A DNA stretch of 64,000 nucleotides from Isurus oxyrinchus (lineage: Eukaryota). The notes beneath the pieces are model-generated. The model made no database searches, was not told the origin of the DNA, and worked only from the letters and a program-made list of their open reading frames with translations. The translations under genes were made by a program, and so were the position numbers. Below, one piece after another: positions 1-64,000 of this stretch; position 1 is the first letter of the stretch, and each line of letters opens with the position of its first letter. The stretch covers positions 1,364,001 through 1,428,000 of the forward strand of contig JANJGN010000056.1 of the NCBI GenBank assembly GCA_026770705.1, in the 5' to 3' direction.

Positions 1-317
1 ATGGTGGTTTTGGGTAATGTTTGTGAGTCCCTGGGTGAAGCTCCAGCCTGACTGTGCTACCTGTCAGACAGCGGGCGGAGCTCCCGGATTGGCTGAGTCT
101 CTGAATAATATGTAGATCCGATACTTTACGACAGTCTTTAACTGCTGTCTGATCATGGACTGACTCACCCCATAAATTAACATCTTTGTGCAGTAACTTT
201 AATTCATCAGCATAAATTTGGCCCGTTAACATATATAGTCAGGATATCTATAGTAAAATAATTCACGAATTTTAACATATGCGAATGGAAAAGATTCCCC
301 GACGAGGAATGTGATTT

Positions 318-680
318 TGTGCTGGTTAGATACATTCATACAGGGTGTTGATAATTGAGTGGATTTAGTGCTGGGTAACATTTATTCAGCAGAGTGTTTG
401 ATAAGTGAATGGGTTTACTGCTGGTTAAAATCAATTGAGCAGAGTATCGATAAGTGAATGGGATTTAGAGCTGGTTAAAATACATTCAACAGAGTGTTGA
501 TAAGTGAGTAGATTTAGTGCTGGTAAAAATACATTCAGCAGATCATTGAGAAGTGAATGAGATTTAGTGCTGTTTAAAATACATTCAGCAGAGTGTTGAT
601 AATTGTGTACTGGTTAAAATGCATTCAGCAGATTGGTGCTAAGTGAATGGCACTTTCACTGTTTAAAATACATTCAGCTG
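318..680. repeat. Minisatellite, ~49-bp unit (tgctggttaaaatacattcagcagagtgttgataagtgaatggatttag), ~7 degenerate copies
   Basis: Recurring gctggttaaaatacattc at ~49-50-bp spacing; paralog at ~30880-31240. Confidence 0.85.
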
Positions 681-2174
681 CCATTTCCATGTCCCCCATG
701 CTTAATGCCCAAGTCTCATCCAGGATGTGACTAACATTTAGTTCCTCTTTTGTTTCATGTGTGATTGAAGGCTCTTTTAATGTATGTTGCCACATTTCTT
801 GCCAGGCATGTGCTAATGTCTCCAACTGAATTTTGTTTGGAAACTGTTTTGCATGTGCCTACATTTTCTCAGCCTTCTGGCCTAATGCCAATCTTGGCTT
901 AATTGTGCACCGTTCCTTTCCAGGTATAAAACGCGTGCCTTTCTGAGTTAGCCACGGGGACATCACCCTTAATTTAGTTGATGACCATTCCTAGAATAAA
1001 CTACTTTTTAATTATGGCGTGGGTGAATGGCTGCCACTCTCTCAGACTTTGCCTTTACTCTCAAAGATTTGCAAACCGTTTAATCATTAAAACCAATTTA
1101 CTAATTTTCCACACACATCTCAATAATTTAGTCACCATCTCACTGAGCATCATCAACAATCTTTGATATAAAGTTCCATGTTGCTGCATCAGGGTTTCAT
1201 GTGCATTTCACTGAACTGGCAGCTGAGGCTGCAGAACAGATCCTGGGTTGTCACAGTCACTCATGTTTGTTGATTTGGAGGACACCGCATTTTTCTGAAT
1301 GTCTGCCTCCCACATTTTAATTTCTTTCATATCCTGGCCATTAGGGCGCTCCCAATTCCATTCAACCCTAACATGTACCTCATTTATCAGGGAAAAATCG
1401 ATATGAATTAGCAGCCGATCACGGCACAAGAATACATATACGTCCATTTATTTTTAATGCTTGAAATGATTTAAAGAAAAGGACGGCAACCACCCTCGGA
1501 TATTCCTCATCGGGAGACTGGAGTCGATTTGAAAGGACAGACAGTCACCATTCTCTGCATCATGACAGAAGGAAACCGTTCCAAATCTGATTTTACAGGG
1601 ATAATCCACGGCTGCCCTCTCCAGAAATCCTCACAAAAGTCACCATTGGGACATTAAGGATGACCAGAAAGCGGCACAGAGGACGGCAACAGCGCGAAAA
1701 TAAAGCGCCCCCTCCCCTCCCCGGTCACTAAAAGCTGGTTAGCCTGTGATGGTCATTATCGAAGGTCAATGAAATGCTACCGGGAGACATCATATATGGG
1801 ATTAGCTCACTTGATGTTCAAAAGGGGACAGTGATAAGTAGTCTGATTTAGTGTCGTTATTCTCCTGACAATGTTATTGTGAAAAACGGTCCTTGGCTGA
1901 CTGAGAGCAGGGATCGACTCCAACCCGCCTGACATCAAACCCGCAGCTCGAATGTTGCTTTCCAATTTTACCAGATGGCTCTCTGATCGAGCAGAATGAT
2001 ATGTTCAACGTCCCAATAGCAGCACGGGGTCACGGTTTCGTTTACCTTTCACTGCAGTGAGTCTAGTGACTTCTCCTAAAGCACTTTCAGACAGGTTACC
2101 CTTCTGACATTGCACGTTTCCTGGCAGATTACCTTAACTAGATGATAGATCTTTTGAGAAACTATTGTTATGTG

Positions 2175-2670
2175 GAATACTGTAAGTTTATTAGATTCCA
2201 ATGCAGCATTGAAGGATTTCTGCACTGATGCACTGCCAGTACAGAATTGTACTGCATTATCTGTGTTTCAGTACTGAGGAGTTGCTGCACCGCCAGAGAG
2301 TCAGTACTGAGAGAGCAGGACACCGTCAGAAGCATCAATGCTGGAGCAGAGATGAATTACAGGATGGTTGGAACAGGTTCAGTGCTGCATTGTCGAAAGA
2401 TCAGTACTGGAAGTATGCTGTTCGTTGAAGAGAGGGATAGGGTGAGACAAGTGGAGAGAGAGAGTGAAAGACAGAGATTTTGAGAAAAAAATGCAAAAAC
2501 AAAAATAGAGGTAACAGGAAGGCGAGTGGAAGAGAGAGGGTGAGAAAGGAGGTAGACAGCACTGATGGAGCGCTGCACTATCGGTGGGTCAGTACGAAAT
2601 CATTCTTCTCTGTCAAATTTTAAGGCAGAGGGGGTGCTGCACACTTGTATGGTCACCGCTGAGGGATCAC
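2175..2670 (+). repeat. Degenerate ~33-bp tandem repeat (cagtactgagggag-gctgcactgtcggagggt type), interrupted by a GA-rich tract
   Basis: Repeated cagtactga and gctgcac motifs; paralog at ~32750-33250. Confidence 0.6.
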
Positions 2671-2679
2671 TTCTGTGTA

Positions 2680-3125
2680 TTTGTCTCTCCGTCTCTCCCT
2701 CTCTTGCTCTTCCTCTCACCTTCCTGTTATCTCACATTTTGTTTTTGTTTCTTTCTCAACATCTGTCTGTCTGTCTGTCTCTCACTCCTTCTTTGTCCTT
2801 CTCTCACTCAATCCCTCTCTTAAGTCCTTTTCACGTCCTCTGCCCTGTCACTCAATGTCTCCCTCTCTCCCTCTCTTATTGTACGTCTCTCCCTTTCTCA
2901 CTGTTGTTCTCTTCCAGACTCCAGTTCTCTCTTTATCTGTTTCTCGCTCTCTGTCTTTCTGCCGCTCACCAGCCCAGCATGTTCACCTCGCACTATGCTT
3001 CCACCTCTCTCTCTATCAGCCTTTTTCTCTCCCCCCAGTCACACTCTTTCTATCTATTTTTCAACCTCTCTTTGTCTTTCTCTGTCTGTTAAGCAACCTG
3101 CGTCTTTCTCTCCTTCTCTCTCTAC
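2680..3125. repeat. CT-rich low-complexity tract
   Basis: Polypyrimidine tctc-rich sequence that produces spurious Ser/Leu ORFs; paralog at ~33260-33700. Confidence 0.85.
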
Positions 3126-4222
3126 ACCAATCTGCATCTCTTTTAGGGAGATCGAGGTCCAGTTGTGCCATCTTGCCCAACACACACACCTCAAATCCCC
3201 TGCAACGCCACCCCCTTTCTGCAGCTGAATTGATACCCACTTCCGTTGTAAACACTAGCATTCAGTGGGAGCTGGCGTTTTGCCCATGCACTGATTTCCA
3301 CTGTTACCTCACTATCACTTTGTTATCTTACTGCTTTGTTGGTTACCCTAAATCTACGCTGTGACCACATCTCCTCTGACGAGACCGCACCACGTTGCAC
3401 TCTGACATTCCATTTCGGCTTCCAATCACGTGTTGGAAGGATGATTCATTTCCAATCACTGAGAAGCAGCGGACGGTTCCACCGGCGATTTTGGAAGTAG
3501 GCTATCAGTGGCTTAATTTTCTGTTCATTCAGTGCAAGAGAGAAGTATAATGGCCATGTTTCGTGGGCAATGGAAGTGTGGAAATGGCTTGAGAAGTGTT
3601 TCCTGCCCTTCCCGTGTGAGGCTTGGGGAGGATGGTCTTTGCATTCGTCCAATGGGATGGGAGAAGTAGGTCAGTGATTAACATTCAGGGCCTCCTCTTG
3701 CCCCCGCACACCACACCACCCCCCCCCACCCCCCCCCCACCACCATCTCCCCACCCCCGCTGCTGTAAATAAGATAAAATGATTTAATTCTGGAAAATCA
3801 TGGTTTCTTTGTTCGCACAGTGAGAGACATTTTCCTCCATTCAAACTGAGTAACGAGCTGATAAAATATTGGCAGCGCTGCGTGATTCTGTTCCTTTGAT
3901 AAGACACCTTGAACGTACAAGGCGGCCCCATCCTACCCCCACTCCCCCGTGCAAGCTGGCAATGTTAAATTCAAGGAGAGAATTCATGAAACTCCTAGCA
4001 ATTTAATACTTCCAGATAGTAAACCCACTTCCACCTCCCAAAAATCCCCACCCCATCTCCCAGCCACATCTGCTGAAAAGGTTAAGTTAAATGTTAAAAT
4101 TCAAGAAGTTCGCATTGATTCTTTCTGCCAGTGACAGACCCATAGCCCCTGCTGAAAATGTGAAATAATGCCCTATAAATGTCAGATATTCAGCTCTTCT
4201 AATCATTGAACTAAGTAAGAAT

Positions 4223-5100
4223 TTAAGTGAAAGGATATTTCAACATTTTCCACAACTGCTTTCTGAACTTAGTCTGTGTCACAGCATAAATCCAAGTGTT
4301 TGTGCAGCAACTAAGGAGCTGCAGCATGAAGCCCAATTCCATAACAAAAAAATCTAGATACAGGGAATTATAGCCTAAATCAGACATCCGCAACCATATG
4401 GAAAACAACATTAGCATTCCCCATAAAATGATGAAATTGGCTGAAATATAAAAGAGTAACATGATTGATTTCTTTCGATTCTCCACCGCTGGGTCGTTGG
4501 GGCTTTGCCCACTCCTGTGAGGCCGGAGTCTCTTGCGGGCCCTGCTGGTCACTAAAATATACTCGATGGTCAAAATATTGATCAGCAGGATCAGCACAAA
4601 TGGGACACACGGTGTTAGAATGTGATGGGTGAACTCGATTGTTACCCAGGTAGGATTGAACAGAACCTCCTTTCTGTAACCACAAAACGAGGGGAAGTTT
4701 ACCATCCAGTACTGACCTGTAAGCAAAAAATACCAGAAAATGTTCTTTGAACAGCTCAGTGCAATGACGGTTCCCAGAATCACACCTGCCGTTTCCTCAC
4801 TGCAATATTTAGTTTTCAGCTTCGGGCAACAAATGGCCACAAATCGATCCAAGGTAAAAGTGACAGTGAACCACACAGAACAGTCAGTGGCTGCATAAAG
4901 CAGGACGGCATGGATATTACACACTGGGATTGATCGCAGGAAAGAAAAATACTTATCAAACACAATTGGAATATGCCTCAGTATCAGGTCCAGGATAATG
5001 ACCAGTAGATCAGCTACTGCCATGGCCACCAGGTAACGGGTAACACAATTGGAGAGGCCACACCTCCGGCGCCTGAGTATCACAATCGTGACAAGGTTCA
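4223..5100 (-). CDS. GPR139/GPR142-like orphan class A GPCR, copy 1, exon 2 (end of TM1 to stop)
   Basis: Open 292-codon frame with hydrophobic helices and the motifs NLVTIVIL, YLVAMAVADL, SVWFTVTFTLDRFVAIC and CCTNTWIYAVTQTKFR. Acceptor tttccttgcag|TG at 5101/5100. Confidence 0.9.
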
Positions 5101-6159
5101 CTGCAAGGAAAGGTAATAAATAATAAAAGGCTATATCACTCTGGTACCAAAGTTGCCAGTAAAATTGAGATGCGATGGAGATGTGTTACAGCAGCCTCCA
5201 GTGTAATGAAATGAATGGTCCAGAAACAAGGTATAAAAAATGTCTGTGATATAGTGGAAGGCAGGATACATTGAATGGTTAAAATAAGGAGGTGGGAATA
5301 AGGTGGAGATGGGAGTTTGCGGGAGAGCGGGAATATTTGCGAGACAAAGGAGGAAAGGAGTAATCGGGGGATAATCGGTGCACGTAGCGGTGATAACAGC
5401 GCATGGAGTGGTGGGCAAGCGTGCCCATTACGGGTGGTACTCATAGGTGATGTTGGAACTCATGAGTGGGAGGGGAGACGTGTTTGAGTGAGAGCAGCCA
5501 GAGGTGATGATTGCGTTCAGGCAAATAAGTGAAATGGGGTATTTTAATATTTTGCTCAACATATCTCCTGACAGGAAGGCTCTGCAGTTATGTGATGGAA
5601 TGTTTCCTCTCTCCAAGGATGTTATTTTAGGAATTTCGAAGAGAGCTTTCTTGCGAATTATCATTTCAAATTAAAGGATAAATGACCATTTCTTACAAAA
5701 TACGAAATGCAATTAATAATGATCATGTACACCACAAACACTCATACACCCTCACACAAAAATAATAATTTGCAGAAATGCTGCACATACTTAAGTTATT
5801 ACGAGTGTAGAACAGGAACAGCTCATTCCTTAATGTGCTTAATGTGCTGGTTGTAAACATTGCAGGACTGAGGTCTTCATTCCTCGGTTATTGAAGACAA
5901 ATGGAGTTTTTAAATATCTGGCTTTTAGTCGACAATGTGATGGAGCCTCTGTGTTGAAGATATGTACCAACATGTACAGCCTATCAGCCTCTTTTAATGC
6001 CTGAAATCTTCAAAAATGTCTCTTAAAAATATTATTTTGAAGTGTTTCTAATATGAGCAAAAGTCTCCCTGTCCTTCGATCTTGGTGTTGGATTTCGATT
6101 CTCCAAACACTAAATTTTACGTTGTGAACAACTTCAGAAAATGAAGTTATGTTCAAACT

Positions 6160-6650
6160 GGTTTCTTAGTGGCACAGCGAGACAACCTGTCAAAGGCGAA
6201 AGTATCCAGAATATATCTTACCACAATCTCCTCTTCTCCTGCAGTGTACTCCGGATTCCTGGTGACAATGCCTGTGTCCTTAAGATGGTGATGATATGAA
6301 GGATGCAGCAGAACACTATGAACATCAGCACCCGCTCCAGCGTGTAAGGGAGGGTTCACTCCCAATGGCTCAGGAATGAGAAGCGTTTCTTTCCCACAAT
6401 GGCGGGCTGATCCACAATGGCCTGTGCGACTCCATTACTCTTGGTATTGAGGTGTTATGTTCACCTGCTTTGTTGGAGGTAGGGAATGGCAAAGTTGCAT
6501 TCTTTTGATCCATGTACCGACGGGGCAGCCTTCATCTATGAAAAGCCACTGTGTGCTTCCCTATGGAGCTACGGAGATGCTGGAAACGTCCGACTGCTTC
6601 ATAATGAAGGTACTGTGGTTCTCGCCAGGATATTGGATGTTCACCAACGT
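6160..6650 (-). mobile_element. Highly decayed LINE (Tx1/L1-like ORF2) fragment in the GPCR intron
   Basis: Weak resemblance of the minus-strand translation to the Tx1-type region C-terminal of RT; paralog at ~36720-37220. Confidence 0.3.
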
Positions 6651-7378
6651 GATGTACTGTGCATAAATATACATCAAATGGACGTGAATTCAGTCAGAAT
6701 TCTTTCAGAGCCTTTAACTCTGTCCATTCTAATGGGGACACGGCAGAATTACGTACACCATTGGAATCCCTCTGCCCTGGGAGGCCATGGGACCGATCAT
6801 TCTGCTTCTCCCTATTAAGGGAGCAAAAGTACAAACGTGGCACCCAACAGAGATGTTCTCTGTCAGCTAATGAATACATAGTTAGACAACATACTGGGAG
6901 ATAATTAATATAACATCAGCTATTCTCCTGCGTGCACTATTCCGAATCCATTACACTTTCAATGATCATGTGAACACCGTGTCCAAAGACAGCAGCTCCC
7001 TCACCCTGGTGTGCGGCCCCAGGTCCTGTTGAAGGAGGTGACACGGGTCTGTAGCACCTTATTGTTGTGTCAGAGTTATATCCGTCTCTGAACATGTTTT
7101 GGGTGTAGGTTTGTAAGTGTTCCTGACAATCCAGGGGTACTTAGAGCAGTGCAACACCTCTCCCCCCAAAAAAAATGTTAACAGACGGTCCCCTCCCTAT
7201 TCACTCCGCTCATTTCGCTCGTCATGGTACAGGTCCAGGTGCACTGTAACTACATCCCCAAAACCTCTTCCAAGGTTGGGCCTATAGATACTCTATCCTC
7301 TCTCAATTCATGCAGCCCTTCACAGCACAGCACCAAGGAGACCATCTAAAGCACTTCAATGGACTTTGAAATAACAGT

Positions 7379-7516
7379 GATAAAAAAAAACAACTGCAGA
7401 TGCTGGAAATCCAAAAATTTCTGTCGAAGGGTCATGAGGACTCGAAATGTCAACTCTTTTCTTCTCCGCCGATGCTGCCAGACCTGCTGAGTTTTTCCAG
7501 GTAATTTTGTTTTTGT
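7379..7516 (+). mobile_element. 138-bp Penelope-like 3' fragment with an inverted terminal piece and a 14-bp TSD (tttgaaataacagt at 7365-7378 and 7517-7530)
   Basis: Matches the 30109-30208 tail of the large PLE; aactgcagatgctggaaatccaaaa is the reverse complement of the PLE 3' end; the paralogous site at ~37923-37935 is empty. Confidence 0.9.
7417..7455 (+). ncRNA. Minimal hammerhead-like motif (CUGUCGA-a-gggtc/gactc-GAAA-uGUC)
   Basis: Hammerhead core spacing with a 5-bp stem II, inside a PLE terminus; U at core position 6 instead of A. Confidence 0.55.
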
Positions 7517-8311
7517 TTTGAAATAACAGTAGTCAGTCAAAGTCCGTTCAGCTGACAGTCAGATGTCTGGCCCGTTTCAATTAAACTGGAAAGGGTGCCT
7601 CGTGTTTTTTAACAAATATTTAGCTGAGAGTGATTAACACAAGCTTTCGGTGGACGGGTACAGCCAGTGTTTCAAAGACATGCATCAAACATATTGAAAA
7701 CCCCCGCACAACACGGGACACCATGTGTGAGTTTCTGGACATGGGATTGATAGGAGAAGCGAGATTAAATTGTGATCAAATCACACGATTGGGAATTTTG
7801 AAATTGACGGACTGAAAGACCTGGCAGCAATCTTGGCCCTTGAGCACAGGGATAATTGTGGAATGAGATTTGGCAAGGGCAAGTTTACAAAGATTAGAGT
7901 TTTGTATGGGGTATGTTTTAAGAACGTTTGTAGCAGCAATTGTATGGCCAGATTAACATTTTAATAGCCGAGTCTGGCTTGGACAAATGCACAGCTGAGG
8001 GATCATTCGGGTGATGTGTTGATGCAGCGAGGATAGTGGGTGAGACTAAATAGCTGGTAGAAGACAGGCTTAAGGATAGAAAAGGTGAGGGCTCACAAAT
8101 CAGCTCAGGGCAAAATGGAGCATGGGAGTCGAAGACACTATGGTTCAGGCTTAGATAGTAGTGCGGTAGGCGGGTGGAGCGACTGGATATGGAACGATCA
8201 TTAAAACGGGAACAGTAGCAAATGACTTCCATCTTCCTGAAATGTAAGAGACAGTAACAGTAATACAGTCAATCTGGTTTAAGGAACAGATTGTTGCATA
8301 TAGGTTCTTAC

Positions 8312-8486
8312 CGCTGACACCAACAAGAGCCAGGATGGGGAAGTAACCAACTTGGATTAACGAAATTACTCCCTCGATCCTAACAGCTAATGATATCCGA
8401 TCTTGAGAAAGGTAGTAAAGCCCCGAGGATAAACTCCTGTCCATTTTTGTAAAATTCCAAGATTTTGTTCTAAGATTCTGATTCAT
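8312..8486 (-). CDS. GPR139-like GPCR copy 1, exon 1 (MNQNLRTKSWNFTK...YFPILALVGVS, 58 codons + 1 nt)
   Basis: ATG at 8486; donor G|gtaaga at 8312/8311; the phase-1 join G+TG gives Val in frame with exon 2 (350 aa in total). N-glycosylation sequon NFT. The start is conserved in copy 2. Confidence 0.85.
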
Positions 8487-8620
8487 TGTTGTCACGTTCC
8501 AATCTATTATTCTCAGGCTCTGATGTTTTCTCTCCCCCTCTCAGGAGTCGTTGATCCTTGCGACTGCTGAATGCGACTGTCCCCCTGACATTAGGGGACA
8601 GCACTTTGAAATGAGCCCCG

Positions 8621-8628
8621 TATAAATA
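8621..8628 (-). promoter_or_regulatory. Possible TATA element (TATTTATA on the minus strand) ~135 bp upstream of the GPCR ATG
   Basis: Position, plus conservation in copy 2 (39025-39032); no transcript evidence. Confidence 0.3.
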
Positions 8629-8959
8629 GCACTGTGAAACCCTCCAGTGACACAATTAGGATCCAGGGAGATTGAAGTTAATTACAGGGACTGAACAAAT
8701 CGGTTCAGTTAACGCCTTGCATTCCAACAATTTTTGTCTCACAACATAGTAGAAGATTTACTTGGCGTGGATCGGATGTATGTGGGTCGCTAAGGGATGG
8801 AAGGCTGCGAATAGAGGTTTCACTGACCATGACATGTAAATGCACCTGGGAATGATATCCGAGGACAGGAGGGTTTTAATTGTTCCACGCTATTTATAAA
8901 AGCAGAGTTCCAAAGCAGAATGGAATCTGGATTGATGACCTATTTTGAAAAATCATTTA

Positions 8960-9750
8960 TTTTGGAAGCGTGGGTTCCTTACTGAAGGAGGTTCACAGGA
9001 GCCTGATTTGACTTTGCAAGATTCACAAAAAAGATGTAATTAATCATGATCATATTACACCAGGCAACCAAACGCTTGGTAAGTTTTCATTACAGAGACC
9101 ACGAAATAAGTGGCAGAAACTCACGCTGCTCCTTTCATCCTACTAATGCCCTTATTAACCCAGGACCCCAGCGGCCAGGCACCATTATTTTTGGACCAAG
9201 GATAACGTTTGTTCAGTGGTAAAGAAGTAGATCTTCCAGTGGTCTCCTGAACATTCACTAGAAGCAATTGCACAATTGGTATATCCCTTTAGATATCCAG
9301 AACACTCAATCTAAATTCACCTCTCCTTTAGTGTTAGAGGATTATCCACGAGTTCCTTAAGAATCTGGCATCATGCCAAGTTGCAGACAAACTGAGGCCT
9401 TTTCGTCAAGTCTTGACTCATTGGCAATCTGATACAACTGAAACTACAAGGTCATAGGCTCCTAGTCTTTATGTATCTGTGCAGCTCCGCCTGATCACAA
9501 GTTGCGAGTCAACAACACAGTTTTATTTCCTACTTCTTGTCTTAGATGTGACTTCACTAAATCACCAAAACCTTTAGTAGCCAATCTCTTCATTTCAAGA
9601 TTCGTAATGCAGCCATTAAAATGTATACATTTAAACAGTGCCCCAGGCTGGCCGGCTAAATGTCACAAAAATCCAAACTGAAACCAAGCCCAGGCTTCAC
9701 ATTACAAATACAATTGTAGCTTGCCTAAAATAATATCGAGTTCCCATCAT
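8960..9750 (-). mobile_element. Putative decayed 3' LTR of the adjacent Gypsy element
   Basis: Lies 3' of the RNase H end, after a degenerate purine tract (ttttgcgggg on the minus strand, ~9754-9763); no partner LTR is visible. Confidence 0.3.
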
Positions 9751-9930
9751 TTACCCCGCAAAAGGATAAGAATTGAAAAGGTAGCTTTCAGAGGCATTTT
9801 CATTTCCCGTTAGCATCTCCTCTCGTCACTAAATCTATCTCATCTTACAGCTTTTACAATAGCTGTAATTATGTTCTTACAACAAATAAGCAAGTATTTC
9901 CATAAGAATCATATTCTATACAAGTCCATT

Positions 9931-12560
9931 TTAATTATGGTGTTCGTCTTCCTCCATATTTGCACTTGATGAAATATCTGTTGTTACACTGTAACTCCCA
10001 GCGAAATGGCTGAGTTTTTCATTGGAAGGGTGTGGCCTTAAACTCAACCAAAATAGTATTGGTTTCTTATTCTGAAACTTTTCTAGGAAGGATATTGGAT
10101 TTTGATTCTTATAAAATAATAATTTCTGCAGAATGTTTGGATGAGGAGACATATTGTACAGCCAGCACTATATTTAGGTAATCCTTCTCACTTCTGAATA
10201 TTTCCCCTGGTAAAAAAAAAGTACATTTCCAGTAACTTAACAGACTGGCCGTTCAATTCCCGTCTCGTCGCCCTGTGGTAAAAATGCTCCAACACTCACT
10301 AGCATCAAAAAGTAGTTTAAATGGCTTCACACAATGTGATGCTGCTAAAGCCAGTGGAGTGGTGAGTACAGCATTCAAGATGCCAAAGGCACTTAGGCCA
10401 TCCTTTGTCCATTCAAATATTTTTGCTTTTCTTTACCGAGGTGAAATTGAGGACAAACGTCCTATAAAATGCATTTATGCCAAGCGACCATAACATCGCT
10501 CCATTATTCTTAAGCACTGTCAATCCTGGATTACCCATATTTTCGCTTTTCTGGAGATCAGTATGCGTTTTCACCAAAATTTGGCCCAAATCAATCACTT
10601 TCGTTTTGGAAAATTCACTTTATGCAAATTTGATGACTAAATTGTATGTTTGTAAATGACCATACACATCATTCAATTGTATAAATTCCCCCCAAGCTCA
10701 GCGGAACACAACAAACTTCTCACTATATGTATAACACTGTTAAATAATCCTTCAAAGACGCGTTCGCTTAATCATTGAGATGTTACTGTTGCATTCTTCA
10801 TTCCGAAAGACATGAAATTACGTTTAAAATACCCATTCGTGTTTGCAAAATCTGTTGTTTCTTTGGCCACTTCTGTTAAAGGGACTTTTCAGTACCCCTA
10901 CAATAAATCATTTCTTTTAGCAGGAAACTTGCTTGCCCAATCTTTTCAGTACAGTTTTCCAATCCTGGAATAAGATATGGATCCGCGTATGTGATTGCAT
11001 TAACGTTGCCACAAACTACACACAATCATTCTGACCCATATAGTTTATGTGGTTTTATAAGAGGTAAGCTCCATGTACTGTGAATCGGTTGAATAATGTC
11101 ATCGTCGAACATAAACTTTATTGCTTCTTTCGCTTAGATTAACATCCCTGGAAGAAGCCTGATAGATGTTGCTTTTTTGGTGACATCCCCAACATTGCAA
11201 CATTTTAGGCCAAAGCCATTTTCCTTGGTCGATCTGTACAATGAGTTTCATGAGTTTTTAATAACTTTCATAAGACATCTCGGAACTATTTTCTGGAAGT
11301 TAGCGTAATATGGCAGGGGCATCACGGGTTATCTGGCTTAAATTGCTAAATGGAAATCGAAACACTGGAAGATCAAATATTGTCTTATTGAATAGTGGAG
11401 CAGCTTCAAGGGACCGATTGCTCTACCGCTGTTATTATTTCTTATGCTCTTATCTAAATTTTAACGGCCTCTGAACTGTACAATGTAACCACTGGAGAGT
11501 TGAGTTTAGAATTTCCGATTTCTGGTTCATTCTCCAAATGGTTTGAGATATTAATTCCTCCCCTTTCTCCTTTCACTAATGCAAACACATTCCTCTCCTG
11601 GTTACCTTCCCAGCCATTATTTGGCTTTAACATATTGACGGGAAACATTCAGTTGAATTTCACCCTGATTGGAGTGCTCACTAGATCATTCACAGAATTG
11701 AGTTTCTTTGTGACTTGGTAAAGGCCGATGAACCTTGCTTTTCTCTTTTTACTAGCGAAAAGTCACCAAACTCAAACATTTCCTCCAGCAACATAACTTC
11801 GAGTTTTGGAATAGATATCTGCACCTGCTTCTATTGTTTGTCGTGCATTTCTATTTTTACATGTTTTTTGACCGACCCACAGGGCTTGGTTAGTTTTTCC
11901 CAGCAGTTTGTCACGTTGGTCAAATGTGACGCCTCGGAACTTTGGTTGATAAATTTCCCTTTAATTAATTTCACTGGATCTCGCGCCACTTCCTCAACTA
12001 TCAGGTCAAAAGCACTGAATGCTGTGGACTCCTTCTGGGCGTCCCTTAGAAATACCAATCGAAGGACTCTATCACAAAAATGGACCATCATTGACAATAT
12101 ACTTTAATCGTCATCTTTAAAGTTGGATTTCATTTTGCTAAAGTTCCTTATAACTGTGAATAAAACGCTGAAGGCTGAAAATAGTTTTTCCCTCTCCCAA
12201 ACTTTTCATTTTTTATTTGAATATCTGTGACATAAAATATGAGCCTTGATCTGATTAATTTTCCTGAGGAAATCCACATATTTTAAAGAAATGAACTCGC
12301 TTTCCCCCTACAATTTTCACCATTATCTTCCTGAAATGCACTGCCACTGGAAATCTTGTTAGAGCTACCATAATTTTTGAAACACACTGTTTCCCACTTC
12401 TGATTTAGCTGGGGGTCCAAAACAATCTATTAAGGAAGTGCTAAATGGTTCTGTACAAGCTGGTATTGGACTGAATAAAGGATGCACTTGAATTGATGAT
12501 TCTGGCTTCCCCACTATTAGCATGTATGTCATGTCTGGCAGAAACTAACAACGCCTTTAT
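9931..12560 (-). mobile_element. Decayed Ty3/Gypsy pol with integrase upstream of RT-RNase H (Gmr1-like order), copy A
   Basis: Minus-strand remnants. Integrase: GKPESSIQVHPLFSPIPACTEPFS (~12440-12530) and LRDAQKESTAFSAFDLIVEEVARDPVKLIK (11831-12097). RT: VNAITYADPYLIPGLENCTEKIGQA and MSFGMKNA (~10790-11010). RNase H: NPISFLEKFQNKKPILFW (9931-10152). Confidence 0.75.
11380..11452 (+). mobile_element. Short CR1-type 3' tail inserted in the Gypsy element
   Basis: ggagcagcttcaagggaccgattg...atttcttatgctcttat resembles the CR1 3' hairpin plus terminal octamer repeats. Confidence 0.55.
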
Positions 12561-13114
12561 GAAACCGTGGGAAAAAAATATGTTTCAGCATGTTAGCCTG
12601 TGTTTGGAACACCGTAAGCAACTCGTGATGGAACGTCCACCAGATGAACTATTGTAAAGTGCCGATTGGCTCATATTTGAGGTGGTCTCCCTTTCCTCAT
12701 TAGCAGAGCATTGTTAAATAATAACACTCAGGTACTGATTCTGATTCAGGCTCTGATAGGGTGTTATAGCATATTCTCTCAACTGAGGATCAGCCTGTTG
12801 CATTTCTACTAAAGTAGATGGACCAAAATGTCATGCCTATTCTAATTACATTCTTCAGTTTGCTCCAGTTCCTTCTAAGGCTTCCTTTTTTTGCGGGGCT
12901 GAGATCTAGTCATGAAGCAGTCAAGAAACAACCCAGGATATTGCTCAAATCGCGCCTCAGCTACTTTCAGTTCCAGTTGGTGTTATAACAGTCTCGGTGA
13001 GGCTAATATATTTGAGCCAGCTGTCTCATAGCCCAAGATGTAATCAATTCCTTAGATAGCGATTTGATCCAAAGCTCCAACTGCAGCCTCTACTCTCACT
13101 AAGTGACTTATTTT

Positions 13115-15712
13115 GGGTGGAGTCTTCTGAGACCACTGACGGCGGGTGTGATATGTGGTGGGCATGGAAAATATGGTGGGGTCCACTTCAAGATGGCATG
13201 AATGCAGTTCGCGATCTTCTCCTTAGCCTACCGCTAACGGGCTGCATTTCTCACCATCGGTCAACGAGAAGCTGTAGCGAGTGTGATTTTATTTGATTCA
13301 GGTTGCCTACCCGCGCCTTTAAGGATCCAAGAGGCTCGAAAGTGCCATCAGCCGTTCCATGTATTACCCCCCCCCCCCCCAACTGACCCCCACACAAACC
13401 GGCACTGGTTTCAAATCCGCCAGCAATTCATTGCACTGCACAACAGTTGGACTTCACACGTTGTGTAATCTCTTCGCCAACACTGGTCATGTAGCAGTCA
13501 CTGCTGGAGGCGCTGTCAGCTCCTTGCATATTCAGCATCATTGTTTGTATCAGTGTCCCCAATGCCGAATGTTGACAAGGCACCCAGGCAGAGCAATCCT
13601 CCCTGGCATTCTGAGGGGTGACCAGCACTTTCTGGGAAGCATTATGGGTTTTTACTAAAGGACCAGCGATGATTACCACGTGTCGCTCTCTTTCATGCTG
13701 TAGGAGGACCATGTCAGGAACATGAATCCTGGTTACTTAGCAGCACGCCTGATGGCCGACAGGGACCGTTTAAGATGGAGGAGAGAGCGACTGGTCAGGC
13801 AGCTTCAGGAGCAAAATCCCGGAATTAAAGACTGCATGCTGACTGTGACGCTCTGGCTGTGAAAACTTTGGCTTCGGTCCTCTCAGAGGCCGAGATTTGC
13901 AGGACACCTGTCTGTTTTCATCGCCCTGCTGTGGGACAGTGGCATCCTGCTCGACCTGTGCAGCTGGACCTGTATAGTCTACAGGAAGAGGGAAGGCACA
14001 TGGGCCTGTCATTCGCTGAGTCACTTGGTTGGATGGCCCCGGAGCGTGCACATGCTGACCTTCCTCCCTATGTGTGCCCGAGAAACCCTTGCTGACTCAG
14101 TGAGTGGGAGGGGCAGCTGGATTGAGATCATGCATCCGAGGACCCATCTTATGTACGGTCTGCTGGATGCTAACTATGGCAGCAGCAAAATAGTTATGCC
14201 CATGCAGCATTGCATGAGTAGATGCTCTGGACCAAGGTCTCCATGGCAAACGCCATAATGCCAGTGTTGGACACTGCATGTTGCAATGCCGGTGCTCCTA
14301 CATGAGCCTGGAGATGGATGGTCTCCTCCATCATGCATTACAATTTGAGGAGTGCAGCCGACATTACTTTCTGATGTTGGCTGGCTTACCGTTGCAGCTC
14401 CAATTCTGTGATATGACCAAGTCCAGTTGCTCAACATCTGACTCGTATTCAACAACTTTCTGGCTTCAGAACTCCGTGTGTGGAGACCAGGGAAATCCGT
14501 GCCTCCACCTGCTATGGAGGGGGCAAGTTGTCATCAGATTATGATCCCGAGGCTTCTCTAAACCTACGTCCCATGGAGTCGTGTGTCTCTACACTGGCAG
14601 AGGGCGTGGATGAGCGCTCTAATGCAACTTTAGGCAGGGTGCCTTCAGACTCCTCCTCAGACTTTTCAACGGAGCTGTATGGGGGCACTGGGACCTGGAA
14701 TCCGTCGGCCGTTTCGCAGGTGTGCCTGAGAAAACAAGGGGAAATAATCAGTGCATGATATTGGCATATGATAGAGGACACATCACACACAGAAGTGTTT
14801 GCTAATGAATGCTGCACTCCTGGATCCTCACTTGGTAGATCATTGCTGACCTCATCGTTAACACAAGAGTGGTCCCAGTTATAACTGCCCAGTTGAATGC
14901 CTCTGTTGTCCAATTCCATCAGAATGTTGATGTCCAGCAATACGTTCCTGTCTGCGATCTAGCCTTCCTGTTGTGATCCAATTTGTCCATCATGGATAGA
15001 GATAAGAGGGTGTATCATGATTCCTGCCAGGCCAGATGACAAGTATGCCTGGTATGTGTGGGTGGTGAGTGGCCCAATGTGCGGGATGAAGACAATGGCG
15101 GCCTGTGTGAAAGAGTCAATGTCGCCATCCCTTGCACTGGCAGTGAGTGAGGGCCTTGCGTTTGAGTGATGGGTTTGTGAGTGTGTGTTATGCGTGAAGG
15201 AAAGAATGACTTACACTGGAGGGACAGAGAAGATCATTCATACTTATGTGACTCTTGGTGGTTGATTTTATCTGCAGGTCGTTCGCCCTGACCAATGCTG
15301 TGAGCGCTGCCCAGTCTGGGTTTGTGACATTGATGCCCATCCTCCAGATGGTAGGGCACATCCCGGCTGCCCTCCAGCAGTATCTCGAGGGATCCATCAT
15401 TTAAGAGGGTGGCTGCAGGCATTTTACCTTTATTGGCCTTATCTCCCAGACAGAGGTGGTGAGCTGGTGGTGATCAGCGATTTGCTGAGGGCTACATTGT
15501 AAAGGCAACGGCCAGGGTGATGCAAAAGCGCTTTAATGTTGAGTGATCAAATCGAAGTTCTGCCACCTTGGAAACAATGTGTTTATTATGCATAAATAAT
15601 AAAGTGGTCTTGGGAAGTTATGGCATGAAAACCCGCCATTTTTGTCGATGGCCAGGGCTCCATTTCACCAGCATGCTAGCGCAATTAGAGCAATTATGGG
15701 TGAATTCCAGCC
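13115..15712. mobile_element. Decayed PIF/Harbinger-like DNA transposon (transposase N-terminus on +, Myb/SANT-like gene on -)
   Basis: Minus 15220-15422 gives LNDGSLEILLE / PDWAALTALVRANDLQIKSTTKSHISMNDLL followed by gtaagt (trihelix/Myb-like). Plus 13440-13690 gives NLFANTG...HHCLYQ...GF..DYHVSL, resembling the HARBI1 N-terminus. TIRs are weak. Confidence 0.5.
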
Positions 15713-16060
15713 ACTGAAACAATGTGTTAAGAAAGAATAAGTTATTTTGGCTGTGGGCTTTCAGAGCCGAGGCACCAACGAAAGGAGCACAGCAGCCCTT
15801 TTGCAGCCAGAGCCAGCCCACAGCTGGAGGTGAATATCAGCTACTCTGAAGTCATCGACCTGCAGGGATTGAGATCCCATGAGTATTTGTTGTGCCTGAA
15901 CGAAAAGAATCATCAGTTCTTTCAATGATCAGTTTTGGGAGGCCAAGATGACGCCATTCAAGAATTGCTCCATTTTTGCTTACCCCTTGCAATATTGATT
16001 TTTGACCTTTGGGAGAATTCCTATTTTTCCAGTGTATTTTTGTGCACATGAGTGTTTGCG

Positions 16061-16361
16061 TATCTGTCTCACTCGCTACCTCTCACTCCATATGCCTCTC
16101 TCTGTTCAGGCCTTTCTCTTTGACTCCCTCTCTCTCTCTCTCTCTCTTTGTTTTTCTATCTCTCATCTCTCTCTTTCTTTCCCCCTCTCTCTCAGATAAA
16201 TGTATCTCTAATTTTCCTTTTCAGTTCCCAAATTAATTGGGAATTATCCTTGACACTTCGCCCCTCGCTTCCTGCTCGAATTTGTCTGGCAAATGTGTTT
16301 GTGTTTGTTTGAGTATATTTGCCTACGTTTGTGTGCCTGTGTGTGTGTGTTAACATGTGTG

Positions 16362-16396
<35 letters not shown>

Positions 16397-16999
16397 ATCC
16401 ATGTGTGTGTTCATGTATGTGTGTGTGCACACTTGTCTGTCAATGTGTGTGTCTCTGTTTGCATTTGTTGGTCTGTGTGTATGTCACTGTGCATGTACAC
16501 ATGCGCGTGTGCCCGTGGAAGTGCTCAAACGTGTGTGTGAGTGACAGAGAGAGAGAGAGAAAGAGAGAGAGTCTTTGAATATCTTGTAAAAGTGGTTAGT
16601 ATAACTTCATATTCAATACTGCAAGTTAACAACTTTTGCCTATCTATTTAACAGGACTGGTCTTATAATTAACAAACATGCTTGTTATTTACTGAACGAA
16701 GCTTGATTAACGTCTCTTTTATTCTAACAGTAGCAAAAGTAAACAATTGGCTATTTTAGTGTGTGAATCTGTCTTTTAAACTATTGGTATGACCTATGGA
16801 GTAGTGGGGTTAAATATACTGCACTCGTATCCCAATTGATCGAAACAGGCTATGTCTCTCTCTGCCACTCCTCTGCTGTCTTGTACTCTCATTCTCTATC
16901 TGCTTATCTGTCTCACTCTCTACCTCTCACTCAATATGCCTCTCTCTGTTCAGCCCTTTCTCTTTGACTCACTCTCTCTCTTTGTTTTTCTATCTCTCA

Positions 17000-17030
<31 letters not shown>

Positions 17031-17135
17031 CCCCCTCTCTCTTAGATAAATGTATCTCTAATTTTCCTTTTCAGTTCCCAAATTAACTGGGATTTATCCG
17101 TGACCCTTCGCCCCTCGCTTCTTGCTGGAATTTGT
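16061..17135. repeat. Local ~225-bp direct repeat (16061-16285 and 16905-17135) flanking a (TG)n tract
   Basis: Near-identical tatctgtctcactc...agataaatgtatctctaattttccttttcagttcccaaattaa...cttcgcccctcgctt. Confidence 0.9.
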
Positions 17136-17531
17136 GGGGTTGTGTGATGGAAAGTTGTCTGACAAATGAAAGGGTAGTTTTGCCATGTTCTTGATTTTAA
17201 TTGGAATCAGTGTGACGAATGAGAATGCTGGACAGTAGGAAGTGCAATTTGGAGGGGACACAGCCAGGGCAGGGGTTTTCTCTTCAACCAGGGTGAGGGA
17301 TTTCTGTGATGCCAAAGCTCCCATGAGAGGGAAGAGATGTCTTATTACTGATATTTCTTCCTTTCAATCATTGTGTTGCACGATGAACAGTTGAACTGGC
17401 AAAAGAGCGACGACGGCTGACTGGATGTGTGACCCCCTCCACACCCTCCATCTCTGCAGCTCCAGCCGCTGTGGCTCTGTAATTAACTGAGAACCTGCTG
17501 AAACGCTCAGTGATTTGTTTATTTTTATTGT

Positions 17532-18406
17532 TTAATATGTTGAAATAATTGGGGTGAAGAGATGTTGCAGCATATTCTTAACTGCTCCGTGAACTTAGAC
17601 TGCTCTCTCTGTAAATCCCAGTGTTTGTGCAACAACCCAGGACCTGCAGCATTAAGCCTAATTCCTGAACAAAAGCATAGAGATACATAGACTTATAGCA
17701 CAAATTCCACATCAGCCTCCAAATAGAAGAAACAATTGACATTGAACATAACAGGAAGAAATTGGCTGAGATATCAGACAGAACATTCATAGATTTCCTT
17801 CTACTCACCATTTATGGATCGCCGGGATTATCCCACTTCTGTGAGCCTGGAATCCCCTGTGTTCTCTGCTTTTCATTAAAATCTGCTTTACCATGAAAAC
17901 ATTGAGCAGCAGAATCAGGGTAAATGGAAAGCACGATGTTAGAATATGTTGGAAGAACTCAACTGCTATCCAGAACAGAGATTCGTGAATATCCCATGTG
18001 AAATCCCTGAAACCAGGGGGCGTTCATCAGCCGATATGCAACTGTTATCATAATATACGAGAAAATGTTATTTGAACAGCTCAGCACAATCAATGTTCCC
18101 AGAAGCACAGTGGCTATTTTCTCACTGCAATATTCAGTTTTCAGCTTCAGGGAACAAATGGCCACAAATCCCCCAAAGGTGAAAGTGACGGTGAAACAAA
18201 CAGGACAGTCTGTGGCTGCATAAAGCAAGATGGTGTGGATATTACACACGTGGATGGAGTTCCAGAAGTAAAACTGTTCCTTAAACAAGAATGGAATGTG
18301 CCTTATTATCACATCAGGGATAACGACCTTTCGTCAGCCACAGCCATGGCCACCAGGTACTGACCACATCTGTTGCTCCCGAGGATCACAATCATGACAA
18401 AGTTCG
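17532..18406 (-). pseudogene. GPR139-like GPCR pseudogene (exon 2 only)
   Basis: Acceptor ccaggcag|CG then NFVMIVILG; fragments IRHIPF...CNIHTILLYAATDCPVCFTVTFTFGGFVAIC and RRKSM...QELGLMLQVLGCCTNTGIY in different frames with deletions; DRF has become GGF. Confidence 0.9.
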
Positions 18407-19764
18407 CTGCCTGGACGGGAGATAATGAATTAGATCATACATCATGCTGAGTCAAAGCAAATCGTTTAATTGAGGAGTTTTTGTATGTGTTATTGCAGCC
18501 TGTAACATATTGTGAGAAATGAACCTGAAATAACAAATAGGAAGGTTTGCGATCGAGTTTAGGAAGCCGAGAAAAACAACAAAAGCTGAAGGGGTGGAGG
18601 AAGTGGATGCAGGATTATCGCGGGCGCTAGAGGTGATGAGGGTACAAAGGATGAATGTTGGGCCCAGGGGACCACAGGGGGATTTCGTTGGAGATCGGAA
18701 AAGTCAGGAGTGATTGAAACGTAACTTTGAAACCCAATGCTAACGGAGGAGCCAGGCAATAATAGGGCGGCCCAGGGGTGATGGGAGAACTAAGGAACAC
18801 GTATGATTGGGAAGAACCTAAGGTGCTGGTTGTGTTAAGGACAGGGGTGTGATCTGGATGTTTTCCCTATTTCTCTGCTAACTAGAACAGGATGCATTTC
18901 TGGGAAGGAGTGTTTAAACATTACAGTGCAGCAGTTTTTATGAAAAGTGACTAAGTAGTTTTTCTTGTAAAGTTAAAAAATTAAAGGAAATGATTAAAAT
19001 GCATTTCTTACGAAGTGTATCGCGATGTCATCTTCAAAGACACACACATGCAAACACAAACACACAAACACACACGTTAGAACTCTAGGGAACTAGTATA
19101 CGCTTCGATTATTAGAAGCTTGGAACAGAAACAGACCCCTTCATTATATTCCTTAAGATGGTACTTGATTTTCTCCTTTTTGAAGACAAATGGAGGTTGC
19201 AAAATTATGGTTATTAGTCTAAATTGTAGTTATGAAGAAATATATCAAAAGGTAGAACTTGTTAGCCTCTTTTTATCACCTGCGCTGATTCCAAACATTG
19301 TGCTTCTTTTTCTTGGATGGGCATATCTTCCCTCAAGTGTTTCTTCCTTTCTGAGAATAACTGACTTCCATATAATCAAAAATGATGTCAGCTATTCAAT
19401 GTTTCCAGAAGATATCTGTTGCACAACGTCAGTTGTAAAGATTATTTTTACTAACATAAGCTTACTTCCTGACCCGTGACCATCGAGTTCGATTTTATGT
19501 CTCCATACATTAACATTCCCATTACAAGCAAGATGCAAACCCCTCCTCTATCCATCTTCCAGAGAGATGTAATGTGACCATGACAGGGGAGAAAGGAGAG
19601 TGGGTGGGGGAAGGGATGATGAGTGAGAGAGGAGTGCAAAGAGATAGCTGCTTTCACATTAGACGACGAAGCACGTCCCGGCACACAGAAACCTGACTCT
19701 TGTAGTGTGTGCACTCTTCCAGAGGAGAGACAAGAAATTGGACATCTTGCCTAGCGTTGGACTG

Positions 19765-19950
19765 ACACACACACACACAAACACACATGCACACACATGT
19801 ACACCCATACAAATAAACATACACACAGGTAAATACACATGTATATGCAAACATTGGAACAAACACATGCAGGCACATAGAGACGCAGCGGCAAACGCAC
19901 TCACAGAAACACACACCAACGCCCATCCCCAGAAAGACATATACATACAC

Positions 19951-20019
<69 letters not shown>

Positions 20020-20830
20020 CACACAAACAGACACACATGCCCGCCTCCAGGNNNNNNNNNNNNNNNNNNNNNNNNNNNNNNNNNNNNNNNNNNNNNNNNN
20101 NNNNNNNNNNNNNNNNNNNNNNNNNNNNNNNNNNNNNNNNNNNNNNNNNNNNNNNNNNNNNNNNNNNNNNNNNNNNNNNNNNNNNNNNNNNNNNNNNNNN
20201 NNNNNNNNNNNNNNNNNNNNNNNNNNNNNNNNNNNNNNNNNNNNNNNNNNNNNNNNNNNNNNNNNNNNNNNNNNNNNNNNNNNNNNNNNNNNNNNNNNNN
20301 NNNNNNNNNNNNNNNNNNCAGAAAAACACGCACACAGACGCACACACACGCACATGTATGTGTACACACTTAGAAGTACAGGCACAAACAAACAAACACT
20401 TACATATGAAAATGACACAGAGACACAGCAACAAAGCACATGCACACACATAAAAAATGCACACGCACACACAAATTCACCCCTATGCACAAACAGAGCG
20501 ACAAACACACATACGCAGAGAATAAAAGCACAGAGGCTCATGTACTCATCATCTTACTCACTCTTCCTGTCTCTCTCTCTATATCGCATAGACACATATA
20601 TTCCCATGCTCCACCACACCTCACATACACTCACGTACAGCCACACTCACATCCACACATACACACACGCACATACACACGCACATACACACACACACAA
20701 ACACATACACAGACACTCACACACACAATCACATACACTGGCATACACTGGCATAGAAGCAAGCACATAGAAAAATACAGACAGGCGCAATCACACACAT
20801 ACGTCATGAAAAACCAAGACACACACATTT
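19765..20830. repeat. (CA)n and CA-rich microsatellite containing an assembly gap
   Basis: Pure (CA)n at ~19955-20016 with a degenerate CA-rich flank. Confidence 0.95.
20052..20318. other. Assembly gap (267 N)
   Basis: Run of n. Confidence 1.
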
Positions 20831-21092
20831 GGTTCATTCATGCCCTTTATGGAATGAATTCTGCCATCGTAACCTGGTGTCGTTTAACGGTGAATCCAGA
20901 CCTGCTTCAGTGTGGTTGAACTTTTAATCAGCTAATAAATCAATCAGATATGTCAAAGAGCTGAAAACCTCAAATAAAGGAATGAAACTGAAAGCCCACA
21001 CAAAGTCGACCTATGCACTGTAAACAACAAAGTAAACTCACCCCTCTCGGCCCTGCAATAACTTCGTTATTGATATTGGGGCTAAAGTCATA

Positions 21093-22295
21093 ATTGAGAA
21101 TTAAGTTTTTAGATAAGGTTATTTAACTGAGAGTTTGGTTAATGATAGAGATGAGCTTCGAAATCAATAAGAACTATTAATCTGCAAAAGATAAACTGCT
21201 TGAATCGTTAAGGTAGCGGAACTGCTGTCAATCAAGCAGGGTGCTTTGTCCTAGATTAAGTCAATATTCTTGAATGTTATTGGAACATAACTTATCCAGA
21301 CAAGTGTAGTATTTTCCAATCACGCTCTTGATTTGCGCCTTGTAGAAGAGAGACGGGCTAAATGACACGGAGTGTTTGTTGGATAAATATTTACTGTCAA
21401 TGATCATTGCCTGTCGCTGGTGTAAAGCAAATATAACTTGTCGGTTTTCAGCAGAGTTCTGGGTGTTGCCCAGGTCCTTTTAGTTACACATAGGCAAAGA
21501 TTTCTTCAGCATCTGTTGACTCGCAACTTTTGCTTAAGTTTGCGCAAATAGGAGTGGAAGCTATCTCCACCCCCCGCTCCCCAAACCCAAACCATTTCTG
21601 AGCACATGATGGAGAGAGATTCAGTGATGAAGTGGATTAAGGTGGTTGCGTCCCGGACTATGACTTCAGCATCTCCTGCAGTGATATCAAGAGGCTGAGG
21701 TGGGTGACTTGCAAAAATAAAAATCCTTTGTGCTCGGCATGATTCCAATCAGTAGAGACTCCCCCCACCCCCTTACATGTATTGAATCAAATTTTGCTTG
21801 TGTTCCCTGCTACCATAAAATGACAAATGTTGTATTGATATGAAGCACAGTCGCTCTCGCATCACATCATGAGTTCAGCACCAATGTCCATGTCTGTATC
21901 AAAGCTGAACGAAAAGCTGGAGCTCAGGCAAAACACATAATGAACGTCAATGAACAGTCTTATCACGTAAAGGCCGGTATTTTTGTTGTACTATTACAAC
22001 GTGGCTAGGAAGGATTTTTCAGGGACACTGATCTCCAATCCAACTGGTGAAATCTGACAGGACCCATATCCTGTTGCATCATCCAGCCCCTACAGTTGTT
22101 TCTTCATATCACGCTATGTGAATCACATAGGCTGAATTCTGGCCCCTGCGATGTTGCCATCTTAAGAACGAGGCCGGAATGTTCCATCTACTCCTCACTT
22201 CAACCTGAATGTGGCTGAAAATTTTTTTGCCATTTTTTGGCACTGATGTGCTGAGCTCCACAATCATTGCCGATGAGGATATGGGTGGAGTGTCC
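21093..22295. repeat. ~1.2-kb duplicated block, direct paralog of 57638-58796 (contains old LINE fragments)
   Basis: Colinear from ttgagaattaagtttttagataag to acaatcattgccgatgaggatatgg. Confidence 0.9.
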
Positions 22296-22405
22296 TTTGA
22301 TCACTCTCCAACAGTAAAGAAACGAATTCAAGTTATCAGAAACGTCGTTTGAGAACAATGTCAACATCCTTTTATACATCAAATGATTGTGTTTATGCTC
22401 TCACC
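22296..22405 (-). repeat. Inverted paralog of 54639-54749 (splice donor and intron start of the plus-strand GPCR pseudogene)
   Basis: The reverse complement ggtgagagcataaacacaatcatttgatgtataaaaggatgttgac...ttggagagtgatcaaa matches ggtcagagcataaacaaaatcattggatgtataaatggatgttgac...ttggagagtgatcaaa. Confidence 0.85.
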
Positions 22406-25316
22406 AAAGCAGTCACAACGATTTGGCAATGTGTATTTATTTCGAGATGCATGCCCTGAATTGAGGGTTAATAAGCTCATAAAGGTTTCGGTAAACTAAA
22501 TTAAACATGAAATAACAGCAGTTAGGATTAAAAGCAAATGCATAGGTTTACAAATTAACACAATAATAAATCCTAAAACGCCTAATTAATTTGGCTTCCA
22601 TTTACACCCTCGTTAAGGCAACAGTAAAACAAGAAACACATCACGGCTAGTCACACATCACCCTGGACAGAATAATTCAAAGTGGCGTTTTTCACAGCTT
22701 GGATTTCTGTAGACAGCAGCCTTATGCTCAAACGATGGGGGCTTTTCCCAATTATGTTAGATTTTTCATTGCCTCCTCTAACTGCAAAGTTCCACATCCT
22801 TGTTATGTGTTTCTCCCTTTAACTGAAAATTTCATTTTCCCCAAATATCTGTTGGACATTACTTTTTTCCGTACAGAAACTCATTACATTGTGCTAATGT
22901 TATTGTTAACCTTTTTGAAAACAAAATAAATGCACCGCTTTGCTAGGTGTTACATCCTCTATGAAATTCAAACTACCCAGATTTAACTAAGATGCAGACT
23001 CTACACATCTGACATTCCAAATGTTCAGCCACGTTTACATATTTTGCATTTCAAAAACTTCCTAATTTTGTTGACTCAAGGCCTCCAGACTTAGTAATTT
23101 AATTGCTGTCTGCAAGTAAATTAAATCTCACAAACACACTGAAACTATCTAAAACCCAGTATTAACCTACCTATAAAATAATATCACGAGAAATATTAGA
23201 TATTCGGTAAAATATGGTTTAAATGGATTTCTAAAATACATAACATCAAGCCCTCAAGGAGATTATTGTTTTCATTACTGGACACAACAATTTTGCAATA
23301 ATTTCAAAGCATTTGGACGGTTGCAGAATAATTTCACCACTATCGCTCTAAGGAAGATAATTATAAATTACTTTGCAAGATCGTAGCATTTGAAGAGGGA
23401 AAGTTTAAATATGGCTCGCTAGGGAGAGAGTTAATTAATTTCATGGAGGTTTGAGTTTATTGCAAACAGGGCCGAGTGAACTGGTTTGTAAATGCTCAAA
23501 AGGAATAGACGGGATTGTAGGCCAGGGGCCGCTGACGGTTCAATAGTCCTTGGGGAATGAGATGGTAATTGACCTGTAATTTGAGTTGAGGGAGGAGTTC
23601 CATAGAACACATGCACAGGAGGTGTTGGTAAATGAGTCTCTAAACACACCCAGGCGATCAGAATCTGTTAATAAGCCCTTGAGGGTGCAGGGCTTATTAA
23701 TCCTAGGCGCCAATGGTTGAGGGGGGGGGGGGTGTGGGTGGGGCGGTGGAGGGGTCTGTGTGGAGGGGGGTGGTGGGTGGTGGATGGTATGGTTTTGGGT
23801 AGCGGGTGGTGGTGGTAAATGAAACTAAGGACCAGGGGGTGGATTATTAAATCCCGGGAAGAGGGAACAGGAGTGTGCAGACCCAGATGAAACGCGTAGT
23901 GAATACTGCTTAAGAAAGAAAGCAAGAAATGAAAAAGCAAAAAAGCAAGAAAGAAGAAAGGAAAGAAAGAAAGACAGAAAGAAAGAAAGAAATAAAGAAG
24001 AGCAGCAACTTAATTTACCCATTGGGCCAGTCCCTTGTTTCAAACTCAGGAAGAAAATATGGATCAATATATTCAGTTTATGGGAGCATTAACTTAACTG
24101 CGCTGGGTTCAAGCGGGTTACAAAGAACACCAGGTAACGGTCGCTGATTTAGGAATGCTGGTTAGGGGCCCATATTAGTTTTCCACGATGGGATTGTTCT
24201 CATGAATAAAAACTGAGAGAGAGGGGGCAATGTTGTGAACCTTGATAGAGAGGAAACTATTTGAAAGCTCTGGAAATTGGGGGCTGGATCTTTAATCTCA
24301 AGTGAGGGGCTGATAAGTAACAGCGTTGCCTGGGGCTACGGAAAATGGTGATTTATATCAGTGAGTGGGCGTTCGCTAATATAGCCTGGTGGTAGGCTGG
24401 CGGTAAAAATGGTAACAATAATGGTGACAAACGGGGCGGGGGGGGCGAGGTGGTGGGTGGGGGTAATAACGTCGGGGAGATGTCGCAAGTTATTTAACCC
24501 CTGGGCAAGCGTGTGTTTTTATAAATGCATGAAGGAGACTTAGATTAGGAAACCCTGGGCAGAGACAGAATCTTAAAAGCCAGCGGCCTGGAAAACAGTT
24601 TAATACTCTAAGTGGCGAGGGAATGGTTTATTAAAAAGTGGGAGGAAAGTGAGGATGGGGGAGTTAATTCATCCTCCGGGAATGGTCTCAGATGTGATTG
24701 AGGGAGTTTTGATCATTGTTTTCAAGAGGCAATTGGTCTTGAGCTTGAAAGGGGAATATTTACCAGGCTACAGGGGAAGGGCGGAGGACTGGGACTAGAT
24801 GTATAACATTTGCAGGCAGCCAATACAGATGTGAAGAGCTGAATGGCCTTCCTTTCTCCTGTAAACATTCAATGATTTACAGATTAAATTTGCAGTCACA
24901 AAATGTTTTACTCGTTCTGCCATTGACAGTAACTGCATTTCTACTTCGTAACCGAGTTATGTTTCTGTAAAGGTGAGAGTGTCTCTCGCTCTAGTCCCTT
25001 TTCAGAAAATGCATTCCAAACTGCAACCAGACATTGCATGAAAAAAAGGATTACATTTCAGTGTAACTTTTCCAACAGTTTCATTGAATCTATTTAACCT
25101 GGAGATTGGCCTCTGTGCACATGGGAAGATTTTCATACCATCCACTGCCTCTAGGTCCCTCATAATACTTTAACGCTGAATTATTGGTGGGAGGGTTTTG
25201 ATGGAGTGTATAATGCAGTGCAGACAGAAATCTGAGCTGTCCATTATTTTTGATTAAATCAGAAAACCATCAACGTATTGGCACCAATTTCCTGAAGGGG
25301 AGTCTTGAAAAGTTAG

Positions 25317-25808
25317 TCAGTGGATATCGGATTCATCTACAACTATACAACATCGTATGAGCTGCAGACTAAAGATCTGGATCAGTGGGTACATGATTCA
25401 GATTCACCTCAGCAACATGCCAATGACTGCGGACTGGAGATCTGGACCAATGCATACAGGATACAAAACCGTCTGCGCAACAAACCATGTACTACTGACT
25501 GCATACCTGGACCGATGGAAAGAGGATTGAAGTCCATCTCCAACCTTGGCTGCTGACTCCAGACTGAAAATCTGGATCAGTGGCTACAGTATTCACGTTC
25601 AACCCCACAACATCCCAGGCTACCCCAGGATGGAGATCTGGATAAGTAGAGACAAGATTCATATCCCCGTCCAACACATCGCTGCTCATGCAAACTGGAG
25701 ATCTGTATCAGTGTATACAGGGTTTAAATTCATCTCCAAAATATAATTGTTACTGTAGGCTGGAGATCTGGATCAGGGGATACAGAATTTAAATTCACCT
25801 CCAAAATT
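25317..25808. repeat. Degenerate minisatellite, ~63-66-bp unit with core gactggagatctggatcagtgg, ~8 copies
   Basis: gatctgg cores at ~25376, 25439, 25570, 25636, 25700 and 25765. Confidence 0.8.
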
Positions 25809-25811
25809 TTT

Positions 25812-26495
25812 AGAGATAGAAACAAAAAAAACTGTGGAAGGTGAAAATCCAAAAAGAAGACAGAAATACCTGGAAAAACTCAGCAGGTCTGGCAGCATTG
25901 GTGGAGAAGAACAAATTTGACGTTTCGAGTCGTCATGACCCTTCAACAGTACTGAGTAAAATTAGGAGAGGGGTGAAATATAAGCTGGTTTAATGTTGGG
26001 GCGTGGGCACGGTACTGGGTGGGGGTGGGGGAGAGATGTGCGTGCAGGGTGTGGCTGTAGAGACAAGCAAGCAGTAATAGATGCTGATAATCAAAAGCTG
26101 TCCCAGTCAAAAGAACAAAGAGGTGTTGAAGGTGGTGACATTACCTAAAATAATGTGCTAAGTAAGAATGGATGGCAGGATGCACAAGTTGCAGATCTAG
26201 TGGGGGTGGGATGAAATAAGACTAACAGGGCGTAAAAGGTATAGAATTACAAATAATGGAAATAGGTAGGAAAAGAAAAATCTATATAAATTATTGGAAA
26301 AAATGGATGGCGCAGAAACAGAACGGGGGTGGGGATGGAGGAGGGAGTTCAAGATCTAAAGTTGTTGAATTCAGTATTCAGTCTGAAAGGCTGTAAAGTG
26401 TCTTATCGGAAGATGAGGTGCTGTTCCTGCAGTTTGCGTTGAGCTTCACTGGAACAATGCAGAAGGCCAAGGACAGACATGTGGGCAAGAGAGCA
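25812..26495 (-). mobile_element. Older 3' fragment of the Penelope-like family (end of GIY-YIG, 3' UTR and hammerhead-like motif)
   Basis: Reverse complement of ~29550-30235 with many substitutions; the motif ctgttgaagggtcatgacgactcgaaacgtc lies at 25919-25949. Confidence 0.9.
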
Positions 26496-27119
26496 CGCAG
26501 CATCGTAATTATTCCAGAAATACAATCTTTGATGCCCTGCTTTTCAAGCTGCCACCTTGCTCCCTGAAGTCTTGTTGCAGGTCCCCATCACTGTTGGTAC
26601 TTAGAACGCATATGAACCAGTACATTTGGCTGCTCGCCCTCCCCATTCAGAATTCCTTGGAGCAGTAAAATGACAGTCTTGACCCTGGTTCCAGGGAAGT
26701 AACGCACCATCCTAGAGTCACGGCTGTGGCCGCTGAGACGCCTGCCTCTGACCTAAACTACTGTTGTTCCTCGCTTTCATCACCCACCAGACTTTGCAGG
26801 AATAAACCCTTTCACCATTTTCCAACACAAAGTAACAATCTATTCTTAAAAGAGACAGAATCTGTGCCTTTCCTGACTATTTGCTTGCTTCCCTTCTTCT
26901 GACTTTGGTCACCCATTCCTTGTCTGATGCACGATCTTAAACTGTGCGGTGACTGCATGTAAATAAAAAACACATGCTATCCATATAAGTCTCGGGCACC
27001 GGAGTGCACAACTGTGCATCCAGCTGATTGTTGAGCTCCAAAACCCGGTTCTCAAGCGCGTTGAAATGGTGCCACATTCTACAGATATGATCATCCATGC
27101 AGCCAAGTGTGCTTTATCT

Positions 27120-29691
27120 GTCTCCGTCTCCGACTTACCCCACGTGGATTTCAACTGAAATTCCACCTCTCACCTTTCGAACCCACCCAGGATTACCGGT
27201 ATCTCCGGGACATAAAACGTTTCTCAGACTGCTGTTCCCGTCACATTCTGAAATCCACACTCAGTGCCATGCGCCGCCATATGAACACACTCGACCTCTC
27301 CCTCCATCAGCACCGCCGTGCCCTTTTTCAAAGCTGCGCGTGCCCCCAGTTTCATTTTATCCTTCGGCTCATCCGACGCCTCAACAAGAAACTTTTTCTC
27401 TTTCTCTCAACTGCTAAGGAACGCAAGCTCCAACAACTCATCGACACCAACACCCATCTAGGACCCTCCACCCCAGCCTGTCCCTCTTTCCCCACTCCAT
27501 CTTCCAATCCCAGCCCCAGCCGTGTATTCACTATACCCCCTGACCTTCCCCTCTCCGATGCTGAACGTTCAGTGCTCAGCAAAGGACTTAGTTTCATACC
27601 CTTACGCCCTCACCTCAATGAATTTCGGGCTCGGCATGAAACTGAACTCTTCTTTCGCCGTCTTCGTCTTCGGGCTCACTTCTTTGGGCAGGAGTCCTCT
27701 CCCAGTTCAACGGATCCTTTTACCCATCTTCAGTATTGTCCCTCCACCTGGACCCCTCCCTTGGATTCTTACCTTCTCTTGATCTTTTCATTGAGAACTG
27801 TCGGCGCGACATTAGTCATCTCAATTTCTCTGCTCCTCTCACCCATTCTAACCTGTCTCTCTCTGAACTTACTGCACTCCATTCTCTCAGGTCCAACCCT
27901 GACATTGTCATCAAACCCGCTGACAAGGGTGGTGCTGACCTCTACCTCGCGGAGGCTGAGCGTCAACTCGCAGACACTTCCTCCTACCTCTCCCTGGACC
28001 ATGACCCCACCACTGAACATCAAGCCATTGTTTCCACGACTGTCACTGACCTCATCTCCTCTGGGGATCTCCCTCCCACAGCTTCCAACCTGATAGTCAC
28101 CCAACCTCGGACAGCCCGCTTCTATCTCCTACCCAAAATCCACAAACAGAACTGCCCCGGTAGACCGATCATCTCAGCTTGCTCCTGCCCCACAGAACTC
28201 ATTTCTCGTTATCTTGACTCCCTTCTCTCTCCCCTTGTCCAGTCCCTTCCCACCTACATCCGTGATTCCTCTGACACCTTACGTCACATCAACAATTTCC
28301 AGTTCCCTGGCTCCAACCGCTTCCTCTTCGCCATGGACGTCCAATCCCTCTACACCTCCATCCCCCACCAGGATGGTCTGAGGGCCCTTAGCTTATTCCT
28401 CGAACAGAGGCCCGAACAATCCCCATCCACCACTACTCTCCTCTGTCTGGCTGAACTTGTTCTCACGTTGAACAATTTCTCCTTCAACTCCTCTCACTTT
28501 CTCCAAATAAAAGGTGTGGCTATGGGTATCCGCATGGGCCCCAGCTATGCCTGTCTCTTTATGGGGTATGTGGAACATTCCTTTTTGCAGTCCTACTCCG
28601 GCCCCCTTCCACAACTTTTTCTCCGGTACATCGATGATTACTTCGGTGCCGCTTCATGCTCTCGTCGGGACTTGGAAAAAATTATTAATTTTGCTTCCAA
28701 TCTCCACCTCTCCATCATTTTCACGTGCTCCATCTCTGACACTTCCCTTCCCTTCCTTGATCTCTCTGTCTCAATCTCTGGACTGTCCACCAATTTCCAT
28801 TACAAACCCACCGACTCCCACAGCTACCTCGACTACAGCTCCTCACACCCCGCTTCCTGTAAGGACTCCATCCCATTCTCCCAGTTCCTTCGCCTTCGTC
28901 GCATCTGTTGCGATGATGCTACCTTCAAAAACGGTTCCTCTGACATGTCCTCCTTCTTCCTTAACCGAGGTTTTCCACCGACGGTCGTTGACAGGGCCCT
29001 CAACCGTGTCCGGCCCATCTCCCGCGCATCCACCCTCATGCCTTCTCCTCCCTCCCAGAAACATGATAGGGTCCCCCTTGTCCTCACTTATCACCCCACC
29101 AGCCTCTGCATTCAAAGGATCATCCTCCGCCATTTCCGCCAACTCCAGCATGATGCCACCACCAAACACATCTTCCCTTCACCCCCCTTATCGGCATTCC
29201 GTAGGGATCGCTCCCTCCTGGACACCCTGGTCCACTTCTCCATCACCCCCTACTCCTCAACCCCCTCCTATGGCACCACCCCATGCCCACCCAAAAGATG
29301 TAACACCTGCCCCTTCACTTCCTCTCTCCTCACCGTCCAAGGGCCCAAACACTCCTTTCAAGTGAAGCAGCATTTCACTTGCATTTCCCCCAACTTAGTC
29401 TACTGCATTCGTTGCTCCCAATGTGGTCTCCTCTACATTGGAGAGACCAAACGTAAACTGGGCGACCGCTTTGCAGAACACCTGCAGTCTGTCCGCAAGA
29501 ATGACCCAAACCTCCCTGTCGCTTGCCATTTTAACACTCCACCCTGGTCTCTTGCCCACATGTCTGTCCTTGGCTTACTGCATTGTTCCAGTGAAGCCCA
29601 ACGCAAACTGGAGGAACAACACCTCATCTTCCGACTAGGCACCTTACAGCCTTCCGGTCTGAATATTGAATTCAACAACTTTAGGTCGTGA
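27120..29691 (+). pseudogene. PLE polyprotein: N-terminal domain, RT and GIY-YIG endonuclease, with one frameshift near 27761
   Basis: LSKGLSFIP in frame 1. Then IKPADKGG, LPKIHK, PGRPIIS, DVQSLYTSIP, GVAMG, LRYIDD, a Cys linker CPPKRCNTC and NLVYCIRCSQCGLLYIGET in ORF 27736-29691. Confidence 0.92.
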
Positions 29692-30104
29692 ACTCCCTCC
29701 CCCATCACCACCCCCTTTCTGTTTCCCCCTTTTTCCTTTTTTTTCCCTATAAATTTTATAGATTTTTCTTTTCCCACCTATTTCCATTATTTTTAAATAT
29801 TTTAAAATCTTTTATGCTCCCCCACCCCCACTAGAGCTGTACCTTGAGTGCCCTACCATCCATTCTTAATTAGCACATTCGTTTAGATAATATCACCAAC
29901 TTTAACTTTAACACCTATGTGTTCTTTTGTACCATTGTCGCTGACATCTTTTGATGATCTGCTTCTATCACTGCTTGTTTGTCTACACAACCAGCTCTCT
30001 CTCTCTCTATCTCTCCGCACCACCCCCCCCCCCCCCCCCCCCACCCCCACACACACACACCTTAAACCAGCTTATATTTCAACTCTTTCTTGGACTCGAA
30101 ATCA

Positions 30105-30143
30105 AGTTCTGTTGAAGGGTCATGAGGACTCGAAACGTCAACT
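30105..30143 (+). ncRNA. Minimal type I hammerhead-like ribozyme motif: aguu-CUGUUGA-a-ggguc(augag)gacuc-GAAAC-GUC-aacu
   Basis: Stem I aguu/aacu, stem II ggguc/gacuc, palindromic ACGU stem III and a GUC cleavage triplet, at the usual PLE terminal location; the core has U at position 6. Confidence 0.65.
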
Positions 30144-30290
30144 CTTTTCTTCTCCGCCGATGCTGCCAGACCAGCTGAGTTTTTCCAGGTAATTCTGTTT
30201 TTGTTTTGGATTTCCAGCATCCGCAGTTTTCTTTGTTGTTATCTCTGTGCTTTATCTATGTCAGCCTCTATCTCAGACTTGCTGATCAGC

Positions 30291-30793
30291 TGTAGCGACC
30301 AGGAAGCACCGAAAACAGCTTCCTGATTGGGGAAGAAGGCCCCGAGTTACCAAATGAAGTCCCAGATTGGCTGTTACGTCCTTTAGCCATCAAATGTTGC
30401 TCCCTGATTGGCTGAGGTAGGTGTTGATCACCGGGTGGATTTCTCTGATTTTGTCAGGCGAATGTCAACGAAATACCAAATAGACTGAATGAATCGTGGT
30501 TCACCTGGTCAAGCATTCCGATTGGATGAGGTGGCTTTCAACAATGGGGTGAGTGAATTAATAGATTGGTTTTTGGTAATGTTTGTGAGTCCCTGGGTGA
30601 AGCTCCGGCCTGACTGTGCTACCTGTCAGACAGCGGGCGGAGCTCCCGGATTGGCTGAGTCTCTGAATAATATGTAGATCCGATACTTTACGACAGTCTT
30701 TAACTGCTGTCTGATCATGCACTGACTCACCCCATAAATTAACATCTTTGTGGAGTAACTTTAATTCATCAGCATAAATTTGGCACGTTAACA
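30291..30793 (+). mobile_element. Possible solo LTR rich in inverted CCAAT boxes
   Basis: Starts tgtagcgac, ends gttaaca and contains six gattgg motifs; no TSD is visible. The 3' half is duplicated at 1-231. Confidence 0.35.
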
Positions 30794-33700
30794 TATATAG
30801 TCAGGATAACTATAGTAAAATAATTCACGAATTTTAGCATATGCGAATGTATAAGATTCCCCGACCCGGAATGTGATTTTGTGCTGGTTAGATACATTCA
30901 TACAGGGTGTTGATAATTGAGTGGATTTAGTACTGGGTAACATTTATTCAGCAGAGTGTTTGATAAGTGAATGGGTTTACTGCTGGTTAAAATCAATTGA
31001 GCAGAGTATCGATAAGTGAATGGGATTTAGAGCTGGTTAAAATACATTCAACAGAGTGTTGATAAGTGAGTAGATTTAGTGCTGGTGAAAATACAATCAG
31101 CAGATCATTGATAAGGGAATGAGATTTAGTGCTGTTTAAAATACATTCAGCAGAGTGTTTAAAGTGTGTACTGGTTAAAATACATTCAGCAGATTGGTGC
31201 TAAGTGAATGGGACTTTCACTGTTTAAAATACATTCAGCTGCCATTTCCATGTCCCCCATGCTTAATGCGCAAATCTCATCCACGATGTGACTAACATTT
31301 AGTTCCTCTTTTGTTTCATGTGTGTTTGAAGGCACTTTTAATGTATGTTGCCACATTTCTTGCCAGGCATGTGCTAATGTCTCCAACTGAATTTTCTTTG
31401 GAAACTGTTTTGCATGTGCCGACATTTTCTCAGCCTTCTGGCCTAATGCTAATCTTGGCTTAATTGTGCACCGTTCCTTTCCAGCTATAAAACGCGTGCC
31501 TTTCTGAGTTAGCCACGGGGACATCACCCTTAATTTAGTTGATGACCATTCCTAGAATAAACTACTTTTTAATTATGGCGTGTGTAAATGGCCCCCACTC
31601 TCTCAGACTTTGCCTATACTCTCAAAGATTTGCAAACTGTTTAATCCTTAAAACCAACTTACTAATTTTCCACACACATCTCAATAATTTAGTCACCATC
31701 TCACTGAGCGTCATCAACAATCTTTGATATAAAGGTCCATGTTGCTGCATCAGGATTTTATGTGCATTTTAGTGACCTGGCAGCTGAGGCTGCAGAACAG
31801 ATCCTGGGTTGACACTATCACTAATGTTTGTTGGATTGGAGGACACCACCTTTTTCTGAAAGTCTGCCTCCCACATTTTAATTTCTTTCATATCCTGGCC
31901 ATTAGGGCGCTCCCAATTCCATTCAACCCTAACATGTACCTCCTTTATCAGGGAAGAATCGATATGAATTAGCAGCCGATCACGGCACAAGAATACATAA
32001 AGGTCCATTTATTTTTAATGCTTGAAATGATTTAAAGAAAAGGACGGCTACCACCCTCGGATATTCCTCATCGGGAAACTAGAGTCGATTTGAAAGGACA
32101 GACAGTCACCATTCCCTGCATCATGACAGAGAAAACCGTTCAAATCTGATTTTACAGGGATAATCCACGGCTGCCCTCTCCAGAAATCCTCACAAAAGTC
32201 ACCACTGGGACATTAAGGATGACCAGAAAGCGGCACAGAGGACGGCAGCAGCGCGAAAATAAAGCGCCCCCTCCCCTCCCCGGTCAGTAAAAGCTGGTTA
32301 GACTGTGATGGTCATTATCGAAGGCCAGTGAAACGCTACCAGGAGACATCATATACGGGATTAGCTCACTTGATGTTCAAATGGGGGCAGACAGTATTTG
32401 AATGTAACAGTGATAAATAGTCTGATTTCGTGTCGTTATTCTCAACAATGTTATTGTGAAAAAGGGTCCTAGACTGACTGAGAGCAGGGATCGAGTCCAA
32501 CCCGCCTGACAGCAAACCCTCAGCTCGAATGTTGCTTTCCAATTTTAGCAGATGGCTCTCTGATCGAGCAGAATGATATGTTCAACGTCCCAATAGCAGC
32601 ACGGGGTCACGGCTTCGTTTACCTTTCACTGCAGTGAGTCTAGTGACTCCTCCTACGGCACTTCCAGACAGGTTACCCTTCTGACATTGCATGTTTCCTG
32701 GCAGATTACCTTAACTGGGTGATGGATCTTTTGAGAGACTATTGTTATGTGGAATACTGTAACTCTATTGCATTCCAATACAGCACTGACGGATTTCTGC
32801 ACTGATGGACTGTCAGTACTGAATTGTACTGCAATATCTGTGTTTCAGTACAGAGGAGTTGCTGCACCGCCAGAGAGTCAGTACTGAGAGAGCAGGACAC
32901 CGTCAGAAGCATCAATGCTGGAGCAGAGATGAATTACAGGATGGTCGGTAAAGCTCAAGTGCTGCATTGTCGAAAGATCAGTACTGGACGTGTGCTGTAC
33001 GTTGAAGACAGGGATAGAGTGAGACAAATGCAGAGGGAGAGAGAATGAAAGACAGAGATTTTGAGAAAAAAAAACAAAAACAAAAATAGAGGTAACAGGA
33101 AGGCGAGATGAAGAGAGAGGGTGAGAGAAAGAGATGGACAGCACTGATGGAGCGCTGCACTATCGGTGGGTCAGTACGAAATCATGCTTTTCTGTCAAAT
33201 TTCAAAACCGAGGGGCTGCTGCACTCTTGTAAGGTCAGCACTGAGGGATCATTTCTGTTTATTTGTCTCTCCGTCTCTCCCTCTCTTGCTCGTCCTCTCA
33301 CCTTCCTGTTATCTCTCATTTTGTTTTTGTTTCTTTCTCAACATCTTTCTGTCTGTCTCTCACTCCTTCTTTGTCCTTCTCTCAGTCAATCCCTCTCTTA
33401 ACTCCTTTTCACGTCCTCTGCCCTGTCACTCAATGTCTCCCTCTCTCCCTCTCTTATTGTACGTCTCTCCCTTTCTCACTGTTGTTCTCTTCCAGCCTCT
33501 AGTTCTCTCTTTATCTCTTTCTCGCTCTCTGTCTTTCTGCCGCTCTCCAGCCCAGCATGTTCACCTCTCACTATGCCTCCACCTCTCTCTCTATCAGCCT
33601 TTTCCTCTCCCCCCACTCACACTCTTTCTATCTCTTTTTCAACCTCTCTTTGTCTTTCTCTGTCTGTTAAGCAACCTGCGTCTTTCTCTCCTTCTCTCTC

Positions 33701-34777
33701 GATACCAATCTGCATCTCTTTTAGGGAGATCGAGGTCCAGTTGTGTCATCTTGCCCAACACACAAACCCCAAATCCCCTGCTAGGCCCCCCCTTTCTGCA
33801 GCTGCATTGATACTCACTTCCGTTATAAACACAAGCATTCAATCGGAGCTGGCGTGCTGCCCATGTACTGATTTCCACTGATACCTCACTTTCACTTTGT
33901 TATCTTACTTGTGTTGTTGGTTAGCCTAAGTCTACGCTGTGACCACATCTCCTCTGACGAGACCACACCACGTTGCACTCTGACATTCCATTTCGGCTTC
34001 CAATCACGTGTTGGAAGGAGGATTCATGTCCAATCACTGAGAAGCAGCGGACAGTTCCACCGGCAATTTTGGAAATAGGCGTCAGTGGCTTAGTTCTCTG
34101 TTCAATCAGTGCGAGAGAGAAGTATAATGGCCATGTTTCGTGGGCAATTGAAGTGTGGAAATGGCTTGAGATGTGTTTCCTGCCCTTCCCGTGTGAGGCT
34201 TGGGGTTTGCATTCATCCAATGGGATGGGAGAAGTAGGTCAGTAGTGAACATTCAGGGCCTCCCCTCGCCCCCGCACACCCCACCCTCCCACCACCATCT
34301 CCCCACCCCCGCCGCTGTAAGTAAGATAAAATGATTTAATTCTGGAAAATCATGGTTTCTTTGTTCGCAGAGTGAGAGACATTTTCCTCCATTCAAACTG
34401 AGCAATGAACTGATAAAATATTGGAAGGGCTGAGTGATTCTGTTCCTTTGATAAGGACACCTTGAACGCATAAAACTACACCATCCTACCCCCACTCCAC
34501 CGTGCCAGCTGGCAATGTTAAGTTCAAAGAGAGAATTCATGAAACTCCTAGTAATTTAATTCTTCCAGATAGTAAACCCACTTCCACCTCCCAAAAATCC
34601 CCACTCCATCTCCCAGCCACATCTGCTGAAAACGTTAAGTTAAATGTTAAAATTCAGGAAGATCGCATTGATTCTTTCTGACCAATGACAGACCCATAGC
34701 CCCTGCTGAAAATGTGAATTAATGTCCTATAAATGTCAGATATTCAGCTCTTCTAATCATTGAACTAAGTAAAGAAT

Positions 34778-35657
34778 TTAAGTGAAAGGATATTTCAACA
34801 TTTTCCACAACTGCTTCCTGAACTTAGTCTGTATCACAGCATAAATCCAAGTGTTTGTGCAGCAACTAAGGAGCTGCAGCATGAAGCCCAATTCCATAAC
34901 AAAAAAATCTAGATACAGGGAATTATAGCCTAAATCATACACCCGGATCCATATGGAAAAAAAAAACATTAGCATTCCCCATAAAATGATGAAATTGGCT
35001 GAAATATAAAAGAGTAGCATGATCGATTTCTTTCGATTCTCCACAGCTGGGTCTTTGGGGATTTGCCCACTCCTGTGAGGCCGGAGTCTCTTGCGGGTCC
35101 TGCTGGTCACTAAAATATACTCGATGGTCAAAATATTGATGAGCAGGATCAGCACAAAGGGGACACACGGTGTTAGAATCTGATGGGTGAACTCGATTGT
35201 TACCCAGACAGGATTCAACAGAACCTCTTTTGTGTAACCACAAAACGAGGGGAAGTTTACCATCCAGTACTGACCTGTAAGCAAAAAATACCAGAAAATG
35301 TTCTTTGAACAGCTCAGTGCAATGACGGTTCCCAGAATCCAGCTGCCGTTTTCTCACTGCAATATTTAGTTTTCAGCTTCGGGCAACAAATGGCCACAAA
35401 TCGATCCAAGGTAAAAGTGACAGTGAACCACACAGAACAGTCAGTGGCTGCATAAAGCAGGACGGCATGGATATTACACACTGGGATTGATCGCAGGAAA
35501 GAAAAATACTTATCAAACACAATTGGAATATGCCTCAGTATCAGGTCCAGGATAATGACCAGTAGATCAGCTACTGCCATGGCCACCAGGTAACGGGTAA
35601 CACAATTGGAGAGGCCACACCTCCGGCGCCTGAGTATCACAATCGTGACCAGGTTCA
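34778..35657 (-). pseudogene. GPR139-like GPCR copy 2, exon 2; single 1-bp deletion at ~35339 (TM4) and a +3-nt expansion in an A-run at ~34957-34966
   Basis: Copy 1 cccagaatcAcacctgcc versus copy 2 cccagaatccagctgcc; ORFs 35314-35658 and 34778-35284 carry the two halves; the acceptor is intact. Confidence 0.85.
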
Positions 35658-38600
35658 CTGCAAGGAAAGGTAATAAACAATAAAAAGCTATATCACTTTG
35701 GTACCAAAGTTGCCAGTATGATTGAGATGCGATGGAGATGTGTTACAGCAGCCTCCGGTGCATTGAAATGAACGGTCCAGAAACAAGGTATAAAATATGA
35801 CTGTGATATCGTGGAAGGCAGCATATATTAAATGGTTAAAATAAGGAGGTGGGAATAAGGTGGAGATGGGAGTTTGCGGGAGAACGGGAATATTTGCGAG
35901 ACAAAGAAGGAAAGGAGTAATCGGGGGATAATAGGTGCACTTAGCAATGATAGAGGCGCATGGAGTGGCGGGCGAGGGTGCCCATTACGGGTGGTACCCA
36001 TGGTTGATGCTGGAACTCATGTGTGAGAGGGGAGATGCGTTTGAGTGAGCGTAGCCAGAGGACATGACTGTGTTAAAGGAAAGAAGTGAAACGGGGTAAT
36101 TTATTATTTTGCGCAACATATCTTCTGACAGGAAGGCTATGCAGTTATCAGATGGAATGTTTCCTCTCTCCACTGATGTTATTTTAAGAATTTCGAAGAG
36201 AGCTTTCTTGCGAACTATCATTTTCAAATTAAATGATAAACGACTGTTTCTTACAAAATACGAAATACAAATATAATTATCACGTACACCACAAACACTC
36301 ACACACCCTCACACATAAATGATAATTTGCAGAAATGCAGCGCATAATTAAATTATTTTGAGTGTAGTACAGGAACAGCTCATTCCTTAATTTGCTTAAT
36401 GTGCTGGTTGTAACCATCAAAGGACTGAAATGTTCATTCCTCAGTGATTGAAGACAAATTGAGTTTTTAAATATCTGGCTTTTAGTCTACAGTGTGGTCG
36501 AGCCTCTGTATTGAAGAAATGTGCCAACATGTATAGCCTATCAGCCTCTTTAAGTGCCTGAAATCTTCAAAAAATGTCTCTTAATAAAAGGTTATTTTGA
36601 AGTGTTCCTATTATCAGCAACCGTCTCCCTGTCCTTCGATCTTGGTATTGGATTCCCATTGTCCAAATACTAAAATTTACATTGTGTACAATTTCAGAAA
36701 ATGAAGTTATGTGCAAACTGGATTCTTAGTGGGCACATCTAGACAACCTGTCAAAGGCGAAAGCATCCAGGATATATCTTACCACAATCTCCTCTTCTCC
36801 TGCGGTGTACTCAGGATTCCTGGTGACAATGCCTGTGTCCTTATGATAGTGATTATATGAAGGATAGAGCAGAACACTGTGACCATGATCACCCGCTCCA
36901 GGGTGAAATGGAGGGTTCACTCCCAACGGTTCAGGAATCAGAAGCTTTTCTTTCCCACAATGGCAGGCTGATCCAAAATGCTCTGTGCGACTCCATTGCT
37001 CTTGGTATTGAGGTGTGATGTTCACCTGCTTGGTTGCAGGTAGGGAATGGTGAAGTTGTGATTTTTTGATCTATGTACCGATGGGGCAGCCTTCATCTCC
37101 GAAAAGCCATTGCGTGGTTCTCTATAGAGCTACGGGGATGCTGGAAACGTCCGATGGCTTCAGAATGAAGGTATTGTGGCTCTAGTCAGGATATTGGATA
37201 TTCACCAACATGATGTACTGTGCATAAATATACATCAACTGCACGTGAATGCAGTTAGAATTCTTTAAGAGCCTTTATCTTTGTTCATTCTAATGGGGAC
37301 ACGGCAGATCACGTACGCCATCGGGAATCCCTGTGCCCTGGGTGGCCCTGGGACGGATTATACTTCTTCTCCCTGTTGAGGGAGCAAAAGTACAAACGTG
37401 GCACCCAGTATAGATGTTCTCTGTTAGCTAGCGAATACATAGTTAGACAAAATACTGGGAGATAATTAATATAACACCAGCTATTCTCCTGCATGAACGG
37501 TTCCGAATCCATAGATGTTTCAATGATCATGTGAACTTAATGTCCAAAGACAGCTCCCTCACGCTGGTGTGTGGCCCCAGATCCTGTTGAAGGTGACACG
37601 GGTCTGTAACACCTTATTGTTGTGTCAGAGTTATATCCGTCTCTGAACATGTCTTAGGTGTAGGTTTGTAAAGTGTTCCTGACAATCCAGGGGTCCTTAG
37701 GGCAGTGCAACACCCTTCCCCCCCAAAGAAATTTTAACAGGTGGTCGCCTCCCTATTCATTCCGCTCCTTTCGCTAGTCATGGTACAGGTCCAGGTGCAC
37801 TGTAAAAAACTGCCCCAAATACTCTTCCAAGGTTGGGCCTATAAATCTTCTTTCCTCTCTCAATTTATGCAGCCCTTCACCGCACAGCACCGTGAAAACC
37901 ATCTACAGCACCTCAATGGACGTTGCAATAACAGTAGTCAGTCAAAAGCCCTTCAGCTGACAGTGAGATGTCTCGCCCGTTTCAATTAAACTGGTCAGGG
38001 TACCTCGTGTTGTTTAACAAATATTTAGCTGAGAGTGATAATCACAGGCTTTTGATGGACAGGTACAGTTAGTGTTTCAAAAACATGCATCAAACATGCT
38101 GAAAACCGCTGCACAACATGGGGCACCATGTGTGAGTTTTTGGACATCGGATTGATTGGAGAAGATAGATTCAATTGTGATCAAATCACAGGTTTGGGAA
38201 TTTTGAAATTGATGGGTTGAAAGACCTGGAAGCATTCTTGGCCCTTGAGCCAAGGGATAATAGTGGAATGAGATTGGCATGCGTTAGTTTACAAAGATCA
38301 GACTTTTGTATGGGGTATGTTTTAAGAACGTTTCTAACAGCAATTGTCTGGCCAGATTAACATTTTAATAGCAGAGTCTGGCTTGGACAAATGCACAGCT
38401 GAGGGATCATTCGGGTGATGTGTTGATTCAGCGAGGATAGTGGGTGAGGCAAAAGAGCTGGTAGAAAACACGCCCGAGGATAGAAAGGGTATGGGCTCAC
38501 ACATCAGCTCAGGTCCAAATGGAACGTGGGGGTCGCAGATTCAATGGTTCTGGCTTAAATACTGGTGTGGTAGGCGGCTGGAGCGACTGGATATTGAACG

Positions 38601-38715
38601 ATCATTCAAACGGGAACAGTAGCAAATGACTTCCATCTTCCTGAAATGGAAAAGACAGTAACAGTAATGCAGTCAATCTGGTTTAAAGAACAGATTGTTG
38701 CATGTACTTTCTTAC

Positions 38716-38890
38716 CGCTGACACCAACAAGAGCCAGGATGGGAAAGTAACCAACTTGGATTACCGAAATTACACCCTTGATCCTTTCAGCTAATGACAT
38801 CCGATCTTGAGAAAGGTAGTAAAGCCCCGAGGATAAACTCCTGTCAATTTTTGTAAAATTCCAAGATTTTGTTCTAAGATTCTGATTCAT
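38716..38890 (-). pseudogene. GPR139-like GPCR copy 2, exon 1 (open, 175 nt)
   Basis: MNQNLRTKSWNFTKIDRS...YFPILALVGVS with donor G|gtaaga at 38716/38715. Confidence 0.85.
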
Positions 38891-40326
38891 TGTTGTCACG
38901 TTCCAATCTATTATTCTCAGGCTCTGATGTTTTCTCTCCCCCTCTCAGGAGTCGCTGATCCTTGCGACTGCTGAATGCGACTGTCCCCCTGACATTCGGG
39001 GACAGCACTTTGAAATGAGCCCCGTATAAATAGCAGAGTGAAACCCTCCTGTGACACAATTAGGATCCAGGAAGATTGAAGTTAATTACAGGGACTGAAC
39101 AAACCGGTTCAGTTAACGCCTTGCATTCCAAAAAGTTTTGTATCAAACATTGTAGGACAATTACTTGGCGTGGATGGGATGTATGTTGGTCGCTAAGGGA
39201 TGGAAGGCTGCGAATAGAGGTTTGACTGACCATGACATGTAAATGCACCTTGGAGTGATATCCGAGGACAGGACGGTTTTAAGTGTTCCAAGCTGTGTAC
39301 AAAAGCAGATTTACAAAGCAGAATGGAAGCTGGATTGCTGACCTCTTTTAAAAAATAATTTATTTTGAATGCGTGGGTTCCTTACTGAAACAGGTTCACA
39401 GGAACCTTATTTGATTTTGCAAGATTCACAAAAAAATGTAATTAATCATGGACATATTACACCAGGCAACCATATATTTGGTAAGTTTTCATTACAGAGA
39501 CATCGAAATAAGTGGCAGAAACTCACGCTGACCCTTTCATCCTACTAAAGCCCTTATTAACCCAGGAGCCCAGCGGCCAGGCACCATTAATTTTGCACCA
39601 GGAACAACGTTTGTTCAGTGGTAAAGAAGTTGATTTTCCAGTGGTTTTCTGAATATTCACTAGAAGCAATTGCACAATTAGTATATCCCTTTAGATATCC
39701 AGAACACTCAATCTAAGTTCAACACTGCTTTATTGTTAGAGGATTATCCACGAGTTCTTTAAGAATCTGGCATCATGCCCAGTTGGAGAGAGTCTGAGGC
39801 CTTTTCGTCAAGTCTTGACTCATTGGCAAACTGAAATTGCAAGGTCATAGGCTCCTTGTCTTTATGTATCTGTGCAGCTCCCCCTGATCACAAGTTGCGA
39901 GTCAGCAACACAGTTTTATTTCCTACTTCTTGTTTTAGATTTGACTTCACTAAATACCCAAACCCTTTAGTAGCCAATCTCTTAATTTCAAGATTTGTAA
40001 TGCAATCATTAAAATGTATGCATTCAAACACTGCCGCAGGCTGGCCGGCTTAATGTCGCCAAAATCCAAAGTGAAAACAAATCCAGGCTTCACATTACAA
40101 ATACAATTGTAGCTTGCAAAAAATTAAATCGAGTTCCCATCATTTACCCCATCAAAGGATAAGAATTGAAAAAGGTAGCTTTAAGAGACATTTTCATTTC
40201 CCGTTATCCTCTCCTCTCGTCACTAAATCTATCTCATCTTACAGCTTTTACAATAGCTGTAATTATGTTCTGACAGCAAATATGCAAGTATTTTCCATAA
40301 GAATCATATTCTATACTAGTCCATTT

Positions 40327-42930
40327 TAATTATGGCGTTCTTCTTCCTCCATAATTGCTTTTTAGAAAGTATCTGTTGTTACATTGTAACTTCCAGCGAA
40401 ATGGCTGAGTTTTTCATTGGAAGAGAGTGGCCTTACACTCAACCAAAATAGTATTGGTTTCTTATTCTGAACTTTTCTAGGAAGGATATTGGATTCTGAT
40501 CCTTATAAAATAATAATTTCTGCAGAACGTTTGGATGAGTAGACATGTTGTGCAGCCAGCACTATATTTAGATTATCCTTCTCACTTCTGAGTATTTCCC
40601 CTGGTAAAAGAAAAAGTACATTTCCAGTAACTTAACAGACTGGCCGTTCAATTCCCGTCCCGTCGCCCTGTGGTAAAACTGCTCCAACACTCACTAGCAT
40701 CAAAAACTAGTTTAAATGGCTTCACACAATGTGATGCTGCTAAAGCTGGTGGAGTGGTGAGTACAGCATTCATGATGCCAAAGGCACTTAGACCATCCTT
40801 TATCCATTCAAATATTTTTGCTTTTCTTTACCGAGGTGAAATTCAGGACAAACTTCCAATAAAATGCATTGATGCCAAGCGACCATAACATCGCTCCATT
40901 ATTCTTAAGCACTGTCAATCCTGGATTACCATATTTTTGCTTTTCTGGAGATCAGTATGCCTTTTCACCAAAATTTGGCCCAAATCAATCACTTTCGTTT
41001 TGGAAAATTCATTTTATGCAAATTTTATGACTAAATTGTATGTTTGTAAATGACCATACACATCATTCAATTGTACACGTTCCCCCCCAAGCTCAGCCTA
41101 ACACAACGATCTTCTCACTATATGTATAGCACAGTTAATAAATCCTTCAAAAACGCTTTTGCTTAAACCTTGAAATGTTACTGTTGCGTTCTTCATTCCG
41201 AAAGGCATGAAATTACGTTAAAAACGCCCATTCGTGATTGCAAAATCTGGTTTTTCTTTGGCCACTTCTGTTAAAGGGACATTTCAGTATCCCTACAATA
41301 AATCATTTTTTTTTTATCAGGAAACTGGCTTGCCCAATCTTTTCAATAAAGTTTTCCAATCCTGGAATAAGATATGGATCCACGAATGTGAATGCATTAA
41401 CGTTGCCATAAACAATGCACAATCATTGTGAGCCATTTCGTTTAGGTGCCTTTATAAGAGGTAAGCTCCATGTGCTGTGACTCGGTTGAATAATGTCATC
41501 CTCGAACATAAACTTCATTGCTTCCTTCGCTTAGATTAACATCCCTGGAATAAACCTGAGTAGAAGTTGATTTATTGGTAACATCCCCAACATTGCAACA
41601 TATAAGGCCAAAGCCGTTTTCCTTGGTCGATCTGTACATTGATTTCCATGAGTTTGTAATAACTTTCATAAGACATCTCGGAATTATTTTCTGAAAGTTA
41701 GCGTAATATGGTCGGGGCATCACGGGTTATCCGGCTTACATTGCTAAATGGAAATCGAAACACTGGAAGATCAAATATTATCTTATTGAATAGTGGAGCA
41801 GGTTCAAGGGACCGATTGTTCTACCGCTGTTATTATTTCTTATGCTCTTATCTAAATTTTAACGGCCTCTGAACTGTTCAATATAACCACTGGAGAGTTG
41901 AGGTTAGAATTTCCGATTTCTGGTTCATTCTCCAAATGGTTTGAGATATTAATTGCTCCCCTTTCTCCTTTCACTAATGGAAACACATTCCTCTCCTGGT
42001 TACCTTCCCAGCCATTATTTGGCTTTAACATATTGACGGGAAACATTCAATTGAATTTCCCCCTGCTTGGAGTGCTTACTAAATCATTCACAGAATTGAG
42101 TTTCTTTGTGACTTGGTAAAGGCCGATGAACCTTGCTTTTCTCTTTTTACTAGCGAAAAGTCACCACACTCAAACATTTCCTCCAGCAACATTAATTCGA
42201 GTTTTGGAATAGATATTTGCACCTGCTTCCATTGTTTGTGGTGCATTTCTATTTTTACATGTTTTTTGACCGACCCACAGGGCTTGGTTAGTTTTTCCCC
42301 AGCAATTTGACACGTTGGTCAAATGTGACGTCTCGGAACTTTGGTTGATAAATTTCCCTTCAATTAATTTCACTGGATCTCCTGCCACTTCCTCAAATAT
42401 CAGGTCAAAAGCACTGATTGCTGTGGACTCCTTCTGGGCGTCCCTTAGAAGTACAAATCGAAGGACTTTACCCCCAAAATGGAACATCATTGACAATATA
42501 CTTTAATCGTGGTCTTTGAAGTTAGATTTCGTTTTGCTTAAGTTCCTTATGACTGTGAATAATACGCTGAAGGCTGAAAATATTTTTTTCCTCTCCCAAA
42601 CGTTTCATTTTTTATTTGAATATCTGTGACATAAAATATAAGCCTTGATCTGATTACTTTTCCTGAGGAAACTCACATTTTGTAAAGAAATGAACTGGCT
42701 TTTCCCCTACAATTTTCACCATGATCTTTCTGAAATGCACTGCCACTGGAAATGTTGTTAGAGCTACCATAATTTTTGAAAGACACTCTTTCCCACTTCT
42801 GCTTTAGCTGGGGATCTATTAAGAAAGTGCTAAATGGTTCTGTACAAGCTGGTATTGGACTGAATAAAGGGTGCGCTTTAATTGATGATTGTGGCTTCTC
42901 GACTATTGGCATGTATGTCATGTTTAGCAG
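40327..42930 (-). mobile_element. Decayed Gmr1-like Gypsy pol, copy B
   Basis: Paralog of 9931-12560; ORFs 42673-42921 and 42170-42496 are integrase fragments. Confidence 0.75.
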
Positions 42931-45900
42931 AAACTAACAACATCTTTATAAAACCATGGGAAATAAGATATGTTTCAGCATATTAGCATGTGTTTTCTTA
43001 AAGCACGCATGAACTGCCATTGGAACACCGTAAGCAACTCGTGATGGAACATCCAGTGGATGAACTATTGTAAATTGCTGATTGGCTCATATTTGAGGTG
43101 GCCTCCCTTTCCTCATAAGCACAGCATTTTTAAATAATAACACTCAGGTACTGATTCTGATTCAGGCTCTGATAGGGTGTTATATCAAATGCTCTCAACT
43201 TAGGATCAGCCTGTTGCATTTCTACTAAAGTAGATGGACCGAAATGTCATCCCCATTCTCTTTACATTCTTCAGTTTGCTGCAGTTCCTTCTATGGGTTC
43301 GTATTATTTGGCCAGAGATCAAGCCATGAAGCAGTCAAGACATAATGCAGGGTATTAGTCAAATCGCGCCTGAGCTACTTTCAGTTCCAGTGGGTGTTAT
43401 AACAATCTCAGTGAGGCTACTTTGAACCAGACGTCTCAGAGCCCAAGATAAAATCAATTCCTTAGATAGTGATTTGATACAAAGCTCCAACTGCAGCCTC
43501 TCCTCTCACGAAGTGACTTATTTTGGGTGCAGTCTTCCGAGCCCACTGACGGCGGGTGTGATATGTGGCGGGCATGGTAAATATGGTGGGTCCCACTTCA
43601 AGACACCGTGAATGCAGGTCGCGATCTTCTGCTCAGCCTACCGCTAACGGGCTGCGTTTCTTACCATCGGTCAACGGGAAGCTATTTGCAATGATTAACA
43701 CATAATTTAAAGGGCATCCCTTCAGGTGTATGGAATCCATGTCATCAGTATAGCATAACGACCTATGATGATTTTCTTTAGCTGACAAGTTTACACTGCC
43801 GACATGAACGGATACCACTATTACCCGTTGGGTATGACTACCACTCCAAGCTCATCTGACTACTTCATGTCGAACTATCTTAACAATCCAACAAATCAGG
43901 CTGAAACGTTTGCCCAAAATGAATATCCGCTGAATAGAATATCCTAAAATGGCAACCATTCCTCACAATTAAACAACTAACCTAAGCCCAGCCGATCGAA
44001 GCTCCTCCAGCCCGAACGAACCTGACATTACTGAACACTGCAATTGAACTGACTACACTCAAAAGCTGACCCATTCTCCCAAACCGACATGACTGCCATT
44101 CAGCACTAACTAAATTCTTGTGGCTCCAACCTGAAGAAAGAAACAATCTACTCATCAAAACAATGAAGCAACTATCCGCGACCTGAATAGACTATCCCCC
44201 AATTAAACGCAATTACTTCGATCATCGAGCAGAGCTTTCCCGCAGCTTGGCCTGTCTACATCTCGAGTTGCTGAACAAACACCCGGGCAAAACAAAGTGC
44301 CTCCCACTTCCCCCGACCTGCGTGCCAGCCACGCCAGCAGATCTAATTATCCCACGGCTGAACAGACTTTTCAACACACAAGTCCCAGCTACAAAATGAC
44401 TCTACCCGACTCCATCCAATTTCCCCGACTTCTCTGGATGATAGACTCTGCACAATACATACACCCTCCAGCTGATGAAATCTGCATCGATGTGACTCTC
44501 CCCCAAGTCCAAATAAAATTGTCCCCCGATCACTCACGAGCTATTATCAAACAGGCTTGAATATGGACATGACCAAAGTGACTAGAGCCCCAACGAGAAA
44601 AATAACTCAGATCGAGGCACCACCACAATCCGCCTACATAACCTCCCTCTTCCCAGTTACCACCTGACCCCATTCACCTCACGAAACACCCGAAGCATCC
44701 CGACCTTCCACAGTTTATCCAAATCGCAGTACCGGACCAAATTCACCACTGTCCCCAATAACCTCTTAAAACAACCCGACCTTTTTGCAGGCCAGTTAAC
44801 TACTGCCAGACAAACCTAATAAGATTTCACTCATCCTCGCTGCATTTCCAAACACACACAACCAATTAACCTGACCTGATTAGCCGTTTGAAAGGCCGCA
44901 GTTAAGTCCCGATTTAACAAACTATCCTCTGAGGCTAGACTACTTGCTGACTTGAACGGAGCTGACTACACCTGGCCAACCAACTAACCCATCGAATAAA
45001 TGTAAAACCCAATTGCTTGAATTTCCAACAAAAAGGACTGCTCCTCTGTCCTGACCACACTGATAGATACATCACTAATCTTGACTCGGCCCAACCTTCC
45101 AAAAGCGCAAATTTCTGTAGCTGCGCACCCCAATGATTCCTACACTTATTCTGGCAAGAATTTATTCCTTGACCTCTCTGGCCCCGAATCTTATGAAAGG
45201 AATACACACAGAACATCCAGTGAAAGAAGCACACGCACCCTGAGATAACTTCCCTCATTAATGAGGCTAACCCTCGAAAAGCATTGACACTGCCCTGTGA
45301 CCATACATGAATACCACCATCCCCGGCTTTGCTGGATTACCCACGAACCGATTTACATGCCCTTTCAAACTGACCGACTGCCCCGTCGATCTGAATGGAA
45401 AACCTCCACGAATTGAGCCGAAAGCCCGGACGCAAGCCAATTGCACATCGGCTTCGACATCCCTTACTACCTGATCCGAATATGCAGCAAACAGACATGT
45501 GTATGGAGGACACCACCCACACCTACTCCCCTCAATCCACTTCCCCATATGAATGGCATGGAAAACATGAACAATCTTGGAAACCTGCACCAACCTTTAC
45601 TGAGGAGTTCAATCCTTGCACTTCAGGCATCGCAAGCAATGTTTCATCATGTAAGTAGCCCATTCCGTGCTGCTCCTGGTGCTACATTGCTCCCCTTGAA
45701 CAAGGATGATTAAAAACATAGACAATAGGAGCAGCTATATACCTTTTGGCCCTTCGAGCCTGTCGCATCATCTATATGTTCACATTTCCTCCTCCAAAAT
45801 AATGCCAATGTTCAGCTCTCTCCTCATAAGGTTTGAAGTCTTTAGAGTCTAGAAATCTCCTTTATAGTCTGGAAAACTGTCCACTGTATTGTTAAATATA

Positions 45901-48900
45901 TCCAGTCCATTGGCGCCCGCAGACTTCTTTGGTCAATAAACCCCTAGATTCACCACGCTCTAGGTGGAGAACTTTCTCCTCACCTCAATCCGAAATGGCC
46001 TATCTCTTATCCTGACACAATGACACCTTGCTCCAGATCTCGCAGCTAGAGAGAACATCGTCCTTGCAACAAGTCTGTAAATTTCTGCCGAATTTTATAC
46101 CTTTCAATGATCTAAACTCCAGGGAATGCTGGCCTAGACGCCACAATCTCTCATTATAGGAAAATGCTGCCCTCACATAAATCAGTCAGGTAATGATTCG
46201 CTGCACTCACTCTATGGCAATATTCCCTTTCTTTTGGAAGTTGACAGAAGCACACAAATCAATGAGTGGTCTCACGAATGCCCTCTTGAGATGCAGTAAG
46301 TCATCCTTTCTCCTGCACTCAAGTCTGGCTGTAATGAAATCCAGAATGTCATTTGCCTTCCTAACTGCTAGCTGAACACTGTACACCAGCATTTCCCCGT
46401 TTACCACCATTTAAATAATATTATTGCATTTAGGCTTTTTACTACCGAAGTGGAATATGTCACACTTACCCAAAAAACACTGCATCTGTCATATCTTCGT
46501 CCATTCGCTCAACTTTCTTAAATTGCCTTGAAGCATCTTTAAAACATCCTCACCCCTAACTTTCCCTAATGTTTTGCTGTCAGCAAATTTAGAATTATTG
46601 CATTTTATTCTTCATCAAAGTCTTTGATGTGTAATGTGTAATGCTTGGACTCATTCACTGGTACATCCTGTATCAATTTAGGCTATGCCTGCCATTCCAG
46701 AAAAAAAATAACACTAATATCAATTTTCTGCTTTCGGTCTGTAAAGTATTCTCAACCATGCCAATGTACTGCCTCCAATCAAATGTGCTTTAATTTTGCA
46801 CACTAACCTCCTTTGTGGGACGTTACCAGAAACACTGTGAAAGCCCAAGTGCACCACAGCAATTGTTCTCCCTTATATTTTTAACTGTAACATCTTTTAA
46901 AAATTCCTATTAGGTTTGTAAAAAAATGATTTCCCTTCCAAAAACCCATGATGGCTTCGCCCAGTAATGATGATATTGTCCAATGACCTATTAGCACATA
47001 ATCTATAATAGACTGGAAAATGGTCCCTTCAAGTGATCGTGGCCTGCATGTAATTTTCCGTTTTATTCTTCCCTTCTTGTTTTGAACATAGTGACGTTAC
47101 ATTTGCCACCTTCCAATTCCCGGGACTGTTACCGAATCTGCAAAATTTTAGTAGATGAAAGCTAACACAATCTCTAATTCCATGGCCATTCAGTTAGCAC
47201 CCTGAAATGTAAATGATCACGTCCTGGGGATTTATCAGCTGTCAGTCCAATTGATTTTACAGCGCTGTTTTTCTTTTATTTTTTCCCAGTGCTGATTTCC
47301 TTAAAATGATAGTTCGCGCTGGTTCTTGTTGTTTTTCTGGCATCTCTGGGAAGTTTCTTGTGGTTACTCCTCAAATTAGGGAAATAAAATAGTTACTTAA
47401 ATACTCTGCATTGCCCTATTCTCAGTTATAAATTCTACATTTTCAAACTGTAACGGTCCAACATTTGTCTTCACTAATATTTTTTCATTGTACATGCTTG
47501 TGGAAGATTTTGCACTCCACTATTATGCTTTTGCATGTTTACCTTATACTCTTTACCCTCTATACCATCGCTTGGTTACCCTTCGATAAATTCTAAGCAG
47601 CTCCCAAATTGCTACTTTCTGCTAACAACTTTAACTAACACTTCATTGCTTCTACCACTATCCCTATATACTTTTGTTAGCTGTTGTGGGGCTGCATTTA
47701 CTGCTATTTTTTTCTTATGAAGCCATGAAGGTGAATATAATTGCAGCAATGCACAGATCCAGTTCATAATTATTAAAATATGCCTGAGCACCATGTATTT
47801 TAATGAAGTTACCCAAGTTATCTAATCCAACTAACCGTCTCATATCTTCATAGCTTACTTTGTTTGAATGTATGACTATAGTTTCGTATTGGACTATTAT
47901 ACTTTTCATCCTTATGAAAAATTATATCTCGCTTTAGTCAGCATTCTCTTAAGGACATTGCACGACACGAATATTAGCTTTCTCCTTCTCATGACACGAT
48001 ATCAAATCGAGGATAAACTGCTCCCTGGTTGGATACCCGACGTAATGGTCTAATAAAAAAAGAACTTCGCACACACTCGACAATTCATTCGCCAGTGAGT
48101 CATTGCTGATTGAGTTTGTCCATCAAACATCCATGATTTCTGCAGCATGTGTGTTACATGCATCACTACATTTCAGGTTAACGCCTTTCCTTGCCTTACG
48201 ACTACATTTTGGCGCCTTTAGACAAATCAGCAAACTGTTCTGCACCTTGTCCCTTCTTCGCTACAGCAAGACTAAATCTACATCTAGATTTTTTGAGCCA
48301 ATATCAGTTCTCACAGTTGTACTGATTTCATTCATATCTTGAAGCCCCGCCTCACCTCCTCCTATTTCCCTGCCCGCCCGAAATATCGAAAGCCCTTGGA
48401 TAATCATTTCCCAGCCTTGGAAACCGTGCAGCCCTGTCTCAATCACCGGAATCATATTGTGCACGTCGAAACCGATTTGAGCTGTCAATTTATCTAGCTT
48501 ATTTTAATGCTCCATGCATTCAGGTACAATGCATTAGAGCTGTTTTTTCTAATATTTTTACAGAACCTAATTGCATTTGTCCCTTTTCCCCTCTAACTCT
48601 ATGTTCATTTTCTTACCACATTTCTTTTTTAGTATTCTTTCATTTGCTTCTTTGTTCCCTCTCTTGTTACACACCACTGATGCTCCCATGACCTCGTCAC
48701 CATAATTGTCTGCACCCCTAACCCTCCCCCACCCATCAGGACCTCAAGGAAAATGATTAGCCCTGCAAAGATTTGATTTTGGTCCTGCTTGAGTGCAATT
48801 TGTCCAGCTCATACAAACCTCATCTTCCCAGAATGTGTTCCATTCCCTCAGGAATCTAAATCCCTCCCTGCAATACAATTACTCCATTTGGACATTGAAC

Positions 48901-49619
48901 TGATCTATTCTCCTATACCTGATGTCGATTGCACGTAGCACTGGGTGTTATACTGAGATTACAGTTCTGCTGTTGTTCTGCTTTTTAATTTGTCTACTCA
49001 GCTCCCCATAAGTGCCTTCAGAACCTCTACCTTAGCACATGACGCTGGTACCAATGTGGGACACTACATGTGTTTATTCACCGCTTCCCCCTTTAGAATG
49101 TTGTGCAGCCACTCAGTGACACACTTGCCCCTAACAGCAGGGATGAAACATCCCAACCAGCAGTCATACCTGCGACCACAGAAACGCCTCTCTGTTCACC
49201 TTACGATATAATACCCAGACACTATTGCTCTCTCACTGTTGTTTTTTTTTATCTCTCATTCTCTCACCACACTCTCCCCAAGCTCCCCGTGCTGCTGAAC
49301 CACTCGAGGCGCAATGGACTTGGCTCTCGCTGCGTTCCCCTGAGAAAAGCAACTCCCCAAGCAGTATACAAATAGAAAATCTGTTACAGAGGTGTTTGGG
49401 CCCATTAACTGCCCAGTGCTTTTAATCTGCCTGTGGTAACCAATTGCCTTTCTGCCTGTACACACTTTGACTGTCTTACGACCATCTTATTTTACGGTTT
49501 CCAGGAATAAATGGGCCTTAAGGATGGTCCGCTGCAGCTGCAGTTCCGTAAGGTGGTTTTCGAGAAGCTGTGGCTGGAGACATTTTCTGCACACGTGCTC
49601 ATGACGTGTCCCTATGCAT

Positions 49620-50290
49620 GTTCAGAAAGTAATAGAGAATAATAATAGAATGCGATTTTATATTACAATAGAGCTATGAAATAAATGAAAGGATGTTATG
49701 CTTCAGTTATACAGGGCACTGGTGAGACCCCATCTCGAACATTGTGAGCAGTTTTGTTCCCCTTATTGAACGAAGGCTTTTACGGCATTAGCGGCTGTTC
49801 AGAGGAGCTTCCCTAGATTGGAACCTGGAATGATTGGGTTGTGTTTTGACGGTAGCTTTGAGAGGCTGAGTGTGATACAGCTGGGCTTTAGAAGAGTTAG
49901 GGATTATTTGTTTGAAGTATATAAGTTCCTGAACGGGCTTGACAAGTTTGACAATGAAATAACGTTTAACATTGTGGGTGAGTCCAGAATTATTGGGAAA
50001 TGTTTAAAAATTAGGAACCGCCTTTAAGACAGAGATGAGGAGGTTGTTTTATCCCTCTCAGAGGTTACCTGACTCTGGAACTCTCTGCCTCAGAACGCAT
50101 TGGAGTCTGTCATTGAATGAGTTCAAGGCGAACGTTAATATTTTCTGTTCGGCAATTGAGCCAGAGGTTATCTGGGTCGATGGGAATGTTGAATCATCAA
50201 TACAAACAGAGCAACCAGGTTATTACTGAAAGGTGGAGCGGAAACGAGGGGTCCAACGGCCAAATTCTGCTCCACGTTCATGTGTTCTTT
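49620..50290 (+). mobile_element. 5'-truncated CR1 fragment nested in ORF1 of the larger CR1
   Basis: gatgttatgcttcagttatacagggcactggtgagaccccatctcga (VMLQLYRALVRPHLE) and a CR1-type 3' end at ~50235-50290. Confidence 0.8.
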
Positions 50291-50377
50291 AGATGTGACA
50301 CTGGTCTCCAACGTCGCATGGCCGGAGGAATCCAAGTGGCTGATCGGCCCTGCCATAACCTACCCTTAAATTTATGC

Positions 50378-50970
50378 CCGAGGCCTCGCTATTTAATCTG
50401 TCCGAAGTATCGCTTTTGAAACTAAATTATGCCTCGCTGTTTAACCTGTTTGAATTTTCACTCTTCAACATTTTTGAAGCCTCCCTGTTAAGCCCATTTG
50501 AAGTCCCCCTGTTACTCGTGATTAATGTCGCCATGTTGAACCTGACTGAAGTCCCCCTATTCAGCATGTTTGCAGTCTCGCTGGTTAAGCTGCTTGAAGT
50601 CTGCCTTTTTAAAAATGTTTGAAGTGTCCCCATTCAACCTGCTGCAACTGTTTGACATTTCACTCTTTAAGCAGTCCCGAAGCCTCGCTGTTCAAACTGC
50701 CCGAATAGGGATGTTTAAACTGCCCAAAATCTGACTGCTTAACCTGCCCAAAGTCTCGCTGTTTACACTGCTACTTAGACAAGCAGTTTGAAACAGTTTT
50801 AATACTCAATATTTAGCGGTTTGATGTCTCCTTGTTGAAACTGTCTGGCTGTTTAAACTTCCCGGAGTTTCGCTTTTTAATCTATTTGATGTTTCGCAGT
50901 TTAACGCTAATTTAAGTCTCTCTGTTTAATGGGTTTGAAGTCTCGCTGTTTTAGCTGCGTTAAGCCTCGA
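50378..50970. repeat. Degenerate 24-bp tandem repeat (gaagtctcgctgtttaacctgttt), ~20+ units, at the CR1 5' end
   Basis: 8-aa periodicity in ORFs 50374-50622 (EVSLFNLF) and 50427-50633 (LNSETS.R). Confidence 0.8.
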
Positions 50971-51849
50971 GGTGTGAAAAGTTGTTATTTGGTACCGAAG
51001 CTATTTTCACTTGTGTGATTGGCTATTTTTAGCCATGTATGGAGGGGTTGCCTTCATTTCGGTGCATGCCCGAAAATGGCGAGCGGCTTCAGAGTGCAGG
51101 ATTCCTGGCTGCTGCTAAGATGGTGATCGTTCACCATCATGATGTGCTATGCATCGTTCACGCACAAGACATTGAAGCAGTGAGAATTCCTTCATTTCCT
51201 GTTCCTCGCCTTGTTGACAATGGGGGGCCGCAAAGACAACATTGGGAATCCGGCATTCCGACAAAAGCGTAGAACGTCTGAACTTTCATCTTCCTGCTGG
51301 GAGAGAGAAGGATTATTCCCCTCACCCAGCTAGCCGCCATCCAGCATTTCATGTACTGCCATTGATACGTGCAACACGAGACAGCGATAGTTTAATACAC
51401 ACAGCAGGAATATTTTATGATGTTCAATTGAAAACCAACTTCGGTTTTGTTACACTAGATGTTACATTGGTTCTTGAAATGAAATGAATTAAATGATGAA
51501 AATTGACTAATTGAAGCTGACTGGATACTTGATTGTTTTTTATTTCAACCATGATGATTGTCTTTTCCAAACGACTAATCATTCAACAGACTAACACAGG
51601 AAATCGCATGACAGCACCAAGGGGATAGCTCAAGAGGCAGCGTCCGGATGAAAGCAATTACTCAGGTGTACAAATGGGCATTCAGGAAGCGATAGGAGAC
51701 TACGTAATGACATTGTCTATTGGAGAGAAAGTAGGAAAGCATAGTTAGAGTAGAGAGAGAAAGAAAAAGGGAGTGAGAGAGGCAGGACAATTAAACGTAT
51801 ATCACATGTGAATTTTGCACCAAGATGCACTGCTGAACGTTCAAGTACG

Positions 51850-52470
51850 TTAATAACATACATCGATTAAAACCCAAGAGTGCATTCGGCCTAACATGCC
51901 TGTACCGGCCCTGTACAAGAAGAAAAGTCCTCTGCACCTACCCGGCTTTCTCCCGATAGCCCTGCAATTGTTTGCTCTTCAAATAATCATCCAACCATAT
52001 TTTTGAACATCTCAATTGAATCTGCTCCCATCACATTATTCGGTGAGCACCCAAGATCCTGACCAATTGCTGCATGATGAAGAACGGAAAATATCACTTT
52101 TGTCTCTTACCTTAAATTGGCTGTCTATAGTTCCCAAAGGATAACAATTCATCCCCTCACTTCTGTACAAACTTATTATTTTCAGCGCCTCTTGATGTCC
52201 ACTTTGACTTCTCTTCTACAAGGATGACAATCCCAGATTTTGCATTCCAGATACACAAGAGAAGTTCTTCATCCCTGGATCATTGTCATCGAACTATTAA
52301 CAACTTCCCTCTTGCCTTCACACACTTCCTCCAGAAACGTTGGCCCGAACAGGAATGAATACTCCAGTTCAAGAAGAGCCAAATATTTATCCAGGCCTAT
52401 CAATGCTCTTTTACTTTGGATGCTCCCCAAAGCCTCTGTAACATCTGCAACATGCAGGTCAAGGCTATTT
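51850..52470 (-). mobile_element. Decayed CR1-type 3' fragment
   Basis: cattcggcc-containing 3' tail and the antisense ORF2 C-terminal signature atactccag. Confidence 0.5.
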
Positions 52471-52719
52471 TTTTAATCTCTGCAAGAAGTTTGACAGGAC
52501 AAATAACAATGCATTCTTATTGACTGAAGCCCATCCACTAGCTATAACAACCGCTCGCTCCATTATCAGGGCACATGGCTTTCTGTGTGTGCTATCTACA
52601 GGATATTCTGCAATGACTTACTAAAAGCTTGACGGTACATTCCAAATGTACAACATATGGTCCTTGAGAGGATATTGGTTGCAAAGAGTACATGCATTTA
52701 TTCACGCCATTTTCATGTC

Positions 52720-52940
52720 AATCTCTCTATCTATTTATCCATCCATCTGTCTATCCATCTATCTATCTATCTATCTATCTAAATATATATATATCAATAT
52801 ATGTATGTCCATCTATTCACCCTTCACTCTCGTTCGTTCTCTAATTCGCTTGCTGTATAACTCTCTCGTGCTCTCATTCTCTGTCACCCTCGCTCGCTGT
52901 GCCTCACTCTCTCTCCCTCTCGCTTGCTATTTGTCTTTTT
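52720..52940. repeat. (TCTA)n and CT-rich simple repeat
   Basis: tctatctatctatctatc run followed by ctct tracts. Confidence 0.85.
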
Positions 52941-54569
52941 AGTTAATCCGTTCAGTGTTAAGTCTTCTATCTGTCCAGCTATCTGTGCGTCTATCAGCCT
53001 ATAGGTCTGCCTGTCTAACGATGTTGATGATCGGTTATCACGATGCTATCACAGATGAGTGTCCAAGCAATAAAAAGTGTCAGTGTGGTACCTTGTGTGA
53101 GGTTACACCAATTCTATGTTTGCATTACCGAATGCAGAATTTGCATATCAAACTTGTACTAGCGGGATAATTAAACTTTGTCCGGGGGCACTTTTATTGA
53201 AGGGTTTTTTACCCTCTTGTCCTCAAATTTTGAAATTGTTGGTTGATTTCGCAATTTGGCTGTGCCCAAGGTTTGCATTAATTTTCAGGTTTGTATTTTT
53301 AAATGTGTTCTTCACTTGCCGGGGGTTTCTTTATTTGGCCCACAAGATATTGCACGTTGCATTGCCAGAGCAATCCACGGACAGATGTGGGCAGGGTATC
53401 TGTTCTCTCTAGAAGCTTGAATGTCACAGACAAGCATCCCACATGTGCCCTGTTTGGACATGGAATGGGCCCAGAAACAGAAAGCATTGGCGAACAACTG
53501 CACTTTCCACATTACTTCCCCTGGCGCTTCAGACCTTTTCATTTACCTATATTTACTTTGATCTAAATTGATAAAAATGTATTTCTCAGCAGCAAATTTT
53601 AGGACAATCATTCACCACCGTGACCATCCCCTATAGTATTCATCTGTTGCTCACGTATATACAACCCCTGGAATTGTCTTGACAGCAGACCTAGTTCCTT
53701 TTTTTGGCGTTTCACTTTGAAAATCTTTCTCTCATAAGGAGAGCGACTGACATAATCTGTTTGGTGAATCACTGAAACTAATTTATTTCTTCAGGAAGTA
53801 TGAATGTGGTAATGGAGATTTATCTGCCATATAAATAGGAGTTTCTCTGAAGGTATCATCTCATGATTTCCAGCAGGCTCAGTATAACTGCTTCAGCAGC
53901 AGTTTCTTAGTGCTTTACACAGTGACTAGAATTTGTGATGCTTCATCATTTGCTGACCATTTACAAAAGTGTTCCAGAAGCTCTCGTTGCACCATATACG
54001 TGGATTCACATAATCTCAGGCAAACGATATCGACTGCTGATTTTCCTTCCAGTCAGGGGATGTGGGAAACATTAGCTCTTTCGCAATTGTTCTTCAGAAT
54101 TTCGTGGTGAGCTAACATATTCAGCTTCCGCAGTCGGTGTGGTGTAGGTTAGGGCGGATATTCAGCACTTTGACACAGAGACAGCGAAGTAACAGCGATA
54201 CATTTCCAAATCAGGGCGATGAGTGGTTTGGAGTGTAACTTCCAGCTGGTTGCATTTCCAAATATCTTTTGCTCTATTCTTGCTGGATGGTAGCGCCTGT
54301 CGGTTTGGAATGTTAACAAAAGGACGTCATGCATGCAAAATGTGACAGTTTTTCTCTGCTCCCTGTTCCGAATGCTATGGTGCAAGTTCTAACCCGATGT
54401 TCTGTGTTCACCTAATGTGGTGTCTCCTTCCAGCTCTCCAATGATTTTACTGTGTTTCTTTTTCTTTCCAAAATGAATTTAAAGGATACAGAGATTTGTA
54501 TGTTTCAACTGACATGTTCTATTATTTGCTGTGTATCCATCTCAGCGGGAAAGTCTCCTTCTCATAAAG

Positions 54570-54639
54570 ATGGCAAAACTAAGACTTCGCCAGATTGAAG
54601 ACATTTACTATTATATTCTCGTGTCTATTGGCGTACCTG
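54570..54639 (+). pseudogene. Divergent GPR139-like gene, exon 1 (MAKLRLRQIEDIYYYILVSIGVP + G)
   Basis: ATG at 54570, 23 codons + 1 nt, donor G|gtcaga; IYYYILVSIGVP matches the family TM1 pattern. Confidence 0.75.
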
Positions 54640-55789
54640 GTCAGAGCATAAACAAAATCATTGGATGTATAAATGGATGTTGACTTTGTTCTCAAACGAC
54701 GTTTCTGATAACGTTCAATCGTTTCTTTACTGTTGGAGAGTGATCAAAGCTGAGATGCCAATTTAACCCGAACGTCACCTGATTTCTTATTGTTGCTGCA
54801 TCTCTAACACGGTAGATCCAGTGGTGACATTTTATTTTTTCTATAGGGAATGTTTTGTAACTGGGTGGACTCTGCAATAAATGTCATAACCAAGAGCAAA
54901 CCGAGCTTGAGGTTGTCGATACCACAATCTGTGCAAATCAATGCAAGATTCACCTTGAAATAATTGAAAGTGTTGGCTAATGGTTTCCAACCGTTTTGCA
55001 ATATTGCCAGCATGGAATCTCTGCCAACTCCCTTACATTTTGAGGCAGCAATATTTTTTACAGCTCAGTATGCAGGGAGGAGAGCTGGGTTGAAAGATAG
55101 AGCTGTGCATGCTGAGGACAATCGAATATCTTCATTATCTGTATATATTGAAAGATATTCATTTCTGTAGCATCTTTTGTCGACAACCTTAATGCATTTA
55201 CATGAAGTATAGACACTGTAGTAACGCAGATGTGCGACAGTCAGTTTGTGTTCTGGAAGCTTCCACAAGCAGCACATTGAAAGTGACCCAATCATCTTTG
55301 AATGTGAGTTTTAGCAGAGGTATTTATATCAGCCAGGGCACAAACCGTTAAGAACATCTTGTTGTTTGAAATGGTGGCATGCTTTTTTTAAACTTACGGT
55401 TAACCCGTGAATCCATTTTATATACGTTCTGAAAGTTGTTACTTCAGACAATACATAACTACTTCACTACGGCATTGGAGCATTAACTGAGAATTTTGTT
55501 CTCAAGCACTGATGCCAGACATAAATCGGTAACATCTATCTCGTCACAGAGATTGGTACTGAGTCGTAGGTGGTCCAATTTTGAAACACCAATGCGACCT
55601 GAGCACATATCTCATTCTCATTTTTGTGCACAATTTAACTTCCCACCAACCACTTCCTGCTGCAGTAAACCACACGACCAAATATAAGTGATTTACATTG
55701 AGAATTGAAGTGGATCGATATTATAAATTTTCTGACTTTCCTGTTCGTTTGGAAAGCTCACATTGCAAATCATATGCAGGTTCTTACAA

Positions 55790-56300
55790 AGGAACATAGG
55801 AACCTAAGAAATGGGAGTAGAAGTTGGCCCTTTGGCCCCTCGAGCTTGATCCACTACTGAAGTATATCATGTCTGAAATCATGTCTCAAGACATTTTCTT
55901 GCAATATCTCATAGGTATGGATGCTTTTAATGTCGACAGATTGGTTCATTTGTGCCTTCAACATATGCAATGCCTAAACCACCACCGCAAATGAAAGGAA
56001 ATAATTTCGAATATTCATCACCTACTGAGTGAATAAATTCCTCCTCACCTCAGTCCTAAATATCATATTTTTGTTCTGATATTGTGTCTCCGGCTTTCAG
56101 GTACCCCCGACATGGGAAGCATCCAACCTGCATCTACACCATTGAACCTGTAAGAAAGGTGTGTGCTTCTGTGAGATCGCTCCTTATTTATAAAAAGGTC
56201 CAAAGAGCATGGGCTCAGTCTCGCCAATGTCTCCACATAGGCCAATCCCAGCTAATTCCCAATTATCCAAGGTGTAAGTCTAGTGAACTTTCCATTTCGC
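55790..56300 (-). mobile_element. Decayed CR1 3' fragment
   Basis: gaacataggaacctaagaaatgggagtagaagttggccctttggcccctcgagc is a CR1 tail in antisense. Confidence 0.65.
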
Positions 56301-57637
56301 ACTCCCTCACGTTTTATCCTTACAACCAACCCCGTGCCCTCTCCAAATACAGACCATGACAATTTACTTTGTTCTTATTTTGGAAAGAAGACCGGCAGTG
56401 TTTACGATACATCGCTTGCGATGAGGCCCATCAGTCACTCTGAAATACTCTGAAATACTCAATTGCGTCACCAGTGAAATTCCATCGTAATTTTAGGAAG
56501 TACTGGGGCTTCTCATTCACGGTTGTACAACTATCATTCACACGCCCTCATAGCCTGAATCAGCTTTTGCCTTCATGAAGAAACAGGTCAGAAAGTAATA
56601 TTTTCAGTGCGTTAGTGGGTGAATCAAAATCCATAAAGAAGTTGGAAATCTCCAATTGCTTTCCAATGGCCTTGCAATTTCTCAATCCCCGACAATCAGT
56701 CTGTTGGGCACCTTGGGTGACATGAAACTTAACCGTAGCTGCCATGCAAAAGTTGGCCTCGAAAAGAAGGTCACGCGTTAGAAAATACACAGAGAGCATC
56801 TCATCTATTAAGATATAGATTCAGGGCACCATCAACTGTGTTTCTATTAGGAGAATGGTTAACTAACTGAGATGGCCGGGATTATTTCAGTGACAACAGC
56901 AATTCAAAAACTCAGCACAAGAAGAATGAAGTTGGCTGCTTGATCGGTATCACAACAATCACCATAAATGTTCCACATAATAATTACCGTGTTGGGGATA
57001 TTTCAGGCTTGTGATTACATTTTCCGGTTTGCGCAGCTGATTGTTCACAGCGCCTCGTGAATGCCCAATTTTGAGTTGTTGAACACGTTGACATTTACCT
57101 CTTTTAGCAGAATGTTTCTGCCACACAACGCGATGGAGAGAATCCCCAAGTGAAGGCGGATTTTGTGTGCTTAGGAACTGTGCAACGGTCAATACTATCA
57201 ATACTGCCATGAGCATATCCACGTGGGTAGGTTATTGGGGCGAGTTCAGTTTTGTTTTTCCATCTTGTTAATTTCCTGACCACATGCAAAAGTCCCAGTC
57301 TAGCAGTTTTCTTTATCACGCGGCCAGCTCGGCCATTAGTAGTGCTAGAGATTCTCTCTTGATCATAGCCACTGAAGCACCCTACGTGGAGTATACTTTT
57401 TATTGCCATCCCAAAATCTTCCTCCATTGATGATCACTCATTCATCATCTGAGGTGATCGATAGGGGTTAATCAGCAGTGGACTTTCCTTGCCCAAGTTT
57501 TACCTGATGCCATGAGATTTCATTGAATTTCCAATTACTTTTAAGGCTGTTTCAGATGCGTCACATTGAACATAAAAGTTTTGCAACAATGGCATTTAAG
57601 AAAGCAAACAAAAAATGAGCGATGGCTCGAAATGGGA

Positions 57638-58796
57638 TTGAGAATTAAGTTTTTAGATAAGATTATTTAACTGGGAGGTTGGTTTATGATGGAGATGAGC
57701 TTTGAAATCAATAAGAACTATTAATCTGCAAAAGATAAACTGCTTGAATCGTTAAGGTAGCGGAACTGCTGTCAATCAAGCAGGGTGCTTTGTCCTAGAT
57801 TAAGTCAATACTCTTGAATGTTATTGAAACATAACTCATCCAGACAAGTGTAGTATTTTCCAGTCACACTCTTGATTTGCGCCTTGTAGAAGAGAGATGG
57901 ACTAAAAAACACGGAGTGTTTGTTGGATAATTATTTACTGTCAATGATCATTGCCTGTCTCTGGTGTAAGGCGAATATAACTTGTCGGTTTTCAGCAGAG
58001 TTCTGTAAGTTACACATAGGCAAAGATTTCTTCAGCATCTGTTGAGTCGCAACTTTTGCTTAAGTTTGCGGAAATATGAATGGATGCTATGTCCACCCCC
58101 GGCTCCCCAAACCCAAACCTTTTCTGAGTACATGATGGAGAGAGCTTCATTGATGAAGTGGATTCAGATGGTTGCGCCCCGGACTATGACCTCAGCATCT
58201 CCTGAAGTGACATCAAGAGGCTGACGTGGGTGACTTGCAAAAATAAAAATCCTTTGTGCTCAGCATGGCTCCAATCAGTGGAGACTCCCCCCAGCTCCTT
58301 ACATGTATTGACTCAAATTTCACTTGCGATCCCTGCTACCATAAAATGACAAATGTTGTATTGATATGAAGCACAGTCGCTCTCGCATCACATCATGAGT
58401 TCAGCACCAATGTCCATGTCTGTATCAAATCTGAACGAAGAGCCGGAGCTCAGACGAACAGATAATCAGCGTAAAGGCCGATATTTTAGCTGTACTATTA
58501 CAACGTGGCTGGGAAGAATTTTCAGGGACACTGGTCTCCAATCCATTGGTGAAATCTGACAGGACCATATCCTATGCATCATCCAGCCCCTTCAGTCTTT
58601 ACTGTATATCACGCAATGTGAATCACATAGGCTGAAGACTGGCCCCTGCGATGTTACCATCTTCAGGAGGAGACCGTAATGTTCTATCTACTCCACACTT
58701 CAACCTCAATGTGGCTGCAAATTCTTTAGCCATTTTTTTATCACTGATGTGCTGAGCTCCACAATCATTGCCGATGAGGATATGGTTGGAGTGTTC
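57638..58796. repeat. Duplicated block, paralog of 21093-22295
   Basis: Colinear high similarity. Confidence 0.9.
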
Positions 58797-61700
58797 TCTG
58801 CAAGTGAGTTTTTTGAAATATGCAACAGCATTTAAGATAGCATGTGACAGGAAATCACGACTGATATTTGGTTATTTGTTTGTGGGACCAATTAACACTT
58901 CCTGTTGAGCGCTGCTTCCGCTGTTTTTGGCAAGCAAGTAGACTTGCCTAGCAGCTTCTTCAGGTTGAAACCTTGTTATTATCTGGGAATAGTGCCACTC
59001 CAGACATATTACATAAGTCGGCAAATATCCTTCTCCAGTATCCTCGAACACTTGACCTCGAACACCTGGAAGGGCAAGAACATAGGGACAATATAAATTG
59101 CACATTCCTTTCCAAGTCACAAACCAAAATGACTAGGAATAATTCGCCATTAATTGAATGACATTGCATCAAAAATCTGGAACACATTCTTCGAGCACTG
59201 TCTGTCGATTTGCCTCACTTCAGCTGCAACACTATAAAACCATTCCCTTCAAGAAGAAATAGAGAAAACGGAATGAAGACTGATCTTGTCAATGTACCGC
59301 AAGCAGAGGAAGTGCCACATCATGCTGAATCTATGAATAATGCATCCTTCTGCATTGAAATGATGAACCTAGCTGACTCCTTTCTTCCAAATAGATTGAG
59401 ACTAATCTCACATGCTTAAGTTATTTTAAGTAGTATCCAGTACCCTGGTCGCAAACTGAGAACATACACCTTCAAGTCACTCTTGAATATCCAAGTTTGT
59501 ACACAAAAGGCTTGGCTGAAAAGGCTGCCCTCAAACAACCACGCCAAACATCTTGCAACACGACCTCCATACCCTTGACCCCCAACCCCTACCGACTTTC
59601 TGTTCACAGCATTGAACGCGTCCCCATCAGGTCAAGGATTGCACTTCCGATTGGCTGCCGACACAGTTTTGAATGTCCCATTGCCTCCTGCCCGTTGCCA
59701 TGGTGACATTGCTGTTAAATTGATGTCGGATTTCGGCTCGTGGACAAAACCCCATCGCTCTCTGTTTGATCAGTCTAGGATCATGGGCCAAAGAGGATCA
59801 TGAGCCAAAGTGCACTGTACCTGGTCTCAGTTTCTTTTCCCAACTGCAAATTATTAAGGTGTCAGGAAGAGATTGTTGTTGCTTAAAATAGTGGATAATT
59901 ACACAGCATATACATATTTTAATTTCTCTATTTAATTTAGCAGGAAAGCGACTGGATTTTTTTTTTCGTTGTCTGTATTCCGAATTTGATAGATGCAATA
60001 ATGGATCATTGTTTGCATTGTTCAATATTTCTTTCAGCTGATAATTTACCGATTCATTTTTTGGGTATTTCAACGTTTAATTCGGAAATAAAACAGAAAA
60101 TATGTTGTTAATTTATTGATTTATTTTATAAAATTAGTTTTTACAAACTTCGGCTACATCAACCTGTAACTGTGAGAAATATTGTTTTCTAACGAGTTTC
60201 CCTATTGGCAGTGATGGCCAAGACAGTTTGAGTGCTGATATTTTTGTTAAACATCTTTGCATATTTCATGAAAGCGAATTGATAGTATGGAAATGACAAA
60301 TTAAATCTCAGTGTAAATTCATGATGTTGTAGGGATGTAAATAGTGGCTTTGCTCAGCTAACACCTGGATAGTAAAAGGGCAAATGAGGCCGACTTTCAT
60401 TTCTGTCGGACTTTGGTGGTTTCTTATGGATTTTGATTTTCTAATGCATGCATCATTTCCAGGGCAGCCTAAGGGTCATCAGAAAATCCCTACTTAGTTT
60501 ATGCACATTATGTGACCCTGTAAGGTTGTTATGATTGGTCTGATGGGATTTGCCACAGCCAATCAATATTGGATGCTTGCAATCGCCATTCAAAATTGTG
60601 AATGAGAGTTAGCTTATCAACTCACAAGCTGATCCAGAAATGTAAACCGCTCTTTATCCTTATTCGAATAATTCTTCTTAATGTTTTCAAAGTTCGTCAA
60701 AATCGTTAATCAACAACTTGCCTAAATAATCTGATTCAAATTATTGATTCACCATCTAATCAACATACAATGCCACATTGCATTGTTGTTTTCCTCAGTT
60801 CCAGTTTGCAACACCTATGCATCAGAATGCACTATTTTCTACAACCTTGAAAGAACATCATACTTCAATGAACGCTCGATTGTGAAAATGTGAATTTTCC
60901 ATTTCTAATCTGTTCATCTCGAGCCTTACTGGAGGTTTCAGTCGGAAAGCTGTTCTGAACCCTTACCTGATCCATGATAGACTATTGCAACCAGGACTGC
61001 ACACACAATGGAATTTAAGGATATGCATGTAGTCCAGTGTTATGTAATTAATTTTGAAATGCACAAAATGTTTTGATAAACGTTTGAATTAAGAAGTTAC
61101 ATTTCTGGTAGCATCAAATTGGTCCCTTCAGATTCACTGAGTAATGCTACCCCTCGAAATGCAAACGGAGGTTATTTAAGTGAGCAACATGACTTATATG
61201 ATGCAGCCAGGATCATCCAAGGATCAGAACAATTTCGCTTCATTTATACTGATGAGTGAACATAATCATTCTTTAATATGAATGCTTTTACTGTAAAGTT
61301 CCACATAATAACAAAGCATTGAATGAATTACTAAAAAGTTCCTGCTGTTTGAAAGAAAATTAAATATGGATTTACCAAACAGTTCTAAAATGCACTGATA
61401 TCCTGTTTCCGACAAATCTACAATGAAATTAGAATAAAAATCATTACTTTAGACATGGATTTGTTCTATGTCATCAGGTAATCAACAAATCGCAAGCTAA
61501 TTTTTCCAATCATGTCTTAGCTATTTCAAGTACTTTACCAACACAAGTCGATGTGCAACTCATGGTCAATTTCTCTCTGGGTTTTCTACATTTGGTGTCC
61601 AGCAGGAATCAGTGTTCATTTTTTCATTTCTAAACGTTTCACGAGGATGCAGTGTTTGAGATGAAAATGATTCTTTTCTGCTCTTTCAGAAACAAAGTGT

Positions 61701-62944
61701 TTTCTACTTCACCCGGTCAAAGAAGGGACCTCACTTCTGTGCCCTGAGTTGGAAAACTTCGAGTTAAATCGCAGTCAAATAATATTTCTGAATTGCTCAT
61801 TCACCAAATTTTGGTTATCGATCTAATTCCCATTTCCCCTGCATTTTACCATATCTACTAAATGTGCTTTAAAACTGGCCTGCCTGGAAAGAAACGTGGC
61901 CATGCACAAAACTGACTCTGCCCTGAAACTGCCAATAAATATTCCCAGACCAATATAATCAGTCTGCCTGACAATATCACTTTTTTTCCCATTTGGACAT
62001 TAAACTGCCCCTTGATCAGCACTGACTAAACCAGACTTCCCACCCTGCATAGTAAATGTTGCTTCAGTCCTTCTGCAATGATTCAGCGAAAGATACATTC
62101 TGAACTTTTCCTCGACAATGCTCAGCCTGCCTATCAATGTTAAATTACTTAACATGCCTTAAAACAACTGACTGGTCTGTCATGAGCCCCTACTTCACAC
62201 CGCCAGTCTCCATAAACACTCTTCCTTCCTTGCATCGTAGTTGAACGCCAGCATGAGGGCACCTGAGTAAACATTCATTCAGCCTCATCTATGTGGGACT
62301 TTTTTGTAGTCCAGTGACCATTATAACATTTCCTGTTTATTGCAATTCCACCTATACCATCCCAAGTGCCCAGATTTGCCCAGGGCTACGTTTTTTCTTC
62401 AAGCTGTCTCTCCTGTTGCACAATGAAACTTCCCACCACTTACTAAATCTATTAAATGCCCGGCACAATTTCCATCACTACATCTTCCAGAGCATAACTC
62501 TACTATGCTACATCTTTATTTTGTGCCCGTATTTCACAGTCCACATTGCACCTTCACACGTGAATTCGCTCTTTCCACCTCCTTTTTCTGATTTAAAATG
62601 TAACGTGCCAAGGCTTTTTTGGACCTTCAGTCAGTCCAGTACACATTCTCCCTCAATGCGTTCAATCTTCATTGCACAATAGCTGTCCAGAATTCATTGA
62701 GGGTGCTGCTCCCTAAGGATGAATAATCAATTAATGCTTCACCATCCTGGGCACTTTTACTAGGTTCAATGCATATATAAAACACGTTGCTATTGGAAAT
62801 CATGCTAAACATGCTTGCATCAAACACTTTAAAAGATGCACGAAGAAACTAAATTTGCACTGAATACCGTTTGCTGCAAACAAAAGAAAAATATGTTCAT
62901 CTGTGTTGTTTATCTCATGTGATGTCTCTCTCTCTCTCTTACAG

Positions 62945-63170
62945 TAAATGGCGTTACAATTGTGATTCTTTTGCGAGGAAAGCATGGTCTCTGCAAATGC
63001 ATTACATACTTTATGCTGGCAATGGCAGCGGCTGATCTCCTTGTTGATTGTGCTGTTATCATACTGACCGTTTAATTCTGGTCATTGAGGCCTGTGTGCC
63101 AGCTAGCTGCGACAATGCTTTGTGAGTCACATCAGACTCTTTCTGGTTAACATTGATATCTACCTTAATC
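62945..63170 (+). pseudogene. Divergent GPR139-like gene, truncated exon 2
   Basis: Acceptor (tc)n-ttacag|TA then NGVTIVILLRGKHGLCKCITYFMLAMAAADLLV, stop at ~63075, and a degenerate SDSFWLTLIST (compare DCSVWFTVTFT) before similarity ends. Confidence 0.85.
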
Positions 63171-64000
63171 TATACGCCTCAGGTTCATTATCTTCAGTTC
63201 TTTCTTTCTAAACAATGTTATCAAATACATTCTTAGATAATTGAATTTCAACACCTCCCCCCGACCTTCATATTCCTGTTCTTCATGTTTCAACCTGTGA
63301 ACTTGTGATCTTGTTACTATGCAATTGGGAAGGAACCTAGGATGCTCTTTCTGCCAAACATAGGTTGAAAATAACTCTACATATCCTCAACTACAATACA
63401 TATCAGCCACATCTGTGATCCAGGAATGACATTACCTAAAACATATTGGATCACTGTAATGGGCAATTTGCCACTCCTCAGACAAACAGCTCACCTATTT
63501 TCCACCTACTGTTAACATGTACCTTCCACAATGAACTAGGCTTAGCATCTCGATGATTCCCAATTATTATCACCTGTTCTGGCAATACATCCTCTGAGCA
63601 ACAAGTATCACTCTCCGGCAACATTAAGGATTGTCTCGCCCATATATTTCTTTAAATTCTAATATATTTTCCTGCTCTGCCCTATACACATGAAAGAGTT
63701 CCGCATCATGTACAAAATGTTTATACATTTCCACAACCTGCTCCCCAGAACTCGCTTGGGTTATGAACACATTCAAGTCATTCTTGACATATCATTGATT
63801 CTTCCTTTCTTTACCACTAAACGACCCACTTCTTTTTCCTCTGCCTGAACCTCAGAAGCCACAATAATTTAATAATTTAATACCCAGAAATTTGCTGCAT
63901 CTGATTAATTCCCTCAATTTTTCCTGAGATTTCCAACACACTGACTTCTTGTGCCCAAATTTATCACTTTGAAAACACTTCAAATTTGGAGTGTCTCTTC

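What the first reader, a model, noticed from the sequence alone, without database searches (positions are those of the whole stretch)
4223..63170. Birth-and-death cluster of GPR139-like orphan GPCRs: candidate chondrichthyan chemosensory-type receptor family
Seen: four homologous loci in 64 kb (one intact, one with a single frameshift, two decayed), on both strands, all with a phase-1 intron acceptor inside TM1. Established: GPR139/GPR142 are single-copy aromatic amino-acid-sensing receptors in mammals, and sharks have few classical OR genes. Inference: tandem expansion with rapid pseudogenisation is how odorant, vomeronasal and taste families behave, so this may be a poorly characterised amino-acid or peptide chemoreceptor (or immune-sensor) repertoire. 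Such genes are commonly auto-annotated as GPR139-like, so the novelty lies in the function, not in their existence.
Basis: partly seen in the sequence, partly recalled or inferred. Interest (0 to 1): 0.85.

Follow-up and report, generated by a model that had tools for sequence, protein, structure and literature searches.

The report
Shark orphan receptor gene cluster
This stretch of shark-like DNA holds one healthy gene, one nearly healthy copy and several wrecks of a very large, little-studied receptor family of cartilaginous fishes, whose job (perhaps sensing chemicals) is still untested.

Summary
Observation confirmed. The window holds four loci, plus two small relics, of one class-A GPCR family.
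- A1 (4223-8486, minus strand) is intact: 350 codons in two coding exons.
- A2 (34778-38890) is a copy of A1 with one 1-bp deletion.
- B (17608-18406) and C (62945-63120, plus strand) are decayed.

All four keep an AG acceptor at the same phase-1 place in TM1.

A1 and A2 are not independent births. They lie in one segmental duplication of at least 13.3 kb.

The N gap (20052-20318) sits in CA-repeat DNA, 1.6 kb from the nearest receptor piece. It crosses no frame of the family.

The family is not GPR139 proper: A1 scores 29 bits against human GPR139. It is a chondrichthyan clade with 1,487 database relatives. Sharks, rays and a chimaera were seen among those checked. Its nearest outside relatives are two low-copy vertebrate orphan groups.

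Paralogs differ in the N-terminus and extracellular loops, while the helix core is nearly fixed.

No expression evidence could be obtained, so the chemosensory reading stays untested (my odds about 0.35).

No paper I could search describes the expansion.

The scan has noted this family before on other DNA of this genome (142 notes; follow-ups s1-864206 and s1-870781).

The parts
8621..8684 (-). Promoter-like composite upstream of A1: TAATTA, 20 nt, TAATTG, 26 nt, TATTTATA. It lies 135 nt upstream of the ATG.
   Evidence: Sequence read. A pattern search found 2 matches in the window (here and upstream of A2), with 0 expected from 100 shuffles. Function not tested.
8312..8486 (-). A1 coding exon 1: 58 codons plus 1 base. 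It encodes the N-terminal ectodomain with an N-x-T site and the first part of TM1. Donor is G|GTAAGA, phase 1.
   Evidence: Exon-1 HMM hit, E 2.9e-26. ATG and donor read.
5101..8311 (-). A1 intron, 3,211 nt, GT...AG.
4223..5100 (-). A1 coding exon 2: 2 bases, 291 codons and the stop. It runs from the end of TM1 to helix 8. Intact.
   Evidence: ORF. Pfam 7tm_1, E 6.8e-15. Family HMM, E 8e-161. 47 of 48 near-invariant family residues kept.
39025..39088 (-). The same promoter-like composite upstream of A2.
38716..38890 (-). A2 coding exon 1, open, with the donor kept.
   Evidence: Exon-1 HMM, E 1.8e-25..
34778..35657 (-). A2 exon 2. It is 97.3% identical in DNA to A1 exon 2. It has a 1-bp deletion at 35339/35340, which gives a premature stop at 35316-35314, and an in-frame 3-bp insertion at about 34964-34966.
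   Evidence: 46 of 48 near-invariant residues kept. Reads were inconclusive on the deletion.
17608..18406 (-). B: an old pseudogene of exon 2, with the acceptor CAG|CG at the homologous phase-1 place. No exon 1 was found.
   Evidence: Four HMM pieces in changing frames. Stops, DRF changed to GGF, and a short ICL1 deletion relative to the family (LSKCVTR-type segment absent). 32 of 48 near-invariant residues kept. Groups with orectolobiform shark sequences (98/93).
62945..63120 (+). C: a truncated relic of exon 2 (TM1 end to TM2/ECL1), with the acceptor ACAG|TA at the homologous phase-1 place. It has an in-frame stop, and the remainder is missing before the window ends.
   Evidence: HMM, E 3.4e-10. 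Sequence read.
54573..54639 (+). Candidate exon-1 relic of C. It ends ...IGVP plus G|GTCAGA, a phase-1 donor at the homologous codon. This would give an intron of about 8.3 kb.
   Evidence: Weak HMM hit only, E 0.44. Strand, order and donor phase fit. Treat as a candidate.
106..279 (-). D: a TM7/helix-8 relic with an in-frame stop, downstream of A1.
   Evidence: (E 9.8e-6).
30668..30841 (-). D': the copy of D inside the right-hand duplicate.
   Evidence: (E 2e-4).
5..13273 (.). Left copy of the segmental duplication. It carries D and A1. Its left end is cut by the window edge.
   Evidence: Self-blastn. Identity profile.
30567..43683 (.). Right copy of the segmental duplication. It carries D' and A2. 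Identity to the left copy is 85-99% in 250-bp bins.
20052..20318 (.). Assembly gap (N) inside CA-repeat DNA. It does not touch any receptor piece.

Best explanation
**Shown**
- The window is part of a tandem array of a chondrichthyan-specific, strongly expanded clade of class-A (rhodopsin-type) orphan GPCR genes. Databases label them 'probable GPR139' by nearest-neighbour naming.
- The array evolves by birth and death. Segmental duplication makes new copies, here a unit of at least 13.3 kb that copied A1 and the relic D together. Frameshifts, stops and truncation then remove them (A2 recently, B long ago, C and D to fragments).
- Each gene has a short TATA-containing upstream block and two coding exons. 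Exon 1 encodes a glycosylatable N-terminus and most of TM1. A phase-1 intron follows, and exon 2 encodes the rest.

**Inferred**
- A1 encodes a working seven-helix receptor that signals through a G protein. The family's D-R-F, W6.48 and N-x-x-x-Y switches and the TM3-ECL2 cysteine pair are kept.
- The deep helix core, nearly fixed among paralogs, binds a common chemical anchor. By analogy with GPR139 and its protostome peptide-receptor kin, this is probably an aromatic amino-acid side chain.
- The variable N-terminus, ECL1, ECL2 hairpin and ECL3 rim give each paralog its own ligand, either peptides or amino-acid derivatives.

**Most likely role**
- A diversified sensor repertoire for chemical cues. 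I put external chemosensation (nose, mouth or skin) at about 0.35, internal peptide or immune sensing at about 0.3, and the rest unknown.
For: **Family and fold**
- Pfam 7tm_1 is above its cutoff.
- A1 exon 2 is 49-72% identical to the 120 listed of 1,487 relatives. Of those 120, 117 come from 10 shark species and 3 are unnamed.
- The representative search gave 109 clusters at E<=1e-30.
- Of the 30 representatives I looked up, the ones that fall inside the family clade and carry a name are all sharks, rays or skates (Mobula, Narcine, Hypanus, Leucoraja, Rhinoraja) or the chimaera Callorhinchus.
- The AF2 model of the nearest full-length homologue, P0003, has pLDDT 90.5, seven helices, helix 8 and an ECL2 hairpin.

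**Tree (64 rows)**
- A1, A2 and B lie in a shark-only core clade (100/100).
- The whole chondrichthyan family is one clade (82/81).
- It is separate from two conserved low-copy vertebrate groups, each 100/100.

**Birth and death**
- Duplication.
- A2 deletion and premature stop.
- Decay of B, C and D.

**A1 looks functional**
- 47 of 48 near-invariant residues are kept.
- Both splice sites are canonical.

**Variation pattern**
- Entropy across 64 paralogs is high only in the N-terminus, ECL1, ECL2, part of ICL3 and the TM6 top, ECL3 and TM7 top.

**Ligand analogy**
- This rests on passages of PMC8557429. They say GPR139 responds to aromatic amino acids and peptides, and that related protostome receptors bind peptides with C-terminal aromatic residues.

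**Background**
Against: - There is no expression evidence of any kind. No RNA run holds the gene. The two small 'RNA?' runs I laid gave one 32-40-nt partial match each.
[quoted passage not shown] That is weak evidence, since single chemoreceptors are lowly expressed.
- The fixed helix core is unlike odorant receptors, whose pocket residues vary (recalled, not tested).
- Monophyly of the chondrichthyan family has only moderate support (82/81). True GPR139 and GPR142 are not in the tree.
- A1/A2 dN/dS of about 0.6-0.7 rests on about 9 synonymous and 17-21 non-synonymous changes. It shows neither positive selection nor strong constraint.
- The ligand model is analogy only.
Confidence: 0.8

Rival explanations
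1. Olfactory receptor repertoire in the strict sense. The family is expressed one gene per neuron in the olfactory epithelium and makes up for the near absence of OR genes in cartilaginous fishes.
For: - Large family, tandem clusters and many pseudogenes.
- Variation lies on the extracellular face.
- A shared homeodomain-site/TATA block sits upstream of A1 and A2. Note s1-870781 reports the same layout on another piece of this genome.
- Sharks have few OR genes, and these are little expressed in the nose (PMC11979771 passages; PMC10116579, title and start of abstract only).
Against: - No expression data.
- The O/E-like stretches in the block are poor matches to the consensus as I recall it (reading).
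- No GPCR is among the top 50 olfactory/brain-specific catshark genes.
- Neither shark-olfaction paper I checked mentions the family.
- The block could only be compared between two recent duplicates here.
Confidence: 0.2
2. Internal signalling receptors. This would be a diversified set of neuropeptide, hormone or immune-peptide receptors expressed in brain, gut, gonad or leukocytes, co-evolving with endogenous or pathogen-derived peptides.
For: - The closest solved structures are peptide receptors (CCK1R, NTSR1, TRHR, opioid, orexin) and GPR139.
- The ECL2 beta-hairpin is typical of peptide receptors ('typical' is recalled).
- GPR139 kin in protostomes are neuropeptide receptors (PMC8557429 passages).
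- The variable loops with a fixed core fit peptide recognition.
Against: - Hundreds of paralogs with a high pseudogene fraction are unusual for endocrine receptors (general knowledge).
- No matching expanded peptide family is known to me.
- No expression data.
Confidence: 0.3
3. Largely functionless amplification. The copies spread passively with segmental duplications in repeat-rich DNA, and most or all are on the way to decay.
For: - In this window, 1 of 4 loci (1 of 6 counting relics) is intact.
- The duplicate unit is flanked by a Penelope-like element.
- A1/A2 dN/dS is about 0.6-0.7.
Against: - The helix core is nearly invariant across 64 paralogs from 10 shark species.
- 48 positions are at least 90% conserved across 104 sequences, including rays, a coelacanth and amphibians.
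- A1 keeps 47 of those 48 positions.
- Subclades are shared by sharks, rays and a chimaera. This means long-term purifying selection.
Confidence: 0.07
4. A true GPR139 (or GPR142) orthologue with a few local copies.
For: - Human GPR139 is the only solved structure hit at E<=1e-5 for A1.
- It has the highest identity among the Foldseek matches (22%).
- Database names say 'probable GPR139'.
Against: - Only 29.4 bits, E 4.8e-6.
- A1 scores far higher against other groups: 102 bits to coelacanth P0242, and 68-84 bits to unnamed and mollusc proteins.
- 1,487 relatives, not a few.
Confidence: 0.01

Closest known systems
Human GPR139 (PDB 7VUG, 9M42)
   Same: - Class-A fold.
- It is the best, and at E<=1e-5 the only, solved-structure sequence match, and rank 2 by Foldseek with the highest identity.
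- In the alignment, the TM3 S-x-W-x-T-V and D-R-[Y/F] stretch, the TM6 tryptophan and a proline-less N-x-x-x-Y in TM7 line up.
   Different: - About 22-25% identity, 29 bits.
- The residues after the TM6 tryptophan differ: A-P-R in GPR139 against G-M-L in A1.
- GPR139 is a single conserved brain receptor in mammals (recalled). This family has over a thousand database members with pseudogenes.
Conserved low-copy vertebrate 'GPR139-like' groups. L: coelacanth XP_005988539, catshark, sturgeon, teleosts, amphibians, turtles, squamates. M: amphibians plus sturgeon.
   Same: - They are the nearest relatives outside cartilaginous fishes: 31-33% identity, 96-102 bits.
- They sit in the same 100/100 ingroup in the tree.
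- Human GPR139 is also their best solved match.
   Different: - Each is a tight clade (100/100) of one or a few genes per species at 46-74% identity.
- Sharks have their own L orthologue (P0287, 66% to coelacanth), so the expanded family is not that gene.
- The branching order of L, M and the expanded family is unresolved (80/64).
- L may be the 'GPR210' subtypes named in PMC6504862 (passage). I did not check the identifiers.
Vertebrate multigene chemoreceptor and sensory GPCR families (OR, TAAR, V1R/ORA, T2R, MRGPR)
   Same: - The mode of evolution: tandem arrays, segmental duplication, many pseudogenes and lineage-specific clades.
- The seven-helix class-A architecture.
   Different: - No specific sequence kinship: only the general 7tm_1 model matched, and the nearest structures are peptide receptors.
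- The coding region is split by an intron in TM1.
- Variation sits in the loops, not in the helix pocket.
- Sensory expression has not been shown.
Protostome MIP/allatostatin-B, proctolin, myosuppressin and FMRFamide-type-1 receptors
   Same: [quoted passage not shown] That paper reads this as a lineage-specific expansion of one ancestral receptor.
   Different: - Not compared by sequence here, apart from one mollusc protein and four unnamed proteins used as outgroup.
- Their ligands are known. Ligands here are unknown.

Membership tests
Class-A (rhodopsin-type) GPCR, Pfam PF00001 | Match to 7tm_1 above Pfam's gathering score | tested here: met
   A1 exon 2 scores 55.7 bits against a cutoff of 30.5, E 6.8e-15, covering model positions 2-260 of 260.
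Class-A (rhodopsin-type) GPCR, Pfam PF00001 | Seven transmembrane helices plus helix 8 | tested here: met
   Shown on the natural homologue P0003 (72% identical to A1 exon 2). The AF2 model has pLDDT 90.5 and pTM 0.87, with helices at 36-71, 79-108, 122-152, 163-187, 211-254, 265-302, 312-336 and H8 at 338-349. A1's own spliced product was not folded, because the joined step was left out.
Class-A (rhodopsin-type) GPCR, Pfam PF00001 | Conserved switch residues: TM2 Asp, TM3-ECL2 cysteines, D-R-x, TM5 Pro, TM6 Trp, TM7 N-x-x-x-Y | tested here: met
   A1 keeps 47 of the 48 positions that are at least 90% conserved in the 104-sequence alignment, including D92, C122/C201, D146-R147-F148, P228, W288, N329 and Y333 in P0003 numbering. 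The usual TM6 and TM7 prolines are absent family-wide.
GPR139 orthologue | Close, reciprocal sequence similarity to human GPR139 | tested here: not met
   29.4 bits, E 4.8e-6, and 22% identity in the structural alignment. A1 scores higher against many other proteins.
GPR139 orthologue | Groups with bona fide GPR139 in a tree that also holds GPR142 | not testable with these tools
   No tool returned a true GPR139 or GPR142 sequence as a stored protein.
GPR139 orthologue | Activation by L-Trp/L-Phe and related aromatic ligands | not testable with these tools
   Needs a cell assay.
Chondrichthyan expanded 'probable GPR139' family | Nested within the clade of annotated shark, ray and chimaera members | tested here: met
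   A1, A2 and B lie inside a 14-row shark clade (100/100), within a 44-row chondrichthyan clade (82/81). Identity to the listed members is 49-72%.
Chondrichthyan expanded 'probable GPR139' family | Two coding exons with a phase-1 intron inside TM1 | tested here: met
   In the window, the acceptor is at the homologous place in 4 of 4 loci. Matching donors are present in 2 loci, plus 1 candidate.
Known vertebrate chemoreceptor families (OR, TAAR, ORA/V1R, OlfC/V2R, T1R, T2R) | Sequence membership in one of these families | tested here: not met
   Only the general 7tm_1 model matched at E<=0.01. All named relatives are 'GPR139'-type. The nearest structures are peptide receptors.
Chemosensory receptor in the functional sense | Expression in sensory cells of nose, mouth or skin | not testable with these tools
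   No RNA holder was found. The RNA-labelled runs that were laid were empty but for one 32-40-nt partial match each. The papers are silent.
Chemosensory receptor in the functional sense | Birth-and-death multigene evolution with lineage-specific clades | tested here: met

The most novel reading that the evidence does not exclude
This family is the missing main chemoreceptor repertoire of cartilaginous fishes. It would be a fifth class of vertebrate odorant or tastant receptors, derived from an ancient aromatic-amino-acid/peptide receptor. It would be expressed in single sensory cells of the nose or mouth, and tuned by its variable loops to peptides and amino-acid derivatives from prey and conspecifics.
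Probability: 0.2. Interest if true: 0.9.

Novelty: new member of a known kind. Interest (0 to 1): 0.5.

Why it matters
[quoted passage not shown] In catshark the nose is described as relying mostly on about 30 V2R genes (PMC11979771 passages; PMC10116579 title).

A class-A receptor family with over a thousand database members across sharks, rays and a chimaera is an obvious candidate to test against that puzzle. It evolves like a sensory repertoire and is absent from the papers I could search.

Whatever its tissue, it also gives a natural series of receptors with one fixed helix core and many loop variants. That is useful for learning how GPR139-type orphan receptors recognise ligands.

This particular window adds four things:
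- a clean gene model;
- a dated-looking example of birth by a 13-kb duplication;
- three stages of death;
- a shared upstream block.

It adds no evidence on function.

Tried and rejected
- **Expression.** The look-up of sequencing runs (kind any) on 4100-8600 listed no RNA holder. The single read-laying run (34700-39000; runs X1, X5, X22, X24) returned only short Logan unitigs.
  - The two RNA-labelled runs gave one 32-40-nt partial match each.
  - No X1 unitig spans 35339.
  - One X5 unitig carries the extra base, but with 4 other differences, so it may come from A1 or another paralog.
  - Both expression and the reality of the A2 frameshift stay open.
- **Exon 1 and promoter of B and C.** blastn and nhmmer with A1's 8700-8300 found only A1 and A2. 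The exon-1 HMM gave nothing for B and only a weak candidate for C.
- **O/E (Ebf) site in the upstream block.** The two candidate stretches are poor matches to the consensus as I recall it. I do not count them as evidence.
- **Positive selection.** The Nei-Gojobori count on A1/A2 has too few changes, and my handling of the 3-bp indel inflates the non-synonymous count by about 3. No claim is made from it.
- **True GPR139/GPR142 in the tree.** These sequences could not be obtained. Scores against the solved human GPR139 were used instead.
- **AU tests** of the order of the L, M and expanded groups were not run. I report that order as unresolved.
- **ESM Atlas** gave only 'probable GPR139' clusters and invertebrate look-alikes.
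- **Literature.**
  - Searches: 'GPR139'+'shark' (4 papers, none relevant); a six-term search; 'G-protein coupled receptor 139'+'expansion'+'olfactory'; 'GPR139-like' (0 papers).
  - Passages read: PMC11979771, PMC10116579 (the only term matches were in its reference list), PMC10638732, PMC6504862 and PMC8557429.
  - None describes the chondrichthyan expansion.
  - Supplements were closed. The catshark expression tables (datasets S7 and S8 of PMC11979771) could bear on tissue expression, and I could not see them.
- **Species.** Organism codes were left coded. I did not try to name the species.

Full report
**What is in the window**

A 292-codon ORF at 4223-5101 on the minus strand matches Pfam 7tm_1 (55.7 bits, cutoff 30.5). 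tBLASTn of its extended frame against the window, and a family HMM built from 86 homologues run against 2,797 six-frame pieces, find these loci:
- A1: 4226-5110(-), E 8e-161.
- A2: 34781-35682(-), in two frames, E 1e-87 and 6e-65.
- B: 17608-18407(-), four pieces in changing frames, E 2e-47 to 0.02.
- C: 62935-63063(+), E 3e-10.

These scores are far beyond chance. The next best hit in that search had E 0.9.

**The gap**

The single N run, 20052-20318, is flanked on both sides by CA-rich low-complexity DNA. Only low-complexity ORFs cross it. The nearest receptor piece is 1.6 kb away. No frame of the family crosses it, so continuity across it does not affect any copy. It does leave open the real spacing to the right of B, and whether B's lost exon 1 lies there. 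I neither filled it nor looked it up.

**Gene model**

An HMM of the N-terminal part of 78 of the 120 listed homologues finds exon 1 of A1 and A2 (E 3e-26 and 2e-25). The next hits are at E 0.33 and above.

A1 reads as follows:
- ATG at 8486.
- Exon 1 ends at 8312, with donor G|GTAAGA.
- Intron of 3,211 nt.
- Acceptor CAG|TG, with exon 2 starting at 5100.
- Stop at 4223-4225.

The intron is phase 1 and lies inside TM1.

B (CAG|CG) and C (ACAG|TA) keep an AG at exactly the homologous place and phase. So do A1 and A2, making 4 of 4.

A weak exon-1-like piece on the plus strand at 54573-54639 ends in ...IGVP followed by G|GTCAGA, a phase-1 donor at the homologous codon. It is a candidate exon-1 relic of C (E only 0.44).

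For the fold I used a natural full-length homologue.

**State of the copies**

- A1 keeps 47 of the 48 positions that are at least 90% conserved in a 104-sequence alignment.
- A2's exon 2 differs from A1's at 24 of 887 aligned bases. It has one 1-bp deletion at 35339/35340 and an in-frame 3-bp insertion. Read straight through, it stops at codon 114 of exon 2. It keeps 46 of 48 positions.
- B keeps 32 of 48. It has several stops and frame changes, has lost the D-R of the D-R-F motif, and lacks a short ICL1 segment that the family has.
- C breaks off after about 45 codons.
- D and D' are TM7/helix-8 fragments with an in-frame stop.

The one read-laying run could not confirm the A2 deletion. No unitig of run X1 spans the place. 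The single X5 unitig that does span it carries the extra base, but also 4 other differences, so it may come from A1 or another paralog.

**One duplication, not two births**

Self-comparison shows that 5-13273 is repeated at 30567-43683 (92.2% and 90.8% over the two blocks). A1/A2 and D/D' were therefore copied together in a unit of at least 13.3 kb whose left end is cut by the window edge.

Identity along the unit is uneven:
- 92-98% over 1-5250.
- 87-92% in the A1 intron.
- 99.2% over the first 250 bp of exon 2.

This fits a conversion tract or a two-step history. The same-window note s1-897183 suggested the same thing.

A Nei-Gojobori count gives dN/dS of about 0.6-0.7, from about 9 synonymous and 17-21 non-synonymous changes. 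That is too few for a claim. The amino-acid differences lie mostly in ECL2 and the top of TM5, in ICL3, and in the top of TM6 and ECL3.

**What family it is**

A1 exon 2 finds 1,487 proteins at E<=1e-5. The 120 listed are 49-72% identical. Of these, 117 come from 10 shark species: Heterodontus 50, Heptranchias 26, Rhincodon 12, Stegostoma 10, two Scyliorhinus species 5 each, Chiloscyllium 3, Pristiophorus 3, Carcharodon 2 and Mustelus 1. [quoted passage not shown]

Against 50%-identity representatives there are 900 clusters at E<=1e-3, 163 at 1e-10 and 109 at 1e-30.

Name look-ups of 30 representatives show:
- rays and skates (Mobula, Narcine, Hypanus, Leucoraja, Rhinoraja) and the chimaera Callorhinchus at 34-46% identity;
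- then a coelacanth, salamanders and a teleost at 31-32%.

Human GPR139 is the only solved structure matched at E<=1e-5, but with just 29.4 bits. So the name is a nearest-neighbour label, not orthology.

**Relatives outside cartilaginous fishes**

- The coelacanth protein belongs to a conserved low-copy group, which I call L. It includes catshark at 66%, sturgeon, teleosts, amphibians, turtles and squamates.
- The salamander protein belongs to a second group, M. It includes frogs, salamanders and a caecilian at 66-74% and a sturgeon at 46%. After those come members of the expanded family at 32-33%.
- Human GPR139 is the best solved match of both groups, at 70 and 53 bits.

I built a careful ML tree of 64 rows. 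The rows were 3 window rows plus 61 of the 434 stored proteins, picked by hand. The outgroup was one mollusc protein and four unnamed proteins. The tree gives:
- ingroup 100/100;
- L 100/100;
- M 100/100;
- the chondrichthyan family as one clade of 44 rows, 82/81;
- L+M 80/64, which I treat as unresolved;
- a shark-only core clade of 14 rows, 100/100, holding A1, A2 and B.

A1/A2 sit next to a Scyliorhinus canicula protein (91/82). B sits with orectolobiform sequences (98/93). B is therefore an older, different lineage from A. Ray, skate and chimaera sequences are nested in several subclades, so the family had diversified before those lineages split.

True GPR139 and GPR142 could not be added.

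PMC6504862 (passage) names extra coelacanth and fish subtypes 'GPR210A/B' beside GPR139/142. These may be L or M, but I did not check the identifiers. That paper does not mention cartilaginous fishes.

**Structure and where the paralogs differ**

The AF2 model of P0003 (72% identical to A1 exon 2), made with the 104-row alignment, has pLDDT 90.5 and pTM 0.87. It shows seven helices, helix 8, a short N-terminal helix and a beta-hairpin ECL2.

Foldseek against the PDB returns generic class-A peptide receptors. CCK1R is first and GPR139 second, the latter with the highest identity at 22%.

Column entropy over 64 core shark paralogs is near zero through TM2, TM3-ICL2-TM4, TM5, TM6 and TM7. It is high in the N-terminus, ECL1, ECL2, part of ICL3 and the TM6 top, ECL3 and TM7 top.

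**How it most likely works (inference)**

The receptor switches are kept, so intact members should signal through G proteins. A fixed deep core with variable entrance loops suggests a shared chemical anchor and paralog-specific recognition of the rest of the ligand.

Passages of PMC8557429 state three things:
- GPR139 responds to aromatic amino acids and to ACTH/MSH-type peptides.
- GPR139/142 are sister to protostome receptors for peptides with C-terminal aromatic residues.
- The ancestral receptor probably bound such peptides.

By analogy I propose an aromatic anchor with loop-determined specificity for peptides or amino-acid derivatives. This is untested.

**Upstream block**

A composite of TAATTA, 20 nt, TAATTG, 26 nt and TATTTATA lies 135 nt upstream of both ATGs. 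It occurs nowhere else in the window: 2 matches, 0 expected from 100 shuffles. The layout matches what note s1-870781 reports for paralogs on another piece of this genome.

Here it can only be compared between two recent duplicates. I found no good O/E site, and nothing shows that it is an olfactory promoter.

**Function**

No run on record as RNA holds the gene. The two small RNA-labelled runs I laid gave nothing usable.

In the DNA run X1, summed word depth is 2,911-10,581 in 4 of the 7 bins over A2's exon 2, and at most 690 in the other 26 bins. This fits many near-identical paralogous words in the genome, although the tool warns that it is not a copy number.

Passages of PMC11979771 say three things about catshark:
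- It has 2 canonical OR genes.
- V2Rs are the main olfactory family.

That paper and PMC10116579 do not mention this family.

A snail genome paper lists a 'probable GPR139' among genes high in the osphradium (PMC10638732 passage). That is only a loose precedent.

The chemosensory reading is therefore reasonable but untested. My odds are about 0.35 for any external chemosensory role (0.2 for a strict olfactory repertoire), 0.3 for internal peptide or immune sensing, and 0.07 for passive decay.

**Novelty and verdict**

The genes are annotated in public databases. No paper I could search describes the expansion. Supplements were closed.

The scan has already met this family many times on other DNA of the same genome: 142 notes fit 'gpr139', and follow-ups s1-864206 and s1-870781 reached similar conclusions.

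I file it as a new member of a known kind, namely a lineage-specific GPCR family that evolves by birth and death. Interest is moderate for this window, and high only if a sensory role is shown.

Noticed in passing
window 27107-30246 (+); also 25812-26495: A Penelope-like retroelement. The ORF at 27736-29691 has RVT_1 (E 2.5e-8) and a GIY-YIG match just under Pfam's cutoff (22.0 against 22.6 bits). An inverted partial copy lies at 25812-26495, matching 30246-29545 at 79%. The element ends just left of the start of the right-hand duplicate (30567).
   Followed up: partly
window 21093-22293 and 57637-58794: A 1.2-kb direct repeat, 89% identical. It is probably a dispersed repeat and was not characterised.
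   Followed up: no
window 4751-5100 and 35300-35657: The first 250-325 bases of exon 2 are almost identical between A1 and A2 (1 mismatch), while the intron next to it is only 87-92% identical. This looks like a gene-conversion tract or a second, later copying of the 3' part of the unit.
   Followed up: partly
window 8621-8684 and 39025-39088 (-): A promoter-like block with two homeodomain-type TAAT sites and a TATA box lies 135 nt upstream of the ATG of A1 and of A2. It occurs only there in the window.
   Followed up: partly
window 8312-8540 (-): Exon 1 holds tandem units of about 14 residues with N-x-T sites (...IDWNVTTM...-like). In A1 the first unit lies upstream of the first ATG. Some Heptranchias homologues show three or more such units.
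   Followed up: no
proteins P0242/P0287 (group L) and P0244/P0424 (group M), not in the window: Two conserved low-copy vertebrate orphan receptors related to GPR139 came out of the searches. L is found from sharks to squamates. Some of its gene models are fused to TMEM183A, which hints at a conserved neighbour. M is found in amphibians plus sturgeon only. No mammal or bird appeared among the listed hits.
   Followed up: partly
window 2565-3364 and 33166-33810 (+): Long Ser/Leu-rich low-complexity ORFs lie in CT-rich DNA, present in both copies of the duplication. They are probably not genes.
   Followed up: no
window 34844-35707: Summed word depth of DNA unitigs of organism A is 4 to 400 times higher over conserved parts of exon 2 than over the intron. 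This is a hint of many paralogs, though the tool says it is not a copy number.
   Followed up: no
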